Origin: Candidatus Omnitrophota bacterium | GTDB taxonomy: Bacteria > Omnitrophota > Gorgyraeia > Tantalellales > Tantalellaceae | DNA length: 64,000 nucleotides | NCBI GenBank assembly: GCA_015231405.1 | Contig: JADGBR010000005.1 | Coordinates: forward strand, 40,034-104,033 | Reading direction: 5' to 3' | Shown: positions 1 to 64,000 of the stretch, piece by piece | How positions within the stretch are numbered: position 1 is the stretch's first letter | Layout: each line of letters starts with the position of its first letter | Position numbers and translations under genes: made by a program | The notes under the pieces: generated by a model | What the model saw: the letters and a program-made list of their open reading frames with translations, nothing else | The model's database searches: none | What the model was told of the DNA's origin: nothing

Positions 1-13
1 AGTATTTGCCGCG

Positions 14-343
14 GTGTGCGCCGTCTCTTCTTTCGTCGCCTTCACCATGCTAAGAGGCAGTACGCTTAGTGGCCTCTCCTCGAGAACGCTTTTGATCTTC
101 CCGGCCCTCTCTTACGCGTTCTCATCATTTTATTTCACCGCGGCGCGGGTCAAATGGGCGATCTTGCCGGACTACCTGCGCGTTCTTTTCCTCTCGCATT
201 TATCGGTATGTCTCGTCTCGGCCTTTTCACTCGTCGTTTTCGCGGTTCAACTCGCTAACATTAAACGGTTCACACGTATCATGGATGAGCACTTGTCGAA
301 GACCCGGCCCGACGATATGGAGACGGATATTTCCGTCCAATAG
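14..343 (+). CDS. hypothetical small hydrophobic protein (uncertain; convergent to the end of the giant gene)
   Basis: 109-aa ORF with hydrophobic stretches; no recognisable motif; no competing minus-strand ORF in the first 375 nt. Confidence 0.2.
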   Translation: MCAVSSFVAFTMLRGSTLSGLSSRTLLIFPALSYAFSSFYFTAARVKWAILPDYLRVLFLSHLSVCLVSAFSLVVFAVQLANIKRFTRIMDEHLSKTRPDDMETDISVQ

Positions 344-375
344 AGACTGTGCACGGGTGCGCGGTTTGTTGTGAT

Positions 376-3300
376 TTACACCGATCTCATAAACCGCAGG
401 AACTTTTCGAAACGGTCGGCTTTTCCTCCGCCGGGGGAACGTTCTATTTTGGGGAGAATGGTGAAAACCATGAAACCCAGCTCGGGGTCGTTCGATATGT
501 CGTCTATGCCAAGCTCTTCGAGGTTTATTCCCCTCTTTTCGAGCCCGGCCATGAAAGTATTGACATCTACGTTGAGGAGTTCCTTATTGAGCGATAGTGC
601 CACTATTTCAGCCAGGGGATAATAATATCCGGGATAGAACGCCTTCTCTTTTTCGTTCTGGCGGATCATGACCGGTCTCACGTCGGCTCCCATCCCTCTA
701 TATGAAGAGGCATTCGAAGCGTCACCGGTATAGACAAAAATATAGTTACCCTCCATATCCTTTCCGGAAACACCGTTCTCGTCCAGTTTCACCTCTAGGT
801 CCGCTTTATCCGTAAAAAATGTTAAAACGATATTATCGAGAAACCGGCGCATGTTCTTCTTTTCAACGTCTCCTCCCTCAAGTTTTACCACTGAATCTTT
901 CCACTCGTTGACAATCTTCTCGAATCTCTCTTTATCAAATCCCTTTTCCGTGACGCCATCTTCGATGGCCACTATAAGCATTTTCTCCGAACCCACCCGG
1001 CGCGTGAACCTCATGAACGCGGACTGTAAGGACCAGGCCAGCTCCTCCTCCTTCCTGATATCGCCTACGCAATCGGCGACGAGGTCTTCTATCCCGGTTT
1101 TTTTTTCGGCGTTTTCCTTAGCCTCGGACACCGCCCGGTAAAGGGTTATTGCCGGTTGGCTCTCTTTGGCCATGCGCGGGGCTATGATAACCCCTTCCGG
1201 CATCTCGGCGCCTTCCTCATGGCCTGTATAAATTTTTATCAAGTCCACATCCCAGTCTATGCCGGCCGCACGGAGATCATCCCTTGTCAAAGCGAGCATG
1301 CTGCGGTCGTTTCCGGGATCCTTCGCCGTTCCGACCGAATCGGCGAGTATAACTACCCTTTTCAAACCGAACTGCTTTATCATACGCATGACGCTCGCGC
1401 CTTTTGTTATAGCTATGACGTCTACGCCTCCGGAGGAAGTCACGACTTCGACTGAAGAGGATATCTTCCCGGACCGTTTAAGTTCATCTATTACCACGCG
1501 TAGCCGCCGCGCCATATCGAACCTTTTGGGTTTCAGGTCGACCTCGTCTTCCAGATATATCGTAACCCCGCCTTTTTCAGCCTTTATCCTTATATGGTCG
1601 GCTCTTTTATTATCGATACTTTCTGCCATGATCGTCTCGAGTAAGGCTTTTTTAGCTGCTTTCCGGACTTCCTCTACGGCGCCGTCACCCCCGATCACGG
1701 ACCTGACAAAACCCTCAATATCCCCGGTACGGCCGTCTTTCCTTAAAAGCCGGCCATCCGCGCCTGTATTAGTAAGGATCCGGTACGGCGTATCCGCGCC
1801 GATGGCGGACGCCCTCTCTATCCCTCCCATCCTTATCATGAAATCATCCCAGGGAAGACCCGTAACCGTAAAATTCAATACTCCGTTCATCGACATCCCC
1901 GCCCGCGCCTGTATCGTATCGTCCGACGCCACCCGATCGTCCCTGTCCCTGTCGACGCCATCAAAATCTGAGAATACCCCGTCCACACCCGCCAACCTTA
2001 GCGCATCGCCAAGAACTTCTTCATATGCCACGGCACGGATCCCGACCCCTTCACTTACAAGGCCCATGACCGCCCCGGCTATCTCTTCAAGCGGCAGGTT
2101 CCGGGCTCCCGGAACCGCCTCGAGCACTTTAGAAGGCATCTTTCCGGCCCCGGCGAACGGCCCGTCGGGATCGACTTTCTGGGTAATTATCTCCGCTCCG
2201 GCGGAAGCCGCCTTTTCGGCTCCCAATACCCCGTCATAGCCTAAGCCTGAAGTCTGTATGATGATTACCTTATCTCTGAAAAGTTCCGCCGCGGAAGAAT
2301 ACAACACATCTATCGCTCCGGCTTCCTCAAACTGATGGCAATCCGTTTCATCCCTGAATACCCGCGCGACCGTCCAGCCTTCGCTATCCCTCAGAACATA
2401 AACGAACTTCGCAATAACGGCCATACCTTTTTCGAGGATAATATCCTTTGTCCGGCTGTCGCCGAAATATTCATTATCAGCCAGAACAATGTTCCGTCCC
2501 GACTCACGAATGAAACGTGCGAAGTCCCCCCCGGCCAATTTTGCAAAATGGTCCAGATGCTCCGCCGCCACGACCGGAGGATGATCCGCGGGAAGCCTTT
2601 TAATTATCTCCTCAAGTGCTTGGTAACCGTACCGCGACCCGCCTATCGCTATTATGTTCCCGATTTCTCCGGTCTTTACGGTCGCGCTTTCCTGTTCGGC
2701 CGCGTTCATGGCCGGCGCTTCTTTTCCCTTCTTCATGACAAAAACGGCGCTCCCTTTGGCGTGGATCTTGAACTCAAGTTTTCCATCACGGATATTGTGC
2801 GCCAGACCGCTCACCCGGTCGGTGATCGACGCCCCGGCGTATCCCTCTCCCGGAAGAAAAGAGATATCCTGGTCGACCTCGCTCGTATTGAAGAAGATAA
2901 AAGCGTTCTCCCCTTTATACCTCCTCAGCATGACCACGAGCCTCCTCTCGTCATCGGCGGAAACTATCTCGAAAGAGCCGTATTTCAGAGACGGGGTTTC
3001 GTTGCGGAGGCGGGCCATCTTCCTGTAGTGTTCGCGGAGTTCGATGTCGGGTTTACCGGCGGCCGTTTCTTCCCAGAGCATGGGCCTGCGGCAACCGGGA
3101 TCGTTATCTCCCGGAAGGCCTATCTCGTCGCCGTAGTAAATAACAGGCATACCGGGAGCGGTCAAAAGGTATGTGGCGAGCTGTTTTGAGACCTTTCTGG
3201 CCGCGTCGATCTCATCCGGGCCGGCCTCGAGCTTATAACTGCCGTCAAGGACCACTTGCCCGTTCTCGTATCCGGAATGATTACGGACCCTCGCGTAATC

Positions 3301-6300
3301 ACCGTAAGCCATATGGTCAACTCTTTCCTTGGGCGGATTCGGTTCAAGACGCGCCGTCGCTATCCTCTCGGTGTCATGGGTGCCAAGCGAGTTAAAGATC
3401 GTATCCCTCAGACGGGCAGGATACAGCCCCGCGAGCCCCTCTATAGCCCTTACGAATGTGCTGGGCTTCAATCCGTCTATGAATAACCGCGCTGACGCCC
3501 ACAGGAATGGATAGTTCATCGTGGAGTCAGAAGTTCCTTCGTTCATCTGTTCATAGGTATTACCCCAATCCGGTTCCGAAATAACAATGGCCTCCGGGTC
3601 GATCGCTTTCATCATGCCGTAAAGCTGCTTCCTGAATTTTGGGTGCAGCTGGCATTCGACGTCAAGCCTCCATCCGTCTATGCCACGAGCCGCTTTTCCG
3701 TCCACTGTCCCGGGGATCATCCATCTTTTCAGGATATTATTGACGTACTCCACATACCCGCGCGGATAATTCCCCTCGTTATCGCGTCTCAATTCGGGTA
3801 AAGCGTCGACATCTCCCCACCAGCCTTCCCATCCGAAACTACCGTCATCATTCCTCCACCACTTATACCAATCAAAAAACGGAGATGGTTCGCCTCTTTT
3901 CGTCTTCTCGATAATATCCTGTAACGCGAAAAATTGATTCCCTGTATGGTTGAACACCCCGTCCAGCACCACCTTTATCCCTTTCTCATGGGCTTCGCTT
4001 ATGAGTCGCATGAAAAGTTTATCGGCGCTTGTCCATACCCACTTATTCGGGTCAAGCGGATCCTCTGTCTCGATAAGCCTCATATCCCCTTCGGGATCGG
4101 GCCCGAACCACGGGTCTATATGGTGCAATGTTTTCGCGTTATACTTATGGTGGGTGTCGGCCCAGAAAACCGGGTTGAAATAAATGAACCCTATACCCAT
4201 ATCTTTCAAATAATCAAGTTCATCTATGACTCCCTGAAGATCGCCGCCGTATTCCCTCGTCCAAAGAATAGAGTCCGGGTGTTGGCCATGGCTTTCGGCC
4301 CATTTTTTCTCAAAGTCGGTCAGCTCATACCACGGTTTGTCCCAGGATACGGGGCCGATGGAATAAATCCGGCCATGTCCCGCGGGTATCTTATCCCGGG
4401 GTTTATTATTACCAAGCGACTTCTTGAAACGATCCACCATGATCTGGTACCCGACCTCTCCCGCGAATTCACCGAACGGCGAACTCTCGAGCGCGGGTTC
4501 GGGCGCCGCGAGCGCGACCCGCGCGTCGATGACCGCCGGCCGGGCCGCGAGTTCGGACGGAACAGGCTTCGGAGGCTGTACGCCGCGGAGTTTGTTCAGA
4601 TAATAGTGTATATCCGCCTTTATATATTTGACCCTGAACGGTTCGCCCGGTTCATAATGCCCCGCGGTTTTCCCGCCGGAAGCGTCGTCTCCGCCTGTCC
4701 AGAATATCCGGAAGATCGTGGCCCCTTCGGATAAAGGCGCCCCCCATCGGCCGTCGGGGAGCTCGCGTATAGCCGTATAATGGACATTCGCCCAGGACTT
4801 CTCGTCCGGAAGTAATGTGCCGGACCAGACGAAGCCTTTCGGAAGTTTTTCGGGGTTCGGCCCCGAAACGGCTATACCCGCGGGTATCCCTTCGTAGGCC
4901 CAGATCTGGTGGCCGTCGGTGAAGGGATCGTAATACTCCGTATCTTCGGGCGGGCATGCCTGCCTGCCGGCAAGGCAGGGGGCATCCGCCTTCGCCAAGG
5001 CTACGACGGACAGGTGGAGCTTGGGGCTTGGGGCTTGGGTTATCGTATCATCATCGGCTACGGACGCCACTTCCTTCAATTGAGAAAAAACAGTGAATGG
5101 GTTAATGGAAAGATCCTCCCGATAACGTTCGTAATATTCAAACCGAATAATCTCGTTGATATCGAACCCGCCGGCTAACAACCCTTCTGTCTCCGTACGC
5201 GTCTTATCGAAGTTTTTTTGCGCCCATTCCCAAATAGCGCTGGAAGAAAGGTCTATTCCTTCAAGTATCTCAAAATGAAGATGCGGACACGCTTCCGAAG
5301 CTATTTCCCCGATAATATCACCCTGTTTTACTTCTTCCCCGGAATTTAATTTTGAATATACATGGCGGTATAAACTAACCTTCCCCTTACCATGATCAAT
5401 AACAACAGAATTAAAACTTGTCCCGGCTGATTTTTGTCCGATAAACACTCTCCCCGGTAAAACTGCCCTGACAGAGGTGCCTACTTTTACGGGGTTCGTC
5501 TCTCCTGCCTCATTTTGATATTCATAAAAATCTATCCCCTCATGGTCAGGCCATGAATCCTGATACGACGCCCCTTCCCGCCCTGATCTCCAGTTCCACC
5601 TGGACCCATACCCGGTTCCCTTGCGAAACACAAACCTCTTAAATCCCGGCAGGTCTTTTGTATCAATAGGCAATACCGGAACCCCATGCCCTTCAAGCTG
5701 TTCCGTAAACATCTCAATATCACCGAGCGTCGCTTGAGGGCCGGCGAAATTTGTGTTGAAGAAATTCTGCCATCCGGGAATGCCGTGATAGCGGTTCTCG
5801 CCTACGTTGACGATAATGTCTATCCCCTCGGTGCCTACGGCGTTCCCGTCGTTCCAGTACTCCCACAGCTGGTCGCCGTAAAGGGCGAGAAGTTCATGTT
5901 TATCCCGGCCGAGATGGTCGATAAGCCTGAGGAGCCCTTCGGATTTCTGGAGGCCCCAGCTCTCAAAAACGACCTTATAAGAATCGGACAGAACGTCGTA
6001 AATAAAAGCCTGTTTGCCGCCGCATAATATGACCGGGATATTGGAAAGTAAATGGAGCTTACCTCTTTCGGCAAAATAACCTCTCATTATCTCGTAAAAC
6101 CTTTTATAGAACCACTCATTGTCCCCCTTGGTATTAAATACAAGCACCCCGCCTTTTTCCACATAACGCTCTACCGCGCCGAGCACCTCATCGTTCATAT
6201 CCGCGCCAAATTTAAGCAATGTATCGTCAATATCGGCGGATATTACAGGGGTTTTACCCGAACCCATAATGCGAGCCAGCCTGTCTTTTAACGCCTGGGC

Positions 6301-9300
6301 CCTGTCAGCCGGTTCATACAGCCCCTCGCCGGCATACGCCCCCGTGACCGGATCGTTCTTAATGTCTATTTCGCTTATCCCTATCCTGTCCTTAGTGACA
6401 TCGCCTTCGGGGATCCTGATATTACAGGCGAACTTAAGACGCCCGTCCATTTCCCTCGCGTAGAATATAAATTCGTCGCCTCTGGCGCCGAGCGGCGACA
6501 AGCCGAGCTTGATGTAATCGGTCCCTCCCAGTTTAACGACGAGACCCTCGTTCAGGGCGTATTCGAGCGGAGTTCTTTCATCGCCAATAGGGGGATAATG
6601 CGGACAAACCAGGCGGAGCGACCTGGCCAGTTCCGCTATTTTCCGGGCATTGTCGCCCTCCGCCAGGACTTTATGAACAGCGTTGATATCCATGGGAATA
6701 TCCGACGGCATGCTGAGACCAGGATTACTCCCGGCCCCCAGGACTTTGACGCGGACATCTTCCACTTTAAGTGCCGGACTCCCGGCGGAAACGGTTCCCG
6801 TCTTGGCAGGTTCCGTCAATACGCCCCTTTCAGGCCAGATCTCGAATACATGAACCTCCCTGGGCGCAAGTTTATAATAGATGCTCCCTTCCGGACGACC
6901 GAGCGCGTCCCCTTTGGAAAACACATTGATCCCCGGCATAAATTTAATGACATCATACGAAGAACGGTCAAATAGCTCGAACTCTTTCCCCGGATCGATG
7001 CCCATAGTATGCAGCTCGACTGGCGTTATCCCTTCAATAGTGCTGTCCGACATGTTTCTTATACCGACGGCGTATCCGCCCCTGCCGTCCAATGGATAGC
7101 GGAAAACAGTGACTTTCTCATCCGCTGAAAGGATGACGATCTCTTTGGTGGTTAAAATATCCCGGAACACCCATGGCGATCTTATTGAAGAAACTTCCCT
7201 GATCAGTTCCGCCGTTCTATTGAACTCTTTATATCTTTCCAGGAATATTCCCTGTTGTTCTCCGGGTAAAAGCGCCCGGATAAATCTGGCGAGCGGTGGA
7301 ACTGTCCTTTTGTCAGAAGGTATCAACTGTTTGACATCAGTGAACCTGGCCTCTCCGCTGGCCAGAGACCTGATAAGTCCGAGCGCCTGGAAACTCGTGA
7401 CATCGCCCGGAAGGGTCAGGCGGATCCCGCGTTCTGTCACGATCAAACGAAAATTATGAAGACCGTATTCGTTCTGCGTCGCGCCGTCTTTATCCACCCA
7501 GTGGGCTAAAAGCTTGATATTATGTATCGCGGCCGTGATCTCGGCAAGCTGGCTGAATATCTCTTCTTCCACCCTTCGAACGGTGACGCCAAACCTCGCC
7601 GCTATCGCGGCTATGGCCTCCGGAGTAACATTGCTCAGACGTTTACCGTCTTCCTCATAATCGTATAGGACAAGACCGCGGTTCTTTATCTCGCTTTCCG
7701 GGAACTCTAGCGGTACTCCGTAAAGCTCATATGTGCCGGGCGTGAGGTATATCTTCTGTTTCCACGGGACGATATATCCTCTAAGCGGATATATCCCTCT
7801 TATCCTGTCTATTATGCCTGACCGTTTATCGCACGCGGTATCGAGCCTCGCCGGATTATCCCCGGGAATAAGGGCCTCGAAAGCGGAACCGATAGTTCCG
7901 TCGCCGTTCCTTGTGAATACTATATGCCGCCTGAACGATTCGCTGACGGGGGTCATGAAAAGATCTTTTCCGATACGGATATACAGCCCCTCTTCCAGCG
8001 CGAATTGAAGCGGCGGCCTCGTATCGTACCGCGTCAGGTCGTACGGACAAGCGTTCCGGCACAATGTAGCGGTCTTGAGGAAATCATAGATAGTCCCGTC
8101 ATCCCCGAAAACGGCCTCCATCGCTTCATCTTTTGATGATATGTCTTTCGTTATATTCAAGCCCGACGAAGCGCTTATTTCAGCCAGTTTTGCCCTGATA
8201 ATATCCTTATCATAAGCCCCTCCTTTGACCGGCTCACGGACCGCTCCGCCCTTGACCTTCATGGAAAGGTCGAGAGCGGAATTATCCCCTATGTACACAA
8301 CATGATCTAGCCTCTCGAGCGCCAATAAGGCAAGCCGTCCCTCGTGAGATCCGGGAGTTCCGCCGTACGGGATAAGCTCCGCCCTCAACTTCTCCCCGAG
8401 GTCTCGGCTAAGTTTCCTGACGATCGCGTCTATCTCAATCCGCGCAGCGGCGTCCGGAAGACCCTGCATACCCCGGGTGATCTGGGCGGCAAGCGATACC
8501 ATATCGCCCTCGCCGATAAAACGCTGGACGGTCAAGATATCCGTCCCTCCGCCTTCGGCCATACCTCCGGAGCCAGGGGTTTTATCACCGCTCAAGATGG
8601 GTATGGCATCTCTTGCGAGTTTCGCGAAATCCCTGTATTTTTCCGTTATTCTCTTCTTTCGTCCCCCGGCTGATGGAGTTGTCCCGGCAAGGCGTTTCAG
8701 CTCGTCCTCTATTCTTAGAGCGGCGGTGCGCCAGTCGTGGCCGTTCTTATGCGCCTCCACAACCAAGGCGATCAGTTCCCGAGCCGTCACGTTCTCATCC
8801 GAAGCTTTTCCATCAAGGTCCGCTAAATCGACTCCCGTAATGACGAATTCCGCGAGTGCTTTCTCGGCAGGCAATAATCTCGCGCCTCTCCCTCGAAGAT
8901 TTTGCGCGAGTTCGTTTAAACCCCTTTCTATTTTACGACCCCTGGAGACCACCCCTAATAGCACATTGATAAAATCATCGTATAAAGCGTAATGCCCCGG
9001 GCAACCTTCCGCTATATTCCGCGCGGCACGGCACCGCCCCGGAGCGTCTTTTATCCCGGGAAGGACCCGCCGGCAAAGCGCCATGAACATCTTATCCTTA
9101 TCAGGCATTTGTATCTCTTCTATCGAATAGTAAAGACGCATCGCCGTTCTCGACACGAAAGGATGCGCCTCCGACAAAATGCACTTCTTGAGCGCCCCGG
9201 CGAGCTTCATCGATGTTTCGGCCGGTATCAACATACTTTCAAGGCTGTAGGTGCTTTCCGGGAGTTCACCTATACCCCTCATCTGCCTCGTTTCGGCCAG

Positions 9301-12300
9301 ATCCATAAATTTTTGTTCCAGCGCCTCGAGCGCGGCGAAACTTCGGGCATCGTCATTACTTGAAGCCAGATCATCAACGACATCGCCGATGGTTTTACCA
9401 ATAAATAATTCATACTGGGTGTCCCCTCGCATAAACTCTTTCATAACGGCATAAGAATTCCAGCCATATCCCGTCAAAGCATCACGATACGCCTTTTTCC
9501 ATATTACGCCGCGCCATTCCTTCCCAAAAAGTGATGGAGAAAAAGCGACGGATGAATCTTCCAATTTTGACAAAAGCGCTTCGGGTGCGCCGTTACTCAA
9601 AGACACGGCGAATTCCAACACAACCAGCAGTATACGGTCGAGATGTGTCCCTAGAGATTCCGTGTCAATGTAATCAGCCGCCCTTATAACTATCTCCCTC
9701 AACTCATCCCGGAATTTCTCGCCGATCAATTCCATGGCCGCGGATGCGTCCTCAACATTTATATGGGTATATTCCACACCATCCGAGTGCCCCAGATCTA
9801 TTAGCTTTTCAGATTTAACGCCCCAAATGAACGACAGGAAAGAATAGATCGTTTCTGCCGCCGTGTTCCCGTCATACTTCTCCATTACCGCCTTTATCGT
9901 TGTTTCCGTATAAGCGTCGTATTTCCTTCTCAAAAGTTCCATCATCGCCATACAGAGGACATCTTCCATTTTTATTTCGCTGGCGACGACCCGTCCGAAA
10001 ATCGCAGGCACCGCGAGAAGATCCGCCATTTCAGGGACATCGTTGATCAGCTTCGCGTAATAATCCCTTATGAGCTCCCTCAATTCCGGGTACTTTACGA
10101 CCGCGGCGACGAACCGCCGGGTCGCTTCGTCCATCCTTCGACCGATATCGTTCTTTTCTCTTTCGGCCAGGAACTTCGCTTCAGCGTCTGAGGTGGGTTT
10201 ATAAGCTTTAATATGCTCTTCAGCGTCAGGATACCTCGCTACGGCGGCTAACCATGAAAAGAACTCCGAATTGAGATTGTCACCCGGATAAGCTCTCAAC
10301 GCGGACATGTAGGCGATAAAACTTTCTTTTAATTCTTTAGTCTCTTCACGCGCATCGTCGGACCCGTTCACGATCCGGGATATTTCCGCCACCGAAACGG
10401 ATTCCGATGTATATCCCTCCGTTACGTCCATCCTCTCCCCTCGCGCCGTTATAGCGGCCTCTATAGCTTCATGGTAGACAATATGCCCGTTATCGACCGG
10501 CCTATAAACGAACGCGGCCATTGGATATCCCATGACCGCCGCGATAATAAGTTTATCCTTTAGCGTGAGGTAATGCCCGTCACCCTCTATTCCCTTCGTC
10601 CTCGACTCCAGCATCGAGAGCATCGCCATCATCTGCACCGGCGAAAAAGAGCACCCTAGGAATACGGCGCCTTCGCCACCATTAAAACCCGCCATCACAT
10701 ACCGCCATTCGCTGAAATCATCCACATATATAACGCGCCCCGAACCCTTGATGTCGCCGTTCAATATTGGGCTAAGGGCCCTCGTAAGGCGGACGAATTC
10801 ACGATGTTTCTTGTCCCATTCCCGGGCCGCCTGGCCTTGACCCTCACCGTCCCCGGCCAGACGTTTCAATGTCAGTTCTATCGCTTCGGCCTTTCTTCTC
10901 CAATCCTCGCCGGCATCAAACGCGCGCTTTATACGGCTGATAAGCTCCTCTACCGGAACGCGCGGATCCGCGGCCGCACCAGTCTCATCCTCCATCATTA
11001 GCGGAGAGAACAACCCGGGCATAAGCGCGGCTAAAGTGTCGTATATTGCGTGTCCCCGTGTATTGACGTAATACCTCGCGAATCGGACGCTAGCGTAAGT
11101 TCCGCCCATAACTATCGCCAAACCCGCCCAATAGCCAAGAATAAAACCGAACGATGAAACGTATATCCCCGCCGATACTGTAAGCCCCATGGCCGCCCAT
11201 ACGCCGATAAGCGCGAGGGGCCTAGTCACCCTGTCTCGCAAATAACCCCATTTGGAATCTTTCCAGGCGGTATTCTTATGCTTTGGAAGAAAGCCAATGA
11301 TCGCCAGGAGGTCTCTCCATTCACGTTTAGCTGTTTCAAGGGAATAGGCCCACTTTTCATTAAAAGTCATCGGCCGGAAAACAAGAGTCGGCATGACCAG
11401 TTGCTGTTTTCGTTCTATTAGGGACCCATCATCCCATATTTCATCGTCAATATTCATTTCCAATAGTTCCCGGAGCTTCATCCCTAGCGAAGCCGCTTCT
11501 CGTATGATCTTGTTCGTTATCCCGTAATTGTCTATTTTTCTCGCCTCAACGCCGCCCGATGCGATGATCACGTTCACACCCGGGAAAGTCCTCCTGATAT
11601 CCCCGATAAGGCTTTCCCTCTTCGTAGCCATTATCGCCTTACCTCGAGGGGTTTCATCCAGCCAATCGCCGTATTTTCTGAGACGCTCCGGCTGTTCTTT
11701 CTCAGCGGCAAGATACTCGGAATAACTCGTTTCCAAATAACCGTAACCGAATTTTTCGAAACTGAACGCGAGGATGGCGTTCTTATATTCCCGCTCGGGG
11801 ACATTTCTGATCGTCGTATTATATATCCTCGAGCGTTCAAGATTCCCGTTGATGATCAGGTTCGCCGTTACAAGATCGGTCTTTTGGGGAAAATCCTTAT
11901 CGGACCTTCTCGTCCCGAGTTCCCGCGTGTCTACCGCCTGCGGATCGTTCTCAATACATACAACATCACTGGCCCCAAGAAGAAAAGCCGCGTTACCGAT
12001 AACGGCATTGCGGCTGAACGCGTCAATAAATGTATGCCCTTCGATATTCTTTCGCTCGGCCTGCATCGCTATCAGCTGCCCTATGGTCGAATCGAGATAA
12101 TAGGACCTGCCGCTAATGTACTTACCCGCCTTATAAGGGAACCACCCATAATGCCCTTCCGGGGCTATTTCCTCATACAGCTTGACGACATTTCGATACT
12201 TCGAGAGAAGAAGGTCCACGAGCGGTTCTCTACTCCCGGATCTGGCCGCGGCGTTCAATACAAACATGTCCCCGGCCCTGAAATAGACAGGCCCTTCGGC

Positions 12301-15300
12301 TCTAGTCGTTCCACTGCATCTGGTAAAAGCGTACCTCTCCCCGTTATACAGCACCGACCCGCGTTCGGTCTCCCAATTTTTAAGCCCGAATATCAAGTTC
12401 AAAGCCAGCTCGAACTCTTCGGCGGTCGGCATTTTCCCGTCCCCTGTGATGCCGTTCACATAAGCCTCAACTTCCCGATCAATGACCGCCGGGTCGATCA
12501 CGACCGGCGGCATAACGGGCTTGGCGGCCATCGCTTTACATCCTTCCGAAAGGAGGCTTAAGAGCCAAGGATAAGCTTTCTCGATACCATCCAGAAGACT
12601 AGCGCTCCATCCGGTTCCTCCGAACAACACCCGTCCCAATTCGTCAAAACTGAGCTCGATCGACCCCGCGTTTACAGGCCTCGTAAATTCGCCATGAAAA
12701 AGGTACGGGGCTAGTTCAATATCGTAACGGAGCGGTGTCCCCGGAATATGATCCGCGTCTAAAGAGTCCGCCAACATGAGCTGGACCACGTATCCCGGAC
12801 CATTCTCACCCCTGTCTTCGGGGTACCACATCCATGAGATCTCGGTCATCACTTTTTGTTTACCGTCATATTTGACCGAACCCGGTAATTTTTCTGAGTC
12901 CCAGCCTGTCTGGCCGGAGGCTTTCCCGGTCATAGCCGCATTAGCGCCCGGAATTGACACCCCCGTATCGAGCTGATCAAGAATGTATCCTCCGCCGGTT
13001 GGCAAGGGACCGTCCTGGTGTTCAATGCCGTATACTTTATGAAAAAAGGGGATGGCTGAGCTCCTCTTTATTTTTCCCGGGATATATCCCGCCAGGCTAT
13101 TTTTTCCAAGATATGAGCTCATAATTACCCAGGCCATCAGGAACCCGATAGCCCCGATACCCATGACCAGTAAGTAAGTATTCGGGACCATTAATAGAGC
13201 GAGAGCCGGTATCGCGGCGGGTTTAAGTTTTCGAAGGACCCGGACGGCACTGTCGGGGTCGTCCCTCATCCTCATGATAAGCCCTGCCGCCGGGAATGCG
13301 GTGAGTATGAACCCTATTCCTATGGCGGCCTTTTCGAACAATTCGGGTGAATAGTTGTAAGAAAGCGACAGCGCTACCGTCAGGATAACCGTAAGTACGA
13401 TGCCGTTCAGAAGATCGAGACGCGTTACACCCCCGCGACGGAATGAGCCTCCGGTCCGGATGACAGGCGGCTTTTCTCTTTTTTCGGAAGCCAGCCATTT
13501 TTTCAACTGGATAACTGCCAATACGAACGATCCCAGCTCGACCGCCGTAACGACAGCGTTGATGAAGAACCCCCTAAGCGACATGCCGTATCCGTGCCGG
13601 TTTTTTTTGTGTTTAGCTCTCGCTGAACGGTCGGCGAGTTTTTTCAGCCATACCATGAAGACCATACCGATCATCATGGGACCGATAACTGGTCCTCTCG
13701 CGTTTCTAGCTTCGCCGGGTATCGGTGCCGTTTTCTCGATCGCCGAGAGTATACGGCCAGGCAGGCTTTTCGTTTTCTCTTCGGTCGTTTCGCATACCGC
13801 GCAATTCCGTTTCCTTCGATCGCTCGTAAAAATTCCCCAGTTCTGCTCGGGTAGGCCGGAATATCCCATATATCCGCCCACGCCGGTCTTCCTGGCAAAA
13901 GCGATATCCCTTGCCGCCCGGTCCCCGGTATGACCTGCCGCGGGAGCGGTATTTTTAAAATGATCGTCTCCTTCGGCGATATTCATCAACCCTAGATATT
14001 TCATCGAGTCATCGTATCTGCCGGAGACCATTTTATTGAAATATTTCGGATCGAATTGACCGTGGGTCATATCTATAAAAACGGCTTTTTTTCCGCCAAG
14101 CCAGACCACGGTAACAACATGCCCTGTCCCTTTTTTCCGGCTCTCCGGAAGCTCTCCTGTCCCGGGCCTTAAAACCATCTCCATCTCTACCCTGTTCGGA
14201 GATACTCCGTCCATGGCTAAACCCAGGCGCCCGGCAAGCACATGCGCCATGGTATATGCCCCGCCCTCGCAAGAACCCGGATCAGCAGGATAAATCTTCC
14301 TAAAGGCCTCAAAAAACACAGGCGCTATTTTTTCGCATTCATCCAGCACCCTTTCGGCATCGATTACGCCGGGATCAACGTTCTTTCTTTTTGGGCGCGG
14401 CGCCTCGCTTGTCTTACCGCCGCGCTGGATCCATAGAACCGCGCCCGCGATGAGCGCTATAGATACTTGCGGCAAGTAGTTTGCCATGGCTGAACATATC
14501 ACCGCCGGTCCTCCGGGAACTACCATACAAAAAGCCGATATCGCTGACGACAGAACTATGATCCCAAGCATGATCAACGTGGGCCCGATCACAGGACTTC
14601 TGCTAGAGGCAACGGTATTCTCTACATTCCCCGGCTTGAAAACGGCGACAATACGATCCCTTTCCGGCCCAAGATCCTTTTTACTTATGACAAGAACCCG
14701 GTCCTTGTATTCCGGTTCGATTTCTCCGTATACGAGATCGATGCAGATATCATCGTCTATCTTTACCATATAACGGCCATGCCTATTGCCCCCAAGGTCC
14801 TTCACATCAGCTCTCGCCAGGGCGACAACATGTCCGGGAAAGGTGTTCGCCAGGACAGTAGCCAGATTATAGTTAGCCTCATAATTCAGCTCGTCATATG
14901 GGGGGAGCGGATATAAGGTCTCCGGCGCATACAGGGCTTCCGACAGCTCTTCCAGGACTTCGCTAAATACCCACTCTGAGCCTGAATTGAGCGCCGAGCT
15001 CAGTTCTTCGATATCAATATCGTCTTTATGGACCTTCCTCAGTAAACCACCGAGCATCCCCCTTAACCTGATCCGGCCCAATAAGACATCCTGGTCCTTC
15101 GAGAAGAACGCCTCTCGCTCAGATTTGGAATGAGCCAGCCATTCGACATCTGCCTCCGGCCGATCGACCAGCTTGTCCGTATCCGCTACCCTGAACACAA
15201 GCGTCGGATATATGTTGATATGTTCCCAGCCGTGTTTCGCATAGCTGTAACCCCACCCGTGCCGGATATCTACCATCCCTTCGGCTTTCATCCCCAGGGT

Positions 15301-18300
15301 GAACGCGTCGTGGATAAGTTTCCTGGTCTCGCCGATATCACCCAGACTATCCGGCTCGCTGCCGCCGCTCGCTATGATCCACCTTATGCCGGAGAATTTT
15401 TCCCTGATATCTTTTATCAGGCTTTCCCTTTTCGAAGCCAACAGCCCTTTCCCACGCTCTGATTCCGGCACCCAATCACCAAAGAAAAATTTTGGGTCAC
15501 TTCTCATCGCTTCAACGATCTCGGTAGTGCTCGCGTCGTAATATCCCATGGCGAAATGACGCAGACTGTACGACAGTACGGCTTCGTTAAATGTCTCCTC
15601 CGTGATATGACGGACACTCGCGTAATAGACCCTTGCCTTATTACCGTTTCCGTTAAGCGCGAGGTTGAGACCGATAAGGTCCATTGTTGCCGGGAGGACC
15701 GTACTATCCGCAGGCGATGAGACATTTTTTGTATCTATATCCTGCCGGTCGTTCTCGATAACGACAACGTCCTTCGCGCCCAGTAATAGTGCCGCGTTGG
15801 CCATGATACCGTTACGGGATAAAGCGTCGATGTAAGTGCGGCCCCGAATGATCTCCCTATTGGCCTGTAAGGCTATAAGCTGGCCGACGGCGCCCGCCAG
15901 GTAATAATAACCCTCGGGGGTACGGGGGTGATAAGTATACGGCCACCATCCGCCTTCACCGTACTTAGTCGCCTCTTCAAACATCCTTATGGCATAAGGA
16001 TACCTGGCCAGGAGACGGTCCAACAGTTCTTTGCGCCTCATCCCGGGCATCTTCCCGCCCGAACCCTTTCCCATCGCTTTTTCGTTTTCATCCCATGGTT
16101 TAAGCCCGTAATTAACGGCAAAGATCTCCCCGGCCCTGAAATATACCGGACCCTTATTATTGTTCTCGGACTGGAACATGGTATACGGATATTCTTCTTC
16201 CAGATAACGCGCGGTCCCCCGCGTTATCTGATCTTCTTCGACGCCGAATATTACAAGAAGTGCATTCTCGAACTCATCCGGCGTTATCGAGTGTCCCGGA
16301 GCAAGATATCCCTCCACTTCCTTTTCACCTTCGGACATATCCGGAAAAAGCTTGTTGACGATCTCCTCTGCCGTTTTCCGTTCGACCTTTGTCAGGTCGA
16401 AGAAAGAGTACCACCCTTTTTTGGGCCTTGTCCCCTCTAGCGCCGTGATCAGGTCTTCCCTCGTAAGCCCTATTTTACCCAGATCCGTCTCTACTCCGGC
16501 ATTCCTGGCTATAGCGAAAAGATCTTCCGGCTGTATGACGTCGGAACGCATCCTGGTGTAAATATAAGACATGATGAGCGTCGTGATACCGATCATCTCG
16601 CCGTGAAGGATCTTCCTGCCTCTGGTCAATTTTTCCAGGGTCTCAGCGAGAATATGCTCTGATCCTGTCCTGGGCCTCTCGGACCCGAATTCCGTTATTA
16701 ACGCAGCGCTCCTCGCGTTCAGGTACGTTATGGCTTTTAGCCCTTCCTTGCCGCCGGAACGTATGGCCGGAGCGGATTTCACAAGGTCACGCAATAATTC
16801 CTCGGTTTTACGCCTTACCGCCTCATCCTCCCTTTCTCCCTCCGACAGAGCAAGTCTCCAGTCGTTAAGCGCGACCCAGCCGGACATGAGCCCCCCTGCC
16901 CCGGCCGTATTGCCTCTCGGGTTCAACGATATGAAATCAGGATCAACAACGACTTTACGCGGCGCGTATGTTGCGGCGCTGTACAGGGTATAATTGCCTC
17001 CGTCACGGTCTTCGTCACGGATAATGGCGTTTCCCGTAAATGGGGCGTTTGTCGATAACGCGCTCGGAATGATGACAACATCGGCGGAGAATTTTTTTCC
17101 TATCAGTTTCGCCCAATCCGTAACTGAACCGAGCCCTATCCCGACGACCAGTTCCGGATAATTGTGCCCGGATCCTTCCGTTCCGGGATAAGATCCTTTC
17201 GCTATCTCCTCGGCTTTATCAAAATAGCTCCCTTCCCCGAACCTCTCCTTATCGATATGCCTGAAATTCACGTCTTCGACATCCATGGCTCGCGAAAGCA
17301 ACTCATCCTTACCGGGAAAGACCCATTTTTCCATCTGTGCGCGGACAAGCGGCGAGGTCACGACAATGAACCTCTTTTCACTACCGCCACGGAGCAGTCC
17401 TTTTAAATATTTTTCGGCGGCATTTGCGCCTGTTTCAACTTCAGGGGCGTACATTTCTTTCTCGCCCGGGTAACGCCTTCTCCTCGCCTCAGCCTTAACG
17501 TCGTCATAAGGTTTAAGGAGTTCTTCATACCTCGCCGCCATCCGCTCCCGGCGCGTATCACGGGTGGCGTTGCCCGGGGCATACCCTTCACCGCTCGTCA
17601 AGCCCTTCTCACTCAGTTCATTTTTAATACCCATTATTTCCGCGTTACCTTCTGTATGACCGGCGGCATAAGCCGCTTCGACCCTTAGATTAAAAGCGTC
17701 ATCGGTGCTGCCTGCCAGGGACATCGCCTCATGCACAATGGCGGCCCCCCTTCTATCATCGCGGCAGCTCGCCGAGATATTTATCCCGTATGTCGCGCTC
17801 GCGTGAGCGTCGAATAGCGGCGGCAGGCCATGATCCGCCTCAAGGACATTGACCTTCCCCTCCTCGATATACCCCAGGAGTATTCCCCAGATATCCGCCC
17901 TTCCAAGCACATCGGTAAAAAAGTCTTTTATCTTCGACAGCGTCTCCCGGTCGTCGTACCTGAAATGGCGTTTGCCGGCAGCTTCGGCCCCGGCGGCGTA
18001 AAACCCGGCTATATACTCATCGATAAGGATATCGTGCAGTTCCAATTTAACGCGGTGATCTATCCCCGGGGCTGAAAGAACTGAACGGTAAGCATCAGAC
18101 TCTTTGATGTTGTTCTTTCCGAGAATAGCCTTTACCCTTTCGACCTGGTCATCCGAATACATCGGTTCTTCACAACGGCCATCCCGTCCTTCTCTCATGA
18201 GATCACGGAAGGTCACAAGATGCGCGCATTCCCTGAATTTAGCAAGATCTCGTTCCTTCTGGGCCTCACCGGCCAGGGACGTATCAACTTCCGCGTATTC

Positions 18301-21300
18301 CGTGGCCGACAGGAACTCCGTCACCGCGTCAGACGTGCCGGCATACCCCAGCCCCACACCATCCTGCTCATCATCGCCGCTATTAAATACACCTATCAGT
18401 TTTCCTCGGACATACACGGGAACGCCGCATGAACCCCACCTGTTGCAGGCTGGGTTATAAATGATAATGGTTTCATGCCTATCCCCAACCCATCTGGTTA
18501 TTTCGGCTTCAGTGTCTACGGCCCTGATCGTCTTGGCCGCCCGGGCTATGTCCCTGGCTGCTTCTTCGTATTCGGCTAATACGACTACCGCGTCACCCCG
18601 TTCGGTCTCTCCTGGTTCGCTCGTATAAGGCAGCTCGTCAGTACCGGCTATCGGCAAAATGTCAAAATGCCTGATGGGGTTTTCCGGGTATAATTTTATC
18701 AAGCTTAGGTCTTTATTTTTACTATGAACATATTTTACGATCTCACCGCAGATCTCTCTGCCATGGAATGAAGCTTTGACCTTCTGCCCGACCTTGGCGC
18801 CGTGGCCTACGGAAAGGACATAGACCTCCTGCCTGTGCTCTATTTCGACGGTAGCTAGTATGGTCCCCTGATACACCTCGGGTGACTCAAGCTCATGATC
18901 CTCAAGCGTTATTAACCTCTCCAGCATTTCGTCGCGCGTGATACCGCCCTCGAACGTTTCTGACGTCTCTTCAGCCTCTTCCGGGTCAGCCGTTTTTTCC
19001 AAAGCCTCGAGTATCCCCTCCATGAACCCCAGGATCTCGAGATCCCGGTTGATCCTGTCTCTTTCATCCATCATGTTCCATGGGACCTTCTTCATGTTCT
19101 CAAGCACCCAGCGAACACCCGATAGAGACTCGATCCCTTCCAAAAGATACGACGAATACGGCAGGATATCACCCATATAGTTCTGATGGCCCGAATGGAA
19201 TCCCAGACTCCACCGGCTGGCATAGCCAAGATCCTTATACCCATTCAGAAAGCCTTTGATCCCGAGTTTCGGCTGGGTGATGGTCTTCAGTGTCACACCC
19301 CATTCCATGAACTGCCACCAGAACTGGTCCTCCTTCCTGTCCAGAACTTCGAGTATATGCCCGGCCTCGTGCATCCAGTCTTTTTTCTCCTCTAGAAGTC
19401 TACGGGCTTTTCTCTTCCCGTCCGCGTAGGCTGAAAAATTCTGCGGCGGGTCCTCGTCCATATTGAGTAGGACAAACTCGCCCGAATCCATGCTGTGGCT
19501 TATGAACTTGTCGGTTCCTACCCTGCCGAATTTCTTCGTGAAGTAATTCCAGGAGTCCCCATGGAGCGGGGTTATCTTTATGGAATCGCCTTCCCTGTAA
19601 GGCCGCGAGTTCCCTATAGTATTGTGGTTTGAAAAATTATAACTATTCCAGAGGTCACGCGGCATCGCTATCCCTATACCGCCCTCCGCCAGGGCGTATT
19701 TATGCATTTCTTTGAGAAAATTCAAGATGAGTTCTTCGCCGTCAAATACTGGCGACTCTATGGTGTCTACCGTCAGCACTTTTTCACCTTTATCGTTCTT
19801 TCCCCACACGAGCCCTATCCATCCCACAAGCTGGCCCTTACGGTAGACAAAATATCCCAGGGCGTCTTCCTGGTAAGCACGCATAAAACCAAGGCCCTTA
19901 TCCATATCGAAAGAACAGTCATCTATGCCTGCCCGGCCCTGGAACGTTCCGAGGAACCCGACCGGGATGAGATCGAAAGTGTGCTTCACGACGGTATCGA
20001 CGAATTTCGCTTTTTCATATTCTTTGTAGAACACTTCCGAAAGGGCGAGCAGTTCAGCTTTTACCTCGGCGCCTCCGCCAAGCCCATTTCCTAGTGTTTC
20101 CAACGCATCCCGGGCATTATCCTCATAAAGGACTTTCAGATACTGCATTTTTTCGGATATATCCTCTCCCTGGCCCCGGGTTATCATGTCAAGAATTCCT
20201 GGCCTTTCCAGTACCGCCGCGATCACTACATCCCGCATAACAACTAGGCATTTATCTTTAAGCGCCGGGTCCACGATACGCCTCGCCGCAAGCTCGTACG
20301 CAGCGCGGTAGACGAATTCCTTGTTCGCCATTAGCTCTTCACGCATATCTTCCTCTGAACGGCTTTTCATCGCTTCCGTAACATATGCCCTTTTGCCATC
20401 ACCCTGTATTTTCCCAGCCTCCTCATACTTGAACAGGTAGTACAGATTCCTCACGGATAGTCTTTTATGCCCGGGGAAATATTCCGAGAGTATGGACAGG
20501 TCATCCACTTTCCTTTTTAAGTCCATGAGCCGAGAGACATGCGTCTCTATGGTCCGGGAAGAAACTTCGCTAGTGTTCAGCTCCCTGACGCCGGACGCGC
20601 CGACTTCGAGCGGCTTAAGCTTATTGCGTTTATTGAATATGTCTTTAAAATTCGAGCCATCAGGCGCGCCGTACGTGATATCCCTTACCGGAGCCATATG
20701 CGTGTCGTATTCGCCCTTCGTCATCGACACCCCGGCCAGCTTCGCCCCGAGATAAGCGTAAAAATTATCGCTGTCGTTCTTAATATCAAAACCGTCGTTC
20801 ATTGCCTTCCACGCTTTTGCTTCAAGGCCGCGAAGATATTCGTCCGCGGACGCATATTCGAGACATTTCTCCATTAATATCCTGTCATCCATGGGTAACC
20901 CGTGTTTAATGAAGAATTTTACGACCTTCGCCCCGGCATCGCCGAAACTGAAACCCTCCGCCCCTATGACGCGAGCCATAAGCCGGCCGTTCCCCCTATA
21001 GCTGAAGTCCTTTTCGTATTCATATTCCGGAGCGAGGAGGTGCAGGGGGCGCTTACCCTTTTCAAGGAGGTCAGCGCAGAGTTCCGAAAGCGAGTCATAG
21101 AAATCGCCCCTATTCGGATGCTCGCCGCGCATATTCTCGAGCGCCTTGTAAAACGACCCGACCCGCTCTGGGAGGCCTTGCTCGATAAGCGCCTTGTTCA
21201 TGGAAAATAGCCCGCTTATCCAGGCAGACTCTTTTAACCTGATCTTGTAATTCTCGGCCATCCACCCCCGATATTTGGCATCCTCCGTCTCGAGGTTTTT

Positions 21301-23106
21301 TTCGAACCATGAAAAGTATTCCGCGCTTTCGGCTTTGCCGGTCACCCTTATCTTTTCGGCCTGGCACCTTGCGAGTTCCAGAACGGCTGTGATCATTATT
21401 TCGGGGTTTTCGTGCAGGGAGAGCCCTTTCAATTCTTCGTCGTAGACCGTCCTTTCCCCGGCCCTTATATGCGCCCTGTCTATCATCCCGGCCGCCTTTA
21501 TTGCCCAATTGGCTATGTGGACGACCCGAGACGTCATGTATGCTGCCAGTTTTATATAGATCTCGTCCTTGTTCCTGCCGTTCTGTATTAGCGCCGAGTT
21601 TACCGCGGCGAACATGATAAAAAGCTTTTCGAGGTGCGCGAGCGAGTCGTCATCGGCTTTTTCCACATGTTTACGTACCATTTCAGCGAAACGCGGCCCG
21701 ATATTCCTTGAATATACCGGTTCACCTCCTTTATTGACGCTCTCGATATCCATTTTCATCATAGCCGGTATTACCTCGGCCATCTCGTCGGGCCTCATCA
21801 TTTGAAGATCTTCGCTCGCAGCAAGAAGCCTGGCCTCGATCTTTTTGGGAGCAAGCTCAGCCAGCGCCTTCAGGACTTCGGACGCGGGAGCTTTCGGATG
21901 ATCGGCAAGAGTTACGAGCGCTTCTATAAAACGCGCCTTACCAGCGGTCTTTTTATCCTTCGCTTTCAATATAGCTTTGACGGCGCTTTCATTAAGTTCG
22001 TTCCCTCGCCGATGCTCGGGGTTATCACTTATCTCCGCGTTGACGCTTGCGAGTAAAATATCCGGGAGCATCAGTTTCTCCGATACCTCATTAATTATCC
22101 CGATAGCCTCGACTGCAAGTTCCCTTACCCAAGCTCCGTCACCGCCACGGCCTTCGCCCCCCGCATAAGCCCATTTATAAAGATCAAGAGACAACGGCTC
22201 ACGGCCGTTCTCTATCAGCTTCGCGTCTATTTCGGCGAGCACCTTGAATATTTCGTTGAAACAATAATACCCCTCGAAGAATTTGTCCGGATTATACAGA
22301 TCCCTGATATATTCCCCGACCATCTTCTGCATTTCTATAACGCCAACCGGATCGCGTTCCGTCTCGATCAAGGCATAGTTTATTTTTTTAAGTGTCTCAA
22401 TGGCCATCGATCTCACCGTATCAACGTCCGTTAGCTTTTCCACAAAAATATCGAGAGACACATCCTCTTTTTTTCTTATGAGCGCCGCTACCATAAGGCC
22501 GAGGTCCCTTACTCCGTTAAAACGCACATCGCTGGAAGGATCGTAAAGATTAAGCCATTTTTTGTATAAAGTCTCTCTAACTCCAGAAATGAGACGGGGC
22601 ATAGCACCGTTATCCGCTTCAAGAGGCTCGGACAGTGATACTGCATCACCCGATACGGGCGCTCCGACACTTTTCCCTTTGGGCCGTATGGTAATATTTT
22701 CGCCGTTAGGGCTAATGACCACCTCGTGCCACCTGAGCGGATCTCTATGTTCAACGTCCAGTTTTGAGTAGATCGCAATGGGTATTACGAGGGAATCATC
22801 AGTGTCATATCTCTTTGCATCCCAATGAAAACCAACCACTTCGGATCTATTTGGAGCGATCTCAGGGTCGAACCCTTTCCGCCCTGCGAGCCCTTCCAAT
22901 TTCCTGCCATCCATGAATTCAAGTATCTTACCGACGACGAAAACATAGCTTTCCTCGCTGGGATCGTCGAAATTAGTCCAAACGGCAAGGGAATTTACCT
23001 CATTCCTATTTTTCAACACCCCCGGATCCGCCCAAACAATATCCTCAGCCACGAAAGTGACGAGTACTATTGAGGATATGATCTTAACTATAAGTTTTTT
23101 CATCAT
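376..23106 (-). CDS. giant (7576 aa) secreted/multi-pass membrane multidomain protein (mosaic of hydrolase, protease and phosphatase domains)
   Basis: Uninterrupted 22.7-kb ORF; N-terminal signal peptide MMKKLIVKIISSIVLVTFVAEDIVWA; multiple recognisable enzyme motifs (see domain features); many plus-strand ORFs inside are antisense artefacts. Confidence 0.85.
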   Translation of the reverse strand: MMKKLIVKIISSIVLVTFVAEDIVWADPGVLKNRNEVNSLAVWTNFDDPSEESYVFVVGKILEFMDGRKLEGLAGRKGFDPEIAPNRSEVVGFHWDAKRYDTDDSLVIPIAIYSKLDVEHRDPLRWHEVVISPNGENITIRPKGKSVGAPVSGDAVSLSEPLEADNGAMPRLISGVRETLYKKWLNLYDPSSDVRFNGVRDLGLMVAALIRKKEDVSLDIFVEKLTDVDTVRSMAIETLKKINYALIETERDPVGVIEMQKMVGEYIRDLYNPDKFFEGYYCFNEIFKVLAEIDAKLIENGREPLSLDLYKWAYAGGEGRGGDGAWVRELAVEAIGIINEVSEKLMLPDILLASVNAEISDNPEHRRGNELNESAVKAILKAKDKKTAGKARFIEALVTLADHPKAPASEVLKALAELAPKKIEARLLAASEDLQMMRPDEMAEVIPAMMKMDIESVNKGGEPVYSRNIGPRFAEMVRKHVEKADDDSLAHLEKLFIMFAAVNSALIQNGRNKDEIYIKLAAYMTSRVVHIANWAIKAAGMIDRAHIRAGERTVYDEELKGLSLHENPEIMITAVLELARCQAEKIRVTGKAESAEYFSWFEKNLETEDAKYRGWMAENYKIRLKESAWISGLFSMNKALIEQGLPERVGSFYKALENMRGEHPNRGDFYDSLSELCADLLEKGKRPLHLLAPEYEYEKDFSYRGNGRLMARVIGAEGFSFGDAGAKVVKFFIKHGLPMDDRILMEKCLEYASADEYLRGLEAKAWKAMNDGFDIKNDSDNFYAYLGAKLAGVSMTKGEYDTHMAPVRDITYGAPDGSNFKDIFNKRNKLKPLEVGASGVRELNTSEVSSRTIETHVSRLMDLKRKVDDLSILSEYFPGHKRLSVRNLYYLFKYEEAGKIQGDGKRAYVTEAMKSRSEEDMREELMANKEFVYRAAYELAARRIVDPALKDKCLVVMRDVVIAAVLERPGILDMITRGQGEDISEKMQYLKVLYEDNARDALETLGNGLGGGAEVKAELLALSEVFYKEYEKAKFVDTVVKHTFDLIPVGFLGTFQGRAGIDDCSFDMDKGLGFMRAYQEDALGYFVYRKGQLVGWIGLVWGKNDKGEKVLTVDTIESPVFDGEELILNFLKEMHKYALAEGGIGIAMPRDLWNSYNFSNHNTIGNSRPYREGDSIKITPLHGDSWNYFTKKFGRVGTDKFISHSMDSGEFVLLNMDEDPPQNFSAYADGKRKARRLLEEKKDWMHEAGHILEVLDRKEDQFWWQFMEWGVTLKTITQPKLGIKGFLNGYKDLGYASRWSLGFHSGHQNYMGDILPYSSYLLEGIESLSGVRWVLENMKKVPWNMMDERDRINRDLEILGFMEGILEALEKTADPEEAEETSETFEGGITRDEMLERLITLEDHELESPEVYQGTILATVEIEHRQEVYVLSVGHGAKVGQKVKASFHGREICGEIVKYVHSKNKDLSLIKLYPENPIRHFDILPIAGTDELPYTSEPGETERGDAVVVLAEYEEAARDIARAAKTIRAVDTEAEITRWVGDRHETIIIYNPACNRWGSCGVPVYVRGKLIGVFNSGDDEQDGVGLGYAGTSDAVTEFLSATEYAEVDTSLAGEAQKERDLAKFRECAHLVTFRDLMREGRDGRCEEPMYSDDQVERVKAILGKNNIKESDAYRSVLSAPGIDHRVKLELHDILIDEYIAGFYAAGAEAAGKRHFRYDDRETLSKIKDFFTDVLGRADIWGILLGYIEEGKVNVLEADHGLPPLFDAHASATYGINISASCRDDRRGAAIVHEAMSLAGSTDDAFNLRVEAAYAAGHTEGNAEIMGIKNELSEKGLTSGEGYAPGNATRDTRRERMAARYEELLKPYDDVKAEARRRRYPGEKEMYAPEVETGANAAEKYLKGLLRGGSEKRFIVVTSPLVRAQMEKWVFPGKDELLSRAMDVEDVNFRHIDKERFGEGSYFDKAEEIAKGSYPGTEGSGHNYPELVVGIGLGSVTDWAKLIGKKFSADVVIIPSALSTNAPFTGNAIIRDEDRDGGNYTLYSAATYAPRKVVVDPDFISLNPRGNTAGAGGLMSGWVALNDWRLALSEGEREDEAVRRKTEELLRDLVKSAPAIRSGGKEGLKAITYLNARSAALITEFGSERPRTGSEHILAETLEKLTRGRKILHGEMIGITTLIMSYIYTRMRSDVIQPEDLFAIARNAGVETDLGKIGLTREDLITALEGTRPKKGWYSFFDLTKVERKTAEEIVNKLFPDMSEGEKEVEGYLAPGHSITPDEFENALLVIFGVEEDQITRGTARYLEEEYPYTMFQSENNNKGPVYFRAGEIFAVNYGLKPWDENEKAMGKGSGGKMPGMRRKELLDRLLARYPYAIRMFEEATKYGEGGWWPYTYHPRTPEGYYYLAGAVGQLIALQANREIIRGRTYIDALSRNGIMANAALLLGAKDVVVIENDRQDIDTKNVSSPADSTVLPATMDLIGLNLALNGNGNKARVYYASVRHITEETFNEAVLSYSLRHFAMGYYDASTTEIVEAMRSDPKFFFGDWVPESERGKGLLASKRESLIKDIREKFSGIRWIIASGGSEPDSLGDIGETRKLIHDAFTLGMKAEGMVDIRHGWGYSYAKHGWEHINIYPTLVFRVADTDKLVDRPEADVEWLAHSKSEREAFFSKDQDVLLGRIRLRGMLGGLLRKVHKDDIDIEELSSALNSGSEWVFSEVLEELSEALYAPETLYPLPPYDELNYEANYNLATVLANTFPGHVVALARADVKDLGGNRHGRYMVKIDDDICIDLVYGEIEPEYKDRVLVISKKDLGPERDRIVAVFKPGNVENTVASSRSPVIGPTLIMLGIIVLSSAISAFCMVVPGGPAVICSAMANYLPQVSIALIAGAVLWIQRGGKTSEAPRPKRKNVDPGVIDAERVLDECEKIAPVFFEAFRKIYPADPGSCEGGAYTMAHVLAGRLGLAMDGVSPNRVEMEMVLRPGTGELPESRKKGTGHVVTVVWLGGKKAVFIDMTHGQFDPKYFNKMVSGRYDDSMKYLGLMNIAEGDDHFKNTAPAAGHTGDRAARDIAFARKTGVGGYMGYSGLPEQNWGIFTSDRRKRNCAVCETTEEKTKSLPGRILSAIEKTAPIPGEARNARGPVIGPMMIGMVFMVWLKKLADRSARAKHKKNRHGYGMSLRGFFINAVVTAVELGSFVLAVIQLKKWLASEKREKPPVIRTGGSFRRGGVTRLDLLNGIVLTVILTVALSLSYNYSPELFEKAAIGIGFILTAFPAAGLIMRMRDDPDSAVRVLRKLKPAAIPALALLMVPNTYLLVMGIGAIGFLMAWVIMSSYLGKNSLAGYIPGKIKRSSAIPFFHKVYGIEHQDGPLPTGGGYILDQLDTGVSIPGANAAMTGKASGQTGWDSEKLPGSVKYDGKQKVMTEISWMWYPEDRGENGPGYVVQLMLADSLDADHIPGTPLRYDIELAPYLFHGEFTRPVNAGSIELSFDELGRVLFGGTGWSASLLDGIEKAYPWLLSLLSEGCKAMAAKPVMPPVVIDPAVIDREVEAYVNGITGDGKMPTAEEFELALNLIFGLKNWETERGSVLYNGERYAFTRCSGTTRAEGPVYFRAGDMFVLNAAARSGSREPLVDLLLSKYRNVVKLYEEIAPEGHYGWFPYKAGKYISGRSYYLDSTIGQLIAMQAERKNIEGHTFIDAFSRNAVIGNAAFLLGASDVVCIENDPQAVDTRELGTRRSDKDFPQKTDLVTANLIINGNLERSRIYNTTIRNVPEREYKNAILAFSFEKFGYGYLETSYSEYLAAEKEQPERLRKYGDWLDETPRGKAIMATKRESLIGDIRRTFPGVNVIIASGGVEARKIDNYGITNKIIREAASLGMKLRELLEMNIDDEIWDDGSLIERKQQLVMPTLVFRPMTFNEKWAYSLETAKREWRDLLAIIGFLPKHKNTAWKDSKWGYLRDRVTRPLALIGVWAAMGLTVSAGIYVSSFGFILGYWAGLAIVMGGTYASVRFARYYVNTRGHAIYDTLAALMPGLFSPLMMEDETGAAADPRVPVEELISRIKRAFDAGEDWRRKAEAIELTLKRLAGDGEGQGQAAREWDKKHREFVRLTRALSPILNGDIKGSGRVIYVDDFSEWRYVMAGFNGGEGAVFLGCSFSPVQMMAMLSMLESRTKGIEGDGHYLTLKDKLIIAAVMGYPMAAFVYRPVDNGHIVYHEAIEAAITARGERMDVTEGYTSESVSVAEISRIVNGSDDAREETKELKESFIAYMSALRAYPGDNLNSEFFSWLAAVARYPDAEEHIKAYKPTSDAEAKFLAEREKNDIGRRMDEATRRFVAAVVKYPELRELIRDYYAKLINDVPEMADLLAVPAIFGRVVASEIKMEDVLCMAMMELLRRKYDAYTETTIKAVMEKYDGNTAAETIYSFLSFIWGVKSEKLIDLGHSDGVEYTHINVEDASAAMELIGEKFRDELREIVIRAADYIDTESLGTHLDRILLVVLEFAVSLSNGAPEALLSKLEDSSVAFSPSLFGKEWRGVIWKKAYRDALTGYGWNSYAVMKEFMRGDTQYELFIGKTIGDVVDDLASSNDDARSFAALEALEQKFMDLAETRQMRGIGELPESTYSLESMLIPAETSMKLAGALKKCILSEAHPFVSRTAMRLYYSIEEIQMPDKDKMFMALCRRVLPGIKDAPGRCRAARNIAEGCPGHYALYDDFINVLLGVVSRGRKIERGLNELAQNLRGRGARLLPAEKALAEFVITGVDLADLDGKASDENVTARELIALVVEAHKNGHDWRTAALRIEDELKRLAGTTPSAGGRKKRITEKYRDFAKLARDAIPILSGDKTPGSGGMAEGGGTDILTVQRFIGEGDMVSLAAQITRGMQGLPDAAARIEIDAIVRKLSRDLGEKLRAELIPYGGTPGSHEGRLALLALERLDHVVYIGDNSALDLSMKVKGGAVREPVKGGAYDKDIIRAKLAEISASSGLNITKDISSKDEAMEAVFGDDGTIYDFLKTATLCRNACPYDLTRYDTRPPLQFALEEGLYIRIGKDLFMTPVSESFRRHIVFTRNGDGTIGSAFEALIPGDNPARLDTACDKRSGIIDRIRGIYPLRGYIVPWKQKIYLTPGTYELYGVPLEFPESEIKNRGLVLYDYEEDGKRLSNVTPEAIAAIAARFGVTVRRVEEEIFSQLAEITAAIHNIKLLAHWVDKDGATQNEYGLHNFRLIVTERGIRLTLPGDVTSFQALGLIRSLASGEARFTDVKQLIPSDKRTVPPLARFIRALLPGEQQGIFLERYKEFNRTAELIREVSSIRSPWVFRDILTTKEIVILSADEKVTVFRYPLDGRGGYAVGIRNMSDSTIEGITPVELHTMGIDPGKEFELFDRSSYDVIKFMPGINVFSKGDALGRPEGSIYYKLAPREVHVFEIWPERGVLTEPAKTGTVSAGSPALKVEDVRVKVLGAGSNPGLSMPSDIPMDINAVHKVLAEGDNARKIAELARSLRLVCPHYPPIGDERTPLEYALNEGLVVKLGGTDYIKLGLSPLGARGDEFIFYAREMDGRLKFACNIRIPEGDVTKDRIGISEIDIKNDPVTGAYAGEGLYEPADRAQALKDRLARIMGSGKTPVISADIDDTLLKFGADMNDEVLGAVERYVEKGGVLVFNTKGDNEWFYKRFYEIMRGYFAERGKLHLLSNIPVILCGGKQAFIYDVLSDSYKVVFESWGLQKSEGLLRLIDHLGRDKHELLALYGDQLWEYWNDGNAVGTEGIDIIVNVGENRYHGIPGWQNFFNTNFAGPQATLGDIEMFTEQLEGHGVPVLPIDTKDLPGFKRFVFRKGTGYGSRWNWRSGREGASYQDSWPDHEGIDFYEYQNEAGETNPVKVGTSVRAVLPGRVFIGQKSAGTSFNSVVIDHGKGKVSLYRHVYSKLNSGEEVKQGDIIGEIASEACPHLHFEILEGIDLSSSAIWEWAQKNFDKTRTETEGLLAGGFDINEIIRFEYYERYREDLSINPFTVFSQLKEVASVADDDTITQAPSPKLHLSVVALAKADAPCLAGRQACPPEDTEYYDPFTDGHQIWAYEGIPAGIAVSGPNPEKLPKGFVWSGTLLPDEKSWANVHYTAIRELPDGRWGAPLSEGATIFRIFWTGGDDASGGKTAGHYEPGEPFRVKYIKADIHYYLNKLRGVQPPKPVPSELAARPAVIDARVALAAPEPALESSPFGEFAGEVGYQIMVDRFKKSLGNNKPRDKIPAGHGRIYSIGPVSWDKPWYELTDFEKKWAESHGQHPDSILWTREYGGDLQGVIDELDYLKDMGIGFIYFNPVFWADTHHKYNAKTLHHIDPWFGPDPEGDMRLIETEDPLDPNKWVWTSADKLFMRLISEAHEKGIKVVLDGVFNHTGNQFFALQDIIEKTKRGEPSPFFDWYKWWRNDDGSFGWEGWWGDVDALPELRRDNEGNYPRGYVEYVNNILKRWMIPGTVDGKAARGIDGWRLDVECQLHPKFRKQLYGMMKAIDPEAIVISEPDWGNTYEQMNEGTSDSTMNYPFLWASARLFIDGLKPSTFVRAIEGLAGLYPARLRDTIFNSLGTHDTERIATARLEPNPPKERVDHMAYGDYARVRNHSGYENGQVVLDGSYKLEAGPDEIDAARKVSKQLATYLLTAPGMPVIYYGDEIGLPGDNDPGCRRPMLWEETAAGKPDIELREHYRKMARLRNETPSLKYGSFEIVSADDERRLVVMLRRYKGENAFIFFNTSEVDQDISFLPGEGYAGASITDRVSGLAHNIRDGKLEFKIHAKGSAVFVMKKGKEAPAMNAAEQESATVKTGEIGNIIAIGGSRYGYQALEEIIKRLPADHPPVVAAEHLDHFAKLAGGDFARFIRESGRNIVLADNEYFGDSRTKDIILEKGMAVIAKFVYVLRDSEGWTVARVFRDETDCHQFEEAGAIDVLYSSAAELFRDKVIIIQTSGLGYDGVLGAEKAASAGAEIITQKVDPDGPFAGAGKMPSKVLEAVPGARNLPLEEIAGAVMGLVSEGVGIRAVAYEEVLGDALRLAGVDGVFSDFDGVDRDRDDRVASDDTIQARAGMSMNGVLNFTVTGLPWDDFMIRMGGIERASAIGADTPYRILTNTGADGRLLRKDGRTGDIEGFVRSVIGGDGAVEEVRKAAKKALLETIMAESIDNKRADHIRIKAEKGGVTIYLEDEVDLKPKRFDMARRLRVVIDELKRSGKISSSVEVVTSSGGVDVIAITKGASVMRMIKQFGLKRVVILADSVGTAKDPGNDRSMLALTRDDLRAAGIDWDVDLIKIYTGHEEGAEMPEGVIIAPRMAKESQPAITLYRAVSEAKENAEKKTGIEDLVADCVGDIRKEEELAWSLQSAFMRFTRRVGSEKMLIVAIEDGVTEKGFDKERFEKIVNEWKDSVVKLEGGDVEKKNMRRFLDNIVLTFFTDKADLEVKLDENGVSGKDMEGNYIFVYTGDASNASSYRGMGADVRPVMIRQNEKEKAFYPGYYYPLAEIVALSLNKELLNVDVNTFMAGLEKRGINLEELGIDDISNDPELGFMVFTILPKIERSPGGGKADRFEKFLRFMRSV
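1250..2000 (-). other. domain of the giant protein: HAD-IIB (Cof / sugar-phosphate phosphatase-like) hydrolase
   Basis: GVDGVFSDFDGV (DxDGT-type motif I) ... ADSVGTAKDPGNDRSM (GDxxND motif IV-like). Confidence 0.45.
2740..4480 (-). other. domain of the giant protein: GH13 alpha-amylase-family glycoside hydrolase
   Basis: All four GH13 conserved regions are present: VVLDGVFNHTG (I, DNA 3950-3975), GWRLDVECQ (II), VISEPDWG (III), FNSLGTHDTERI (IV), followed by a MPVIYYGDEIG C-terminal region. Confidence 0.75.
5240..5700 (-). other. domain of the giant protein: M23/LytM-family metallopeptidase
   Basis: DHEGIDFYEY (HxGxD) ... VVIDHGKGKVSLYRHV ... GEIASEACPHLHFEI (HxH); DNA 5258-5330 decodes to GEEVKQGDIIGEIASEACP. 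Confidence 0.65.
5800..6270 (-). other. domain of the giant protein: HAD-like hydrolase
   Basis: GSGKTPVISADIDDTLLKFG corresponds to HAD motif I DxDxT; GSGK is encoded at about 6262. Confidence 0.4.
11080..14600 (-). other. region of the giant protein holding at least 8 predicted transmembrane helices (two clusters)
   Basis: Hydrophobic 20-25-aa stretches such as LIMLGIIVLSSAISAFCMVV, VIGPMMIGMVFMVWL, FINAVVTAVELGSFVLAVI, LLNGIVLTVILTVALSLSY, AAIGIGFILTAFPAAGLIM, ALALLMVPNTYLLVMGIGAIGFLMAWVIM, LALIGVWAAMGLTVSAGIYVSSFGFILGYWAGLAIVM. Confidence 0.55.
14030..14290 (-). other. domain of the giant protein: transglutaminase-like (TGc) cysteine-protease core
   Basis: PGSCEGGAYTMAHVLAGRLGLAMDG ... 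GHVVTVVWLGGKKAVFIDMTHGQFD matches the TGc pattern C..(about 50 aa)..HxWxEVxL..GWxxxDPT. Confidence 0.4.
16240..17400 (-). other. domain of the giant protein: DHQS-like / glycerol-dehydrogenase-like (iron-ADH fold)
   Basis: RFIVVTSPLV...GIGLGSVTDWAKLIG...VVIIPSALSTNAPFTGNAI...HGEMIGITT resembles GldA/DHQS motifs GGGxxxDxAK, PTIASTDAPxS and HGExVA. Confidence 0.45.
18300..18820 (-). other. domain of the giant protein: chymotrypsin-fold protease-like region with Cys at the nucleophile position (3C-like GxCG)
   Basis: GHGAKVG...HGREICGEI (His), KDLSLIKL (like trypsin NDIALLKL, Asp), WGSCGVPVYV (GxCG instead of GDSGGP); the Cys codon tgc lies at about 18427-18429. Confidence 0.3.
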
Positions 23107-23386
23107 TTTTAGGAAGCTGTTAAAAGCATCTTGCTGCTTACTTTATTATTAGTTTACATATTATACTAATAAAGGCTTTAATTTACAACTTTATTGTATC
23201 TTAACAAGTTTGAGCAACCCTTTGATTGTAAAATGATGTAATAGTTCAGTTGTGGGAGCGATAAAGGTACCCCGACGTCATTGCGGGAAGGCCCGCAGGC
23301 CGACGAAGCAATCCCTACAAAAATATCCTAATACTTGCGAATTGAAATATCTATGATATACTCCGAGCAAAAAGATAGCATATCTT
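23107..23386. promoter_or_regulatory. AT-rich divergent intergenic region (likely promoter of the giant gene; left flank of the IS)
   Basis: 280-bp AT-rich non-coding stretch between the minus-strand giant-gene start and the plus-strand transposase start; no clear SD upstream of the giant-gene ATG. Confidence 0.3.
23270..23315. repeat. family D-like palindromic repeat (cgtcattgcg...cgacgaagcaatcc)
   Basis: ccccgacgtcattgcgggaaggcccgcaggccgacgaagcaatccc shares the arms of the 38863 and 42660 elements. Confidence 0.5.
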
Positions 23387-23587
23387 TTGACCGGTTGTAA
23401 GGACTGTAATCAATATGAAAAAGAGCTGAAGGAGTTAAAAGACCGGTATGCATTAATGGAGTATGAGCTAAAAAGCCTTAAATCAGAATTTTTCAAAAGG
23501 TCCCGCAAGAAAAAAGAGATTGATAAAGATCAGCCAAAGCCCCCGCCCAAAAAGTCCGGGAACGACGAAAAAAGATTAATCGAATAG
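23387..23587 (+). CDS. IS66-family transposase, N-terminal coiled-coil/basic fragment (frame-split)
   Basis: YEKELKELKDRYALMEYELKSLKSEFFKRSRKKKE...PPKKSGNDEKR resembles the leucine-zipper plus basic region of IS66 TnpC. Confidence 0.5.
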   Translation: MTGCKDCNQYEKELKELKDRYALMEYELKSLKSEFFKRSRKKKEIDKDQPKPPPKKSGNDEKRLIE

Positions 23588-23592
23588 TCGAA

Positions 23593-24603
23593 GTGCGTCC
23601 TTCAAAATGTCCCTACTGTGGAGGTACGGATATTACTGAACGCCAAGACACTAAAGATCATTATCAAAAAGACATTATTTTGCCTGAAGCGCAAGCCACC
23701 TTGTTCCGGAAACACAGATATTACTGCAATAGCTGCAGAAAGACGGTTATGGGAAAAGATGCCGATGAAATACCCAAAAGCAAAATAGGTCCGGTAGCCA
23801 AATCGTGGGCGACATTCCTAAAATACGGGATCAAGATATCGGATAGGGACGTCGCGAATATCCTTAAGATGCTAAGTTTAAAGGTAGTTCCCTCGTCGAT
23901 AGTCGGGTTCAGAGCTCAACTGAAGAAAGAGGCTTTGCCGATATACGAATTGTTAATAGCCTCATTGAAACGCGGCAAATTCATACATTTCGATGAAACC
24001 GGCGCAAAGATAAATGGAGAGGATGCGTGGTGTTGGAAGGCATCGAACAAGACGGTATGTATAACGCATACTGACCGGAGCCGAGGGCAAAGAGTCGTGG
24101 AAGAGATCCTTGGTCCGGAGTATGATGGCGTGCTGATAAGCGACTTTTTATCGGCGTATAACAAGATCAAAACGAAGGCCAAGCAGAAGTGTCTTGTACA
24201 TATTCTCAGGGATCTCAAGAAAGTGCTTGAATACTGGCGGGAAGAGGACGATGAGGTCATTAGGTATTGCGGTAGATTGAAAAGCATATTTGAGAACGCT
24301 ATTAAGCTGTATAAGGAATATCTGGACAAGAAGTGGGATAGAAAGTATTACACCAGGCGCAGGCTGATAACCGAGAGTCTTAAAGATTTCGCGTTCCCGA
24401 ACCCGGATAAGAAAATATTAAATAGATTCGCTAAAAGACTGGAAAAACACAATGTTAAGAAACTGGTTTATTATGAAATAGCGGACAGCATCGAAGACGC
24501 GATTGAGAGAGAAAAACAGATCAAAGCCGGTTCCCGCAAGAAGAAGATAGCTCTTATTGAATCGATGAACCCTACCTATAAAGACCTGTATTTTGAAATT
24601 TAG
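23593..24603 (+). CDS. IS66-family transposase core (zinc finger + DDE) fused to a GIY-YIG-like (UPF0213-type) C-terminal tail
   Basis: CPYCGG...CNSC zinc finger; IHFDETGAKI, VLISDFLSAY and CLVHILRDLKKVLE resemble IS66 DDE motifs; the C-terminus RFAKRLEKHNVKKLVYYEIADSIEDAIEREKQIKAGSRKKKIALIES matches the conserved GIY-YIG tail ...RRLxEHN...LVYYEEF..xEAxxREKQIKxxSRxKKxxLI. Confidence 0.55.
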   Translation: MRPSKCPYCGGTDITERQDTKDHYQKDIILPEAQATLFRKHRYYCNSCRKTVMGKDADEIPKSKIGPVAKSWATFLKYGIKISDRDVANILKMLSLKVVPSSIVGFRAQLKKEALPIYELLIASLKRGKFIHFDETGAKINGEDAWCWKASNKTVCITHTDRSRGQRVVEEILGPEYDGVLISDFLSAYNKIKTKAKQKCLVHILRDLKKVLEYWREEDDEVIRYCGRLKSIFENAIKLYKEYLDKKWDRKYYTRRRLITESLKDFAFPNPDKKILNRFAKRLEKHNVKKLVYYEIADSIEDAIEREKQIKAGSRKKKIALIESMNPTYKDLYFEI

Positions 24604-24613
24604 GTTATTTGTT

Positions 24614-24649
24614 GAGATCGCTTCGTCGCTTCGCTCCTCGCGATGACGG
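24614..24649. repeat. family D-like half element
   Basis: gagatcgcttcgtcgcttcgctcctcgcgatgacgg is the reverse-complement arm type of the family D element. Confidence 0.45.
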
Positions 24650-24728
24650 TGTTGCGTTCCATAACTGAACTATTACAAGAAAAGACAGGATTCACATTTC
24701 AAGGGTTGACACAAAGACTTTTTTATAT

Positions 24729-25538
24729 TTACAGGACCACTATGGATAGGGAATTGGCGTCGGCCAACTGTACTGCGGCTTGTTTTTGTAGGAAGAACAT
24801 CTTGCCGGACTCGATCGCCAGGCATTTAAATTTATTGTCGATGAGCCGGGTTATAGTTTCCATCCCTATGGTGGGGACGTCCCATCTCATGTCCTGCTGC
24901 GGCCGGCCGGCCTTGATCATCACGCAACCGGCCCCGGCTATTTTTCCGGCCCTCTCGATAACTGCGTTAGTGCCCTCGGCGGCTTCGACTCCTATGACTA
25001 CGCCGTCCCGGACTATCACGGTCTGCCCTATATCGTGGCCGGCTATTTCTTTGGCGATACGGAACCCGTAGGCAATATCCTTGTCCATCGTCCCTGAGGG
25101 GTTGACATTGCCGAGAACCCCGGGCACCGGGATAAGATGCCCCAAATACTCCGAAGGGTCTACGACTTGTACCCCTACCTTTTTAAGTTTTTCCGTAACC
25201 TCGCGAAGTATCGAATAATCCCTTTTATTTACGGATCTTGCGAGTATCTCACCGGACTCTTCGTCATATTTTCCATGGCTGCCGTATATCAACCCGCGGG
25301 ATATGGCTCCAAGGAGAGCTATATGCCTGAGCTGCTCCTTGAGCATGAAAAACATCACCTTAGCGAACTCGCCGAAGTTGAGCCAGTAGACCTTGTCTGC
25401 TTCCTTCTCGATGTCCGGCGAGGTCACCCCGTTGACGGCAAAAACCGGTACCTGTATGCCGCGGCTTTTAACAGCACGTATAAACTCAAGCGGCAACTCA
25501 CCCGCCCCCGCAGCTAATCCTATTTTTTTTATTTCCAT
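24729..25538 (-). CDS. lpxI: UDP-2,3-diacylglucosamine pyrophosphatase LpxI (DUF1009 family)
   Basis: MEIKKIGLAAGAGELPLEFIRAVKSRGI... matches the LpxI N-terminus; start set at ATG 25538, preceded by AAGGAA; the ORF-track start at 25610 would read through a repeat element. Confidence 0.7.
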   Translation of the reverse strand: MEIKKIGLAAGAGELPLEFIRAVKSRGIQVPVFAVNGVTSPDIEKEADKVYWLNFGEFAKVMFFMLKEQLRHIALLGAISRGLIYGSHGKYDEESGEILARSVNKRDYSILREVTEKLKKVGVQVVDPSEYLGHLIPVPGVLGNVNPSGTMDKDIAYGFRIAKEIAGHDIGQTVIVRDGVVIGVEAAEGTNAVIERAGKIAGAGCVMIKAGRPQQDMRWDVPTIGMETITRLIDNKFKCLAIESGKMFFLQKQAAVQLADANSLSIVVL

Positions 25539-25542
25539 ATTC

Positions 25543-25614
25543 CTTCGTTGTTCGTTGCCGGTTGTTTGTTGCCGGTTAACAGGCACCGGGCAACTGACAA
25601 CCGACCACAAACTT
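25543..25614. repeat. family C palindromic repeat (mirrored gttgccggttg heptad repeats)
   Basis: ttcgttgttcgttgccggttgtttgttgccggttaacaggcaccgggcaactgacaaccgaccacaaacttg; fills the fabZ stop to lpxI SD gap exactly. Confidence 0.7.
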
Positions 25615-25621
25615 GTTATCC

Positions 25622-26071
25622 CTACTTCTTGTCTACCACGCTAAACATGAGCTCTCCCTCGCAGATCACCTGCCCGTTCACCCGGACCTCACCCTTTGTT
25701 TTCACGATATTAGATCGGACGATTTTCAGGACTTCAACATAAAGCTCGAGCTGGTCTCCGGGAACAGCGGGTTTTCTGAACTTGACCTGGTCTATCGTCA
25801 TGAAAAAAGCAAGCTTTTCCCCGGTCCTCCCTTCCGAAACTATCGCGAGGATACCCCCAGCCTGAGCAAGCGCCTCTATCATAAGCACCCCCGGCATTAT
25901 AGGCTCGCCGGGGAAATGCCCCATAAAATGCGGCTCGTTAATCGTCACGTTCTTTATCGCCTTTATCCATTTCCCCGCCTCGTAATCTATGACCCTGTCT
26001 ACGAGAAGAAAGGGATACCTGTGCGGTATGCATGCCATTATCTGTTTTATGTCCAGTGTCTTTTCGCTCAT
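25622..26071 (-). CDS. fabZ: 3-hydroxyacyl-ACP dehydratase FabZ
   Basis: IPHRYPFLLVDRVIDYE...INEPHFMGHFPGEPIMPGVLMIEALAQAGG is the hot-dog fold FabZ signature. Confidence 0.9.
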   Translation of the reverse strand: MSEKTLDIKQIMACIPHRYPFLLVDRVIDYEAGKWIKAIKNVTINEPHFMGHFPGEPIMPGVLMIEALAQAGGILAIVSEGRTGEKLAFFMTIDQVKFRKPAVPGDQLELYVEVLKIVRSNIVKTKGEVRVNGQVICEGELMFSVVDKK

Positions 26072-26085
26072 TTTGTCCCCCTTGT

Positions 26086-26160
26086 GACGTCATCCCCGCG
26101 AAGGCGGGGATCACATGAAAATAATATTGTTTTTGTTTGATTCCCGCTTCCGCGGGAATG
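26086..26160. repeat. pair of GC-rich hairpins between the lpxC stop and the fabZ start
   Basis: ccccgcgaaggcgggg and attcccgcttccgcgggaat perfect stems; the gacgtcat motif is shared with family D. Confidence 0.5.
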
Positions 26161-26169
26161 ACTAACCAT

Positions 26170-27006
26170 TTACCTCGGCAAATATTTATCGTATATCTTC
26201 TCAACAAGCTCCGCATTCAACCTATGCCCGGACTTACACGCCGTCACGGCACCCTTGATCGGAATACCCAGAATATACAGATCCCCGACAAGGTCAAGTA
26301 TCTTGTGGCGCAGGGGCTCATTGGGGAACCTGAGGGTGTTCCCGACCGGCCCGTCATCCCCCATGACCAGGGTGTTCCCTAGATCCGCGCCCTTTCCGTA
26401 TCCGGCCGCGAGAAGCGCTTCCGCCTCACGTTTAAGGCAAAAAGTCCTGGCAGGGGCTATCTCTTTCTCGAAATTATCTCCGGTGAGATCTATTCCGAAA
26501 GTTTCTTTCCCGATGGAAGCGACGGGATAATCGATGGTGTATGACACCGAAAATCTGTCCGAAGGGCTTATCATGACGTAAGAATCGTCATTTCCAACCC
26601 GCACCGTTCCCGTGACCCGAAGAATGTTCTTCGTTTTTTCCTGATCGACCGGTCCGGCTTCTTTTACCGCTTTCAGGAACCCAAGAGCCGACCCGTCAAG
26701 CCCGGGTAGTTCAGGACCTCCGACTTCAACTATAACATTGTCCACTGATAAGGCCCATAACGCGGCCATAAAATGCTCGATAGTGTCTATCGCCCCTTCT
26801 CCTATCCCCACGGTCGTTCTCCTGGCGCCGGAAGAACCCGCAAGAACTTCCCCGAGCTTGAAGGATATCGGCTGGCTGAGATCCACGCGTCTGAACACTA
26901 TGCCCGTACCGGGGGGCGCTGGTTTCAAGGTCATCGAAACAAGCGCCCCCGTCTGTAAGGCTACACCCGTGATCTCAACGGATCGGGATATAGTTCTCTC
27001 GTCCAC
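26170..27006 (-). CDS. lpxC: UDP-3-O-acyl-N-acetylglucosamine deacetylase LpxC
   Basis: ITGVALQTGALVSMTLKPAPPGTGIVFRRVDL...HKILDLVGDLYILG...KSGHRLNAELV aligns with LpxC along its length. Confidence 0.9.
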   Translation of the reverse strand: MDERTISRSVEITGVALQTGALVSMTLKPAPPGTGIVFRRVDLSQPISFKLGEVLAGSSGARRTTVGIGEGAIDTIEHFMAALWALSVDNVIVEVGGPELPGLDGSALGFLKAVKEAGPVDQEKTKNILRVTGTVRVGNDDSYVMISPSDRFSVSYTIDYPVASIGKETFGIDLTGDNFEKEIAPARTFCLKREAEALLAAGYGKGADLGNTLVMGDDGPVGNTLRFPNEPLRHKILDLVGDLYILGIPIKGAVTACKSGHRLNAELVEKIYDKYLPR

Positions 27007-27560
27007 TATTGTTTGGGCTTAGCCGGTTCCTCGGCGGGTTTTGGTATGACCGCTCCGGGCTTGTTCAGCTCCACGAGGACCTTTTCCGTGAGGTCGTACT
27101 CTTCTTTCGCGAACATTATGTTCCTGGAATCAAGGATATAATCGTATCCCTCGGTCTTGCCAATATTGATGACAACCGCCTGGATGTCTTCAATAACTTC
27201 CTTGAACATATCGTTCTTCTTGGTAAGGAGCTCTTCCCTTGTCTTCTTGTCGAATTCGTTAAGCTCCGTTATCTTCGCGTCAAGTTCCTGCTGTTTAGCG
27301 GCCCTTGCCTGCTCGTTAAGGAGCTCGGCCTCATCCCTCAGCTTCCTGATAGCCGTCACCAGGTTACCCCTCTCATCGCTGCGGGTATTAGTCACCGCGT
27401 TAAGATCCTTGTCGTATGACTTGCTTTTCTCATATTCATAAAAAGCCCTACGGAGATCCACATACCCCAATTTCGCCTCAGCCGCAAAAGCGGGAACATT
27501 GGAACAAACCACAGCTATAACGGCAAACACACCACCCAAAACCCAAAATTTCCTACCCAT
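27006..27560 (-). CDS. skp: periplasmic chaperone Skp (OmpH family)
   Basis: Signal peptide, then a coiled-coil region rich in K/E/L; sits between bamA and lpxC as in many Gram-negatives. Confidence 0.75.
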   Translation of the reverse strand: MGRKFWVLGGVFAVIAVVCSNVPAFAAEAKLGYVDLRRAFYEYEKSKSYDKDLNAVTNTRSDERGNLVTAIRKLRDEAELLNEQARAAKQQELDAKITELNEFDKKTREELLTKKNDMFKEVIEDIQAVVINIGKTEGYDYILDSRNIMFAKEEYDLTEKVLVELNKPGAVIPKPAEEPAKPKQ

Positions 27561-27637
27561 ATCTCTCTCCTCCCTTTTTTCTTTTGTTTTTAATTTTACC
27601 GTGTTTCACCTCTATTCCACGTCATGACACGGTAAAA

Positions 27638-29968
27638 TTAAAAACCGTGGCTCATGCTGAAATAGAACTGCCCGGACTTCTTGTCCTGATAATTTTTGCT
27701 GAGCGGATATCCCCAATCCACCTTGATCGGCCCGATAGGGGTCTTGACCCGGACGCCCACACCGGCCCCGTGTTTCAGATCCTCTTCCTCCCTGAAAGGG
27801 CTCCCGATCATGTCATCGCCCAGCGACCATACGTTACCTACGTCATAGAACGTGGCTGCCTTGATGATGTTCTTATACACGGGCACCGTTACCTCTGCCG
27901 TCCCAAGCGTCAGGGCCTCGCCGCCTATAGCTTCATTCGAGGCTGAATCACGAGGACCTACCGCCCTTTCCTCATACCCTCTTATTGTCTCCGCGCCTCC
28001 GGCGAAAAACCTGTCGAATATCGGCACATAATCGCTGTCTCCGTAAGGGTTGACGAGCCCGCCGGCTCCCTTTAGCTCAAGCACCGCGAAATCGAAAAAT
28101 TCGTAAAAAATACTGGCATCGACCCGTTCCTTGAGGAAATCCTTGTCTCCGCCTATGAACCCGCCGGCGTTCTGCCCGGCGAGAGTCACAAGAACTCCCT
28201 CGGTAGGCGCGAACTTATTATCCCTCGTATCCAATGTAAGCTTACCGGTCACACGGCTGATAAGGTCCTCGCCGACCTCGCTCTTAAGCGCCGGCCCTGT
28301 CTCCTCAGGCATGTTCGATATCTTAACCTGTTCGAGGTTGTAAATGAGGCCCGCGTAAAGATACTCTGTGAGCTCCTTCCCCAGCCGAAGGCTTCCCCCG
28401 ATCCGCCTTTCATCGTAACCGTAACCTGACATACCTGACCTGTTGTGCTCTTCCCTGTAAAGATCGAAACCGAAAAGATAGGGATAATCGAATATCCACG
28501 GGTCGGTCCAGCTGAGCATGTAGTTGCTCATGGAACTTCCGATCTCTCCCCTTATCCTGAGGTCCTGCCCGCCGCCGGTGAAGGTCGGGAAACCGAGAAT
28601 GTCAAAATTCTTCTGCTCGATCTGGGCGAACCCTATGAAAGCGTCGACGGAAGAGTATCCGCCGCCGAAAGAGAACTCGCCGGTCTTGGTCTCCTTGACC
28701 GTAACGTTGAGGTCCTTGACCGAAGGATCATTGGTCGGGACCGGCTCGAGATACACATCCTCGAAATACCCCAGGTTGTATATCCTTTCCTTGCTCCTTC
28801 TCATCTTCTTTCCGTCATAAAGCTCCCCGGGAAAGAGCCTCACTTCCCTCCGGACCACCTTATCCCTGGTCTTGGTGTTGCCTATGACATTGACCTTTCC
28901 GACATAAACTTCGGCGTGGGAGTTCAGGGTATACGTCAGGGTCATGTCCCCTTTGTCCGGGTTGAATTTATGCCCAAGGTTGACCTCCGCGTTCATATAC
29001 CCCTTGTCGAAATAAAAGGTTTTTATCGCCTCAATGTCAGCTTTCATCATCTCATAGTCGAACGGGTCGCCCGGCTTCATTTTGATGCCTTTCCGGATAT
29101 CCTCCTCAGGGAACTTGAGATCCCCTCCGACAAGTATTTCCCCGACCTGGTATTGCTTCCCTTCGATCACGGTAAGAGTGATGTCCATTCCCTTGCCGTC
29201 GGCTATATAATCGATCTTGCTGTCGACTTTGACGTCCAGGAAGCCCTTGCTCCTGTAATAGGATTCAACCCTCGCCACGTCCGCGTAAAAAGCGTTCTCG
29301 TCGTACGCCCCCTTACGGATGAACCACCACGCCGTCTTGGTCGTCATCAGTTTCGAGAGCTCGCCCGACTTTACGCTCTTATTTCCCTCGAACTTGACGT
29401 GTTTAACCTTAAGGACCCCTCCTTCGTTGATAAGGAATACCAGCTTCGCGCTTTCCCCCTCATTAGACTGTTCCACCTTGTACTCGCATGTAGCCTTGTA
29501 ATAGCCCTCGCTGACGTAATAGGACTGTATCGCCGAAGTGTCCTGTGAGATCTGGTTGAGGTCAAGGAGATCCCCTTCTTTGATCGTTATCTTTTTCTTG
29601 AGCCGGTTCGCCTTGATCTTCGTATTGCCCCTGAACTCTATTTCCATTATGAGCGGTTTTTCCACCACCGTGAACACGACAATGACCCCGTCGGGGTGTT
29701 CCTCTATGTCGATGGTGACGTCGGCGAAAAAGCCAAGGCCGTAAAGCCTTTTCAGCTCTTTATTGAGCGCCGCCTCGTCATAGACGTCCCCCGCACTTAC
29801 TTTCAGCTTGTTCAGCACCGTATCCGTGCTTATGGAGGTATTACCCTTGACCTGGATATCCAGTATCCTCTTCCCTGCCGTCTGGGTGTAGGATGTCTCC
29901 GGGCCTATTGACGCGCAAAATACCACAACGACTATCGCGCTTACAATTCGTTTCATTTTCACCATCAA
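27638..29968 (-). CDS. bamA: outer membrane protein assembly factor BamA
   Basis: 776 aa; signal peptide, POTRA-like repeats, C-terminal surface-antigen beta-barrel region ...GVGVRVKTPIGPIKVDWGYPL...FYFSMSHGF ending in F. Confidence 0.85.
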   Translation of the reverse strand: MMVKMKRIVSAIVVVVFCASIGPETSYTQTAGKRILDIQVKGNTSISTDTVLNKLKVSAGDVYDEAALNKELKRLYGLGFFADVTIDIEEHPDGVIVVFTVVEKPLIMEIEFRGNTKIKANRLKKKITIKEGDLLDLNQISQDTSAIQSYYVSEGYYKATCEYKVEQSNEGESAKLVFLINEGGVLKVKHVKFEGNKSVKSGELSKLMTTKTAWWFIRKGAYDENAFYADVARVESYYRSKGFLDVKVDSKIDYIADGKGMDITLTVIEGKQYQVGEILVGGDLKFPEEDIRKGIKMKPGDPFDYEMMKADIEAIKTFYFDKGYMNAEVNLGHKFNPDKGDMTLTYTLNSHAEVYVGKVNVIGNTKTRDKVVRREVRLFPGELYDGKKMRRSKERIYNLGYFEDVYLEPVPTNDPSVKDLNVTVKETKTGEFSFGGGYSSVDAFIGFAQIEQKNFDILGFPTFTGGGQDLRIRGEIGSSMSNYMLSWTDPWIFDYPYLFGFDLYREEHNRSGMSGYGYDERRIGGSLRLGKELTEYLYAGLIYNLEQVKISNMPEETGPALKSEVGEDLISRVTGKLTLDTRDNKFAPTEGVLVTLAGQNAGGFIGGDKDFLKERVDASIFYEFFDFAVLELKGAGGLVNPYGDSDYVPIFDRFFAGGAETIRGYEERAVGPRDSASNEAIGGEALTLGTAEVTVPVYKNIIKAATFYDVGNVWSLGDDMIGSPFREEEDLKHGAGVGVRVKTPIGPIKVDWGYPLSKNYQDKKSGQFYFSMSHGF

Positions 29969-31320
29969 AATCCTTCCTCCGTTTCTAACCTGGCCAGGTT
30001 AGTGAATTTCGTGAACTCCTTCAGGAATGCCAGCTTGACATCCCCTACCGGGCCGTTACGCTGCTTTGCCACCACCACTTCCGCCACCCCCGCGTTCTCA
30101 TCGGTCGGCGTGTAATATTCTTCCCTGAAGAGCAAAAGAACGACGTCCGCGTCCTGCTCTATGGCTCCGGACTCGCGAAGGTCAGACAGCCTGGGTTTAT
30201 GGTCCTCTCTGTTCTCCGCCGCGCGGGAGAGCTGGCTTATAGCGATTATCGGCACGTCCAGCTCGCGGGCCAGCGACTTAAGCGCCCAGGAGATTTCCGT
30301 GATCTCCTGCTGGCGGTTCTCTTTCCTGGAGGACGACCTCATGAGCTGCAGATAGTCGAGCACGATGAACTGTATGTCGTGCTGTGCCTTGAGCCTCCTG
30401 CATTTCGCCCTCATCTCGAGAACGGATAAAGCCGCGGTATCGTCGATAAGTATCGGCGCTTCCGAAAGCTTCTGGGCCGCGTCAACAAGCTTCGGCCAAT
30501 CACTCTGGGATAGGAAGCCCGTCCTCACCTTATGCGCGTTGACTTTAGCTATGGAGCAGAGCATCCTCTGCGCCAGCTGCTCCTTGGACATTTCAAGGCT
30601 GAATATCACGCATGGCGTCTTAGCCACGACACCAATGTATTCCACCATGGATGTCGCGAACGCGCTCTTGCCCATTGACGGCCGGCCGGCGACCACTATT
30701 AGATCCGACCTCTGAAAACCCGCGGTCATTATATCCAGATCGTGGAAGCCCGAAGCGACACCCGTCACGTTCTCTTTCTTCTGGTAAAGCTTATCTATCA
30801 TCGCGATAGACCCTTTGACGATATCCTTCATCTCCGAGATGGACCTGCCTGTCTTCTGGGCAGATGTGATCTCGAATATGAGTTTTTCGGAGCGGTCGAG
30901 AAGTTCGTCGATGCTTATCGAAGCGTCGTAACTTTCCGATATTATCTGAGTGGCAGTGCTTATGAGCGTCCTGAGAAGATATTTTTCCCTGACTATCTTG
31001 GCGTAATATTCTATGTTGGCGGAGGTCGGGATAGCGTTGGCCAGATCAGCCACGAACGATGCACCGCCGACCTCGTCGAGCATCTCCTGTTTTTTCAACT
31101 CCTCGACCATGGTCACGATATCTATACCGCGGTTCTGGTCGTAAAGCTTGACGATGACCTGGTATATCCTGCGGTTGTTCTCGGAGTAAAAGGATTCCTC
31201 GGTAAGTACCTCGATCGCCCTGGCGATGGCCTCCCGGTCCAGAAGCATCGAGCCCAGGACGGCCGTTTCGGCTTCAAGGCTCTGCGGAGGTATCTTATCA
31301 ATAGTTTTCTGGGTGACCAT
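29965..31320 (-). CDS. dnaB: replicative DNA helicase DnaB
   Basis: AETAVLGSMLLD...GRPSMGKSAFATSMVEYI (Walker A)...ILIDDTAALS...IIAISQLSR; 4-nt overlap with bamA. Confidence 0.9.
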   Translation of the reverse strand: MVTQKTIDKIPPQSLEAETAVLGSMLLDREAIARAIEVLTEESFYSENNRRIYQVIVKLYDQNRGIDIVTMVEELKKQEMLDEVGGASFVADLANAIPTSANIEYYAKIVREKYLLRTLISTATQIISESYDASISIDELLDRSEKLIFEITSAQKTGRSISEMKDIVKGSIAMIDKLYQKKENVTGVASGFHDLDIMTAGFQRSDLIVVAGRPSMGKSAFATSMVEYIGVVAKTPCVIFSLEMSKEQLAQRMLCSIAKVNAHKVRTGFLSQSDWPKLVDAAQKLSEAPILIDDTAALSVLEMRAKCRRLKAQHDIQFIVLDYLQLMRSSSRKENRQQEITEISWALKSLARELDVPIIAISQLSRAAENREDHKPRLSDLRESGAIEQDADVVLLLFREEYYTPTDENAGVAEVVVAKQRNGPVGDVKLAFLKEFTKFTNLARLETEEGF

Positions 31321-31336
31321 ATTTATCGTTTAAAAT

Positions 31337-31464
31337 ATAGAATCCAGAATCCAGAATTCAGAATCCAGAATTTAGAATTATCAACGAACATCTTCTGAAT
31401 ATTTTTTCCAGGCAACTAGTTCCAAACCCGATTTTCTGGATTCTGGATTCTGAATTCCTAAATC
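31337..31464. repeat. family A palindromic repeat (mirrored gaatccagaa/ccagaatt octamer repeats)
   Basis: Left arm atagaatccagaatccagaattcagaatccagaatttagaatt; right arm attttctggattctggattctgaattcctaaatc; lies between the rplI stop and the dnaB start. Confidence 0.7.
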
Positions 31465-31468
31465 TCTA

Positions 31469-31912
31469 TTACTTCTTAATGACCCAGACCCTGATCTGTG
31501 TCTTTATCTCGGAATGCAGCTTGATCTCGACGTCGTAGACGCCAAGTGCCTTTATCGGCTCTCCAAGGATGACCTTGCGTTTATCTACTTTATGCCCCTC
31601 GGCAAGAAGCGATTCAACTATCATTTCGGAAGTTACTGAACCGTAAAGTTTATCCCCTTCCCCTGCCTCCATGGCAAGCGTCAGCGAAAGCCCTTGAAGC
31701 TTGGAAGAGAGCGCCTGGCTCTCTTCTTTTTCCTTTTTCACGGCAAGCTCGTGTTCCTTTATCTTTTTCTCGAGCAATTTCATCGCGGCAGGCGTAGCCT
31801 CGGCCGCCAACTTCTGAGGTAAAAGATAATTACGGGCGTATCCGTCCTTTACTTTAACTTTGGCCCCCATCACGCCCAGTTTTTCAACGTCTTGTAGAAG
31901 TATGACGTTCAC
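31469..31912 (-). CDS. rplI: 50S ribosomal protein L9
   Basis: MNVILLQDVEKLGVMGAKVKVKDGYARNYLLPQKLA is the canonical L9 N-terminus. Confidence 0.9.
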   Translation of the reverse strand: MNVILLQDVEKLGVMGAKVKVKDGYARNYLLPQKLAAEATPAAMKLLEKKIKEHELAVKKEKEESQALSSKLQGLSLTLAMEAGEGDKLYGSVTSEMIVESLLAEGHKVDKRKVILGEPIKALGVYDVEIKLHSEIKTQIRVWVIKK

Positions 31913-32165
31913 GCTGCACTCCTTGTTTTAACTTCACATAAGGTAAAAGCGCCGATATACGCGCTCTTTTAATACGGTTCGCTACCATCCTCTGGTGTTT
32001 CTGACAATTGCCGGAAACCCGCGAGGGGACGATCTTTCCCCTGTCGGAGATATACCTGTCAAGAAAATCCACGTCCGTAAAGTCTACGCTCTCGATCTTG
32101 TCGTGGCAAAGCCTGCACGGCTTTTTCTTGAATATCCTCTTGGTCAGTAATTTCTTTTTTTTCAT
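31884..32165 (-). CDS. rpsR: 30S ribosomal protein S18
   Basis: KKPCRLCHDKIESVDFTDVDFLDRYISDRGKIVPSRVSGNCQKHQRMVANRIKRARISALLPY. Confidence 0.85.
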   Translation of the reverse strand: MKKKKLLTKRIFKKKPCRLCHDKIESVDFTDVDFLDRYISDRGKIVPSRVSGNCQKHQRMVANRIKRARISALLPYVKLKQGVQRERHTSTRR

Positions 32166-32191
32166 ATTCGCCGCTCACTTTTTTCTTTAAG

Positions 32192-32650
32192 TTAAAATGG
32201 TATCTCCTCATCCCCGTTAGCCCCCGGACCTTTGTCAAAACCTCCGAACTCGGAATCCAGGTCTACAACATTATCCGCGGGGACATGTTTCGGACTTCCC
32301 TCGCGCGTATCCTTTTCTTTAGCGCCGATGAACTGAACGCTGTTAGCTATGACCTCGACGATCGAGTTCTTCTTCCCGTCCGGAGAGTCCCACGTCCTCG
32401 ATTGAAGCCTTCCCTCGACAAGCACCGCCCGGCCCTTCGCGAGGTATTCACCGCAAACTTCGGCCATTTTACCCCACACGACCACCCTTATGAAAGTCGC
32501 GTCCTCTTTCTTTTCTCCGGCTTTGTCTTTGTATACTCTGTTCACGGCTACAGTGAAATTCGCGACGGCCATACCGCTCGGGACATACCTTAACTCAGGG
32601 TCCCTGGTAAGGTTCCCCATAATAAAGACCTTGTTAAGACTGGCTGCCAT
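32192..32650 (-). CDS. ssb: single-stranded DNA-binding protein
   Basis: OB-fold N-terminus MAASLNKVFIMGNLTRDPELRYVPSGMAVANFTVAVNR and acidic tail ending DEEIPF. Confidence 0.9.
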   Translation of the reverse strand: MAASLNKVFIMGNLTRDPELRYVPSGMAVANFTVAVNRVYKDKAGEKKEDATFIRVVVWGKMAEVCGEYLAKGRAVLVEGRLQSRTWDSPDGKKNSIVEVIANSVQFIGAKEKDTREGSPKHVPADNVVDLDSEFGGFDKGPGANGDEEIPF

Positions 32651-32717
32651 GTTAACTCCTCTATTTAGCGGCTAGCGTTTAGTTACCACATCAACACTAA
32701 CCGCTGACCGCTATCAG

Positions 32718-33008
32718 CTATTTCTCCAAGCTAATTATCGTCCGCATTATATTTGTATTGATGTTACAAAGGCGTGAAATTTTAGTAATAGCAGAAGGCA
32801 CCGCTTCGAAAGCAAGGTTGTAATAAATAGCTTCGTTCTTCTTTTGCACGGGATAAGTGAGCCTTCTTTTACCCAAAACCTTCTCGTCAATGACATTTCC
32901 GGCGTTTTCCATGACTATGGCCTTTATCCCGCCCGTTACTTCATTCACGACCGGCTCTTTATCCGGATCCAACATGAATAACCCAGTATATTTTCTGCTC
33001 TTTTCCAT
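32718..33008 (-). CDS. rpsF: 30S ribosomal protein S6
   Basis: MEKSRKYTGLFMLDPD...RRLTYPVQKKNEAIYY; completes the conserved rpsF-ssb-rpsR-rplI operon order. Confidence 0.85.
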   Translation of the reverse strand: MEKSRKYTGLFMLDPDKEPVVNEVTGGIKAIVMENAGNVIDEKVLGKRRLTYPVQKKNEAIYYNLAFEAVPSAITKISRLCNINTNIMRTIISLEK

Positions 33009-33232
33009 TCAAACCGCCATTTCTTTAGTTATATTAGAAACCCCTCCACTCAAACAAACTATTTAAAACAATTACCCTTAGGCCTTAGAACATAGGACCC
33101 AGTAGAATACAATTCACCAACCGACATGCCTCCCGGGTCCTGAATTAAAATTCGGTATTTAAATTCCCGGCCACTTCCGCCGTTAAACACCGCATAAAGG
33201 TCTTTAAATAATAACACACCTCGTCCTATATA

Positions 33233-33790
33233 TCAACAATTATATTGCCTCATAGCCATCTCGGACCCTTTTTCGACCCAGAGATCAACACATCCTTCCG
33301 ACCTCTCGATAACTCCGGCCAAAACCCCCTTTTCCTGCCTCGAAAAGGGGGCTAGCACGTATGTGGCCTTATCCTCCGGAAGGGCTTCCTTTCCTACCCC
33401 GATCCTCAGCCTGGCAAAATCCACCCCAATATTCTCTATTAGGGATTTAAGACCGTTATGTCCCCCCGATGATCCGCCAGGTCTTATCCGCAATGAGCCC
33501 GTCATAAGATTGAAATCATCGCTTATAACCAACAACTCCTTGATGTCTATGCCCTTATCCTTAAGGAGAGCAAGGACCGCCATTCCTGAAAGGTTCATGT
33601 AGGTAAGCGGCTTAAAGAGCATTACCTCTTCGTCTTTAACCTTGCCGATACCATAGACACCATCATATGCCCTATGCCTTATCCTTATCCGATGCTTCCC
33701 GGCGAATGAGTCCAGGACCATGAATCCTATATTGTGCCTTGTATTCCTGTATTTGAACCCGGGATTGCCGAGACCTACTATGACTTTCAT
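33233..33790 (-). CDS. pth: peptidyl-tRNA hydrolase
   Basis: MKVIVGLGNPGFKYRNTRHNIGFMVLD...DDFNLMTGSLRIRPGGSSGGHNGLKS. Confidence 0.9.
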   Translation of the reverse strand: MKVIVGLGNPGFKYRNTRHNIGFMVLDSFAGKHRIRIRHRAYDGVYGIGKVKDEEVMLFKPLTYMNLSGMAVLALLKDKGIDIKELLVISDDFNLMTGSLRIRPGGSSGGHNGLKSLIENIGVDFARLRIGVGKEALPEDKATYVLAPFSRQEKGVLAGVIERSEGCVDLWVEKGSEMAMRQYNC

Positions 33791-33806
33791 ATTGAGACGA
33801 TCGTGA

Positions 33807-34508
33807 TTATTTCGCCTTTTCCTTCGGTTTTTCCGACTCCTCGCCCTCGCCCTCTTCGTCCTTCTTGCCCTTCTTTATCAATTCGGGTTCGGATTCAACC
33901 TCCGAGGCTAATCCTTCTTCGACAGGAGCGGCCTCTTCGGTATGCGGCGGGTTAATGCTCAAAAGAAGCTTTTCGGTATCCTCTTTAACGGTGACCCCGT
34001 TTATCGCCTTAAGGTCCTTCACATAAAGAGCGTCGTTGATATTGAGATTAGTGATATCGACGGTAAAGCTCTCCGGTTTATCCATGGCCATACACTCGAC
34101 CTCGATCTCCCACATGACAAGGTTGAGAACGCCTCCCGACGTAACGCCAGAAGCCGTACCTTTGATATGCACTGGAACCTTGATCCTTATGATCTCGGTC
34201 AGGGATATCTCGTGAAAATCCACGTGTATCACCTTGTCCTTAAGCGGGTCCGACTGGATCTCCTGGATGATGACCGTTTTCGGCTCAAGCTTTTTCGCGC
34301 CGTCCAGCATTTCAAGGGTCAATATCGAGTTCTCCCCCAACCCGGCCGAGAACGCGTGAAGGACTTCGGCCTCCTCCAGCGTGATCATGACGCCGTCCAC
34401 CCCGCCTTTGTATATCACGCCCGGGATCATTTTTTTCTTCCTGAGCTGTTTACAGGCTATGGTCCCCTTATCCTTCCTTAAATTCGCTTTCATTTTTATT
34501 TTTTCCAT
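33807..34508 (-). CDS. rplY: 50S ribosomal protein L25 / general stress protein Ctc
   Basis: L25-type N-terminal beta-barrel, then a C-terminal acidic/Lys-rich extension typical of Ctc-form L25. Confidence 0.8.
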   Translation of the reverse strand: MEKIKMKANLRKDKGTIACKQLRKKKMIPGVIYKGGVDGVMITLEEAEVLHAFSAGLGENSILTLEMLDGAKKLEPKTVIIQEIQSDPLKDKVIHVDFHEISLTEIIRIKVPVHIKGTASGVTSGGVLNLVMWEIEVECMAMDKPESFTVDITNLNINDALYVKDLKAINGVTVKEDTEKLLLSINPPHTEEAAPVEEGLASEVESEPELIKKGKKDEEGEGEESEKPKEKAK

Positions 34509-34523
34509 TACCCTTCTCCTTTT

Positions 34524-35462
34524 TTATAGAGCGAACAGTTCGCTTATGGTCTCCTCGTTATGTATCCTTTTAATGGCCTCGCCGAGTATGTGCGCGACCG
34601 ACAGCTGTTTTATCCTCCTGATCCTTTTCTCCTGCCCGAGCGGAATAGTGTCCGTCACGACCACTTCCTTTATATCTGACTTCTCTATCCTCTCTATGGC
34701 CGGACCGCAAAGCACCGCGTGGGTCGCGGCGACATATATGTCCTTTACTCCGTTCTTCTTAAGCGCCGCTGCGGCCTCGACAAGGCTTCCCGCCGTGGCG
34801 ATAATATCGTCGACGATTATCACGTTCTTGCCTTTCACCTCGCCCATTATGTGCATGGCCTCCGCCTTCTCGTCGCTCACCCGCCTTTTATCGACGATAG
34901 CAAGACCGGAATTGAATCTCTTGGCGTATGCCCTGGCCATCTTGGTACCGCCGACATCGGGCGCTACAACGACCCAATCCTCGTCCACCTTGTCCTTGAA
35001 ATACTCTGAGAAAAGGCTTACGGCGAAAAGATGGTCGAACGGTATGTCGAAAAACCCCTGAACCTGCGCCGCGTGCAGATCGATCGTGAGTATCCTGTCG
35101 GCTCCTGCCCTCTCAAGGAGGTTAGCTACCAGCTTCGCCGTTATAGGGACCCTCGGTTTGTCTTTCCTGTCTTGCCTCGCGTAACCGAAATAAGGAAGGA
35201 CCGCCGTTATCCTTTTGGCCGAGGCCCTCATCGCTGCGTCCATTATAATGAGAAGCTCCATCAGGTTGTCGTTAGCCGGCACGCATGTGGGCTGCACCAC
35301 GAAAACGTCCTTGCCCCTTATGTTCTCGGTGATATGCACCTTGATCTCGCCGTCGGAGAACTTCCCGACCTCGCATTTCCCAAGCGGGATATTCAAACTG
35401 TCGCAAACTTTTCTCGCAAGGTCCGGGTTCGAGTTACCCGAAAAGATAGTCAAAGTGTTCAT
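34524..35462 (-). CDS. prs: ribose-phosphate pyrophosphokinase
   Basis: MNTLTIFSGNSNPDLARKV...DGEIKVHITENIRGKDVFVVQPT...VDLHAAQVQGFFDIPFDH...IVDDIIATAGSL; preceded by AGGGGAG. Confidence 0.9.
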   Translation of the reverse strand: MNTLTIFSGNSNPDLARKVCDSLNIPLGKCEVGKFSDGEIKVHITENIRGKDVFVVQPTCVPANDNLMELLIIMDAAMRASAKRITAVLPYFGYARQDRKDKPRVPITAKLVANLLERAGADRILTIDLHAAQVQGFFDIPFDHLFAVSLFSEYFKDKVDEDWVVVAPDVGGTKMARAYAKRFNSGLAIVDKRRVSDEKAEAMHIMGEVKGKNVIIVDDIIATAGSLVEAAAALKKNGVKDIYVAATHAVLCGPAIERIEKSDIKEVVVTDTIPLGQEKRIRRIKQLSVAHILGEAIKRIHNEETISELFAL

Positions 35463-35490
35463 TCTTTTCTCCCCTTTATGTCGACTCTTT

Positions 35491-35586
35491 ATTTGTTGCC
35501 CGTTGTCAGTTGCCCGTTGCCGGTTAATGTTGGTTCCCGTTCACTGCGAACAGGCAACAGGCAACCGACAACTGACAACAAACTTC
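35491..35586. repeat. family C palindromic repeat (second copy)
   Basis: atttgttgcccgttgtcagttgcccgttgccggttaatg...gcgaacaggcaacaggcaaccgacaactgacaacaaacttc; fills the glmU stop to prs SD gap. Confidence 0.7.
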
Positions 35587-36844
35587 AAGCTTTCTTCGCA
35601 GAACTGAACAGCCTCGCCGGCACCCCCACAACCGTAGCTCCGTCCGGAACATTCTTATTCTTAGTAACGACGCTCCCCGCACCGACCCTGGCGCCCTTAC
35701 CGATCTCGACCGGCGCTATCAGCGTAACGCCGACGCCGATAAACGCCGCATCCTTAATGATGGTCTTATTTTTATTTACCCCGTCGTAATTCGCGGTTAT
35801 CACTCCCGCCCCGACGTTAACATCCTTCCCGACGACCGCGTCACCGAGATAAGTATGGTGTTTAACCTTCGTCCGCTCGCCTACCTTCGTGCGGCATATC
35901 TCCACGAAATTGCCGATCTCCGCTCCGTCCGAAATATCGCTCCCGGGCCGTATTCTCGCGAAAGGCCCTATTTTACAGTCTTTCCCGATGACAACCCCTC
36001 CTTCTATCACTGTATTCGGGTATATCACCGTGTCCTGCCCGATCCGCACGTCCTCTTCTATCCACACGGTAGTGGGATCTATTATCGTAACGCCCCCATC
36101 CATGAGCCTTAGGACGGTCTTATCGACGGCGATCCTGTTCGCCGAGGCGATATCCCGGCGCGAATTGATACCTACCGCCTCGGCGGAGGCGCATTTAACG
36201 GCTATAACTTTTTTCCCGGACTCCACCATAAGCTCGACAATATCGGTCAAATAAAATTCTTTTTTCTTAGGGTTCTCTTCTATCTTATTTATGTTCTTCC
36301 AGAGCTCTTTATTCGAAAAACAATAGGTCCCGGTATTCACTTCCTTTATGCTTTTTTCCTTAGGGGAAGCGTCCTTCTCCTCGACTATCTTAATAACACT
36401 ATCACGTTTGTCACGCACTATCCTGCCGTATGAGGACGGGTCGTCCATATCACAGGTGAGCACCGTACACGCCGCGCCGGTCTTAACATGGGTTTTCACG
36501 AGATCCAGAAATGTTTCGCCCGTAATGAGCGGCGCGTCCCCGCAAGCGACTACCAGCGTGCCGGAAAAGCCCCGGAGAACCCCTTCGGCCCTTTTCACAG
36601 CGTCGCCGGTTCCGAGCAGCTTATCTTGGATGACGTATCCTATTTTTTCTTTAACCGCTTTCTTTACCGCGTCAGATTTGTACCCGACCACGGCGGTTAT
36701 GTCGTCCACCCCGGCTTTTTTCAAAGATCCTATTACTCTTTCGATGAGCGCTTTCCCCGCGACCTTATGTAGGACTTTAGGCTCTTCGGTCTTCATCCGC
36801 GTGCCGAGGCCCGCGGCCAGGATGAGTGCTTTTGTTTTACTCAT
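35585..36844 (-). CDS. glmU: bifunctional N-acetylglucosamine-1-phosphate uridyltransferase / glucosamine-1-phosphate acetyltransferase GlmU
   Basis: LILAAGLGTRMKTEEPKVLHKVAGKALIERV nucleotidyltransferase N-terminus plus a C-terminal left-handed beta-helix with hexapeptide repeats. Confidence 0.8.
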   Translation of the reverse strand: MSKTKALILAAGLGTRMKTEEPKVLHKVAGKALIERVIGSLKKAGVDDITAVVGYKSDAVKKAVKEKIGYVIQDKLLGTGDAVKRAEGVLRGFSGTLVVACGDAPLITGETFLDLVKTHVKTGAACTVLTCDMDDPSSYGRIVRDKRDSVIKIVEEKDASPKEKSIKEVNTGTYCFSNKELWKNINKIEENPKKKEFYLTDIVELMVESGKKVIAVKCASAEAVGINSRRDIASANRIAVDKTVLRLMDGGVTIIDPTTVWIEEDVRIGQDTVIYPNTVIEGGVVIGKDCKIGPFARIRPGSDISDGAEIGNFVEICRTKVGERTKVKHHTYLGDAVVGKDVNVGAGVITANYDGVNKNKTIIKDAAFIGVGVTLIAPVEIGKGARVGAGSVVTKNKNVPDGATVVGVPARLFSSAKKA

Positions 36845-36909
36845 TGCTCAATTGCCCTATTGTTAGCTGCCAGATATTTCCTCAACACCTGTATCACTCG
36901 CCTGGCCGC

Positions 36910-36960
36910 GCCATGAACCTGAGGCGTGAACCGCAAGGTTCACGGCGAATGGTTCATGGC
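36910..36960 (-). terminator. nested hairpin in the tRNA-Gln 3' trailer (possible terminator/processing structure; no U-tract)
   Basis: Outer stem ccatgaacc/ggttcatgg encloses inner stem gtgaacc-gcaa-ggttcac; the outer 3' arm overlaps the encoded CCA. Confidence 0.3.
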
Positions 36961-37030
36961 TGGCGGGCAGGGATTCGAACCCCGACAAACAGCTCCAAAA
37001 GCTGCTGTGCTACCGTTACACAACCCGCCA
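36957..37030 (-). tRNA. tRNA-Gln (anticodon UUG), CCA encoded
   Basis: Minus-strand read TGGCGGG-TT-GTG-TAACGGTAG-CAC-A-GCAGC-TTTTGGA-GCTGT-TTGT-CGGGG-TTCGAAT-CCCTG-CCCGCCA-G-CCA folds as a cloverleaf with a 7-bp acceptor stem (U1-A72), D-loop GG, T-loop TTCGAAT and anticodon TTG. Confidence 0.8.
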
Positions 37031-37120
37031 ATCGCGTGATTCGTGGTACGTTATCGAAATGCCAGATCCCAGTTACCCCGCTACGAACCACTAATCACGA
37101 ACCACTACCGAATCTGCCAA

Positions 37121-37825
37121 CTACAGCTCGATATCCTCACCCTCATCAATGCCGCCAGGTGAGACCGGCGGTGCCGGAGGAACGGAAGGGCTAAGCGGAG
37201 TCGTCGGGCGGACATTGTCCCTCGCCTCGCCTCTCGAGTTATCTCTCCTGGGTTCTCTGCCGCGATCTCTGCCATGATTCCGGGAGTGATCCCTCGACTG
37301 GTCTCTCGCCCGGTCTCTTCCGCGGTCTCTGGCGTGATCCCGCTCCTGGTCATTCTTCTTGGGCGCCTCGTTTCCAGGCTCGAACCCTTCCTGTGCCCTG
37401 TCAAAATCATCAGTCGTAGCGGGTTTATAGTTCTCCCCTTCTTTCTCCTTCCTTTCCATTTCAACGTCAAAGGCTTTAAGGACTTCCTCCTGTATATAAA
37501 CCCTGCAGGCCTGTCTGATCGGATGAGCTATGTCCATATGGTCGTTCTGCTTTTTGTCCCTCTGGTCGCCGGAGTCCTCTCTTCTTACGTGAAGCTGAGT
37601 GCCGCAGTCGTTGCAGAACTTGCTGCCGCGGACGTTCTTGAACCCGCATTTCTTGCACGGGTCCATTATTTTCCTCGAGGGCATAGCCACAAAAAGACCG
37701 GTATTGCCCTGAATTATCTTCACGTTCCTGACGACGAACCAGTCGTCAAAGGTCATTGTAGCGTACGCCTTCAATCTTCCGTCCCTGCTCTTTGTCGGGA
37801 AAACCCTTACTTCAGTGATCTTCAT
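37121..37825 (-). CDS. spoVG: SpoVG-domain protein with an inserted C4 zinc ribbon and an Arg/Asp-rich low-complexity C-terminal tail
   Basis: MKITEVRVFPTKSRDGRLKAYATMTFDDWFVVRNVKIIQGNTGLFVAMPSRK (SpoVG fold); CKKCGFKNVRGSKFCNDCG; tail ...RDHARDRGRDRARDQSRDHSRNHGRDRGREPRRDNSRGEARD... Confidence 0.7.
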   Translation of the reverse strand: MKITEVRVFPTKSRDGRLKAYATMTFDDWFVVRNVKIIQGNTGLFVAMPSRKIMDPCKKCGFKNVRGSKFCNDCGTQLHVRREDSGDQRDKKQNDHMDIAHPIRQACRVYIQEEVLKAFDVEMERKEKEGENYKPATTDDFDRAQEGFEPGNEAPKKNDQERDHARDRGRDRARDQSRDHSRNHGRDRGREPRRDNSRGEARDNVRPTTPLSPSVPPAPPVSPGGIDEGEDIEL

Positions 37826-37865
37826 ATACTTCTCCTCTTTCTTAGTTGGACAAACTCTTAATCAA

Positions 37866-37975
37866 CTGGAATCCAGAAGCCAGAATCCAGAAGCCAGAAT
37901 TCAGAATCCAGAAGCCAGAATTCAGAATCGTTGGAAGGCCATTCACATTATTCTGGATTCTATATTCTGGCTTCT
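37866..37975. repeat. family A palindromic repeat (second copy)
   Basis: ggaatccagaagccagaatccagaagccagaattcagaatccagaagccagaattcagaatc ... attattctggattctatattctggcttc; lies between the ispE stop and the spoVG start. Confidence 0.7.
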
Positions 37976-38851
37976 TTATTCTTTTATCTCCGGCTGATAC
38001 GTCGTCACCACTTCGATCTTCCAGTTCCTGTCGGGAAATTTTTCTCTGAGCCGTTCTTTGGCACTAAACGCTTCTTTTTCCTCAAAAATACCGAACACGG
38101 TAGGGCCACTTCCTGACATAATGGCACCCTGTGCTCCCTGAGTCATTAATTCACGCAGGGTCTCACCCAAAACCGGAAAAATTCCTAACGTTATGTGCTG
38201 TAAATCGTTATGGAGATTTTTAGCGATATCCCACGTATCCCTGCCGGATAAAAAATCGCCAAACATTCTACCAACGCCATTATGGTTTGTCAAGCCCAAA
38301 GGGTTTACCAGACTGTATACCTCTTTTGTGGAGACGCTTATCGGAGGATTGATCAGAACATGCCAGATCTTTACCATGCTTTCCATCCCGGAAATTATGT
38401 CCCCTTTTCCCGTGCCGTAAGCAAAGGAATGGTTATGCAGAAAAAAAGGGATATCCGCGCCTAAAGACCCGCCCATTTCATTAAGAGTATTAGTGTCGAG
38501 AGGCGAGCCCGACAATTCGTTCATGGCTTTGAGCAAAGTAGCGGTATCGCTTGACCCGCCTCCAAGTCCGGCGCTGACGGGTATGTTTTTTTCAAGGTGA
38601 ACCTTGAAATTTTTGCCATTGCCGGCCCTATCCCTGAAGAGGGATGCCGCGCGCATCATTATGCTTGAATTATCGACCGGTATATTCGGGTCGTTCGACG
38701 TGATAACGGTCTTTTTTGAGGTTGCTTCGACGGAAACTATATCGAATAATGATATTTTTTCGAATACAGTCTCAATATCGTGGTAACCATCGGGGCGTTT
38801 CGCTAGAACTTTCAGGTACAGGTTAACTTTCGCGGGGGCTTTAAATTCCAT
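37976..38851 (-). CDS. ispE: 4-diphosphocytidyl-2-C-methyl-D-erythritol kinase
   Basis: MEFKAPAKVNLYLKVLAKRPDGYHDIETVF...NIPVSAGLGGGSSDTATLL (GHMP kinase motif). Confidence 0.85.
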   Translation of the reverse strand: MEFKAPAKVNLYLKVLAKRPDGYHDIETVFEKISLFDIVSVEATSKKTVITSNDPNIPVDNSSIMMRAASLFRDRAGNGKNFKVHLEKNIPVSAGLGGGSSDTATLLKAMNELSGSPLDTNTLNEMGGSLGADIPFFLHNHSFAYGTGKGDIISGMESMVKIWHVLINPPISVSTKEVYSLVNPLGLTNHNGVGRMFGDFLSGRDTWDIAKNLHNDLQHITLGIFPVLGETLRELMTQGAQGAIMSGSGPTVFGIFEEKEAFSAKERLREKFPDRNWKIEVVTTYQPEIKE

Positions 38852-38862
38852 GGTGGCATACT

Positions 38863-38932
38863 CCCGTCATTGTGAGCGAAGCGATCTCTATATGGACTGC
38901 TTCGGGCACTTCGTGCCCCCGCAATGACGATC
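38863..38932. repeat. family D palindromic repeat
   Basis: cccgtcattgtgagcgaagcgatctctatatggactgcttcgggcacttcgtgcccccgcaatgacgatc; outer stem cgtcattg/caatgacg. Confidence 0.7.
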
Positions 38933-38938
38933 AACTAC

Positions 38939-39907
38939 TCAAGTTCTCTTCTTCTTAAACAACTCCTCAGCTTCCTTAACAATATACTTCTCGGTCAGCC
39001 CGAAATACTCGTAAAGTTCTTCGGGGGTTCCGCTAACGCCGAACCTGTCGTCCAGACCCATGAATTTCATGGGCACCGGGCAATTTTCGGCCAGAACCTC
39101 CGCCACGGCGCTGCCCATTCCCCCGGCTATGGAATGCTCCTCGACGGTAAGCACCGCCCCTGTCTCCCTGGCGGCTTTTATGATCGCGGGCTTATCTATC
39201 GGCTTCGGGGTATGCAGGTTGATGATCCTGGCTTTTATCTTCTTTTCCCTCAGATATTTAGCCGCTTCAAGCGATTTTTCCACCATGTGTCCGCAGGCGA
39301 TGATAGTTATATCATCCCCAGGAGTAAGGACCGACGCCTTACCTATAATAAACTCCGGCTTGTCCTCTATTATCGTAGCTGCCGCCCTGCCCAACCTTAA
39401 ATACACCGGGCCCGGCAAGCCCGCCGCCTGTTTAGTTGCAAGGAACGCCTCTTCGGCGTCCGCGGGAACCACTACGGTCATATGCGGGAGAACACGCATT
39501 AATGTTATCTCCTCAAGTGACTGATGCGTCGCGCCGTCGCCGCCGACCGAAATGCCCCCATGTGTCCCCACTATAATGACATTGATGTTCGTGTAAGCGA
39601 CCGATACCCTGACCTGGTCCCATGCCCGGCCGCTCGCGAAAGCCCCGAAAGTACAGGCGTACGGTATCTTCCCGGAAAGCGCCATACCCGCTGCGACGCC
39701 TATCATATCCTGCTCGGCAACGCCAAGGCTGACAAACCTGTCCGGGAATTCCTCCTTGAACCAGTTGGCCCTCACGGATTCCGTAAGGTCGGCGCAAAGC
39801 ACCACCACGTTCTTATTCTCTTTTCCCAACTCGACAAGGGCCCTGCCGAACCCGTCCCTCGTCGCTACTTTTTTCTTCGGCTCTTTTATGATCATTATTC
39901 GCTCCAA
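38939..39907 (-). CDS. transketolase, C-terminal subunit (split form)
   Basis: Pyrimidine-binding and C-terminal transketolase domains: FVSLGVAEQDMIGVAAGMALSGKIPYACTFGAF...VIIVGTHGGISVGGDGATHQSLE. Confidence 0.85.
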   Translation of the reverse strand: MERIMIIKEPKKKVATRDGFGRALVELGKENKNVVVLCADLTESVRANWFKEEFPDRFVSLGVAEQDMIGVAAGMALSGKIPYACTFGAFASGRAWDQVRVSVAYTNINVIIVGTHGGISVGGDGATHQSLEEITLMRVLPHMTVVVPADAEEAFLATKQAAGLPGPVYLRLGRAAATIIEDKPEFIIGKASVLTPGDDITIIACGHMVEKSLEAAKYLREKKIKARIINLHTPKPIDKPAIIKAARETGAVLTVEEHSIAGGMGSAVAEVLAENCPVPMKFMGLDDRFGVSGTPEELYEYFGLTEKYIVKEAEELFKKKRT

Positions 39908-39951
39908 TTATTTTATTATCGCATAAATCCTGAGTCGCAATGACGTAGCAC

Positions 39952-40968
39952 CTAGAAATACTCCCCAGACGCCTTCACAATACTCTCTATCGGCACCTTA
40001 CCGTCTCGATAATTATACAGATCGTCGGAGGATACCGTCAATTTAACGTTCTCAAGCTGGTCTTCCATTTCGAGCGCCGTGAACTGATCGAACGCATAGC
40101 CCTGAACCACTGTACTGGCGATATTGACTATGGCTTTGACCTTCCGCTTCAAGACATCTTTGTGGTTCGTGTCGGTAGTTTGATCGAATATCTTGAATGC
40201 CACGACCATCACCTTTTCTTCCTTCGAAGCGATTATCTTCCCCTCTGAAGAGCTGAACTTGAAAAGCTCTTTCAGCTTAGCGTCAGACTGGAAATCGAGT
40301 TTGACCCTGTTGGCTATCTGTGCGATAAGAAATTCCTCCAGTGATATATCCTTCAGATAGAAATGGTCTTTCCAATAGCCTATATCCTTGATATCCGAGG
40401 GGGGACTCCTGAAAAATTCCGACATGACGTTCTCGCGGGTATCTTCCTCAAGGCCCATTTTGTCGAAGATGCGCTCGATCGAACGTTCCTTCCTGGCCTG
40501 CGGCGTCAGGTTAATACTGAAGAGCGTCCGCTTAAAAGACTCGTCTCTGCCTATATATCTGAACATCCCTTTTTTCACGTCGTCGGTATATTTTATGATT
40601 ATCATTTGCATCTCGGGGAGACGTTCGTCCTGAGTTATGACGCAGTAAAACTTTATATTGGCGTCCGTCGAAAGGACAACGCGGGAAGCGACCAGTATGA
40701 GGTTCGAGACCTTGTCCCAGGCGTCCGTACTTATCCCCATGCTGACGTCCAAGAGCCCTTTCATCGGATAATATATCCCCAGCGTCGAACCATCCATCGA
40801 GGCGTCGACGTCCATGTCATACTCGGCCCTGCAGACCGTCTTCACAAGTTCGCAAAGATTCTCCCGGGGATACGTAGGAGCGCATGACGACAAAAAGAAC
40901 GCTGCCAGACACGCCAACGCCGACGCCGATAACACCAACGATCCGGCGTATCCGAACCTTCTAAGCAT
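39952..40968 (-). CDS. hypothetical lipoprotein
   Basis: Signal peptide with lipobox ...AAFFLSSC; no recognisable catalytic motifs. Confidence 0.6.
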   Translation of the reverse strand: MLRRFGYAGSLVLSASALACLAAFFLSSCAPTYPRENLCELVKTVCRAEYDMDVDASMDGSTLGIYYPMKGLLDVSMGISTDAWDKVSNLILVASRVVLSTDANIKFYCVITQDERLPEMQMIIIKYTDDVKKGMFRYIGRDESFKRTLFSINLTPQARKERSIERIFDKMGLEEDTRENVMSEFFRSPPSDIKDIGYWKDHFYLKDISLEEFLIAQIANRVKLDFQSDAKLKELFKFSSSEGKIIASKEEKVMVVAFKIFDQTTDTNHKDVLKRKVKAIVNIASTVVQGYAFDQFTALEMEDQLENVKLTVSSDDLYNYRDGKVPIESIVKASGEYF

Positions 40969-42649
40969 TAGCCCCCCAATTCAAGTCCTCATTGGGGATC
41001 TGGTCGTCGTATTTCGACTCCTTTACGCCGTATTCCTCAAAAATGGCTATTATCTCGTCATACTCGAGCTCTTCCCTTTGTAAAAGTTCGTTCGCGAAAC
41101 GGTCAAGGATATCGCGCCTCGTCTCAAGCGTTTTCATGACCTCATCGAGACACTTCCTTATGAGGCTGTTCGTATCGTTGTTAAGGGTCATCTTGATCTG
41201 TTCGGACAGCTGCTCCGGAGGTATGCCCGTGTAATCACCTATGTAGCCGGACGCCCCCATGCCGAGCGTCCATACCATCGCGTGCGCCATTTTTATCGCG
41301 TTATTGAAATCCGAGCTGACGCCGGTAGTGGTAGTGTTATATTTTGTCTTCTCCGCGGCGTATCCCGCGAGTTTGGTCATAATATCCTGGAGAAGCTGAG
41401 TTTTGCTCCTCGAATGGAGCTCTTCCCTTTCGGGTGACCATACGACCCCGAGCGCGCCCCTTCTGGGGATAATACTGGCTTTAAAAACGGTCTTCGACGG
41501 GGCCTTCAGATAAGTTATTATCAGGTGCCCTGCCTCGTGATAAGCCGTCATCTCCTTTTCTTTCGGGGTGACGGTCAGCCTGTGTTTTATGCCCAGGTCA
41601 ACCCTTTCGAAAGCCTCGCTGATCTCCTTAAGGCCTATCGCTGATTTTTTATATCTCGTGGCTATGATCGCGGATTCCTTGACTATGTTTGATATGTCGG
41701 CGGGACTCTTCCCGACGGCTCTTCTCGCCAGGCGACCCGTATCCAGGTCTGTCTCTGCCTTCACCTTTTTCAGATAGAATTTGAAGAGCTCTTCCCTGTC
41801 GGTCTGAGAGGGTTTAGAGATGAGTATCTTCCGGTCAAACCTGCCGGGCCGAAGAAGAGCCTCGTCCATATGTCCCTCGAAAGCGTTTGTCGCGCCTATA
41901 ACGACGATGTTATCGTCTTTGCCCTTCAGCCCGTCCATCTCGGCCAGCAGCTGGTTCAATGTGCTGTTCGTCTCCTGCCCGCCCCCGAAACTGAAAGTCC
42001 TCTGACGGCCTATCGCGTCGATCTCGTCTATAAAGATTATGCAACCTCCGTAACCGTAGCTGAGATCCCTGGCTTTCTGGAAAAGTTTCCTCACCCTGGA
42101 GGCTCCGACACCGACAAAAACCTCGACGAACTCGCTTCCCGACATGGATATGAACGGCATATTCGCTTCTGTAGCGATCGCCTTGGCAAGATATGTCTTC
42201 CCGCATCCCGGGGGCCCCAGCATCAGAAGCCCCTTAATGACGCTCCCTCCCATTTTCTGCACGTTGGCCCGATCCTTGACAAGCTGAACTATCTCAAGCG
42301 CCTCCTGCTTAGCGTCCTGCATACCTATAACGTCATTCCAGGATATCAGGACATCTTTACCTTTAATAGGCGCCTTATCGAGTTTCGCGAACCCGCCCTG
42401 CAAAAATGTGAGGTACATGAAAACGAAAATGGCCGCGTGAATACCTGCCATGAGGAACTGCATCGGTATCGTCGCGATCGTCATCTTCCTGTAGAAAGAC
42501 TCGAGAGAAGCCAGCCCTATTACAGTACCTACGAGCAACAGTATCACTACCAAACTGATCCAAATGATCATCTGATACTGTCGAAAATACATTTTCCAAA
42601 GTCTTCCGGTCATCTTATTGCTCCTTTTTTGAAAATTCAGTTGTTTCAA
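40961..42649 (-). CDS. FtsH-family membrane AAA+ ATPase / M41 zinc metalloprotease (atypical N-terminus)
   Basis: Two N-terminal TM helices; Walker A GPPGCGKTYLAKAIA; Walker B IIFIDEIDA; zinc motif TAYHEAGHLI; 8-nt overlap with the downstream lipoprotein gene. Confidence 0.75.
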   Translation of the reverse strand: MKQLNFQKRSNKMTGRLWKMYFRQYQMIIWISLVVILLLVGTVIGLASLESFYRKMTIATIPMQFLMAGIHAAIFVFMYLTFLQGGFAKLDKAPIKGKDVLISWNDVIGMQDAKQEALEIVQLVKDRANVQKMGGSVIKGLLMLGPPGCGKTYLAKAIATEANMPFISMSGSEFVEVFVGVGASRVRKLFQKARDLSYGYGGCIIFIDEIDAIGRQRTFSFGGGQETNSTLNQLLAEMDGLKGKDDNIVVIGATNAFEGHMDEALLRPGRFDRKILISKPSQTDREELFKFYLKKVKAETDLDTGRLARRAVGKSPADISNIVKESAIIATRYKKSAIGLKEISEAFERVDLGIKHRLTVTPKEKEMTAYHEAGHLIITYLKAPSKTVFKASIIPRRGALGVVWSPEREELHSRSKTQLLQDIMTKLAGYAAEKTKYNTTTTGVSSDFNNAIKMAHAMVWTLGMGASGYIGDYTGIPPEQLSEQIKMTLNNDTNSLIRKCLDEVMKTLETRRDILDRFANELLQREELEYDEIIAIFEEYGVKESKYDDQIPNEDLNWGANA

Positions 42650-42659
42650 CCGCGACTAT

Positions 42660-42740
42660 CGTCATTGCGAGCGAAGCGAAGCAATCTCTCCGATATCATG
42701 TGGATTGCTTCGTCGGCCTCAGGCCTCCTCGCAATGACGG
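42660..42740. repeat. family D palindromic repeat
   Basis: cgtcattgcgagcgaagcgaagcaatctctccgatatcatgtggattgcttcgtcggcctcaggcctcctcgcaatgacgg; 11-bp outer stem gtcattgcgag/ctcgcaatgac. Confidence 0.7.
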
Positions 42741-42781
42741 ATCAGAACCCATAATTCCGCTATCACACATTTACAGCTGTT

Positions 42782-43618
42782 TTAAAGCGCCTTCTCCGCC
42801 AGATCAAGCTCCTGAAGCGCGAGCGCGAGCTCGTCTTTTTTCGGTGAGATACCGTGCCACTCGACCTTGTTCTCGACGAAAGAAACGCCTTTGCCTTTAA
42901 CGGTATGGGCTATTATCATCTGCGGCTTACCTTTAACCTTTTCGGCCTCGTCAAATGCATTTGAGAGCTGAGAGAGATCGTGCCCGTCGACCTCCTGGGT
43001 AAACCACCCGAAATTATCCCATTTCTTCCTGTATTCGCCCTGGTCTTTCACTTCGCAGCAGAAACCGTCTATCTGCAGTTTGTTGAAATCAATAATGCCG
43101 CAAACGCTGTCCAGCTTGTAATGCGCGCATGTCGAGGCGGCTTCCCATACCTGGCCTTCGTTGGTCTCTCCGTCTCCCATGAGGCAGTATACCCTCGTTT
43201 TATGACCGTCCATCCTGTCCGCGAGAGCGAACCCCGCCGCGATAGAAAGACCCTGGCCCAGCGACCCGGAAGACACCTCGAGGCCCGGCAAACCGAACTG
43301 CGGATGGCCCTGAAGACGCGTACCCAGCTTCCTGAGCGTCCAGAGCTCTTCCTTTTTGAAAAAACCCAAGTCCGCGAGAACGGCGTACAATGCCGGGCAG
43401 GCATGGCCTTTGGAAAGTATGAACTTATCCCTTTCCCTGCATACGAACGTCTTGCAATCCAGGTTCATCTTCTGGTAGTAAAGAGAGATGAGTATCTCCA
43501 CAATGGATAGAGACCCTCCGGTATGACCGGAACCCGCTTTTTCAAGCATAGTGAGAATATCCCGCCTTATGTCGATGGCCTTCTTTTTGAGCTGTTTGAT
43601 ATCTTTTATCTTTTCCAC
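42782..43618 (-). CDS. transketolase, N-terminal subunit (split form; TPP-binding)
   Basis: GSGHTGGSLSIVEILISLYY...GHACPALYAVLA...GSLGQGLSIAAGFALA...GDGETNEGQVWEA. Confidence 0.85.
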   Translation of the reverse strand: MEKIKDIKQLKKKAIDIRRDILTMLEKAGSGHTGGSLSIVEILISLYYQKMNLDCKTFVCRERDKFILSKGHACPALYAVLADLGFFKKEELWTLRKLGTRLQGHPQFGLPGLEVSSGSLGQGLSIAAGFALADRMDGHKTRVYCLMGDGETNEGQVWEAASTCAHYKLDSVCGIIDFNKLQIDGFCCEVKDQGEYRKKWDNFGWFTQEVDGHDLSQLSNAFDEAEKVKGKPQMIIAHTVKGKGVSFVENKVEWHGISPKKDELALALQELDLAEKAL

Positions 43619-43701
43619 AGGTTTACATCCCTTCTGTCTTTATGTTATGGACGTTTATTCGAAACCTTTTAATTATACAACAATAACCCGCAATAAAGCG
43701 C

Positions 43702-45228
43702 CTATTTTTTTACTTTTTCTATTTTTGCCCTGACTTCGGCGTTTTTCGGGTCCGCAGCAAGCGACGCTTTCCATTTCTCAAGCGCGAGGGTGTTATCGCC
43801 CTTTGCGGAATATATATCCCCCAAATGGTCCAGGACCACGGCATCTGCCGGAAGAAGCTCTGACGCTTTCTTGACGCTCGAGAGCGCCTCGTCGACCTTC
43901 CCCATCTTGAAATAAGCCCAGCCAAGGCTGTCTATATAAGCCCCGTTATCGGGATCCAGCTCCAGCGCCTTTTTAATGAGCTGTTCCGCGCGGTCAAGGT
44001 CATTCCCGGCGAGGACATACAAATAACCAAGATAATTGAACGCGTCAGAAAGATCAGGCGAGGTCTTCACGCATTCCTCTAAGATCCGGATCGCCTCTTT
44101 CTGGTCCCCCTTGGTGTCGAAGGCCACACCAAGATAGAACTTATAAAGACCGTTCCCCGGGTCCTTATCCAGCGCCAACCGGTAATTTTTAATCGCCGCG
44201 TCAAGGGCCCCTTCGTTCATGTCCAGATGCGCCATGTTCGAATAGATTTCCGCGTTGTCGATCCCCTTTTCTACCGCCTCGGTAAGGACCTTACGGGCTT
44301 CGAGATTCGCGCCCACCGCAATGTATATACTTGACGCCCTGATATACGCTTCGGGGTCACTAGGGTCAAGGCTGATCATTTTCCGGAATTTTTCCGAGGC
44401 TTCCAGAGTATTCCCCTGGATATATTCCAGATATCCGCACCGGGCGTACGCTTCCTTGAACAAAGGATCTATGTCGGAGACCTTCGAATAAGCCCTGACG
44501 GCCTCCTTATAGTTCCCTTCCACTTCATAAACGAACCCCAGCACCATCTCGGCTTCGAGATACTCGTTGTCAAGCTTCAAAGCCTTTTCGAGATTGTTTC
44601 TGGCTTCGCCGTATTTTTCAAGCTTACTGAAGAGAACTCCCAGGTTGAAATAGATAAGCGGGTCGTTCTTCCTAACTTCGAGCATATTCTTGTACACCGC
44701 CAGGGCCTTATCGGACTCGCCGTTCTTAATATACAGATCGGCGAGAAAAGCCATGGCAGCGATATCACCCGGATCGACGGAAAGGGCCTTCTCATATTCT
44801 ATCCTAGCCCCCTCTATATCCCCTTTTTTTCTGAAAATAAGGGCCTTGAGAAGCCCGGCCTTTTTATTTCCGGGATCCAGACCGGCCGCCTTATCGAGAT
44901 GTTCCGACGCCCTGGCAAGATCATCAAGCACGAGATACCCGGCGCCGATCTTCAGATGTATAAGAGCATTGTCGCCGGAAAACCCGAGAACTTTCTCGTA
45001 TTCTGCTACGGCATCCCTCGTCTTCCCTTCGGAATCGTAATAAACGCCTTTTATATAGTGCTCTACAGAGCCTGAAAGGGCGCTGACCCCGGGATCGGAC
45101 AATATCCGTGTATCGGTATAAGTCGCCTTGAGGACGGCGGGATCATCCGCGAACGCCTCCCAGGCGAATAAAAGAACAAGCCCCGGGAAAATGACCAAAA
45201 ACCCCTTGGCCTTTCGTGAACGGAACAT
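43702..45228 (-). CDS. secreted TPR-repeat protein
   Basis: Signal peptide MMFRSRKAKGFLVIFPGLVLLFAWEAFA, then about a dozen 34-aa TPR-like repeats; ATG at 45226-45228 overlaps the upstream TGA (TGATG). Confidence 0.75.
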   Translation of the reverse strand: MFRSRKAKGFLVIFPGLVLLFAWEAFADDPAVLKATYTDTRILSDPGVSALSGSVEHYIKGVYYDSEGKTRDAVAEYEKVLGFSGDNALIHLKIGAGYLVLDDLARASEHLDKAAGLDPGNKKAGLLKALIFRKKGDIEGARIEYEKALSVDPGDIAAMAFLADLYIKNGESDKALAVYKNMLEVRKNDPLIYFNLGVLFSKLEKYGEARNNLEKALKLDNEYLEAEMVLGFVYEVEGNYKEAVRAYSKVSDIDPLFKEAYARCGYLEYIQGNTLEASEKFRKMISLDPSDPEAYIRASSIYIAVGANLEARKVLTEAVEKGIDNAEIYSNMAHLDMNEGALDAAIKNYRLALDKDPGNGLYKFYLGVAFDTKGDQKEAIRILEECVKTSPDLSDAFNYLGYLYVLAGNDLDRAEQLIKKALELDPDNGAYIDSLGWAYFKMGKVDEALSSVKKASELLPADAVVLDHLGDIYSAKGDNTLALEKWKASLAADPKNAEVRAKIEKVKK

Positions 45229-45320
45229 CACTTATTCTTCTTGTGCCGGTCTCTTCTCATTCTTTTCTTTCTCTTGTGTCTCTTGACCTTCTTGACTTTC
45301 CTTTTTCTTCCGCAGGGCAT
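45228..45320 (-). CDS. unannotated 30-aa ultra-basic peptide (MPCGRKRKVKKVKRHKRKKRMRRDRHKKNK), possibly a small ribosome-associated or nucleic-acid-binding protein
   Basis: ATG at 45318-45320, preceded by GGAGGA 7 nt upstream (caaacaGGAGGAaataaATG); 25 of 30 residues are K/R/H; its stop overlaps the TPR start (TGATG); missing from the ORF track (shorter than 60 aa). Confidence 0.45.
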   Translation of the reverse strand: MPCGRKRKVKKVKRHKRKKRMRRDRHKKNK

Positions 45321-45348
45321 TTATTTCCTCCTGTTTGATTACCAAATG

Positions 45349-45418
45349 TTAACGTGGGACGTAGGATGTGGGACGTGGGACGTGCATAGCAACTTAAAAC
45401 GTCCTACGTCCTACGGAA
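45349..45418. repeat. family B GC-rich hairpin repeat (gtaggacgtgggacg...cgtcctac), intergenic copy 3' of hisG
   Basis: ttaacgtgggacgtaggatgtgggacgtgggacgtg...acgtcctacgtcctacgg. Confidence 0.75.
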
Positions 45419-45422
45419 CCCG

Positions 45423-46301
45423 TTAATATATCACTTTATTGAGCGGATACTCGATTATCCCTTCCGCCCCCGCCGACTTAAGCGCCGGGATCAGTTTCCT
45501 CACATCTTCCTCGTCTATGATGGTCTCCACGTCGAACCATCCGCCGCCGTATAACGGGGCGACGGTCGGTTTATTGAGCGCGGGAAGCATCTTGACGATC
45601 TTTTCAATATCTTTTTCCCGCACGTTCATCTTGAGACCCACCTTATTCTCAGCCAAAATAGCTCCTTTTAGGAGCATAGCTATCCTGTCTATCTTTTCCT
45701 TTTTCCAGGGATCGCCGTACGCCCCCTTGTTAGCGATAAGACGCGTCGTGGACTGGCATATCTCATCTATTATCTTGAGGTCGTTAGCCCGGAGACTCGA
45801 ACCCGTCTCGGTTATTTCCACTATGGCGTCTATCCCCATTTTGGGTTTCACTTCGGTCGCGCCCCAGCTGAACTCGACCTCGGCTTTCACTCCTTTCGAG
45901 GCCAGATATTTTTTTGTCACGTTGACAAGCTCAGTGGCGACCCTTTTACCCTGGAGCTCTTTTACGCTGTTAATGCCCGAAGCGTTCGGAACGGCGAGCA
46001 CCCAGCGGACGGGTTTCAAACTCTGTTTGGCATACATCAGTTCCGCCACGTTCACGACTACCGAAGCGTTCTCCTCTATCCAGTCCTGCCCGGTTATACC
46101 GCAGTCTATGAGCCCGTCCTCGACATAACGCGACATCTCCTGTGCCCGGAGAAGCACCGTCTCGATCTCATCGTCGTTAATACTGGGAAAATACGACCTG
46201 GAAGATACCCGCACCTTATATCCCGCCTTCTCGAATATCCTGATAGTGGACTCCTCAAGGCTCCCCTTGGGTATACCTAATTTCAGCTTATTAACAGACA
46301 T
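45423..46301 (-). CDS. hisG: ATP phosphoribosyltransferase, long form (with C-terminal regulatory domain)
   Basis: [26 protein letters not shown]...[17 protein letters not shown]...; 292 aa fits HisG-long; no other his genes in the window. Confidence 0.85.
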
Positions 46302-46445
46302 AAATACCCCTTGTTATGAGCACTTACAACGCGTCTTCAATACAGATATTAAGACGGGACAATTGTATACTATTGGGTATGGATAGTCAATAGCGACCGG
46401 CGTGGCATTTTAAACATCACCGTTTTCTTTGAACCCCGATTCCAT

Positions 46446-46500
46446 GTTAACGTAGGACGTGGGACGTGAGGACGTCCCACATCCTACGTCCTACGTTAAA
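46446..46500. repeat. family B hairpin repeat, intergenic copy immediately 3' of the giant gene stop
   Basis: gttaacgtaggacgtgggacgtgaggacgtcccacatcctacgtcctacgttaa. Confidence 0.75.
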
Positions 46501-46507
46501 TGTGATA

Positions 46508-49500
46508 CTACGCTCTAGACAGTATCTGGTGCCTGTATATCAGGTAATTCGCGTACATCTCCGTATCCAAGAGTACCGCCGGGGTGTAGAGGTCGAGCCA
46601 GGCGGCGTTCTTCCATTTTTCTCCGTCTTTCGCGGCTGAGGCCCTCATGCCTACGAGGCGGGTCAATAGATCGCCGAAACGGTATACTCCGAGGACATTG
46701 TCGTTCATCACTATGACGGGGACTTTAACCTTGTATGTGAGTTTGGCTTTCGCCCAGTTGATGCCGTTCGCGCGGATAATGCCGAGGATATTCTCGGGTT
46801 TATATTGCGCTTCTCCTCCCTTCCTCGCGGCCGAGTTCAATACCTTTATAAGCGTCTCGACCTCGGTGTTCAGGTCTTTGTACGGATCGTTGTCTATGGC
46901 GGTGAAAAGTTTCGGGTGTTCCCATTTCTTTAACGCGACTATTTCGACGCCCGGAGCGGCGCGGCCGATGATCGCGGCGAGCTTATCGGCTTCGGCTCCT
47001 TTTTCGGCATAGCGTTTTTCGTCGCGGGAGTAGAGGATGATCTTCCCGCCGGAGAGAATGTTCTTCTCTTTAACCATATCGTTTATGGAGTTTTCAAGCT
47101 CGTCAAATCGGACGGCGTTGTCGAGTATATCCTCGGCGTAAATGATGAGCGATCTCGGCGTCCCGGCTTCGAGCCCTGAGGCCAGACCGGCGAGATCCGC
47201 TTCAGCCTCTCCCTGTGTTTTACCCAAATGACCTTCCGCGTAAGAAACGAATCTCGAGGCCCTTTCGTCATACTCCGCCGCGGTCGTCTCCGCCGTTCCC
47301 GCCATGACGCGCGTCACGGCTTTTATCGTCGCCGGGGACTGTTTCTCAATTATTTTTACTATATCCCTGAACCATTCAAACCCGCCGAATACCGGCATAG
47401 CCGCGGCCATAACTTTCGCGGCGGCGTCGATGTACGCGGCCCGCCTGACGATGAGGAGCCGCGCCACTGCGTCCGCAAGCTCCTTCGTGACAACCGGCCC
47501 TTTCTCCCTGGGTTTCATGCTGTCGCGTATACCCTCACGCCTTTTCCTGAGCTCCGCGATCTTCGCGCCATTACCCGCCGAGTCCGGACCGGCGGCGATC
47601 TCTTCTATTTCTCGATCGATAGCGAGGATCTGGTTGTATTTTTCTTTCGCCGCCCGGAGGATTTCCAACTTCTTGTCGATATCCGGTGTTCCATGGGACG
47701 TGGGATATATCCCGTGGGACGTAGGACGTGGGATGTGGGACGTCCTACGTTCCACGGAACCAGGCTCGGGAAATTGCAAACTCTCCACATCGAACAAAAG
47801 CCGCGACACGCTCCCGTCGCCCTCGTTCAGCGCGAAAAGCCTGTCTCCGGAATACCAGAGATGTGACGGTCCGTCGAAACCACCAAGCCCGCGGGGGATG
47901 ATGCCGAGCACCTTACTCTCTTTGAGGTCGTAGACCGTAACCTCGTCCGTATCAAGCCCCGCTATAAACAATTTATTACCAACAACTTCCATCCCGGCCG
48001 GAGCAGCAACGGGAATACTCTCGATCTTCTTTCCGGCCGATCCTGTGAGATATATCCTTGTCACCATATCATTCTGGAGATCTGAGACAAGCAAGCTGAA
48101 GCTTTCCGCATCGAAACAGATCCTGTCGGCGTCACGGAGATCGACCGTTGTTCGTTTTATGAAACCGTTGTGCCAGGAATTATTATTATCGCTCCGAAGG
48201 CTCCCTCCTTTCAAATTCACGACAGTAATGTATGCCCCTTCAGTTATATCGCCTTTGTTGAGGACGTAAAGCCCGTCTCCTCCGATCGCGAGCCCGACCG
48301 GGTTTTTGAACCAATCCTTCCCCGCGCCTATTATCCCATTTATCCCGTTCTCACTGTAATCGGGATCGGGAGCCCAGAAGCCAGGGGCAGCGCTGAGAGA
48401 ATACCGATATACCTTTATCGTATTATCCCCTTTATCGGCAATAAAGAACCTGATATAACCGCTCCCCTGAATAATAGCCATGCCGGCGGGTTCTTTAACA
48501 TGGTTAGGCTCGGGCCAGCCGGTGGCGGTATTACTCCCGTCAAGGTAAAGTACCGTTTCATTCCCGTGGAGGGAGAACCTGGAGATCTCTATCGCTTTTT
48601 TATGATCCGACCCGTGGTCATCCGTTAACACGGCCGTGTAGTTTATATCTCCAACGGTGAAAGGCGCTACACCAAGAGCCGGCTTCCCCTCAGAAACCAC
48701 GGTATCCCTCTGATACCTGGGAACTACCCCGGAAATATTCAATTCTTCAGGTTCCGTATCTATAACCGTCCCTGAACCAGGATTAGAAACGATCACCCGG
48801 GTGCCAAAAGGCATTTCAGCCGCCCTTATGGTATGATATGCCCCGGAAGGAGGTTCCATTTTCCCAAACTTCAGCGCTTTTTCGTCCGTTTTGGACATAG
48901 TCTCATCAAAGGTGTATACCGACCCGTCGCTGTTAAGGACCATGAACCCGACCTGCCCCGGATTGACCGCCACGCTCACGGGATAGTTATTCAGCCACGG
49001 ATCGCCTTGTGATCTGGCGCTTTTCGTTATGGAGAACACTCCATTCCTGGCCAACCTGTAAATACGGTTCTCTGTCGACCCTTTTCCCGCGGAAATAACG
49101 ACCAGGAGCTCTTCGCCTTTTACCGCCATATCCACGATCCGGACTTTATCCTTCCCGACAACCTGCACATCCAATGTGTCCTTTAGCTCTTCCTTGAAAT
49201 CGGATGCCGGAACGAGCCCCATATCCGTTTTAACGATCCTATTGTCATCGCCTGAGATGAAATACAGTCTGCCCCCGTCTTCATCCGGATCATAAATTAT
49301 CCTGTCGAATTTATCGATACCTGGCACCCTCTTGATCTCATAGTCACCCTTTATAAGCTTTATCTTTCTACCTTCAACTATCTTATAGTCCGGCACGGGA
49401 TTATCGTTAAAATAGAATTTGCGGACCAGACCGTCATCCCCGGCGACATACAAGCGCCCGCCATTGTCCATAACTACACCGCGGGGAGAGACGATCCTCT

Positions 49501-52500
49501 TGCCGTCCTCACTTAAGATCACGAACGACCCGTTGTCGCCCATATCGGGGATCAGGTTCCAGTCCCTGCTGTACACCTGTATCTCTTTAGCCTCGCGGTT
49601 CACGACCCAGATGCGGCCTTCGTTGTCGATGGTCATGTCGGAGGGATCGGGTAATCTTGGTAACGTAGGACGTGGGACGTGGGACGTGGGACGTCCTACG
49701 GAACTTAGCGATTTAAGCTGGTCAATGTCGGTGATGTCGAAGAGGGATCTTGAGATGGTACCGTCGGCGGTGTTGCCGGCGAGGAGACGGTTATCGGAGA
49801 GGTCCAGGAATTGGAGGCCGCTAAAACCGCCGGCCGAGGCGGGGATGACGGCGAGGATCTCGCCGCTTAATATATCGATCACGTGAACACTGTCCGATCC
49901 CGTGCTCGCCGCGTACAGCGCCTTATTCTTAACGAAAATATCGTAAGGCTTATCTACGGGATAATGCGTGATCCTTTGGCTCATTTCCACGCCTTCAACA
50001 AGGGATATACGGGTCACTACGTTCTTCGACCGGCTGGAGACGAAAATGCTGTGGCTCTCAGAATCATAGAAAAGCCTGTCCGGATCTTCCATAGCGCCGG
50101 GTATGTCGGTCAACTCAATATGCCCTTTATGCCAGCATCCGGCCGCATCCGCCCAGGTACTCCCGAAATAGTCGATGGCCGATATGAACGGCCGGCCGCC
50201 GGGGTTCTTGTTCAGGAGATACCATCCGGAATTAGTGGTTACCCGGCCATGAACGATGTCGGTTACACCGGCCACTAGTCGATTCCCTCCGGTAATAATA
50301 CCGTTTTTATTCCCGAACCGATCATCCGGCATGAGCACCCCGGAATTCACAACCCACTTGAACACTTTTACCGTATCATCGGCTTTATCGGTTATTAAAA
50401 AAAGATGCAGACCCTGGTCGTTGTCGTAAATAATATCCATACCACCCGGGATACCTACACTATTGAGCGACAATTTAGTCGGTTCAGGCCCTTTCCCGTT
50501 TTCGGGATATAACTCTACCCTACATCCCTCATCCCCGGATCTTTCCTTTAAACACGCCACCCAACGCACAGCACCCGGCGTATCGTTGAATTTCAACCGT
50601 TTCATATCTACCATATCGCCGGTTATGCCTTTGACCGTTTTCCTGTATTTAGGCAGAATTCCAGTTACGCCCGGTACCCCCAGGACTGAACCTATCACCG
50701 CGCCCGGGTCCGAATGAGAGACGACGACCCTCTGTGGTCCGGAGGTCGTATCCAAGAACCTTATGGAACGGGTGCCCTCGAACGTGTCGGACTGGGCGGA
50801 ATAGCCGGGGTCCACGGCGCTGTAATCGTCAGGAACAGTGCTCTTATGGGCCATATCTTTATCGAGGATAAAGACTGACCCGTCCGAATTAAGCACGGCT
50901 AAAAATGCCCCGTTTGGATCGGGAGTTACGCTTAACGGATAGCAATTTGAATTCCACAGGGGATCAGAAAATGTTATCAGCCGCCCGTCTTTCGTCATCT
51001 TACAGAGCATGTTCCTGACCCCGGGCGTCACCCCAGCAACAAGCGCGTACAGGCTGTCACCCATTACGGCCATATCCGCTACTTTAACCCTGCGATCGGG
51101 GCCTGTGCCGTAGAAACGCGCGATGATATCGGTTATGTCATTCAAAAATCCGCCATCGACGGTCATGGCCAAATTTGTCTTCACTATCTTATTGCTGCCG
51201 TTATCGATAAAATATAACTTTCCTCCGTCCTCGTCCGGGTCATAGATGATCCTGTCGGCTTTGGTGATGCCCGGGATCGCGACCCCTTCTATCCAACCCC
51301 TGAATACCCTTACATCTTTTCCGTCAATATTCATTTTTTTAGGTGTTTTGGGATCGGGATCAGTGTGGAGACTGAATTTTTGGACCTTCCCGTCGCTTAC
51401 GGAAACATACAAATACTCTTCGCCGCCGTCTATCACTACGGCGAGGCTGTGCGGTTTAAGGATATGCCTTATCCCCTGGCCGGTCGAGAAGACCACAATC
51501 GTCCCGTCATTGGCGAAACCTTTCGTAGGTTCCCAGTTGCTGTCATAGACATTGATCTCCCATGTATCGTTATTGATGACCCAGATGCGGCCTTTCGAGT
51601 CGACGGTCATGTCGCCGGGGTTCGGCTTTCCGTTGGACGTGGGACGTGGGATGTGGGACGTCCTACGTCCTACGTCCAACGTCCCACGGGACATCGCCGG
51701 CCACTTGATCACCGGCGTTTCAGGCTCATTCTTACAGAAGACACAAAGGCTGCCGTCGCCCGATATGTCCATAGTCACGGGATCGATGAATCCGTCGTCG
51801 GTAATTATGCCGTTCTTACCGAAACGCGTATCGATCCTGCCGAACCTGTCCAGGGCCATAACGCGGTTATCCTGCTTATCCCACAAAAAGATATGGCCCG
51901 TCAGGCGGTTTATCCTTAGGAGTTCGACCTTTCCGAAAGTATCGATCCCGGCATAACGCGCGTCGGCGTGGCCTATACCGTTAAAACCGAAATCCTTATT
52001 CAAGAGGCCGAATTCGTTGAGCGAAAGGACCATCCTGGACTCGCCTGTCTGGTCAAGCCGCCCGAACAGGTAGAAATTGCCGTCAGAATCGACGTCGAAA
52101 GAAGAGACAGCGACGAACCTCGCGCCGAAATGATCCTCGAGATATTTCTTTTCCGCCATGCGTTTTATGAAAGTGCCGTCGGGCGAGAATTTTGATATCA
52201 TGCATGGGTCGGTGTTCTCGGAACGTCTTGTATCGAGTATATAGATGAACCCCTTATCATCCACGGCAAGCGCGTCCGGGCCCTTTATCTCGGGCGAACC
52301 CGGCGCGTCCTTCAAAGGGATCTTATTTAATTTCCCGTTAAGCCCGATCAATATGAGGGCGCCACCCGCATCCAGGACCGCGAGCCCCTTGCCGTCTGGC
52401 AATACCCTTATATCATTAACGCCGAAAATACTTATCGCGCTGAAGTTAAACTCGCTGTCATGGTTAAAAGCCATATTCGGCTCACCGTTGGGCTTTGTAC

Positions 52501-55500
52501 TACGGATAACTGAGCGGCCCCCCGCGCGGGTCTCCACCCAGACTTCGTAAATATTCCCGTCGGCATCGACCGTGCCCGCGGCAAGCACTTCATCGCCTTT
52601 TTTACCGTTCTTGATCGCCTGAGGCACATGTTTGAAAGGTATAACCGGGCGGATATACTCGCGCGGCAATAGCTCGAGGCCGGTGTTTTCGCCGGTCACG
52701 TAGAGGTCGCCTTTTTTGTTGAGGCGTATGCAGTATGGTTTGTCAAAATTGCCGTATATCTTCCCTGATAAACCAAAGTTTTTGTTAACGGTAAGAGTTG
52801 GCGCTATCGGATCGAACACAACTATGTAACCGGCATCGTAAGCCACAAAAATATTCCCTTCATGGTCTACCCCTAAACGGCTGGGGTCCCGGCCGTGAGG
52901 GTTAAGGTCCCATTCGCCGAGCCAGGTTTTGTCACGTGATAACGCCATAAGCTTACCGTTCTCCCCAAGGAGATATATTGTCCCGTCATTCTGTCTGACG
53001 GTTATATCCTTGCACGGGGCCTTTAATATATTTGGTATGTGTGTGCCGGAAGCTATCTCATACTGATCCAGGTGCTTCGGATCTTTAAGGGTATATTTCA
53101 TCGCCCCTTCCTCGTCGATATCCACGGGGAAGCTTTCTTCGTAAAACTTCCCACGTTTGTTATCATAGGCACAGAAAAAATTGGTCAATTCAATGTTCCC
53201 TTTATCGGTGACCACGAAATTCTGCTTTTTCCTGCCCGGGGCATATTCCCGTATCCTTTTCGGCGTAATGGCGGTATCCCTGAGCGCCTTAAGGTCCGGC
53301 GAAGTTTTTTCTCCGGGAGTCAATAACGGCCTCATGCCCATCACGCCGTACGGCACCATGGATATGGTATGGTCGCCGGCGTTGATGACGTAAAGGTCGT
53401 GGAACGGGTCGAAATCGGCGTTCGCGGCGAACCCGGAGGGTTTGTCAAACCCTCCGGCCGACGGAGGGATAACACTGATCCCGGAACCGTCCGTTAAAGC
53501 CAGTGACCCGTTCTCTCCGTTAAGGACGGCTATTCTGCCGTCAGTAAGATATTTAATACTTTTTGGCGCGTTAAATTCCGCGGGATGCGAGTCCCTGTCA
53601 AAATTATCTATGTTAACTTTAAAATATGAACCATTCGCCGAATTGGTTAGATGCAAATGTCTCGTCACCTGATCATACGTAATACCGTCCATCGCGAGGT
53701 TTGGGTCATTGCTCCCTATACACATTATCTGTCCTAATGGAAAATCGTTATATGGGCTGCCGTCACCGTTAAACACATAGATCTGATGGAATTCCAACTC
53801 TTTCTTTTTGCATAGTACGAATATAGCGGGTTTTGTGCCGTCGTTGTCAGCTTTGACCGCGACCCCAAGCGGGATCTCATCATCGGGAAGTGATATTACT
53901 CCGCTCCCGGCGAACCGCGTATCCAGCTTACCGTTCATGTCAAATACCTTAACATCCCCATCGCCGGCATCGGGAACAAAGATATTCATTGTCGCGCCTT
54001 CATCCACAGTATCTATAACAAGGTCGCGCGGATCGATGAACGGGTGGCCATCGTCAGATACCTCTGCGGTCACTTTGAACACGTCACCGTCATGTCCGGC
54101 GCGTTCGAGCCTTTTCAATTTTTTATCGGCGAGATCTATTGTCCAGAGAGCGCCTTTATCGTCCATATCGAGTTTGAACGGTTCCCGGACGCCTTCGAAC
54201 GGTATCTTGAGATACCCCGGGGCGTAGCCTTTGATACTGTAAGTATCGCTATCAACGGCGTAAACAATATTGTCGTCGAAATCAGTAACGAGTATATCCC
54301 CGTTACTGTCCAGGCTAAGCGAGTACAAATTTCTCGGGGAAAGACTGACAGTGCGGATAGGTTTCGCCTGACGGGGGTCGATTACAGTGATACGGTTCAC
54401 CCGTTCCGAATGCTTGTCGGGATCGGGCTGAAAGCTATTCAGGATAAGCAGGTTCATATTTTTATCCAGGATGATATCCATGTGGTTTTCGAAACCCAGG
54501 TTCACGCCTTCCAGTCGCTCGGCAGGCGTAGCTTTCTTTCCGGTATTCTTGTCGAATACCAATATTTCGTTCGAAACTGCCCCAGCCAGGTACAGGTTCC
54601 CGTTCGCGCCGTCCTCCACACAAAAGCTCCAAAGAGAGGAAACCCGTCCAAAATTGCCGTTTCCGGCAGGGCCGTTGAAATCCGGGTCTTTCTGTCCGTC
54701 TTCAGAACACTTTACGACGGACATGAACTCTTCATTCTCATCGTCCTTGACCCTCACGAGCCAGTAAACGCTGCCCATATCGTCCACCGCTATATCCATC
54801 ACTTCTTTCACGTCGAATTTCGGACGGTTTAGTCCCGGCAATATGATATCCTTTTTTTTCGCGCCAGGTTCATATCTAACGCCTTTGTATTCCTCATAAT
54901 AAACTATCAGCCTGTTTTTTCGGTCAAGCGCAAAAGCCTCTATTTTGTGTCTTTCGCCGGCATTACCTTTCGGCATGAACACCCGGCCGTTCGATCCCAT
55001 CGAAGTATTCACGCGCCAGTTCGCGTCATAGACCACGATCTCGTTCCCCGCGCCGTTAAGGACGTAACGGTTGCCGTCGAGTCCGGTCTTCACGCGGCCT
55101 AATCCGGTTAGTCTATATGTATCGTAGGACGTGGGATGTGGGACGTGGGACGTTACACGTCCTTCATCCGACGTCCTACGTCCTACGTCCAACGTCCCAC
55201 GTAACTTCTGACCCTCCGCCCCATGCCCCAACCCCTCAGTCCCCTCCCACGTAAGCTTGACCGCATTATGCGCGTCCCCGTCCGTAAATACCCACAGTTC
55301 GCCTTTAGCCGATATGTACGTATCCTGAACCCGACCGAATTTGGCGTCTTTGATGATGCCGTTCCCGCCGAAACGGGTATCAAGCCGACCGTCCCTTGTA
55401 AGACAGATAAGCCTGTTGTCTTCGACGCGACCGCTCCCGACATTCCCTTCACGATCTATAAGGAACATATGTCCCGTGGCCCGGTTAATGGTCAGTTTAT

Positions 55501-58500
55501 GGACCTCGCCGTAAGTATCCAGCCCGGAGTACCTCGCGTGGGCAAAAGCCCGTTCTTTCCCGCCGAAATCCTTATTTACCCGTCCGAATTCGTCGAACGA
55601 TACGATGATCTTCGGCTGGCCGGTCCACGCTTCACCCATGACAAAAAAGTTCCCGTCGGCGTCAATGTCGAAGACTGAAGCCTGAAAACGCGCGTTCTGA
55701 CCAAGATATCCGTCAAGCTCATTTTTGTCGCAGAAAGCCCTCAAAAATTTCCCGTTGGGCGAGTATTTGTATATCCGATATTCACCCGGCGCACCTGTCC
55801 CTTTTTCAGGGTCCATAACATAAATGAACCCATTACCGTCTATGGCCAACTTGCCCGGTTTTTGTATCTCTTCCGAATGGTCCACGCTCCCGTCAAGCTT
55901 CAGGAATACCAGATGCCCGTTTTCCAGAACTATGAGGTTTTTCCCGTCGGCCGACAATTTGAGATCCAGAATGCCCTCCCGGCCACGCTCGATCTCGCCC
56001 GTGACTCCAAAATCCGTGTTCGGACCTCCGCCAGGCAAAGAGCTTCTAATTATATGCTTCATGGAATCTACATTGTATAAAGAGACATAAATATTCCCGT
56101 CATAGTCGACCGTCCCGCGGGCGAACAATTCTTTATCGTTCTTCCTGCTGTTAAAAGCGGCGGTCGCGTGGACGAAAGGTTTTGCCTGAACGATATATTC
56201 CCGCGGTAACAGCTCAAGGCCTGTCTCTAAACCGGTCACGTACAGATCACCTTTGTTATTAAGCCCGATACAGAACGGCATGTCAAAATCGCCGTATATT
56301 TTTCCGGCGTAGCCGAAACTCTCAAGGAGGACACATACCTTCCCGTCGAGGCTCAGCCCGAACACTCCCACAAAACCCTCTTCGTACGCGGCGAAAACTC
56401 TCCCTTCGCTGTCGACAGCGAGACGGCGTGGCGAGATCCCGTAGTCGTTAAGGTTGAACGTCTCGATCGGCTGGCCGGTATCTGAAAACAGCTCCAGCCT
56501 GCCGTCATTTGACAGTAGGCAGATCTTCCCGTCACGCGGGTCGACAGCCACATCCTTCTGATCGTCTAAAGGAGAAAAATCAGATATCATTATGCCTGTA
56601 TCGGCGTTAAATATCTTCACCTGGTCCAAGGACTCATTTGTAAGAACATAGATCTTCCTCCGCGCCTCGTCTACGGCTATGGCTTTTACCCCTTCCTGAT
56701 GCCCTTGGAGCGACCCGTTTTTATCGGGCCCGAAATCGGCGTCAAGTTCCTGCCCGGAATTGAAAGCCATAACGCTTTTGGAAGCCGGGTGGTACGTGAA
56801 ATACCTTTTATTCTTTCCATCGGCCGCGCAAGGATTAAGTGCGAATATCGTCTGATCCTCGCCCAGAACGGCGAAATATATTTCCTTCGCGGGCGGATCA
56901 AAATCTCTGATCCTTCTCGGCGAAAAAGAGATATCTCTCAAGTCCCTGAGAACGGGATCAGATTTTTCTCCCGGCGTGACGGCAGGGCGCTCGCCCAGCG
57001 ATTCCAAAGGTACCATCGAAATGGTATGGTCGCCGGCGTTGATGACGTAAAGATCGTGAAAACTGTCCCATGAGGAATTCGCGGCTAAACCGGCGGGTTC
57101 ATTAAAAGCTCCGGCTGACGGGGGTATGACGAAATAATCCTTACCGGAATTGTCCTGGAGGACTGCCAAAGAGCCCGTATCTCCGTTAAGGACGGCTGTC
57201 CGCCCTTCACCTATAGCCTTCACGCTGACGGGATTATTGAAATACCCAGGTTTCATTTCCAGGACGTCGCCGTTAAGCGCCATGGCGCTGACCGCACCTG
57301 TGGCCGAGTTGGTTAAGATCAAAGCGTTTCCGTTCCAGGTGATGCTATCCATAGCGAGCGCCGGGTCATTGTCGGCTATTTTTATGACCGAGCCAAGCAA
57401 AATGCTTACCGCCGGTTCGAGCTCACCTTCGATAACACGAACGAAATATTTATCCTTGTCCTTTTCTTTGCATAAGACCATTATCGCAAACCCATTATCC
57501 TTTTTATAGATCGTGACTCCCAGCGGGATCTCTTCTTTCTCTAGAGGGATAACCCCGCTACCTGAGCACCTCGTATCAAGTTCGCCCTTCATGGTATAAA
57601 CTTTAATCGACGGTTTTACCGTGGCGTCTCCCGCGTCCGGGACGAAGATATTCATCGTTTTGCCTCCGTCCAGCGTGTCTATGACGAGATCGCGCGGGTC
57701 GATGAGCGGATGACCCTTGTCATGCGCCACGTTTACGACCTTGAACTTGTCGCCGTCATGTTTCTCCCGAGCCAGTTTCTTCACCTTTTTATCGGCGCGG
57801 TCTATGGTCCAGAGTGCGCCTTCGTGATCCATATCGAGCTTGAATGGTTCCCTAACCCCTTCGAACGGTATCTTGAGATAACCCGGCGCGTAGCCCTTTA
57901 TCCTGAAAGTGCCGCCGTCGGCTACGGTGATAATATCGTTCTTACCTTGCTCGCCGACAAAAAGTATATCGCCGTTCCGGTCCCCGGACATGGTACCGAA
58001 AGACCGGCCGGAAAACCTTGTTTCCGATATTTTTTTCCACGAACTGGTATCAATGACGGTTACCCTCGCGACCCGTTCCGTGCCTGATATTTCTTCGCTA
58101 TCAAGCACGACCAGGTTATTGTTTTGATCATGCATGATGTCCAGCGGGAAATCAAACCCGTAACTCTCGCCATGAACCAAGGTTGTAGCGGCATATTTGC
58201 CGGTGTTCTTATTATATATGCTTATCTGCCGGTCCCCGATCGACGCGAGGATCAGCTTACCTTCCGCGCCGTCCTGAACGCAAAAACTAAATCCAGACCC
58301 GAACGTTTTGATCATCTTGGCATCGGTCGGCCCCACGAAATCTGGATCGAGCCCCCCGTCGACAAACTCCTTCAAAACGACGGCGAATCCGCTGTTTGTC
58401 ACCAAAAGCCAATATATTTTATCCTGGTCATCCGTGGTAATATCTATCACTTTCGACAGCCGTTCCCCGGGTCCAAGAGAGTCGGGTACCGTTATTTCCC

Positions 58501-61500
58501 TATCCACCTCTTTCGCTCCGGAGGCGTATCTTACAACCTTATGTTCCTTATAAGAGACCAAGAGCCTGTTGTGCCGGTCGACGGTGAAAGCCCATATTGC
58601 TCGCCTTTTCCCCGTATCTCCGTCCGACATGAACACCTTTCCGTCCGCGCCGATATTCTTATTTACGCGCCAGTTCTCATCGTAGACCACGATCTCGTTC
58701 GTGGCGCCGTTCAGGACGTAACGGTTGCCGTCAGTGTCGGTCTTGACGCGGCGGATGTCCTTGAGGCGATAGGTATCGTAGGTCGAAGGTGGAAGGTCGA
58801 TGGTGGAAGGCCCCTCTTCCCCCTTTCCTTGCCTGCCCGCCGTAGCCTTGGCGAAGGCGGGACCCTTGACCCCTGACCCTTGCCCCTTAGACATCGCCCT
58901 ATCCACCACGTCCCACGTTATCTCAGTCGTTTTCCAGTCGGAAGTGGCAGCACTGAGGCGGCCTGTATCGTCGATGTCAAGTTTTACCGCCTGGGCCAGT
59001 TTATCATCGTATATCGTTCCGTTCACGCCGAAACGCGTGTCTAAGTAACCGTAGCGGTCGAGGACGGTTATTCCTTCTATAGTGAGAAGGCATATGTGCC
59101 CGGTGCGGCGGTTGACCTTAATATCCTTTATCCCTCCAAATGGGTGGGTATCACTGAAATATGCCGTAATACCCGCGATAATACCCATATTCCCCAGGTC
59201 CTTGTTAAGCTCTCCTCGTTCGTTGAACGCTATTAACACATCCTTAGTCTTTTCTACAATAAAGATATTCCCTTCATCATCGATATCGATAGCATGTATG
59301 TTGGGTCTTACGGGAAGCAATAATCGTTGCGATATCTCATTGAACAGCGTTTTTTCACCTATGTGTCTTATGAACTTCCCTTGAGGGCTGAACTTGCTTA
59401 TCAGGGGGAACTCCGCTCCACCGTTCGTAACATAGATATACCCGAATTTATCGACGGCGATATTCCGCGGCTCGGACATGTAAACGGCCAGATCCTCATC
59501 GAGCGGAACGGACTCTTTGTCCGGATCTTTTTGCCCGTCTAAGGTATAGAAATCTATGCCGGCATCGGTCATAACTATCTTATTCTTCCCATCCGCCGAC
59601 ATGACCGTATTGGGCATAGAGTCGACTGAAGACCTTTGAGCCATCTTGTGAGCGAACTTTTCAGGACGGATATGCGTCCGCGGCAAGATCACCAGGCCGG
59701 CTATGTCTTCAGAGGAAATATACAGATCGCCTTTATCGTTGAAACCGATATCGTAAGGCTTGCCGAAACCGCCCGTTATTACGCCCCCCTTACCATAAGA
59801 TGGATCCGGTTGTTTTGTGTCGGGATCTATGAAGACTATAGCCCCCGAGCCGAATGCTACGGCTATTCTGCCTTCGAGGTCGACAGCCACTGAGACTGGA
59901 TCCGTATGCCCCAGGTTGGGTAAGAAAATCGGTCCGCCCACCGCCGCTTTGGCGTTATACCAGCCTATTCTATCCTCATAGAGATCGTAATACTTGCCCT
60001 CTTTTCCGGAGGCTATATCCCTTATGCCTATGGAGTGCGGGAACCTGCCGATGAACCCACCCGTATCGAGATGGTATCTGTATACCGCGTTGTTCGAGCA
60101 GAGAACATATAATAGTCTTTCACCCTCGTCCACCGTCATGGATAGGGGTTCATGATCAGGTTGTTGAAGTTTGAGAATACCGTCACCATCGGGACCGAAA
60201 GCAGTATCAGGCCGCAAGTCGCTTTTCAGCGCGAATATTTTGCCTTTCTCGTCGGCGACGAAAACGCGGCCGGTCTTCCTGTCCTCGGCCATGCATGATG
60301 GTCTATTGATATCCAGGCTGACGAAATCGGGCGCCGATGTTCCTCGGCCTATGGCTAATTCTAATTTTCCGGAAGGAGCAAAGACCTTCACGACATTACC
60401 GGTTATCGACATGATATGCCCGTCTCGCCGGACGATGAATTTTTCTTTTTTGACCGCACGGTTGTCTTTATCGGCTATCCGTTTCGGGAGGACGCGTTGC
60501 CTTAGTTGCCGGAGTTCGGGGTTGGCCTTCTCTTCCTGAGACATAACAGGCCGTAACTCAGCCGCGCCCAGAGGCACCATATAGACCGCTTTTTCTTCGG
60601 GACTAAGGATGACTAGATCGGGACTCGCCGTACCGCTCCTAGTGCCCGGATATAAGGCTACCCCGCCCGGGACATATTTCCCCGACGGAAGCGGGAAGAT
60701 ACCGTCAGGTAAAGGCCCGTTGTCGCGATGTAATACCATCGATGTTCTATCCCTTCCCAAATAGCACATATGGTCTTCGAAGGGGACCATCCCGATAGGT
60801 TCGTCAAGACGTTCCGGCATAACTGTCCGGAATGGGACACCCGCCCCGGAGTAATTAAACTCTTCCTTTACGGTCCTTATGATCTTCCTCACGGGATCGA
60901 CGAATAAGTTCCCGGGTGCGTCTTTCTTAATATCAAGGCCCGATATCCTGCTCCCGCTGGGAAATGTAAGGTCGGGCTCGCAGTTACTGTTAAGGACCTG
61001 GATATACGGAGCGCCTCCTTCCTCACCAAGACAAAGGACAAATATCCTGTGGTCTACCTCCCCATCCACGGCCACGGAGACTGGGCGTTTAAACCAACCC
61101 ATCCCCTTACCTATAATACCGCCGGGGCCGAACCTGGTTTCCGGTTCACCGTTCATATCGAACACTTTTATATCATTGTCACCCATGTCAGGAACAAAAA
61201 TATTATCGTCAAGGCCGCTGTTGAAAGAGGCGATAACGACATCGGCCGGGTCATTGAAAGAGCCGAACTCTTTAACTACCGTGAATCCAGCGCTGTCATG
61301 CTTTTCCCTTATCAGCTTTTTAACTTTTTTGTCGGACTTATCGATAGTGTAAAGAGCATTATCCCGGTCCATGGCCAGCTTCCACGGTTCTTTTACTCCC
61401 TCTATGGCTATTTTCAAGTACCCCGGGGCATATCCTTTCAAGAGGTGAGTATCGCCGTCAATGACCCATACAATATCGCTACCGTTCTCCGCTATAAGGA

Positions 61501-64000
61501 TATCACCGTCATCGTCGACGCTTATTTTACGGTCCGCACCCGCCTTTATTCTTATACCTATATCACCGAATTTTATCGCCCCGAGATAAGCCCCGCTCGT
61601 ACGGTCGACTATAGTTATGCCCTCCTTCTTCTCTTCACTGCCGAGAAGCAAGAGCCGCCCGTGCTTCTCGAGGGCTATGCCGGTCAAATATCTATGATCG
61701 GCAGCGCCAGGCAGGGACTCATCCCGCGATGCCCTGACTTTATCAAGCGCCTTTACCTCTTCCCCATTAACAATATAGTAGACATTACCATTTTCACCGT
61801 TCTCAACCGTAAAGTCGACGACCCCTTCACCTATATCGCAATAACCTATGCCCAAAAAAGCAAGGTCCCTAAGATCGTCTTTCCCGGTTTTTACTAAATA
61901 ATATCTTTTAGGACCGGACCAATCAGGGGCATAGGCATGTTCAAAAAGATAATATAGGCACCCCTGATCATCCGCCTTCATTTCGATGAGCCCGCCCAAC
62001 GCCACTATGCCCGAGTACATCCCATAGACAGGTATAGTAACCGGTCCGCCTTCGCCTTTACTCCTGTATTTCACCGCTCCAACGTCCTCATAGAATACGA
62101 CAGGGGTGTCATTATTGCTTATAGTTACCGCCTTTATCTTCAGCCTTTCGCCGCTACTCTCGATGAATATCCGCCCGTTCTCGCCTATCGCCGGGTTTAT
62201 TACCCAGTTCTTGTCGTACACGATTATCTCGTTCGCGCCTTTGTTCAGGACGTATTTGTTGCCTTTAGCGTCGCTCTTGACATGGCCTATGTCGGTGATC
62301 CTGTATGTATCGTCCGACGTCCCACGTCCTACGTCCCACGTCCTACGTTCAACGTCTGACGTCCTACGTCCTACGTCCAACGTCCCACGGAAACCAGTTT
62401 GCCCCTTCTCAACTTCCGCCAGATACACCCCGTATTCCACCCCCGCCAACTCTTTGAGCGTCGCCAAATGATCTGCCGCAGCTTCAATGCTTTCCGAACT
62501 CACCGGCTTTGGCCTAGGCGGCAGTACCGGCTCGACCGGTCCGGCCCGTACGGGCTCGACTCGCTTTCTCATCCACTCGACCGGCTCGAGGCGCATCTCC
62601 TGGCGGGCTACTCTGCCATCGGGCATGACGAACGCCATATTCCCCGCTCCGGTGATAAAATCTCCCGCATCGGGGACTCTCCCATTATCCACTTCCAAAT
62701 ATCCGCCTTCGCCTATACCCTCGTCGAGTTTCCCGGTATGGGGATCAACGACCGCCGCCCTTCGCCCGTTTTTATCGAAAAATATCAACCTGTTCATCTC
62801 GCGGTCAAATGCCGCCTGAGCGGCGTTAACGCCGAATTTAGAGTCGCTGAAACTCGCCACCTCATGGGCCCTATTATTTTCAATATCGATATTAGCTAAC
62901 ACATCGACCGCCAGAAGCCCTTCTCCCAAAGGCGAAGTATGCGCGTAAACTACTGAGAGTTCGTCATTTTCGCCGAAAAATATCTTTCTCGCCGAGGTAG
63001 AAACTATCCCTTTCGCGTTTGCCATATTTTTCCAAACCGGCGAATATTTCACCGGCGCCGTCGGCTCGCGCCATATCTCAAATATGCCGTTTTCCAGGAG
63101 TACGAATATCTCGCCCCTTGAATTGACATCCATTGATATCCCTTTACAATTACCTCCGCGGGCCCTGATCGTCCCCTTATCGGCCGTGACGGTATCCAGG
63201 GACCCGTCGGGATTAAAGAAATAAACGATATTCTCGGTGGCCGTGGCGCAAAGGACCAGGATCTTGATACCTGTCCCGGTATCGGGCATTACTGCCATGG
63301 CCTTCACTTCCTGCATGTAAAAATGCACATCCTGAGTCTCCCCTGGAAGCCGGAATGTTACCCTCCCGTCCGGAGCGCCGATAAAGTTACGGACTACGGT
63401 GCCGTCAGTCATTATCTTGTTAATGAAATACAGAGCGGTCCCGGCGACAGGAGGCGCGGCTGACTTTTCGGCGAAATAGATATTTCCTTCATTGTCGGTC
63501 GCTTTGAACGTCGGCTCCAGGTATTGATCTTTGGTAACGGTCACTTCGGGTTTATTGATAAGCGGTATCGTAACCCGGCTTTCGGACGCTTCGTCCGTGA
63601 CTATGAGCCCGCCTTCTTTATCGAATTTTATGTCGATGGGCGTTGTTATGCCGAATTCTTTAAGGTCTATCTCTCCGTCATCCGCGAAATCCGTATCGGA
63701 GGTGCCGTCGGGCCTGTATATGAGAAGGATGTTCTTTTCTTTCGAGGCCAGGAATATCCTTTTAGAATAGAGGTCGACGGCTATCGAGAACTCTGTGCCG
63801 TATTTTCTGTCGATCTTGATCGCACCCATTTTTGATCCCGACGTGCTGAACGGGACCATCCTTTCATTCTTGTCCATCCTGACAAGATACGCGCCGTCGG
63901 CGTTGGAGCACATGACAAGGATATTTTCATTCACATCCAGCGCCATATCTCCGGGCGCGACCAGAGCGAGCTGGCCAAAACTTGCGGCAACGCTTTCTAT
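46508..64000 (-). CDS. giant NHL/beta-propeller-repeat protein, 5'-partial (more than 5830 aa; the ORF stays open to the window edge), built of tandem paralogous modules
   Basis: Uninterrupted minus-strand ORF; the frame remains open upstream of the first Met (…LALVAPGD-MALDV…) through position 64000; repeated ...GxIYVxD.../NHL-like blades; five paralogous modules separated by in-frame hairpin linkers. Confidence 0.85.
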   Translation of the reverse strand: MESVAASFGQLALVAPGDMALDVNENILVMCSNADGAYLVRMDKNERMVPFSTSGSKMGAIKIDRKYGTEFSIAVDLYSKRIFLASKEKNILLIYRPDGTSDTDFADDGEIDLKEFGITTPIDIKFDKEGGLIVTDEASESRVTIPLINKPEVTVTKDQYLEPTFKATDNEGNIYFAEKSAAPPVAGTALYFINKIMTDGTVVRNFIGAPDGRVTFRLPGETQDVHFYMQEVKAMAVMPDTGTGIKILVLCATATENIVYFFNPDGSLDTVTADKGTIRARGGNCKGISMDVNSRGEIFVLLENGIFEIWREPTAPVKYSPVWKNMANAKGIVSTSARKIFFGENDELSVVYAHTSPLGEGLLAVDVLANIDIENNRAHEVASFSDSKFGVNAAQAAFDREMNRLIFFDKNGRRAAVVDPHTGKLDEGIGEGGYLEVDNGRVPDAGDFITGAGNMAFVMPDGRVARQEMRLEPVEWMRKRVEPVRAGPVEPVLPPRPKPVSSESIEAAADHLATLKELAGVEYGVYLAEVEKGQTGFRGTLDVGRRTSDVERRTWDVGRGTSDDTYRITDIGHVKSDAKGNKYVLNKGANEIIVYDKNWVINPAIGENGRIFIESSGERLKIKAVTISNNDTPVVFYEDVGAVKYRSKGEGGPVTIPVYGMYSGIVALGGLIEMKADDQGCLYYLFEHAYAPDWSGPKRYYLVKTGKDDLRDLAFLGIGYCDIGEGVVDFTVENGENGNVYYIVNGEEVKALDKVRASRDESLPGAADHRYLTGIALEKHGRLLLLGSEEKKEGITIVDRTSGAYLGAIKFGDIGIRIKAGADRKISVDDDGDILIAENGSDIVWVIDGDTHLLKGYAPGYLKIAIEGVKEPWKLAMDRDNALYTIDKSDKKVKKLIREKHDSAGFTVVKEFGSFNDPADVVIASFNSGLDDNIFVPDMGDNDIKVFDMNGEPETRFGPGGIIGKGMGWFKRPVSVAVDGEVDHRIFVLCLGEEGGAPYIQVLNSNCEPDLTFPSGSRISGLDIKKDAPGNLFVDPVRKIIRTVKEEFNYSGAGVPFRTVMPERLDEPIGMVPFEDHMCYLGRDRTSMVLHRDNGPLPDGIFPLPSGKYVPGGVALYPGTRSGTASPDLVILSPEEKAVYMVPLGAAELRPVMSQEEKANPELRQLRQRVLPKRIADKDNRAVKKEKFIVRRDGHIMSITGNVVKVFAPSGKLELAIGRGTSAPDFVSLDINRPSCMAEDRKTGRVFVADEKGKIFALKSDLRPDTAFGPDGDGILKLQQPDHEPLSMTVDEGERLLYVLCSNNAVYRYHLDTGGFIGRFPHSIGIRDIASGKEGKYYDLYEDRIGWYNAKAAVGGPIFLPNLGHTDPVSVAVDLEGRIAVAFGSGAIVFIDPDTKQPDPSYGKGGVITGGFGKPYDIGFNDKGDLYISSEDIAGLVILPRTHIRPEKFAHKMAQRSSVDSMPNTVMSADGKNKIVMTDAGIDFYTLDGQKDPDKESVPLDEDLAVYMSEPRNIAVDKFGYIYVTNGGAEFPLISKFSPQGKFIRHIGEKTLFNEISQRLLLPVRPNIHAIDIDDEGNIFIVEKTKDVLIAFNERGELNKDLGNMGIIAGITAYFSDTHPFGGIKDIKVNRRTGHICLLTIEGITVLDRYGYLDTRFGVNGTIYDDKLAQAVKLDIDDTGRLSAATSDWKTTEITWDVVDRAMSKGQGSGVKGPAFAKATAGRQGKGEEGPSTIDLPPSTYDTYRLKDIRRVKTDTDGNRYVLNGATNEIVVYDENWRVNKNIGADGKVFMSDGDTGKRRAIWAFTVDRHNRLLVSYKEHKVVRYASGAKEVDREITVPDSLGPGERLSKVIDITTDDQDKIYWLLVTNSGFAVVLKEFVDGGLDPDFVGPTDAKMIKTFGSGFSFCVQDGAEGKLILASIGDRQISIYNKNTGKYAATTLVHGESYGFDFPLDIMHDQNNNLVVLDSEEISGTERVARVTVIDTSSWKKISETRFSGRSFGTMSGDRNGDILFVGEQGKNDIITVADGGTFRIKGYAPGYLKIPFEGVREPFKLDMDHEGALWTIDRADKKVKKLAREKHDGDKFKVVNVAHDKGHPLIDPRDLVIDTLDGGKTMNIFVPDAGDATVKPSIKVYTMKGELDTRCSGSGVIPLEKEEIPLGVTIYKKDNGFAIMVLCKEKDKDKYFVRVIEGELEPAVSILLGSVIKIADNDPALAMDSITWNGNALILTNSATGAVSAMALNGDVLEMKPGYFNNPVSVKAIGEGRTAVLNGDTGSLAVLQDNSGKDYFVIPPSAGAFNEPAGLAANSSWDSFHDLYVINAGDHTISMVPLESLGERPAVTPGEKSDPVLRDLRDISFSPRRIRDFDPPAKEIYFAVLGEDQTIFALNPCAADGKNKRYFTYHPASKSVMAFNSGQELDADFGPDKNGSLQGHQEGVKAIAVDEARRKIYVLTNESLDQVKIFNADTGIMISDFSPLDDQKDVAVDPRDGKICLLSNDGRLELFSDTGQPIETFNLNDYGISPRRLAVDSEGRVFAAYEEGFVGVFGLSLDGKVCVLLESFGYAGKIYGDFDMPFCIGLNNKGDLYVTGLETGLELLPREYIVQAKPFVHATAAFNSRKNDKELFARGTVDYDGNIYVSLYNVDSMKHIIRSSLPGGGPNTDFGVTGEIERGREGILDLKLSADGKNLIVLENGHLVFLKLDGSVDHSEEIQKPGKLAIDGNGFIYVMDPEKGTGAPGEYRIYKYSPNGKFLRAFCDKNELDGYLGQNARFQASVFDIDADGNFFVMGEAWTGQPKIIVSFDEFGRVNKDFGGKERAFAHARYSGLDTYGEVHKLTINRATGHMFLIDREGNVGSGRVEDNRLICLTRDGRLDTRFGGNGIIKDAKFGRVQDTYISAKGELWVFTDGDAHNAVKLTWEGTEGLGHGAEGQKLRGTLDVGRRTSDEGRVTSHVPHPTSYDTYRLTGLGRVKTGLDGNRYVLNGAGNEIVVYDANWRVNTSMGSNGRVFMPKGNAGERHKIEAFALDRKNRLIVYYEEYKGVRYEPGAKKKDIILPGLNRPKFDVKEVMDIAVDDMGSVYWLVRVKDDENEEFMSVVKCSEDGQKDPDFNGPAGNGNFGRVSSLWSFCVEDGANGNLYLAGAVSNEILVFDKNTGKKATPAERLEGVNLGFENHMDIILDKNMNLLILNSFQPDPDKHSERVNRITVIDPRQAKPIRTVSLSPRNLYSLSLDSNGDILVTDFDDNIVYAVDSDTYSIKGYAPGYLKIPFEGVREPFKLDMDDKGALWTIDLADKKLKRLERAGHDGDVFKVTAEVSDDGHPFIDPRDLVIDTVDEGATMNIFVPDAGDGDVKVFDMNGKLDTRFAGSGVISLPDDEIPLGVAVKADNDGTKPAIFVLCKKKELEFHQIYVFNGDGSPYNDFPLGQIMCIGSNDPNLAMDGITYDQVTRHLHLTNSANGSYFKVNIDNFDRDSHPAEFNAPKSIKYLTDGRIAVLNGENGSLALTDGSGISVIPPSAGGFDKPSGFAANADFDPFHDLYVINAGDHTISMVPYGVMGMRPLLTPGEKTSPDLKALRDTAITPKRIREYAPGRKKQNFVVTDKGNIELTNFFCAYDNKRGKFYEESFPVDIDEEGAMKYTLKDPKHLDQYEIASGTHIPNILKAPCKDITVRQNDGTIYLLGENGKLMALSRDKTWLGEWDLNPHGRDPSRLGVDHEGNIFVAYDAGYIVVFDPIAPTLTVNKNFGLSGKIYGNFDKPYCIRLNKKGDLYVTGENTGLELLPREYIRPVIPFKHVPQAIKNGKKGDEVLAAGTVDADGNIYEVWVETRAGGRSVIRSTKPNGEPNMAFNHDSEFNFSAISIFGVNDIRVLPDGKGLAVLDAGGALILIGLNGKLNKIPLKDAPGSPEIKGPDALAVDDKGFIYILDTRRSENTDPCMISKFSPDGTFIKRMAEKKYLEDHFGARFVAVSSFDVDSDGNFYLFGRLDQTGESRMVLSLNEFGLLNKDFGFNGIGHADARYAGIDTFGKVELLRINRLTGHIFLWDKQDNRVMALDRFGRIDTRFGKNGIITDDGFIDPVTMDISGDGSLCVFCKNEPETPVIKWPAMSRGTLDVGRRTSHIPRPTSNGKPNPGDMTVDSKGRIWVINNDTWEINVYDSNWEPTKGFANDGTIVVFSTGQGIRHILKPHSLAVVIDGGEEYLYVSVSDGKVQKFSLHTDPDPKTPKKMNIDGKDVRVFRGWIEGVAIPGITKADRIIYDPDEDGGKLYFIDNGSNKIVKTNLAMTVDGGFLNDITDIIARFYGTGPDRRVKVADMAVMGDSLYALVAGVTPGVRNMLCKMTKDGRLITFSDPLWNSNCYPLSVTPDPNGAFLAVLNSDGSVFILDKDMAHKSTVPDDYSAVDPGYSAQSDTFEGTRSIRFLDTTSGPQRVVVSHSDPGAVIGSVLGVPGVTGILPKYRKTVKGITGDMVDMKRLKFNDTPGAVRWVACLKERSGDEGCRVELYPENGKGPEPTKLSLNSVGIPGGMDIIYDNDQGLHLFLITDKADDTVKVFKWVVNSGVLMPDDRFGNKNGIITGGNRLVAGVTDIVHGRVTTNSGWYLLNKNPGGRPFISAIDYFGSTWADAAGCWHKGHIELTDIPGAMEDPDRLFYDSESHSIFVSSRSKNVVTRISLVEGVEMSQRITHYPVDKPYDIFVKNKALYAASTGSDSVHVIDILSGEILAVIPASAGGFSGLQFLDLSDNRLLAGNTADGTISRSLFDITDIDQLKSLSSVGRPTSHVPRPTLPRLPDPSDMTIDNEGRIWVVNREAKEIQVYSRDWNLIPDMGDNGSFVILSEDGKRIVSPRGVVMDNGGRLYVAGDDGLVRKFYFNDNPVPDYKIVEGRKIKLIKGDYEIKRVPGIDKFDRIIYDPDEDGGRLYFISGDDNRIVKTDMGLVPASDFKEELKDTLDVQVVGKDKVRIVDMAVKGEELLVVISAGKGSTENRIYRLARNGVFSITKSARSQGDPWLNNYPVSVAVNPGQVGFMVLNSDGSVYTFDETMSKTDEKALKFGKMEPPSGAYHTIRAAEMPFGTRVIVSNPGSGTVIDTEPEELNISGVVPRYQRDTVVSEGKPALGVAPFTVGDINYTAVLTDDHGSDHKKAIEISRFSLHGNETVLYLDGSNTATGWPEPNHVKEPAGMAIIQGSGYIRFFIADKGDNTIKVYRYSLSAAPGFWAPDPDYSENGINGIIGAGKDWFKNPVGLAIGGDGLYVLNKGDITEGAYITVVNLKGGSLRSDNNNSWHNGFIKRTTVDLRDADRICFDAESFSLLVSDLQNDMVTRIYLTGSAGKKIESIPVAAPAGMEVVGNKLFIAGLDTDEVTVYDLKESKVLGIIPRGLGGFDGPSHLWYSGDRLFALNEGDGSVSRLLFDVESLQFPEPGSVERRTSHIPRPTSHGIYPTSHGTPDIDKKLEILRAAKEKYNQILAIDREIEEIAAGPDSAGNGAKIAELRKRREGIRDSMKPREKGPVVTKELADAVARLLIVRRAAYIDAAAKVMAAAMPVFGGFEWFRDIVKIIEKQSPATIKAVTRVMAGTAETTAAEYDERASRFVSYAEGHLGKTQGEAEADLAGLASGLEAGTPRSLIIYAEDILDNAVRFDELENSINDMVKEKNILSGGKIILYSRDEKRYAEKGAEADKLAAIIGRAAPGVEIVALKKWEHPKLFTAIDNDPYKDLNTEVETLIKVLNSAARKGGEAQYKPENILGIIRANGINWAKAKLTYKVKVPVIVMNDNVLGVYRFGDLLTRLVGMRASAAKDGEKWKNAAWLDLYTPAVLLDTEMYANYLIYRHQILSRA
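47690..47758. repeat. family B hairpin repeat in frame within the giant gene (linker VERRTSHIPRPTSHGIYPTSHGT)
   Basis: ccatgggacgtgggatatatcccgtgggacgtaggacgtgggatgtgggacgtcctacgttccacgg. Confidence 0.8.
49662..49702. repeat. family B hairpin repeat in frame within the giant gene (linker SSVGRPTSHVPRPT)
   Basis: aacgtaggacgtgggacgtgggacgtgggacgtcctacgg, a near-perfect 10-bp stem. Confidence 0.8.
51631..51690. repeat. family B hairpin repeat in frame within the giant gene (linker GTLDVGRRTSHIPRPTSNG)
   Basis: cgttggacgtgggacgtgggatgtgggacgtcctacgtcctacgtccaacgtcccacggg. Confidence 0.8.
55122..55206. repeat. family B hairpin repeat in frame within the giant gene (linker GTLDVGRRTSDEGRVTSHVPHPTS)
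   Basis: atcgtaggacgtgggatgtgggacgtgggacgttacacgtccttcatccgacgtcctacgtcctacgtccaacgtcccacgtaac. Confidence 0.8.
58775..58870. repeat. degenerate module-junction linker (direct repeats ggtggaagg / gacccttgacccctgaccc) at the position where other junctions carry the family B hairpin
   Basis: atcgtaggtcgaaggtggaaggtcgatggtggaagg ... gacccttgacccctgacccttgcccc encodes ...GQGSGVKGPAFAKATAGRQGKGEEGPSTIDLPPSTYDTYRL. Confidence 0.5.
62311..62390. repeat. family B hairpin repeat read in frame within the giant gene (module linker ...GTLDVGRRTSDVERRTWDVGRGTSDD...)
   Basis: cgtccgacgtcccacgtcctacgtcccacgtcctacgttcaacgtctgacgtcctacgtcctacgtccaacgtcccacgg. Confidence 0.8.

What the first reader, a model, noticed from the sequence alone, without database searches (positions are those of the whole stretch)
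376..23106. A 7576-aa secreted and multi-pass membrane protein combining GH13 glycosidase, M23 peptidase, two HAD phosphatases, TGase-like and dehydrogenase-like domains
A single uninterrupted ORF encodes an N-terminal signal peptide and at least seven recognisable enzyme-like domains: DHQS/GldA-like, 3C-like protease-like, transglutaminase-like, HAD, M23 (HxGxD...HxH), a complete GH13 catalytic domain and HAD-IIB. It also has two clusters of transmembrane helices in the middle. Fusing a peptidoglycan hydrolase (M23) and a glycan hydrolase (GH13) with phosphatases and protease-like domains on one secreted, membrane-anchored polypeptide is not a known housekeeping architecture. It would fit a cell-envelope-attacking or host-interaction machine, or a surface organelle.
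Basis: partly seen in the sequence, partly recalled or inferred. Interest (0 to 1): 0.8.

Follow-up and report, generated by a model that had tools for sequence, protein, structure and literature searches.

The report
Omnitrophota giant membrane-anchored multi-enzyme protein
The 22.7-kb gene is real and encodes a 7,576-residue membrane-anchored protein with several enzyme domains, but it is one more example of the "giant genes" already described in the host-dependent phylum Omnitrophota, not a new kind of machine.

Summary
The ORF at 376..23106 (minus strand, 7,576 aa, no stop) is real. Codon statistics are uniform along it and match the neighbouring housekeeping genes.

Confirmed by profiles, with catalytic residues intact:
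- a neopullulanase-type GH13;
- an M23 peptidase;

A glycerol-1-phosphate/glycerol dehydrogenase-like domain is present but has lost one of its three metal ligands. Two copies of a rare PrmA-like methyltransferase module, found here, have degenerate SAM and catalytic motifs.

There is a signal-peptide-like N-terminus and three transmembrane clusters, not two. The topology is unresolved.

DnaB places the window in Omnitrophota. A second giant ORF (more than 5,812 aa, NHL repeats) lies 23 kb away. Giant ORFs with signal peptide, transmembrane helices and many enzyme domains are already described for this phylum (Seymour 2023; West-Roberts 2023; Nielsen & Lui 2026). This is therefore a new, sequence-unique member of a known kind.

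The function, probably envelope-associated processing of host polymers, remains inferred.

The parts
376..23106 (-). Giant ORF g1, 7,576 aa, ATG start
   Evidence: Codon statistics are uniform and native.
23026..23106 (-). aa 1-27: signal-peptide-like leader, MMKKLIVKIISSIVLVTFVAEDIVWA|DPG
   Evidence: Hydropathy peak of 2.19 at aa 5-21. The same leader pattern occurs in unrelated large proteins P0002, P0009, P0014, P0018 and the L082 ORF. Cleavage is inferred, not tested.
18907..23025 (-). aa 28-1400: region with no significant family match; a faint HEAT_2 hit at aa 187-244
   Evidence: Pfam HEAT_2 E 0.0037, below the cut-off. No relative found in the word-indexed search, which has low sensitivity for long queries.
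18277..18879 (-). aa ~1410-1610: trypsin-fold (PA clan) protease-like segment with candidate triad H1435 / D1466 / S1559 (WGSCG)
   Evidence: 8 of 9 PDB hits are DegP, at E 0.67-1.9. They align GSCG with GNSGG. Not significant; this is a motif-level call.
16342..17409 (-). aa ~1900-2255: glycerol-1-phosphate / glycerol dehydrogenase-like (DHQS-like superfamily) domain. The Zn-ligand Asp is replaced by Gly (AGAGG, aa 2068-2072) and GGG has become GLG.
   Evidence: NF002022 at 6.6e-26 (91 bits against a cut-off of 413); Fe-ADH at 7e-7. The PDB alignment to 4rgq/5fb3 shows GMGD aligned to GAGG, with both His kept (SEH, LHGE).
15190..16326 (-). aa 2261-2639: PrmA-like class I methyltransferase-fold module, copy A1. 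Motif I is DALSRNG and motif IV is SLRHFA, both degenerate.
14428..14580 (-). aa 2843-2893: transmembrane cluster 1, with one strong segment (2847-2863) and one weaker (2877-2893), preceded by PVIGP
   Evidence: Hydropathy 2.45 and 1.78. The C-flank carries 6 K/R.
13717..14409 (-). aa 2900-3130: transglutaminase/papain-like Cys-His-Asp motif region (GSC2946EGGAY..., GH2996VVTVVWLGGKKAVFID3012MT)
   Evidence: Motif only. There is no Pfam, NCBIfam or PDB hit. The single-sequence AlphaFold model was unusable, pLDDT 34.5.
13123..13695 (-). aa 3138-3328: transmembrane cluster 2 with 5-6 hydrophobic segments; the first is again preceded by PVIGP
11374..12480 (-). aa 3543-3911: PrmA-like methyltransferase-fold module, copy A2. 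Motif I is DAFSRNA and motif IV is SFEKFG, both degenerate.
   Evidence: 33-41% identical to A1. Pfam Cons_hypoth95 at E 0.096.
11110..11214 (-). aa 3965-3999: transmembrane cluster 3, a hairpin with positively charged flanks
10753..11058 (-). aa 4017-4118: repeat module B, copy 1 (unknown fold)
   Evidence: 36% identical to aa 4740-4841, E 2e-12
8584..8889 (-). aa 4740-4841: repeat module B, copy 2
7864..8247 (-). aa 4954-5081: repeat module C, copy 1 (unknown fold)
   Evidence: 27% identical to aa 5428-5566, E 1e-8
6409..6825 (-). aa 5428-5566: repeat module C, copy 2
5707..6255 (-). aa ~5618-5800: HAD-like phosphatase candidate 1, with motif I D5625-I-D-D-T
   Evidence: Four HAD-IIB NCBIfam models at E 0.06-0.24, Pfam Hydrolase_3 at E 0.3 and PDB ISN1 at E 0.6 all hit motif I. 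All are sub-threshold.
5257..5559 (-). aa ~5850-5950: M23 metallopeptidase with H5855xxxD5859, IDH5905G and H5942LH5944
   Evidence: Pfam PF01551 at 7e-13, 49 bits against a cut-off of 28.7. The closest relative is P0002, 35% identical.
2731..4458 (-). aa 6217-6792: GH13 neopullulanase / cyclomaltodextrinase-type catalytic domain plus C-domain, with D6482 (nucleophile), E6511 (acid/base) and D6578
   Evidence: Pfam 1.4e-31; NF041090 at 5.6e-61. The alignment to TVAII (1jf6) at 7.5e-58 shows regions I-IV conserved.
2071..2661 (-). aa 6816-7012: CheB-methylesterase-like domain with no receiver domain; S6824, H6850 and D6958 are present
   Evidence: Pfam PF01339 at 3e-16. The PDB alignment to 3sft places Ser, His and Asp in register.
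1117..1989 (-). aa ~7040-7330: HAD-IIB-like candidate 2 (D7047-F-D-G-V; TGL; ITKG; ADS...GNDRSML)
   Evidence: Motifs read by eye only. No profile or PDB support.
379..1116 (-). aa 7331-7576: C-terminal region with no family match

Best explanation
**What it is.** This is a genuine chromosomal gene of an uncultured Omnitrophota bacterium. It belongs to the 'giant ORF' proteins typical of that phylum, in their multi-enzyme form with a signal peptide and transmembrane helices. One 7,576-residue polypeptide is held in the cytoplasmic membrane by an N-terminal leader or anchor and three clusters of transmembrane helices, about ten helices in all. It strings together unrelated modules.

**Shown.**
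- There are three hydrolase domains with intact catalytic residues: an M23 peptidoglycan-type metallopeptidase, a neopullulanase-like GH13 alpha-glucan hydrolase, and a CheB-like Ser-His-Asp esterase/deamidase.
- The cofactor-dependent folds have lost key residues: the G1PDH-like domain and two PrmA-like methyltransferase modules.
- The protein grew partly by internal duplication of three modules.
- Apart from common domains it shares only the rare methyltransferase-like module with other proteins. Several of those are also large and carry a similar leader.

**Inferred.**
- The protein works as a membrane-tethered array of hydrolases at the cell envelope. There it processes polymers obtained from a host or prey cell: peptide cross-links, alpha-glucans and phosphorylated sugars.
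- The degenerate NAD(P)/SAM folds and the helical N-terminal region act as binding or scaffold modules.
- The pattern of intact cofactor-free hydrolases and degenerate cofactor-dependent folds is what an extracytoplasmic location would predict. The topology itself is not settled.
For: **Real gene**
- The ORF and its coding statistics are sound.

**Phylum and context**
- The best DnaB matches, 72-58% identical, are all Omnitrophota MAGs.
- The flanking genes are a diderm housekeeping block: LpxI, FabZ, LpxC, Skp, BamA, DnaB, SSB and others.
- A second giant ORF with NHL repeats lies in the same window.

**Domains and residues**
- GH13; M23; CheB-like triad.
- The G1PDH-like domain has Asp replaced by Gly.

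**Membrane segments and leader**
-.

**Relatives with the same building blocks**
- They also have leaders and are large: P0002, P0006, P0009, P0014, P0018 and the 3,706-aa HEAT-repeat ORF of L082.

**Literature**
- Giant ORFs over 20 kb are common in Omnitrophota, poorly conserved, rich in transmembrane helices, and proposed to act on host surfaces (PMC10066038).
- Archaeovorin-type proteins combine glycosyl hydrolases, peptidases, methyltransferases and HEAT repeats (10.1101/2023.11.21.568195).
- In the 'multi-enzyme' class, 39% have signal peptide plus transmembrane helices and 80% are sequence singletons (10.64898/2026.06.07.730766).
Against: **Topology conflicts with an exported location.** A simple positive-inside count puts the flanks of transmembrane hairpins 1 and 3, and most loops of cluster 2, on the cytoplasmic side. 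That would leave M23 and GH13 inside the cell.

**The domains are mostly cytoplasmic types elsewhere.** Neopullulanase-type GH13 enzymes, CheB and HAD phosphatases are usually cytoplasmic (established knowledge).

**Missing features of the described classes.**
- There is no SecA_DEAD, glycosyltransferase or NUDIX domain, all typical of Archaeovorins.
- The protein is shorter than the length cut-offs used in the two catalogues (10 and 30 kaa).
- The type II secretion and sugar-import neighbours reported for some giant genes are absent here.

**No direct evidence.** There is no expression, localisation or activity data.
Confidence: 0.6

Rival explanations
1. Cytoplasm-facing membrane-tethered enzyme array ('metabolon'). 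The N-terminal hydrophobic segment and the transmembrane hairpins only pin the protein to the inner face of the membrane. The GH13, HAD, CheB-like and methyltransferase-like modules then work on cytoplasmic alpha-glucan, sugar-phosphate and protein substrates.
For: The positive-inside rule favours a cytoplasmic location for aa 2895-3137, 3330-3960 and 4000-7576. The best GH13 matches are the neopullulanase, cyclomaltodextrinase and MalZ types, which are mostly intracellular. CheB, HAD, G1PDH and methyltransferase folds are normally cytoplasmic. Nielsen & Lui describe sugar-metabolism modules in such proteins, and both preprints doubt the predicted outside locations.
Against: The leader is signal-peptide-like, with an AXA-type site and the positive charge at the N-terminus. 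M23 peptidases act on peptidoglycan outside the cytoplasm, and the closest M23 relative, P0002, has a leader and no other transmembrane segment. The NAD(P)- and SAM-dependent folds are the degenerate ones, which is unexpected if cofactors were at hand.
Confidence: 0.22
2. Self-processing polyprotein. The giant precursor is inserted or exported and is then cut by its own trypsin-fold and transglutaminase/papain-like protease modules into separate enzymes.
For: Two protease-like motif sets are present: H1435/D1466/S1559 and C2946/H2996/D3012. West-Roberts et al. raise cleavage by built-in peptidases as a possibility. A relative, P0014, carries a recurring inter-module motif RAE[VA]R 16 times, which brackets its methyltransferase-like module exactly.
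Against: Neither protease-like segment reaches significance in any profile or PDB search. g1 has no recurring junction motif: no 5-mer occurs three or more times. There is no proteomic evidence.
Confidence: 0.08
3. Largely non-catalytic surface coat or adhesin. The enzyme-like domains serve as ligand-binding modules for host glycans, peptidoglycan or lipids rather than as enzymes.
For: The G1PDH-like domain and both methyltransferase-like modules have lost key residues. Most of the sequence (aa 28-1400 and 4000-5600) has no enzyme signature and only a faint HEAT signal. The literature proposes adhesion or coat roles for these proteins.
Against: The catalytic residues of GH13, M23 and the CheB-like domain are all intact. 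That argues these three are maintained as enzymes.
Confidence: 0.08
4. Artefact: an operon collapsed into one ORF by sequencing or assembly error, or a chimeric join.
For: None positive. The window's reads are not available, and no orthologue was found to compare with.
Against: The probability of no stop in 7,576 codons is about 1e-167. The frame-specific GC pattern and codon usage are constant along the ORF and match the neighbouring genes. Sequencing errors usually break ORFs rather than fuse about ten genes in frame. Internal duplicates lie within the same frame. Giant ORFs are the norm in this phylum.
Confidence: 0.02

Closest known systems
Giant ORFs (>20 kb) of Omnitrophota, as surveyed by Seymour et al. 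2023 (PMC10066038), including the 39,678-aa protein of Velamenicoccus archaeovorus LiM
   Same: Same phylum by DnaB. ORF of 22.7 kb, which is over 20 kb. Multiple transmembrane helices, few annotated domains, poor conservation. More than one giant ORF per genome region.
   Different: Much shorter than the V. archaeovorus protein. No adhesin-type domains (discoidin, laminin_G_3, dockerin) were detected.
Archaeovorin-type giant proteins (West-Roberts et al. 2023, bioRxiv 10.1101/2023.11.21.568195)
   Same: A mix of glycosyl hydrolase, peptidase and methyltransferase-like domains with transmembrane helices, an N-terminal signal-peptide-like region and a largely unannotated N-terminal part. Murein-degrading capacity via M23 here and via SLT in that study.
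   Different: 7.6 kaa against more than 30 kaa. No SecA_DEAD, glycosyltransferase (GT5/GT1), NUDIX or C39/S8 peptidase domain was found, and HEAT is only faint. No type II secretion or sugar-import genes nearby.
Class 1 'multi-enzyme metabolic cluster' long proteins of Gorgyraeia (Nielsen & Lui 2026, bioRxiv 10.64898/2026.06.07.730766)
   Same: Many distinct domains with none dominating. Signal peptide plus transmembrane topology class. Internal domain repeats with no nucleotide-level tandem signal. Sequence singleton. HAD and methyltransferase content. An NHL-repeat scaffold (class 2) is encoded nearby.
   Different: Below that catalogue's 10-kaa threshold. Lacks the starch-synthase, GT1, PGM and histidine-kinase modules that define their two large co-occurrence modules.
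Neopullulanase / TVAII / cyclomaltodextrinase group of GH13
   Same: Conserved regions I-IV and the Asp/Glu/Asp triad align residue for residue with TVAII, E 7.5e-58.
   Different: About 30% identity. It is embedded in a giant membrane protein. All NCBIfam equivalog cut-offs are missed, for example 207 bits against 540. Substrate is unknown.
PrmA (ribosomal protein L11 methyltransferase) and related class I amino-methyltransferases
   Different: The family motif I is G-S-R-N-G instead of GxGxG. In g1 even the first Gly is lost, and motif IV (N/D-x-P-x-F/Y-G in most members) is lost too. The family is very rare, with 23 representatives in 1.84 billion, and often sits inside large leader-bearing proteins.

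Membership tests
Omnitrophota giant ORFs (Seymour et al. 2023 definition) | Encoded in an Omnitrophota genome | tested here: met
   The top nine DnaB matches (72-58% identity) are Omnitrophota MAGs or SAGs; one is mislabelled Planctomycetia. Other phyla reach 57% at most. This rests on a single marker gene; there is no phylogenomic tree.
Omnitrophota giant ORFs (Seymour et al. 2023 definition) | ORF longer than 20 kb | tested here: met
   22,731 nt including the stop
Omnitrophota giant ORFs (Seymour et al. 2023 definition) | Multiple predicted transmembrane helices | tested here: met
   About ten hydrophobic segments in three clusters plus an N-terminal leader. This is hydropathy only; DeepTMHMM was not available.
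Archaeovorin-type giant proteins (West-Roberts et al. 2023) | Length above 30,000 aa (gene above 90 kb) | tested here: not met
   7,576 aa
Archaeovorin-type giant proteins (West-Roberts et al. 2023) | Divergent SecA DEAD / preprotein-binding domain (present in most) | tested here: not met
   No SecA family hit in Pfam or NCBIfam at E<=0.01 over the whole protein. A very divergent copy cannot be excluded.
Archaeovorin-type giant proteins (West-Roberts et al. 2023) | Domain set: glycosyltransferases, methyltransferases, glycosyl hydrolases, peptidases, NUDIX, HEAT | tested here: inconclusive
   GH13, M23 and two methyltransferase-like modules are present. No GT or NUDIX domain. HEAT_2 only at E 0.0037.
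Class 1 multi-enzyme long proteins (Nielsen & Lui 2026) | At least 10,000 aa (catalogue threshold) | tested here: not met
   7,576 aa
Class 1 multi-enzyme long proteins (Nielsen & Lui 2026) | Many distinct domain families tile the protein with none dominating; signal peptide plus transmembrane helices | tested here: met
   Five significant, distinct families (G1PDH/Fe-ADH-like, PrmA-like x2, M23, GH13, CheB-like) plus motif-level ones, with a leader and transmembrane clusters.
Glycoside hydrolase family 13 | Conserved regions I-IV with the catalytic Asp (II), Glu (III) and Asp (IV) | tested here: met
   DGVFNH (6382-6387), GWRLD6482V, SE6511PDW and GTHD6578T align with D325/E354/D421 of TVAII.
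Peptidase family M23 | HxxxD and HxH zinc/catalytic motifs; profile above the gathering score | tested here: met
   H5855EGID5859 and H5942LH5944, with 49 bits against a cut-off of 28.7.
CheB protein-glutamate methylesterase/deamidase | Catalytic Ser-His-Asp triad in the C-terminal domain | tested here: met
   S6824 (GGSRYG), H6850 (AEHLD) and D6958 (GLGYDG) align with T. maritima CheB 3sft. Pfam 3e-16.
CheB protein-glutamate methylesterase/deamidase | N-terminal response-regulator receiver domain and a chemotaxis gene context | tested here: not met
   There is no Response_reg hit next to the domain and no che genes in the window. It is therefore CheB-like in fold, not a CheB.
Glycerol-1-phosphate dehydrogenase / glycerol dehydrogenase (DHQS-like, Fe-ADH clan) | Metal ligands Asp-His-His and the Gly-rich NAD(P) loop; score above the equivalog cut-off | tested here: not met
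   The Asp of GMGD is Gly here, GGG has become GLG, and both His are kept. It scores 91 bits against a cut-off of 413. It is a superfamily member and probably not an active G1PDH.
HAD superfamily phosphatases (two candidates) | Motif I DxDx(T/V) plus motifs II-IV; a significant profile match | tested here: inconclusive
   Motif I is present in both (DIDDT at 5625, DFDGV at 7047), and motifs II-IV are readable by eye. Candidate 1 gets only sub-threshold HAD-IIB hits (E 0.06-0.3). Candidate 2 gets none.
Transglutaminase-like / papain-like cysteine peptidase fold | Cys-His-Asp triad in a recognisable core; a profile or structure match | tested here: inconclusive
   The C2946/H2996/D3012 spacing fits the core motif as I recall it. 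There is no profile or PDB hit, and the AlphaFold model had pLDDT 34.5.
PA-clan (trypsin / 3C-like) peptidases | His-Asp-Ser/Cys triad in order on a double beta-barrel; a significant match | tested here: inconclusive
   H1435, D1466 and S1559 occur in order. DegP hits are at E 0.67-1.9 only, and the Ser rather than the neighbouring Cys aligns with the nucleophile. No structure was obtained.
Class I SAM-dependent methyltransferases (PrmA-like) | Rossmann-like methyltransferase fold | tested here: met
Class I SAM-dependent methyltransferases (PrmA-like) | Gly-rich SAM loop (motif I) and catalytic motif IV | tested here: not met
   g1 copies have DALSRNG / DAFSRNA and SLRHFA / SFEKFG. Most family members have DxGSRNG and N(F/L)PxFG.

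The most novel reading that the evidence does not exclude
The protein is an exported, membrane-stitched polyprotein. Its own trypsin-fold and transglutaminase/papain-like modules would cut it into a set of hydrolases (M23, GH13, a CheB-like esterase/deamidase, HAD phosphatases) released at the interface with a host cell. The dead G1PDH-like and PrmA-like folds would have been repurposed as ligand-binding modules, for example for glycerol-phosphate head groups or protein termini of the host. This would be a bacterial counterpart of viral polyproteins. Together with the RAE[VA]R 'punctuation' seen in a relative, it would point to a general processing logic for Omnitrophota giant proteins.
Probability: 0.08. 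Interest if true: 0.75.

Novelty: new member of a known kind. Interest (0 to 1): 0.4.

Why it matters
If the reading is right, this is a compact and tractable example of the Omnitrophota giant multi-enzyme proteins: 7.6 kaa rather than 40-150 kaa. Those proteins still have no experimentally shown function, export route or topology.

Its three clearly intact hydrolase domains (M23, GH13, CheB-like) could each be expressed and assayed on their own. Its roughly ten transmembrane segments are few enough for reporter-fusion mapping.

Intact cofactor-free hydrolases sit beside degenerate NAD(P)/SAM folds. That contrast is a testable clue to which side of the membrane these proteins work on.

The rare PrmA-like module and the shared leader give handles for finding related proteins in metagenomes.

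The finding does not change what is known about the phylum. It adds one well-dissected member.

Tried and rejected
**Searches for orthologues**
- Word-indexed searches with aa 1-1900 and aa 2255-3960 found nothing.
- The same tool found only 2 proteins with aa 5600-7576, even though the GH13 domain has PDB hits at E about 1e-53 to 1e-58. Its negative results therefore exclude only close relatives.
- An exact-protein lookup of BamA and DnaB found nothing, so this genome is not in that collection.
- A scan of GTDB genomes with aa 1900-3950 found no relative. A scan of JGI metagenomes with aa 4000-5600 found none either.

**Synteny**
- The closest relatives, L001 and L002, share DnaB-BamA-Skp-LpxC-FabZ but have no giant gene after that block.
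- tblastn of both giant proteins against all 80 loci gave nothing.

**Structure and fold searches**
- Single-sequence AlphaFold of the transglutaminase-like region failed (pLDDT 34.5), so it was not used for a fold search.
- The afdb50 fold library was unavailable.

**Other checks**
It was repeated with 5 sequences.
- The two giant proteins share no similarity with each other.
- I considered and rejected the collapsed-operon or assembly-artefact reading on the coding statistics.
- I considered filing the protein as an Archaeovorin. I did not, because the length criterion fails, no SecA_DEAD domain was found, and the domain-set test was only partly satisfied.
- I considered a phage or mobile-element origin. 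Codon usage is native and the flanks are housekeeping genes. Only an IS66-family transposase ORF lies upstream.

Full report

The window holds one uninterrupted ORF at 376..23106 on the minus strand, 7,576 codons with an ATG start. At the ORF's own base composition a stop is expected in 4.9% of codons. The chance of none in 7,576 codons is about 1e-167.

The GC content of codon positions 1, 2 and 3 keeps the same coding pattern in every 500-codon block. Synonymous codon usage correlates r=0.91 with ten housekeeping genes of the window, and 0.83-0.91 for each third of the ORF. A wrong-frame control gives 0.32.

The gene is therefore real, native to this genome and read in one frame throughout. 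A collapsed operon or chimeric join is very unlikely. Only the original reads could exclude it formally.

**2. Where does it come from?**

The genes between 24.7 and 46.3 kb all lie on the same strand. They form a housekeeping block of a diderm bacterium: LpxI, FabZ, LpxC, Skp, BamA, DnaB, SSB, Pth, L25, Prs, GlmU, tRNA-Gln, SpoVG, IspE, a split transketolase, FtsH, a TPR protein and HisG.

The best matches to the window's DnaB among 185,579 species-representative genomes are Omnitrophota MAGs or SAGs, at 72, 70, 67, 63, 62, 60, 60, 58 and 60% identity. Other phyla follow at 57% or less. No species- or genus-level relative is in that collection. The exact BamA and DnaB proteins are not on record either.

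A second giant ORF lies at 46508..63946, also on the minus strand. It encodes 5,812 aa of NHL/beta-propeller repeats and has no stop upstream up to the window edge, so it is longer still. An IS66-family transposase ORF lies immediately upstream of the giant gene, in a low-GC stretch.

The two closest relatives, L001 and L002, keep the order DnaB-BamA-Skp-LpxC-FabZ but have ordinary genes where the giant gene sits here. Neither giant protein matches anything in the 80 fetched loci.

**3. Anatomy (protein coordinates)**

*Leader.* The N-terminus, MMKKLIVKIISSIVLVTFVAEDIVWA|DPG, looks like a Sec signal peptide or signal anchor.

*N-terminal region.* Residues 28-1400 have no significant family match, only a faint HEAT signal at E 0.0037.

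*Protease-like segment.* Residues ~1410-1610 carry His1435, Asp1466 and Ser1559 in the order and local context of trypsin-fold proteases. Eight of nine weak PDB hits are DegP (E 0.67-1.9). They align WGSCGVP with GNSGGAL, so the Ser rather than the Cys lines up with the nucleophile. This is a motif-level call.

*Dehydrogenase-like domain.* Residues ~1900-2255 match the glycerol-1-phosphate/glycerol dehydrogenase branch of the DHQS-like superfamily: NF002022 at 6.6e-26 and PDB 4rgq at 1.3e-13. The alignment shows the zinc-binding Asp of GMGD replaced by Gly. The GGG loop has become GLG. The two His ligands are kept.

*Methyltransferase-like modules.* Residues 2261-2639 and 3543-3911 are two copies, 33-41% identical, of one module.
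- A profile of the two copies finds only 23 proteins among 1.84 billion cluster representatives. They range from 346 to 5,747 aa, so the module occurs both alone and embedded in large proteins.
- A 20-sequence alignment gave a confident model (pLDDT 87.2, pTM 0.91).
- The alignment profile also hits PRMT1/PrmA at motif I (E 1.5e-4). Ten of the 20 members hit Pfam PrmA.
- The family motif I is D-x-G-S-R-N-G. Most members carry an N/D-(F/L)-P-x-(F/Y)-G motif IV.
- The two copies in this protein read DALSRNG / DAFSRNA and SLRHFA / SFEKFG, so both motifs are degenerate.

*Transmembrane clusters.* Hydrophobic segments form three clusters: 2847-2863 and 2877-2893; five or six segments between 3138 and 3328; and a hairpin at 3965-3999.

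Cys2946, His2996 and Asp3012 have the spacing and neighbours of the transglutaminase core as I recall it. No profile or PDB search supports this, and the single-sequence AlphaFold model was unusable (pLDDT 34.5).

*Further duplications.* Residues 4017-4118 repeat at 4740-4841. Residues 4954-5081 repeat at 5428-5566.

*C-terminal third.* In order:
- A HAD-like segment with DIDDT at 5625. Four HAD-IIB NCBIfam models, Pfam Hydrolase_3 and the HAD enzyme ISN1 all hit motif I, all sub-threshold at E 0.06-0.6.
- An M23 peptidase, above Pfam's gathering score, with HxxxD and HxH present.
- A GH13 domain of the neopullulanase/TVAII/cyclomaltodextrinase type. It scores E 7.5e-58 to TVAII, and regions I-IV and the Asp6482/Glu6511/Asp6578 triad align exactly.
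- A CheB-methylesterase-like domain without a receiver domain. Pfam gives 3e-16, and Ser6824, His6850 and Asp6958 align with the T. maritima CheB triad.
- A second HAD-IIB-like segment, readable only by eye: DFDGV, TGL, ITKG, ADS...GNDRSML.
- 246 unannotated residues at the end.

**4. Relatives**

BLAST of the giant protein against all proteins retrieved shows that only the methyltransferase-like module is shared with the module-A family. Only the M23 region is shared with P0002, at 35% identity.

Several of these relatives are themselves large and begin with a leader of the same pattern: a Lys, about 13 hydrophobic residues, a polar or acidic pair, then x-x-A-A/G-P. They are P0002 (3,002 aa), P0009 (4,712 aa), P0014 (5,528 aa), P0018 (2,238 aa) and the 3,706-aa HEAT-repeat ORF of metagenome contig L082.

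No orthologue of the whole protein was found in GTDB genomes or JGI metagenomes. The word-indexed protein search is insensitive for long queries, as one search shows. 'No homologue' therefore means no close homologue.

**5. Topology**

The leader predicts that residue 28 onward starts outside the cytoplasm.

Against this, the flanks of hairpins 1 and 3 and most loops of cluster 2 are rich in Lys and Arg. They fit best if the large soluble regions after residue 2895, and especially 3330-7576, are cytoplasmic. The two readings are compatible only if cluster 1 contributes an odd number of helices.

Other evidence also points both ways:
- For an outside location: M23 enzymes act on peptidoglycan; P0002 has a leader and no other transmembrane segment; and it is the NAD(P)- and SAM-dependent folds that have decayed, while the cofactor-free hydrolases are intact.
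- For an inside location: the usual cytoplasmic habitat of neopullulanase-type GH13, CheB and many HAD enzymes (established knowledge).

Both preprints on these proteins state that predicted locations are unreliable. I leave the topology open.

**6. What it most likely is and does**

*Identity (confidence about 0.85).* It is a member of the Omnitrophota giant-ORF proteins, in their multi-enzyme, signal-peptide-plus-transmembrane form.

*Mechanism (inferred, confidence about 0.4).* It is a membrane-tethered array of hydrolases working at the cell envelope on polymers taken from a host or prey. M23 would cut peptide cross-links, GH13 would cut alpha-glucans, and the HAD-like and CheB-like modules would remove phosphate and ester/amide groups. 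The dead dehydrogenase and methyltransferase folds and the helical N-terminal region would act as binding or scaffold parts.

*Rivals.*
- A cytoplasm-facing metabolon: 0.22.
- A self-processing polyprotein: 0.08.
- A mostly non-catalytic coat or adhesin: 0.08.
- An artefact: 0.02.

**7. Comparison with what is known**

Seymour et al. (PMC10066038) report ORFs over 20 kb in most classes of Omnitrophota. They describe many transmembrane helices, few annotated domains and poor conservation, and link these ORFs to a host-dependent lifestyle.

West-Roberts et al. define Archaeovorins by length over 30 kaa, many transmembrane helices, usually a SecA_DEAD domain, and a set of GT, GH, peptidase, methyltransferase, NUDIX and HEAT domains.

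Nielsen & Lui describe a class of 'multi-enzyme metabolic cluster' proteins. In their catalogue 39% have signal peptide plus transmembrane helices, 65% carry repeated domains and 80% are sequence singletons.

The present protein meets the Seymour definition. It resembles the other two classes in construction but fails their length thresholds. It also lacks SecA_DEAD, GT and NUDIX domains. I therefore file it as a new member of the known kind, Omnitrophota giant multi-enzyme membrane proteins, and not as an Archaeovorin in the strict sense.

**8. Verdict**

Four other domain calls remain unproven. One domain, two rare modules and a transmembrane cluster were missed. The claim of an unknown architecture does not hold once the phylum is identified.

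Interest is moderate (0.4). The gene is a compact, experimentally approachable representative of a poorly understood class, but a specialist would not be surprised by it.

Noticed in passing
window 46508-64000 (minus strand): A second giant ORF of at least 5,812 aa, made of NHL/beta-propeller repeats. There is no stop between its first ATG and the window edge, so the window truncates it. It has no sequence similarity to the first giant protein and no strong hydrophobic segment in the part seen.
   Followed up: partly
L083 1097-17683 (protein P0014, 5,528 aa; contig Ga0080064_1000002): The short motif RAE[VA]R occurs 16 times, spaced about 100-550 residues apart. It brackets this protein's methyltransferase-like module exactly (aa 2962 and 3306). 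It looks like 'punctuation' between modules and could mark processing sites. P0002 similarly has G-x-R-L-A seven times. The giant protein of this window has no such recurring motif.
   Followed up: partly
window 23026-23106; N-termini of P0002, P0009, P0014, P0018 and L082 584-700: Otherwise unrelated large proteins share one leader pattern: a Lys, about 13 hydrophobic residues, a polar or acidic pair, then x-x-A-A/G-P. This suggests a lineage-typical signal peptide for these large proteins.
   Followed up: partly
window 23387-24603 (plus strand): An IS66-family transposase ORF (336 aa; DDE_Tnp_IS66 at 5.7e-20) preceded by a 66-aa ORF sits directly upstream of the giant gene, in the only low-GC stretch of the window (0.44). 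It lies where the closest relatives have ordinary genes. The last ~50 residues of the transposase ORF resemble a GIY-YIG-type tail; that is from memory and untested.
   Followed up: no
window 11374-12480 and 15190-16326; alignment A2: The PrmA-like module is a very rare family, with 23 representatives in 1.84 billion. It has an invariant S-R-N in place of the usual Gly-rich SAM loop and a conserved N-terminal YFRAG beta-hairpin. It occurs both as ~350-500-aa stand-alone proteins and inside proteins of 1,400-5,700 aa.
   Followed up: yes
window 39952-40968 (minus strand): A 338-aa ORF between the transketolase C-terminal subunit and the FtsH-like gene has no Pfam match at E<=0.001.
   Followed up: no
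window 37121-37825 (minus strand): The SpoVG homologue is 234 aa, and its Pfam match is stretched over residues 1-120 by an inserted zinc-ribbon-like segment (DZR / Zn_Ribbon_1 hits at aa 57-79). This is unusual for SpoVG.
   Followed up: no
window 14566-14580 and 13681-13695 (aa 2838-2842 and 3139-3143): The pentapeptide PVIGP directly precedes the first helix of both transmembrane cluster 1 and cluster 2. This hints that the membrane anchors were duplicated along with neighbouring modules.
   Followed up: no

Follow-up and report, generated by a model that had tools for sequence, protein, structure and literature searches.

A 1,439-bp locus in a Candidatus Omnitrophota metagenome-assembled genome is, as judged from its sequence, a dead and internally deleted copy of an insertion sequence (IS) of the IS66 family, ISBst12 group. 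It lies at positions 23238-24676 of the window, by which we mean the whole 64-kb stretch of DNA that was analysed. We consider it very probable that this non-autonomous copy was crippled recently, through two deletions from a parent that carried an ssn-like nuclease gene. The parent would have contained, in order, a terminal inverted repeat (TIR) core, a CGTC-tagged hairpin, a transposase gene (~450 aa), an ssn-like GIY-YIG gene (96 aa), an inverted CGTC hairpin and a second TIR core. In the assembled sequence, a first deletion has taken 31 nt from the N-terminal part of the transposase, shifting its frame and removing an invariant motif. A second deletion, of 417 bp and in frame, lies between short similar sequences. 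It has removed the C-terminal ~90 codons of the transposase with the NNHAEQQIR region and its catalytic Glu, the spacer between the two genes, and the start of ssn, ~44 codons that include both the GIY and the YIG tyrosine as well as the Arg. The resulting ORF of 336 codons, in all likelihood an accidental chimera, is without a full DDE triad and without a GIY-YIG active site. The terminal repeats and the hairpins are retained at both ends. Any movement of the copy would at best depend on the transposase of an intact relative acting in trans, and an Ssn nuclease encoded elsewhere might still bind or cut the hairpins as single-stranded DNA.

The limits of the element are set by an outer inverted repeat of 19 nt (23237-23255 and 24659-24677, 95% complementary). 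Taking this repeat as the true IS end gives 23238-24676, and not the 23270-24660 proposed in an earlier sequence-only reading of this DNA. The two TIR cores, at 23238-23255 (+ strand, GTAATAGTTCAGTTGTGG) and 24659-24676 (- strand), pair with each other; the terminal inverted repeats of the window copy read GTAAYAGTTCAG... and those of its relatives GTAAYAGTTCAGC. A GTAAYAGTT(C/T)AGC terminus is common to more than 30 related loci, and in L008, L016 and L034 it directly adjoins perfect 8-bp target duplications (CACAATTA, CTATTAAC and CTGCTGGG, respectively), placing the IS boundary of the relatives that bear such duplications at GTAA. Comparing the two ends, a check suggested by the earlier reading, thus revealed the terminal inverted repeats but no 8-bp target duplication at the window copy, whose flanks read AAAATGAT and AAGAAAAG; the missing duplication counts against the explanation as a crippled IS. 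Searches with tblastn found no intact copy of the IS and no intact ssn within the 64-kb window, which also weighs against it, and an Rfam search of 23100-24800 returned no family at E <= 1. Outside the element, an additional imperfect inverted repeat is found just beyond the IS ends (23215-23232 and 24691-24708).

Members of the ISBst12 group provide the closest comparison. ISDge4 has the TIR GTAACTGCTCAGCA, a 449-aa transposase and an 8-bp direct repeat (PMC12898284). The window family resembles ISBst12 and ISDge4 in its DDE_Tnp_IS66 transposase of ~450 aa with an N-terminal coiled coil and a zinc finger, and in having no tnpA or tnpB, no gene like either being present in the window element or its relatives. 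Its terminal repeats, like those of ISDge4, start with GTAA (GTAACTGCTCAGCA versus GTAAYAGTTCAGC), and the 8-bp target duplications of the group recur in its relatives. Unlike the group, the window copy is frame-broken and has lost the region of the catalytic Glu, most of its relatives have an extra DUF6788 gene upstream of the transposase, one subset of relatives has an ssn-like gene, and a subset has CGTC hairpins just inside the terminal repeats.

The transposase remnant is read in two frames, ORF-a (23387-23587) and ORF-b (23593-24603, open from about 23530), both of which are open over 23530-23587. It matches PF03050 with an E of 6e-20 over profile positions 6-247 of 284, is 50-60% identical to intact homologs of ~450 aa, and scores 138 bits against the NCBIfam IS66 model, under the cutoff of 180 because the transposase is truncated. 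Intact relatives are single uninterrupted ORFs of ~450 aa that start with MSGCKDC or MTGCRDC. In the window copy, BLASTP and tblastn delimit an N-terminal segment (23387-23554, + strand, frame mod3=2) that starts at a TTG, reads MTGCKDC and includes the coiled-coil region; a second frameshift at the ATG at 23415 was rejected, as the starts of the homologs fit the TTG at 23387. The leader between the hairpin and this start (23317-23386, + strand) can be aligned by MAFFT with that of L003, whose AAGGAG Shine-Dalgarno is not kept in the window. We also rejected the idea that a DUF6788 gene was lost from the window copy, since the intact L003 has no DUF6788 either and the two leaders align. The middle segment (23555-24445, + strand, frame mod3=1; PF03050, zf-IS66) is 92.9% identical in nucleotides to positions 1-751 of L001, and contains the zinc finger (CPYCG...CNSC), the first Asp (DETG), the second Asp (SDFLSAYN) and the CLVHILRD motif. 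Both Asp residues of the catalytic D,D,E triad are therefore kept, and the invariant HNNHAEQQIR stretch is deleted. Among 21 homologs G59, F61, G62, H63, G65, F67 and R68 are invariant, as are H381, N382, N383, H384 and E386, and both of these stretches (G59-R68 and H381-E386) are absent from the window copy. The earlier reading had recognized a disabled IS66-family transposase without the usual C-terminal region, and the two frames, the profile match that stops at 247 of 284 and the loss of the catalytic-Glu region all bear this out. The window copy is a remnant of the family and probably not an active member.

The same reading had the two frames meeting at an A6G run, as a slippage site or an indel, and this is not what the alignments reveal. 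The run is at 23568-23574 and the frames do not meet there; the match to homologs runs in the upstream frame as far as 23554 and continues in the downstream frame from 23555. At this junction (23554-23555, + strand) all four of the intact relatives aligned (L002, L003, L004 and L018) have 31 extra nucleotides. The corresponding deletion of 10 codons plus 1 nt in the window copy shifts the frame and removes GGLFGHxGW from the motif GGLFGHxGWFR, which does not vary among 21 intact relatives. Programmed -1 ribosomal (or transcriptional) slippage at the A6G run, joining ORF-a and ORF-b into a working transposase, would be in keeping with the frames being open together over 23530-23587, with the possibility of one Lys-tRNA slipping on GAA-AAA-A, and with the overlapping transposase frames and A-rich run of IS3 and IS1 elements that use -1 frameshifting. 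However, we regard it as barely credible: homology switches frame 13 nt upstream of the run, where 31 nt of the invariant motif are missing, and the A_AAA_AAG heptamer is phased for the downstream frame, in which the A-run codes a conserved Lys-Lys, and not for the upstream frame, which reads GAA-AAA-AGA and has the heptamer in the wrong phase for tandem slippage. Furthermore, the retrieved relatives are uninterrupted single ORFs at the same point, the family has no conserved frameshift of the IS3/IS1 kind, and a joined product would still be without the catalytic-Glu region.

The GIY-YIG derivation of the ORF-b tail, also proposed from the sequence, holds. The last ~50 codons and the stop of a GIY-YIG gene occupy 24453-24603 (+ strand), and 52 aa of the tail match residues 45-96 of the L001 GIY-YIG protein at 90% identity (tblastn, E 5e-26); the PF01541 profile alone gives a weak, sub-threshold match (E 0.013-0.04). 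The Glu of REKQIK is retained in this ssn remnant; both tyrosines, of GIY and of YIG, and the Arg are gone. Window positions 24443-24649 align with L001 1166-1372 and the transposase side stops at L001 751, leaving an in-frame gap of 417 bp with 92.9% and 91.3% identity on its two sides. The junction (24442-24452, + strand) leads from transposase ...RLE(K/R)H to ssn ...KYNVKK through an imperfect microhomology, GAAA.A.A.AA. The tail had been attributed either to a novel fusion or to an IS hitting a resident GIY-YIG gene; both give way to the 417-bp deletion, the relatives carrying the complete gene within the IS.

A chimera that arose by deletion could still have been domesticated and selected as a fusion with a new function, for example in DNA binding through its zinc finger and DDE remnant. 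ORF-b stays open over 336 codons and shows no other lesions, a 284-aa product (MBF0216147.1) is annotated by NCBI, and omega relative to L001 is low (0.11 for the transposase middle segment and 0.085 for the ssn remnant). The low omega and the lack of any additional stop codon are also compatible with selection acting on the remnant, yet such values are to be expected after a recent inactivation, most of the divergence then being older than the inactivation. In a set of about 15 billion proteins clustered at 90% identity, MBF0216147.1 stands alone in its cluster; it comes from one contig, and no other match has its tail, the matches of 96% coverage being alignment run-on. The chimera has neither of the GIY-YIG tyrosines, nor the Arg, nor the Glu of the DDE triad; its upstream part is frame-broken, and the L003-type Shine-Dalgarno has been lost from the leader. 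Domestication thus appears highly unlikely, and decay of a crippled IS remains the preferred account of the chimera.

Intact relatives have the full gene that the window copy has lost in part. In L001, L002/L007, L004 and L018 a PF01541 gene lies 11-17 nt 3' of the transposase and inside the TIRs, and in the metagenome loci L084 and L154 the transposase is likewise followed by a GIY-YIG gene. The intact gene encodes 96 aa, the intact ssn-like genes match PF01541 with an E of 5e-17, and the nearest solved structure is that of the UPF0213 protein BH0048 (1zg2, E 6e-5). By its sequence the gene matches the Ssn family of single-domain ssDNA nucleases (PMC11893778), and it would be a candidate member. 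Ssn nucleases have an NTS-ssnA-NTS architecture and the catalytic residues Y6, Y17 and E64 in SsnA (Chenal et al. 2025, PMC11893778). The relatives similarly encode single-domain GIY-YIG proteins of 94-96 aa whose Y9, Y20 and E67 have the same Tyr/Tyr/Glu spacing, of 11 and 47 residues. Their ssn is likewise bracketed by inverted hairpins with a (C)GTC tag and a palindrome that starts with AT and ends with AT, followed by C. In contrast to that system, the ssn and hairpin unit is found here inside a DDE transposon, and the window copy retains only the C-terminal half of the gene (residues ~45-96) and not a full-length GIY-YIG protein of ~94-100 aa with catalytic Tyr, Tyr and Glu. A literature search for IS66 combined with GIY-YIG found nothing relevant. 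In the main text of Chenal et al. (2025) 'IS66' occurs 0 times, and on the spread of the repeats the authors only remark upon an IS-like architecture (PMC11893778).

The palindromic 'family D' sequences on the two flanks were noticed in the earlier reading as fragments of a repeat; sequences of this family do lie there, but they are complete CGTC-tagged hairpin modules in inverted orientation, similar to SRM/NTS hairpins. The left module (23276-23316, + strand) reads CGTC-ATTGC-GG-[GGCC CGCA GGCC]-GACGAA-GCAAT-CCC and is of the type that flanks solo ssn-like genes. The right module (24613-24648, - strand) reads CGTC-ATCGC-GAGGAGCGAAGCGACGAA-GCGAT-CTC, has a compensatory variant of the outer stem (ATCGC/GCGAT), and is identical to the module of L001. 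In the neighbourhood of 80 metagenomic ssn-like genes, a D module lay upstream in 55/72 cases and, inverted, downstream in 47/68, and 36/60 had modules on both sides; L078, L082 and L076 are examples of ssn genes with flanking modules.

These arms had been taken as a sign of insertion into a REP-like element. Indeed, inverted D modules stand on both sides of the genes much like the arms of a gene-less palindrome at 42.66-42.74 kb of the window, and solo ssn genes are bracketed in the same way, so an IS66-type element might have landed in an existing D palindrome or in a repeat-flanked resident GIY-YIG gene. The order of parts, TIR core, D, genes, D', TIR core, argues otherwise: the D hairpins are inside the terminal inverted repeats, which does not fit an insertion of the IS into such a repeat. 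The same subterminal layout occurs in other, unrelated genomes (L002, L003, L004, L005, L010 and L018), relatives with target duplications terminate at GTAA, and in a MAFFT alignment no further set of IS ends separates the D arms from the genes. We therefore hold insertion into a pre-existing D repeat to be very improbable. The alternative that the D arms are a homogenised long terminal repeat of the IS is tenable only in part, as the inner stems differ between the two ends of one and the same element (L004, L005 and L010). L034 has a D module at one end only, and a rough NJ tree suggests that the modules may have been acquired more than once.

With SRM/NTS the D modules have in common the GTC tag and the AT...AT palindrome ends followed by C. 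However, none of the five window modules (0/5) fits the published SRM pattern HGTCWYN(0-2)YYVSBRHN(0-5)WNVSBRGN(0-2)RNCYNB, which the NTS control does fit, and this misfit counts against our explanation. The D modules also differ from SRM hairpins in their ATTGC/GCAAT outer stem, GA-rich internal loop and variable inner stem. In CGTC-tagged REPs, among them Neisseria dRS3 and Rickettsia RPE, stems are 8-9 bp and loops 4-5 nt long, and no dedicated enzyme or transposase was found for them (Di Nocera et al. 2013, PMC3733652). The D modules are like these repeats in their unpaired CGTC tag, their stem starting with A-T, their intergenic location and their occurrence as inverted pairs, frequent in those repeats and seen here in the inverted dimer at 42660-42739; unlike them, they are two-tiered and 24-64 nt long, dimensions that differ from the four described families. 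A further parallel is with REPtrons (RAYT-REPIN), where a small nuclease or transposase gene also lies between inverted copies of a hairpin repeat dispersed in the genome. The enzyme of REPtrons is an HUH tyrosine transposase and their REPs are GTAG-tagged, in contrast to the GIY-YIG nuclease and CGTC-tagged hairpins of putative mobility here.

The window locus itself is ordinary decay and matters little, its split frames, nuclease tail and palindromes all having mundane explanations; an IS66-family element with ssn and hairpins aboard is modestly new. It becomes possible to group this genome's 'family D' repeat with the CGTC-REP/SRM hairpins, for which a tie to Ssn was made only in 2025. In several sublineages the hairpins occupy a fixed subterminal position at both ends and the nuclease is encoded between them, which raises the possibility that the DDE transposon and the Ssn/hairpin system cooperate in an Omnitrophota/CPR lineage of ISBst12-like IS66 elements, ssn and the hairpins being more than mere cargo. 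We think this unlikely. If it were so, the IS might be a horizontal vehicle that seeds ssn and hairpins into new genomes or else transposition or replication might be affected when Ssn nicks IS ends in single-stranded form, and the window copy would be a deletion derivative of a transposon-Ssn hybrid. Direct cutting of the IS tips by Ssn is improbable, because SsnA cleaves ~3 nt 5' of the hairpin (PMC11893778) and the expected site here is 26-40 nt inside the tip. IS66 transposons with ssn and hairpins inside their ends nevertheless offer a testable possible route between genomes.

Elsewhere in the window, a pattern search, for which about 0.5 chance matches are expected per 64 kb, identified a solitary D module (38892-38929, - strand). 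The gene-less element at 42629-42775 is related to the window IS and has two inverted D modules within degenerate flanks that resemble the TIR core. Its modules (42660-42689, + strand, and 42700-42739, - strand) are 10 nt apart including tags and tails, with 16 nt between their cores (42661-42686 and 42703-42738), and it could be either a MITE-like relic or an SRM dimer.

The locus is an ordinary, recently crippled insertion sequence (IS) copy. In the parent, an ISBst12-like IS66 element, an ssn gene (encoding a single-domain GIY-YIG protein) and CGTC-tagged hairpins lie between the terminal inverted repeats (TIRs), often with a DUF6788 partner gene. The remnant holds ORF-a (23387-23587, plus strand; 66 aa, TTG start) and ORF-b (23593-24603, plus strand; 336 aa). 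ORF-b stays open back to about 23530, in a frame offset by -1 from that of ORF-a. To one side of the pair is the 5' end of a giant minus-strand ORF (376-23106), to the other a minus-strand ORF at 24729-25610. PF03050 (DDE_Tnp_IS66) matched ORF-b over profile positions 6-247 of 284 only (E = 6e-20), zf-IS66 matched it weakly, and the NCBIfam IS66 model scored 138 bits (cutoff 180). The match of PF01541 (GIY-YIG) to the last ~40 residues of ORF-b was also weak (E = 0.04; 0.013 for the tail alone). The 284-aa product in the NCBI annotation, MBF0216147.1 ("MAG: transposase [Candidatus Omnitrophica bacterium]"), agrees with the window at 100% identity; in a set of about 15 billion proteins it has no companion in its cluster at 90% identity, and it lies on one 128-kb contig. 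The giant ORF is unbroken (7,576 aa), its start codon is separated by 132 bp from the remnant's left end, and it presumably encodes one of the giant multidomain proteins that have been reported from Omnitrophota.

An inverted repeat, TGTAATAGTTCAGTTGTGG, brackets the whole unit (23237-23255 and 24659-24677, 95% complementary), and because these TIRs set its limits the element spans 23238-24676, or 1,439 bp. The pattern GTAATAGTTCAGTT occurs at two places only in the window, the two ends of the remnant. Related elements at more than 30 loci (from 69 genome-derived relatives; individual loci are denoted by L numbers) have the terminus GTAAYAGTT(C/T)AGC in common, and this adjoins perfect 8-bp direct repeats in L008 (CACAATTA), L016 (CTATTAAC) and L034 (CTGCTGGG). 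This terminus and the direct repeats of the relatives match the ISBst12 group of the IS66 family, in which ISDge4 has the TIR GTAACTGCTCAGCA, an 8-bp duplication and a transposase of 449 aa (PMC12898284). No target duplication was found in the flanks of the window copy. Typical relatives are 1.9-2.0 kb long and those carrying ssn 2.27-2.30 kb. In most relatives a gene for DUF6788 (PF20586, ~120 aa) lies directly upstream of the transposase (L002 3635-4000; L004, L006, L009, L013-L016, L038, L040-L042 and others), its stop overlapping the transposase start (TAAGTG) in L002 and L004, and the gene seems to be a conserved accessory of this ISBst12-like lineage. It is absent from L003 and from the window copy.

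Most of what the sequence-only reading had described was real, including a transposase split between two frames, but the position it gave for the break, an A6G run, did not hold. Intact homologs are single ORFs of ~450 aa (50-60% identity, mostly Omnitrophota), and their N-termini, MSGCKDC/MTGCRDC, agree with the TTG start of ORF-a. Where the homologs read ...PKKKGGLFGHxGWFRxKPKKIxxI, the window reads ...PPPKK / (F)RERRKKINRI..., and when the window was aligned against four complete elements (MAFFT), a 31-nt gap opened between its positions 23554 and 23555. With the missing stretch went the codons for G59, F61, G62, H63 and G65 and part of that for F67, residues that do not vary among 21 aligned sequences. 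The A6G run (23568-23574) follows 13 nt after the junction; it encodes conserved Lys-Lys codons in the downstream frame and reads GAA-AAA-AGA in the upstream frame, so that the A_AAA_AAG heptamer is out of phase and unfit for tandem slippage. The split is thus the loss of 10 codons and one further nt, neither the homopolymer indel nor the programmed -1 frameshift site that had been proposed.

A second deletion accounts for the GIY-YIG-like tail. IS66 transposase homology ends at ...FAKRLE(K)H in the window, whereas the relatives' transposases run on for ~90 residues, including an invariant HNNHAEQQIRP stretch with the third catalytic residue. In the closest relative, L001 (JGI 3300047491), and in L002/L007, L004 and L018, a 94-96-aa GIY-YIG gene (PF01541) lies 11-17 nt 3' of the transposase gene. 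The likeness first noted in the tail was borne out, with 90% identity to residues 45-96 of the L001 GIY-YIG protein (E = 5e-26). In DNA alignments, window 23695-24445 corresponds to L001 1-751 (92.9% identity) and window 24443-24649 to L001 1166-1372 (91.3%); the window is therefore short of 417 bp (139 codons, in frame). The two sides of the junction share imperfect microhomology, the transposase side reading GAAAGATATAAGG and the GIY-YIG side GAAAAAATACAATG, and the breakpoint falls within it. Given the gene order of the relatives, neither a novel fusion nor disruption of a resident GIY-YIG gene by the IS is supported, and the chimera is the product of this deletion. Its nuclease part is without both tyrosines (GIY and YIG) and the Arg, and its transposase part without the Glu region. 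Nei-Gojobori omega relative to L001 was 0.11 for the transposase (250 codons) and 0.085 for the tail (52 codons). These low values indicate that most divergence arose while both genes were functional, and that the lesions are recent relative to it.

Hairpin ("family D") modules are present near both ends, as had been noted, but they are complete modules rather than fragments (23276-23316, plus strand; 24613-24648, minus strand) and begin 29-39 nt inside the IS tips. Counterparts lie at this subterminal position in L002, L003, L004, L005, L010 and L018 at both ends, and in L034 at the right end only; L008, L011, L013, L015, L016 and L031 have none. Because the hairpins lie inside the IS ends, and in the same place in relatives, the IS was not inserted into a palindrome, which disposes of the suggested insertion into a REP-like element. 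The modules follow the plan (C)GTC-ATTGC-GA-[variable GC-rich stem-loop]-GAA-GCAAT-C, with 201 different inner segments among 223 unique modules and compensatory outer-stem variants (ATCGC/GCGAT in the window right arm, ATTAC/GTAAT, ACTGC/GCAGT). Elsewhere in the window, a single CGTC module, CGTCATTGCGGGGGCACGAAGTGCCCGAAGCAGTCCAT, lies at 38892-38929 (minus strand). A gene-less palindrome at 42629-42775 contains two inverted modules (42660-42689, plus; 42700-42739, minus), 10 nt apart as listed and 16 nt between cores (42661-42686, 42703-42738); degenerate sequence similar to the TIR of the IS flanks it (TGTGATAGCGGAATTATGG versus TGTAATAGTTCAGTTATGG), and it represents either an SRM dimer or a MITE-like IS relic.

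The 96-aa GIY-YIG family has at least 8,000 matches, and its main setting is a solo gene between housekeeping genes, such as atpA and atpG (ATP synthase alpha and gamma) in L082 or a leuA-like gene and valS in L076. Inverted D modules flank the solo gene, the downstream one often starting at the stop codon. In a sample of 80 metagenomic ssn-like loci, counting modules correctly oriented and within 150 nt, we found one upstream in 55/72, downstream in 47/68 and on both sides in 36/60 (chance expectation for the search pattern, about 0.5 matches per 64 kb); an IS66-type transposase adjoined the gene in only 2 of the 80. The enzyme SsnA from Neisseria meningitidis, a protein of 94 aa with GIY-YIG as its single domain, binds the NTS hairpin CGTCATTCCCGCGMAVGCGGGAATCYRG as ssDNA only and cleaves a few nt 5' of it; the GTC tag matters for cleavage, and the C that follows the palindrome for binding; SRM repeats flank ssn homologs, with at least one in 71% and both sides in 42% (PMC11893778). 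The genes here have the same layout between inverted hairpins and the same Tyr/Tyr/Glu spacing (Y9/Y20/E67 versus Y6/Y17/E64 in SsnA), although none of the window modules matches the degenerate SRM pattern given there (PMC11893778). The D hairpins correspond to CGTC-tagged REPs, which had no known enzyme in 2013 (PMC3733652). The nearest solved structure to the GIY-YIG protein is the UPF0213 protein 1zg2 (E = 6e-5). Judged from sequence, gene and hairpins have the published Ssn architecture. In L082 (3001-3291; GCA_026387335.1), L076, L078 and L073 they form a compact ~375-bp unit between housekeeping genes, and GT9 glycosyltransferase genes are another insertion site; these units appear to behave as a selfish cassette.

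We found no description of the parent architecture in the literature, and regard it as a modest novelty combining two known systems. Within single elements the inner stem at one end is unlike that at the other, only one module is present in L034, and hairpin-bearing elements fall in more than one clade of a rough NJ tree, which suggests repeated acquisition or loss of ssn and hairpins in the IS lineage. The window copy is most likely inert by itself, since it has no intact transposase or nuclease and has lost the Shine-Dalgarno sequence of L003. Both IS ends are kept, so an intact relative's transposase could mobilise it, and the two kept hairpins could be recognised in single-stranded DNA by an Ssn enzyme. 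A direct role of Ssn in IS release is unlikely, the predicted cut lying 26-40 nt inside the tips.

Immediately beyond the IS, on either side, is a second, imperfect inverted repeat (23215-23232, CAACCCTTTGATTGTAAA; 24691-24708, TTCACATTTCAAGGGTTG; 78% complementary), of which CTTTGATT also occurs in the L002 left flank; it could reflect target preference, a nested element or chance. Further TIR-core copies beside the complete, target-duplicated element of L008 (1941-2015 and 3900-4244) suggest adjacent solo ends or MITE-like derivatives. At a contig end in L018, the same 54-bp stretch (hairpin module plus TCTAATCCAGGCCCGTT) lies just outside and just inside the left TIR core (2-55 and 87-140), either a duplication or an assembly artefact.

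Follow-up and report, generated by a model that had tools for sequence, protein, structure and literature searches.

A hairpin built from inverted heptamer repeats lies beside the stop codons of two genes in a 64,000-nt stretch of an Omnitrophota genome (the window), and copies of the same element are found in frame between the modules of a giant gene. We think that this element, which we call family B, is probably a REP-like hairpin whose usual place is at the 3' ends of genes and which is translated within the giant gene as a tolerated, disordered linker. We found no earlier description of a stop-adjacent hairpin of inverted heptamers that also forms the inter-module linkers of a giant gene.

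A hairpin element made of heptamers

From a direct reading of the sites, the family-B element consists of heptamers, with GT(A/G)GGA(C/T) repeated in tandem and then an inverted array of GTCC(C/T)AC. Because the GTRGGAY array precedes its own inverted array (GTCCYAC), the element can form a hairpin, whose stem is itself made of tandem repeats and has a variable number of units. The junctions between units (...AC-GT...) are palindromic, so the direct and inverted arrays keep one register. The element also has terminal inverted repeats of the kind seen in MITEs and RPEs: the clamps GGTTCC...GGAAC(C) are present in the copy at 47690 and in a locus from another Omnitrophota genome (L104), while other copies have partial clamps.

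The window contains seven copies of family B, all within 17 kb (P ~0.002 for such clustering within 64 kb). Two copies are directly 3' of stop codons and five are in the giant gene. These are the same seven sites that a preliminary description of this DNA had reported, and they are far more numerous than chance would allow: with up to two mismatches, GTAGGACGTGGGACG has 33 matches in the 64-kb window, all within 45361–62388, while shuffled sequences predict 0.08. Similarly, a 22-mer for three GTRGGAY units has 12 matches in the window versus 0 expected.

Every site is a head-to-tail array of period 7, with 2.4–11.3 copies of the unit as reported by TRF. Of the 38 arrays that TRF reported for the window, 22 have period 7, and a strict scan found six arrays of period 7 versus none of periods 5, 6, or 8–12. 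These arrays are not all related to each other, as at least four unrelated families of heptamer units are present. There are five intergenic heptamer loci and six that are within genes, and all six of those are in one giant gene. An inverted-array hairpin is formed by 9 of the 11 heptamer arrays in the window.

A hairpin had been proposed for each copy of family B. Folding of the RNA supports stable stems at six of the seven sites (those starting at 45349, 46446, 47690, 49660, 51628, and 55120), with z scores of -4.6 to -8.4 and energies of -21 to -47 kcal/mol for the gene-sense RNA. The exception is the copy at 62311, which is a direct array. The sense RNA contains A.C mismatches, and at five of the six sites, the antisense RNA folds better by 4–12 kcal/mol.

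We did not find signs of mobility in the window: no direct repeats that could be target-site duplications flank the family-B copies, and none of the junctions is empty (all six junctions in the giant gene, as well as the single orthologous junction discussed below, are occupied by arrays). We also did not see a cognate transposase. The sole transposase among the ORFs that we scanned with Pfam, which are part of the window's ORFs, belongs to the IS66 family (23593–24603). At the gathering threshold, the only Rfam hit in the entire window was to a tRNA-Gln, so no Rfam family corresponds to any of the hairpins.

Heptamer arrays at the module junctions of a giant gene

The giant gene (giant gene B) has a reading frame that is open to base 64000, which is the edge of the window, so the gene may be longer than the ORF given here:

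46508..63946, minus strand: giant ORF B, from the list of ORFs; at least 5,812 codons (17.4 kb)

To map its modules, we compared 400-residue chunks of the protein to the protein itself with BLAST. This gave five paralogous modules, which contain NHL β-propeller repeats. After an N-terminal region (amino acids 1–518), there are modules I (519–1690), II (1692–2913), III (2915–4087), IV (4087–4748), and V (4750–5396), and then a C-terminal region. In this self-comparison, each module opens with a linker and a homologous stretch of about 80 amino acids. The modules have no homology to the other giant gene in the window (giant gene A).

By combining the TRF results with the module map, we found that the period-7 arrays in giant ORF B are all at the six module boundaries, with none elsewhere in the ORF. 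All six arrays are in frame and keep the 17.4-kb ORF open:

62308..62392, minus strand: linker I, where module I begins; 11 heptamers in a direct array, encoding FRGTLDVGRRTSDVERRTWDVGRGTSDDT (amino acids 519–547)
58770..58892, minus strand: linker at the I/II junction; in frame; the palindromic core GTAGCCTTGGCGAAGGCGG is flanked by heptamers of another family (GAAGGTS / GACCCTT)
55120..55205, minus strand: linker at the II/III junction; in-frame hairpin (z -5.8), encoding KLRGTLDVGRRTSDEGRVTSHVPHPTSYDT (amino acids 2914–2943)
51628..51695, minus strand: linker at the III/IV junction; in-frame hairpin (z -4.6), encoding AMSRGTLDVGRRTSHIPRPTSNGK (amino acids 4084–4107)
49660..49705, minus strand: linker at the IV/V junction; in-frame hairpin (z -5.5), encoding SSVGRPTSHVPRPTLP (amino acids 4748–4763)
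47690..47760, minus strand: linker between module V and the C-terminal region; in-frame hairpin (z -4.8) with the terminal clamps GGTTCC...GGAAC, encoding GSVERRTSHIPRPTSHGIYPTSHG (amino acids 5396–5419)

The preliminary description had placed the five in-gene copies of family B at boundaries between paralogous modules, and the self-comparison agrees, with boundaries at amino acids 519, 2915, 4087, 4750, and 5396. It had also stated that each copy encodes a linker of the type RRTSHxPRPTS. This is correct except at 62311–62389, where the encoded peptide is RRTSDVERRTWDVGRGTSD.

Four of the six junctions have a strong hairpin. Linker I has no long hairpin, just weak local ACGT stems. The I/II linker (58776–58888, amino acids 1685–1726) has a palindromic core of 19 nt and no significant hairpin (z -0.4).

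We used AlphaFold to model amino acids 3650–4350, which include one junction, with an alignment of five sequences. In the model, all-β domains flank the heptamer-encoded segment (amino acids 4085–4110), which lacks secondary structure. The pLDDT is 25–33 in this segment, ~80–86 upstream of the junction, and ~60 downstream. The peptide of the III/IV linker, AMSRGTLDVGRRTSHIPRPTSNGK, is predicted to be disordered.

Could the structure of these arrays have a function within the gene? Whether as part of the 17-kb mRNA or as DNA, they might cause pausing of the ribosome or of RNA polymerase and so aid co-translational folding, or they might be exonuclease barriers, processing sites, or latent terminators that act if translation is uncoupled. 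Four of the five family-B linkers fold strongly as sense RNA (-21 to -47 kcal/mol), the sites fall where a pause would separate the folding units, and the intergenic copies resemble 3'-end hairpins. However, no significant hairpin forms at junctions I and II, and the A.C mismatches and the better folding of the antisense RNA at most sites suggest that these elements are not optimized as mRNA structures. At the orthologous junction, there is still a hairpin although its sequence differs, and this explanation and its competitors can account for that equally well. Overall, we consider a functional structure within the gene to be improbable.

The reading frame and the peptides follow from the 7-nt period

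The in-gene copies had been described as always being in the same reading frame and as being conserved at the peptide level. The five copies do share a frame, but neither this nor the similarity of the peptides is informative. Because 7 is 1 modulo 3, shifting the frame is the same as shifting by one unit: (GTCCCAC)n encodes the cyclic heptapeptide VPRPTSH in all frames, and (GTGGGAC)n encodes VGRGTWD in every frame. The RRTSH(V/I)PRPTS strings that the linkers have in common are due to the 7-nt period of the DNA. In other words, a REP-like DNA element is translated as an inter-module linker, as had been proposed, but by this arithmetic its conservation at the peptide level does not hold up.

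One kind of unit is problematic when translated, as (GTAGGAC)n has one TAG per 21 nt in every frame. We examined the 25 in-gene units that are in the G-rich orientation. Seven of these are in the phase where positions 2–4 form a codon, and none of the seven has A at position 3 (there are three with T, three with C, and one with G). By contrast, an A is found at this position in 11 of the 18 units that are in the remaining phases (hypergeometric p ~0.007). The lack of A in the stop phase marks these units as a DNA repeat that has been purged of stop codons.

Another comparison shows how readily the peptide can change. Linkers I and III match in their 5' arms, but the 3' arm of linker I is inverted: instead of TSHVPHPTSY, linker I encodes RRTWDVGRGTSD, and the hairpin has been lost. 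Because inverting the arm alters the peptide completely, the linkers seem to be free of constraint on their peptide sequence.

These results bear on the idea that RRTSHVPRPTS-type linkers have been maintained for their properties as protein, with the DNA repeat and its stem as a by-product. Like many natural linkers, the linker peptides have a high content of Gly, Arg, Thr, Ser, and Pro, and they are predicted to be disordered. On the other hand, the similarity of the peptides is explained by the 7-nt period alone, and the inversion of an arm replaced the peptide entirely. Furthermore, one junction has an unrelated sequence, diverged modules share exactly identical DNA over 32–33 nt (see below), and there are non-coding copies both here and in other genomes. 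We regard a selected peptide linker as effectively excluded. The preliminary description had also raised the scenario that the element is just a string of codons for a conserved peptide. The intergenic copies in the window and in other genomes exclude this scenario, as do the inversion of the arm, the limitation of the stop purging to one phase, and the greater similarity of the arrays than of the surrounding coding DNA.

Arrays and modules are decoupled

If each linker had simply descended with its module, then closely related modules would have similar linkers, but this is not what we see. The two most similar paralogs are modules II and III, with 72–79% DNA identity immediately downstream of the linker, yet their linkers are from unrelated heptamer families. 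Modules I and III have ~45–50% DNA identity to module IV, which makes them essentially unalignable to it, yet linkers I, III, and IV have an exact block in common, CGTGGGACGTTGGACGTAGGACGTAGGACGTC, of 32–33 nt (32 nt between I and III, and 33 nt with IV). The C-terminal linker and linker IV have 27 nt in common. (We compared the linkers by their exact shared blocks, as global identity across entire linkers is distorted by their unequal lengths.) As judged from these sequences, the pattern indicates replacement at the DNA level and local homogenization or spread, rather than plain descent of the linker with its module or selection on the peptide. The arrays appear to be much younger, or more homogenized, than the modules.

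To find relatives of giant gene B, we ran HMMER against 1.8 billion representative proteins. We found one close relative, P0001, which has 496 amino acids and is 76–78% identical to our protein. P0001 spans the end of module III, and it is from a 1.7-kb contig of a JGI metagenome (L119, from sample 3300042261). The similarity stops at the III/IV junction, where L119 has a different repeat hairpin (-63 kcal/mol) with four octamers of the GTGCACGG type, a loop of 45 nt, and inverted CCCGTGCA units. The called reading frame of L119 reaches a TAG within the loop of the hairpin, and another frame is open through the entire element. This stop could reflect a genuine split or truncation of the gene, or it could be due to an indel error within a low-coverage repeat. 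Based on this one ortholog, the presence of a repeat hairpin at the III/IV junction seems to be conserved while its sequence is not.

Searches with amino acids 201–900 and 4108–5812 of the giant protein found no homologs, and a search with amino acids 3900–4400 found P0001 only. Metagenome scans with a 5,000-amino-acid query, and with an alignment of the paralogs and the ortholog, did not yield a confirmed relative. The CACCCGTGCAC unit of L119 has a single match in the window, on the 3' side of giant gene A, as could be expected by chance (there were matches in 42 of 100 shuffles). No hairpin forms at this site, so we disregarded it.

The alternate frame in L119 raises the issue of whether the arrays are contingency sites, in which slipped-strand mispairing by one unit in either direction would shift the frame and truncate the giant protein after a module, so that the number of modules would vary. 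The units are heptamers (octamers in L119) within an ORF, so their length is not divisible by three, and all of the frames of the arrays are open, so that a slip would affect only the sequence downstream. The ORF in L119 does end at a junction, with the other frame open through the hairpin. However, the arrays are short (2–5 units per arm) and impure, which should slow slippage, and typical contingency loci have perfect repeats near the 5' end of the gene. We consider it very unlikely that these are contingency sites.

Hairpins at stop codons

Copies of family B are also present in non-coding DNA 3' of hisG and 3' of the giant gene's stop codon, as had been reported, and there are three more intergenic hairpins in the window that are made of other heptamers:

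45349..45418, minus strand: family-B hairpin 3' of hisG (-29.6 kcal/mol, z -4.6)
46446..46500, minus strand: family-B hairpin 3' of giant gene B (-39.3 kcal/mol, z -8.4)
31334..31470, minus strand: intergenic hairpin of inverted AGAATCC arrays (z -4.8)
35495..35580, minus strand: intergenic hairpin of inverted GTTGCCC/GTTGTCA arrays (z -8.2)
37869..37984, minus strand: intergenic hairpin of inverted GAATCCA arrays (z -5.6)

All five of these hairpins, as well as a non-repeat hairpin after bamA, begin within -9 to +8 nt of the stop codon of the gene upstream, and in several of the intergenic hairpins, the stop codon is inside the stem. Specifically, the stop codon of hisG (TAA, 45423–45425) is part of the outer stem of the hairpin at 45349..45418, and the hairpin of giant gene B is 8 nt past that gene's TAG. 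The hairpin at 31334..31470 overlaps the stop codon of an rplI-like ORF and is upstream of dnaB; the hairpin at 35495..35580 is 1 nt past the stop codon of a GlmU-like gene; and the hairpin at 37869..37984 overlaps the stop codon of an IspE-like gene. The two AGAATCC hairpins are 6.5 kb apart. The hisG gene is a 292-amino-acid ORF beside giant gene B that matches HisG in Pfam, and a promoter scan identified a promoter-like site for it (46390–46362) downstream of the giant gene's hairpin.

We considered whether these hairpins are canonical Rho-independent terminators. On reading the sequences, none of the intergenic heptamer hairpins is followed by a U tract, so we dropped this idea. A terminator scan of the window did not pick up the hairpins, and it showed no enrichment (29 found versus 20.4 ± 4.7). 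The intergenic copies are most likely hairpins at the 3' ends of transcripts, and they would act as terminators or as 3' stabilizers that lack a U tract.

The association with stop codons suggests another way that the giant gene might have formed: tandem paralogous genes, each with a 3' hairpin, could have been joined by the loss of stop codons. Equivalently, a unit of a module and its 3' hairpin might have been duplicated via unequal recombination. The giant gene itself does have a family-B hairpin 8 nt past its stop codon, and the stop codons of six genes are in or beside hairpins, where a single substitution would lead to read-through. All of the modules begin with a linker and the homologous stretch of ~80 amino acids, and the ORF in L119 ends within the loop of a hairpin at the III/IV junction. 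In contrast, no remnant of a ribosome binding site, a start codon, or a spacer is visible, as DTYR... follows directly after the array. Also, the arrays seem much younger or more homogenized than the modules, and the stop in L119 may be due to an indel that arose when the repeat was assembled, given that this is a 1.7-kb contig with another frame open. We view a relic of fused genes as possible but doubtful.

The element in other genomes

To examine the distribution of the heptamer, we searched for three consecutive GTRGGAY units in one genome per GTDB species. We found at least 118 loci, which are spread over many phyla, so the heptamer itself is not specific to one lineage. Among the loci listed, there are 266 period-7 arrays with 130 different units, versus 39 arrays with period 8 and 13 with period 6, and just 8 of 118 have an inverted partner array.

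Three loci from Omnitrophota MAGs (L104, L068, and L065) have a hairpin of the same family, with the same termini, 8–20 nt past a stop codon. The architecture that they share is GGTTCC-GTAGGAC ... GTCCCAC-GGAAC. By our strict criterion, L104 and L068 have the inverted partner, while the partner in L065 is weaker. The maintenance of the family and its termini across Omnitrophota MAGs may point to a function or factor that is specific to the sequence; a purely neutral explanation would not account for this.

Arrays of the same heptamer are also found in frame in other proteins: an AcrB-family transporter from a deltaproteobacterial MAG (L041), with the peptide RRTWDVGRRT, and an alpha-2-macroglobulin from a Bacteroidales MAG (L012).

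Comparison to known repeats

Heptamer repeats have been described in other bacteria, such as GGGAATC in Xanthomonas and GGGGAYT in Nostoc (reported in PMC4692102, which cites Mrazek et al. 2007 and the heptamers of Calothrix). The heptamer TAACTGA is found in Beggiatoaceae and in cyanobacteria, and repeats within ORFs in Maribeggiatoa encode LSVISYQ (PMC4679880). These bacterial heptamers are over-represented and mostly intergenic, with occasional inverted pairs and occasional stop-free arrays within ORFs (PMC4692102, PMC4679880). Like the arrays in the window, the STRR-type heptamers of cyanobacteria are tandem units of 7 nt, with an excess of period 7 and many unrelated families in a genome. 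STRR-type heptamers are mostly near the ends of genes, with occasional inverted pairs that might form stem-loops. In our window, most of the arrays form a hairpin (9 of 11, as compared to 8 of the 118 foreign loci listed). Also unlike STRR-type repeats, the hairpins in the window adjoin stop codons and have conserved clamps, and six arrays are in frame at every junction of a single gene.

REP, REPIN, and BIME elements are short imperfect palindromes with near-identical copies, which are typically 3' of genes and form hairpins at the 3' ends of mRNAs. Family B also has multiple copies and is kept across related genomes, and its two extragenic copies in the window, which are at stop codons, would probably form similar 3' hairpins. 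In contrast, the stems of family B are tandem heptamers with a variable number of units, and five of the copies are translated.

A parallel for the translated copies is found in RPE, a palindromic family that is present in non-coding DNA and in frame in Rickettsia genes, where the peptide is tolerated (Ogata et al. 2000, in PMC10969869). Both RPE and family B have non-coding copies as well as in-frame copies at permissive positions. But RPE is 100–150 bp long, non-tandem, specific to Rickettsia, and scattered across unrelated genes, and it has no sequence relationship to family B, whose translated copies are all at module junctions of one gene. Given RPE and the heptamers within ORFs (PMC10969869, PMC4679880), the preliminary description overstated the case in calling a DNA element that is translated in frame unusual.

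Palindromic coding repeats known as PARCEL (PMC2996958) are also DNA repeats with dyad symmetry in coding regions, but they encode a defined amphipathic domain of 25 residues. The Borg repeats resemble family B in that fast-evolving nucleotide tandem repeats give rise to intrinsically disordered segments of proteins. Titles and abstracts on the Borg repeats describe direct tandem repeats and do not mention a hairpin-forming, inverted arrangement. Neither PARCEL nor the Borg repeats are known to double as stop-adjacent intergenic hairpins. A survey of short tandem repeats (PMC12699852) does not discuss heptamers, and the literature that we found on giant genes and on Omnitrophota does not mention linkers, tandem repeats, palindromes, or hairpins.

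A model for the translated hairpins

If family B is a REP-like hairpin that is tolerated within the giant gene, then its ordinary site would be at or just after stop codons, in this genome as well as in several MAGs of Omnitrophota. Within giant gene B, the same DNA would simply be translated, which would yield a disordered linker that is rich in Gly, Arg, Thr, Ser, and Pro. Selection would be needed only against units that create TAG and for a total length that is in frame. The arrays would change at the DNA level, separately from the modules, by slippage, by inversion of an arm or template switching, by replacement, and by local homogenization or spread, and local gene conversion may be the mode of spread. 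The copies within the gene would then be tolerated passengers, or else relics of the duplication of a module together with its 3' hairpin, and not selected peptides.

A more active role for the arrays can also be imagined. The arrays occupy every junction, they have identical stretches of as many as 33 nt in common, and such sequences readily undergo slippage, inversion, and template switching. Hence, they might serve as recombination joints for the duplication, deletion, inversion, or exchange of whole β-propeller modules, and slippage by 7 nt in either direction might produce programmed truncation of the protein. We think that this is rather unlikely. It is a similarly long shot that hairpins beside stop codons have been the raw material for concatenating giant genes of the Omnitrophota type.

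Implications

Bacterial giant genes of over 5,000 codons are a recently recognized oddity, especially in Omnitrophota. A sober reading of our results is that they are another case of selfish or slippage-generated DNA that is tolerated as disordered protein sequence. There is also a practical consequence: these linkers are repeats that are prone to misassembly and to frameshifts, and they can fragment giant genes in MAGs, which L119 may illustrate. If the arrays do act as recombination joints, then they would be a bacterial analog of exon shuffling. And if stop-adjacent hairpins routinely become linkers, then they would offer a route to giant modular genes, via the duplication or fusion of units that comprise a module and its hairpin, and they would be a source of rapid structural variation.

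The giant genes and a shared near-palindrome

Besides giant B, the ORF that encodes the NHL beta-propeller modules, the window contains a second giant ORF, with a transposase-like gene nearby:
376-23106 (-): giant A, the second giant ORF, 7,576 codons
23593-24603 (+): IS66-family transposase ORF, between the start of giant A and lpxI

Because the reading frame of giant B has no stop codon from its first ATG (63946) to the window edge (64000), giant B may extend past the edge and be longer than 5,812 codons. Giant A shows little internal modularity. We did not detect homology between giant A and giant B, found no family-B arrays within giant A, and found no significant hairpin 3' of its stop codon. 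Among the ORFs that were scanned against Pfam, the IS66-family ORF is the only transposase-like gene in the window.

The two giant genes do share a 19-nt near-palindrome, GTAGCCTTGGCGAAGGCGG, as exact copies (0 expected by chance):
58842-58860 (+): copy in giant B
4986-5004 (-): copy in giant A

Both copies are in frame, in opposite orientations relative to the gene. In linker II of giant B (the junction of modules I and II), it is translated as PAFAKATAGRQ, and near amino acid 6035 of giant A, it is translated as VVALAKADAPCLAGRQ. The flanks of the giant A copy contain heptamers, (TGGGGCT)3.6 at 5015-5039, as well as the palindrome CCTGCCTGCCGGCAAGGCAGG.

A second family of REP-like hairpins

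The window also contains a second REP-like hairpin family, of the form GGATTGCTTCGTCGGCCT...CGCAATGACG:
23276-23314, 38865-38929, 39936-39945, and 42660-42739: inverted pairs CGTCATTGCG.../...CGCAATGACG

These sites lie in intergenic gaps, 3' of transketolase-like genes and adjoining the IS66-family ORF. An exact match of 18 nt was found two times where 0.05 would be expected, and the motif GTCATTGCGAGCGAC is also present in a foreign Omnitrophota locus (L016).

The window also encodes a long SpoVG homologue:
37121-37825 (-): SpoVG homologue, 234 amino acids instead of the usual ~95

It has a ~40-residue Cys-x2-Cys...Cys-x2-Cys insertion within the SpoVG domain and a long low-complexity tail that is rich in Arg and Asp (RDRGRDRARDQSRDHSRNHGRDRGRE).

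Strand asymmetry of the family-B hairpins

On the plus strand, the family-B hairpins (45345-55210) favour G in the purine arm and T in the pyrimidine arm, so their stem mismatches are A.C in the gene-sense RNA and G.U in the antisense RNA. At 5/6 sites, the antisense RNA folds 4-12 kcal/mol more stably than the sense RNA. Other heptamer families show the opposite bias or none.

Hairpins and heptamer arrays in other genomes

The only orthologue that we found, which lies on a metagenome contig (L119) and matches the end of module III of giant B, has a hairpin at the III/IV junction:
L119 1560-1693 (JGI 3300042261, contig Ga0451520_0158628): octamer-based hairpin, GTGCACGG x4 ... CCCGTGCA x3

Its predicted fold is -63 kcal/mol. 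The loop contains an in-frame TAG, and an alternative frame is open from end to end. The TAG could reflect a genuine split or truncation of the gene, or an assembly indel caused by the repeat.

Hairpins or heptamer arrays also occur at other foreign loci:
L068 ~3140-3175 and L096 ~1510-1590: family-B-type hairpins with an interrupted 3' arm
L027 2249-2312 (uncultured bacterium MFD09779.bin.1.133): heptamer arrays upstream of dnaB

In L068 and L096, the 3' arm is broken by a short, unrelated GC-rich insert (AAGCGAGCGAAGCGAGC; a repeat block of CGCTCGGCCG). These inserts resemble small repeats nested within the heptamer arrays.

L027 is from a distant relative (its DnaB and SSB are 42% and 47% identical to the window's proteins). 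The gap upstream of dnaB is syntenic with the window and contains GGTTCCA x5 followed by GTCCCAC x9, which differ from the window's units. The arrays upstream of dnaB have kept their position but not their sequence.
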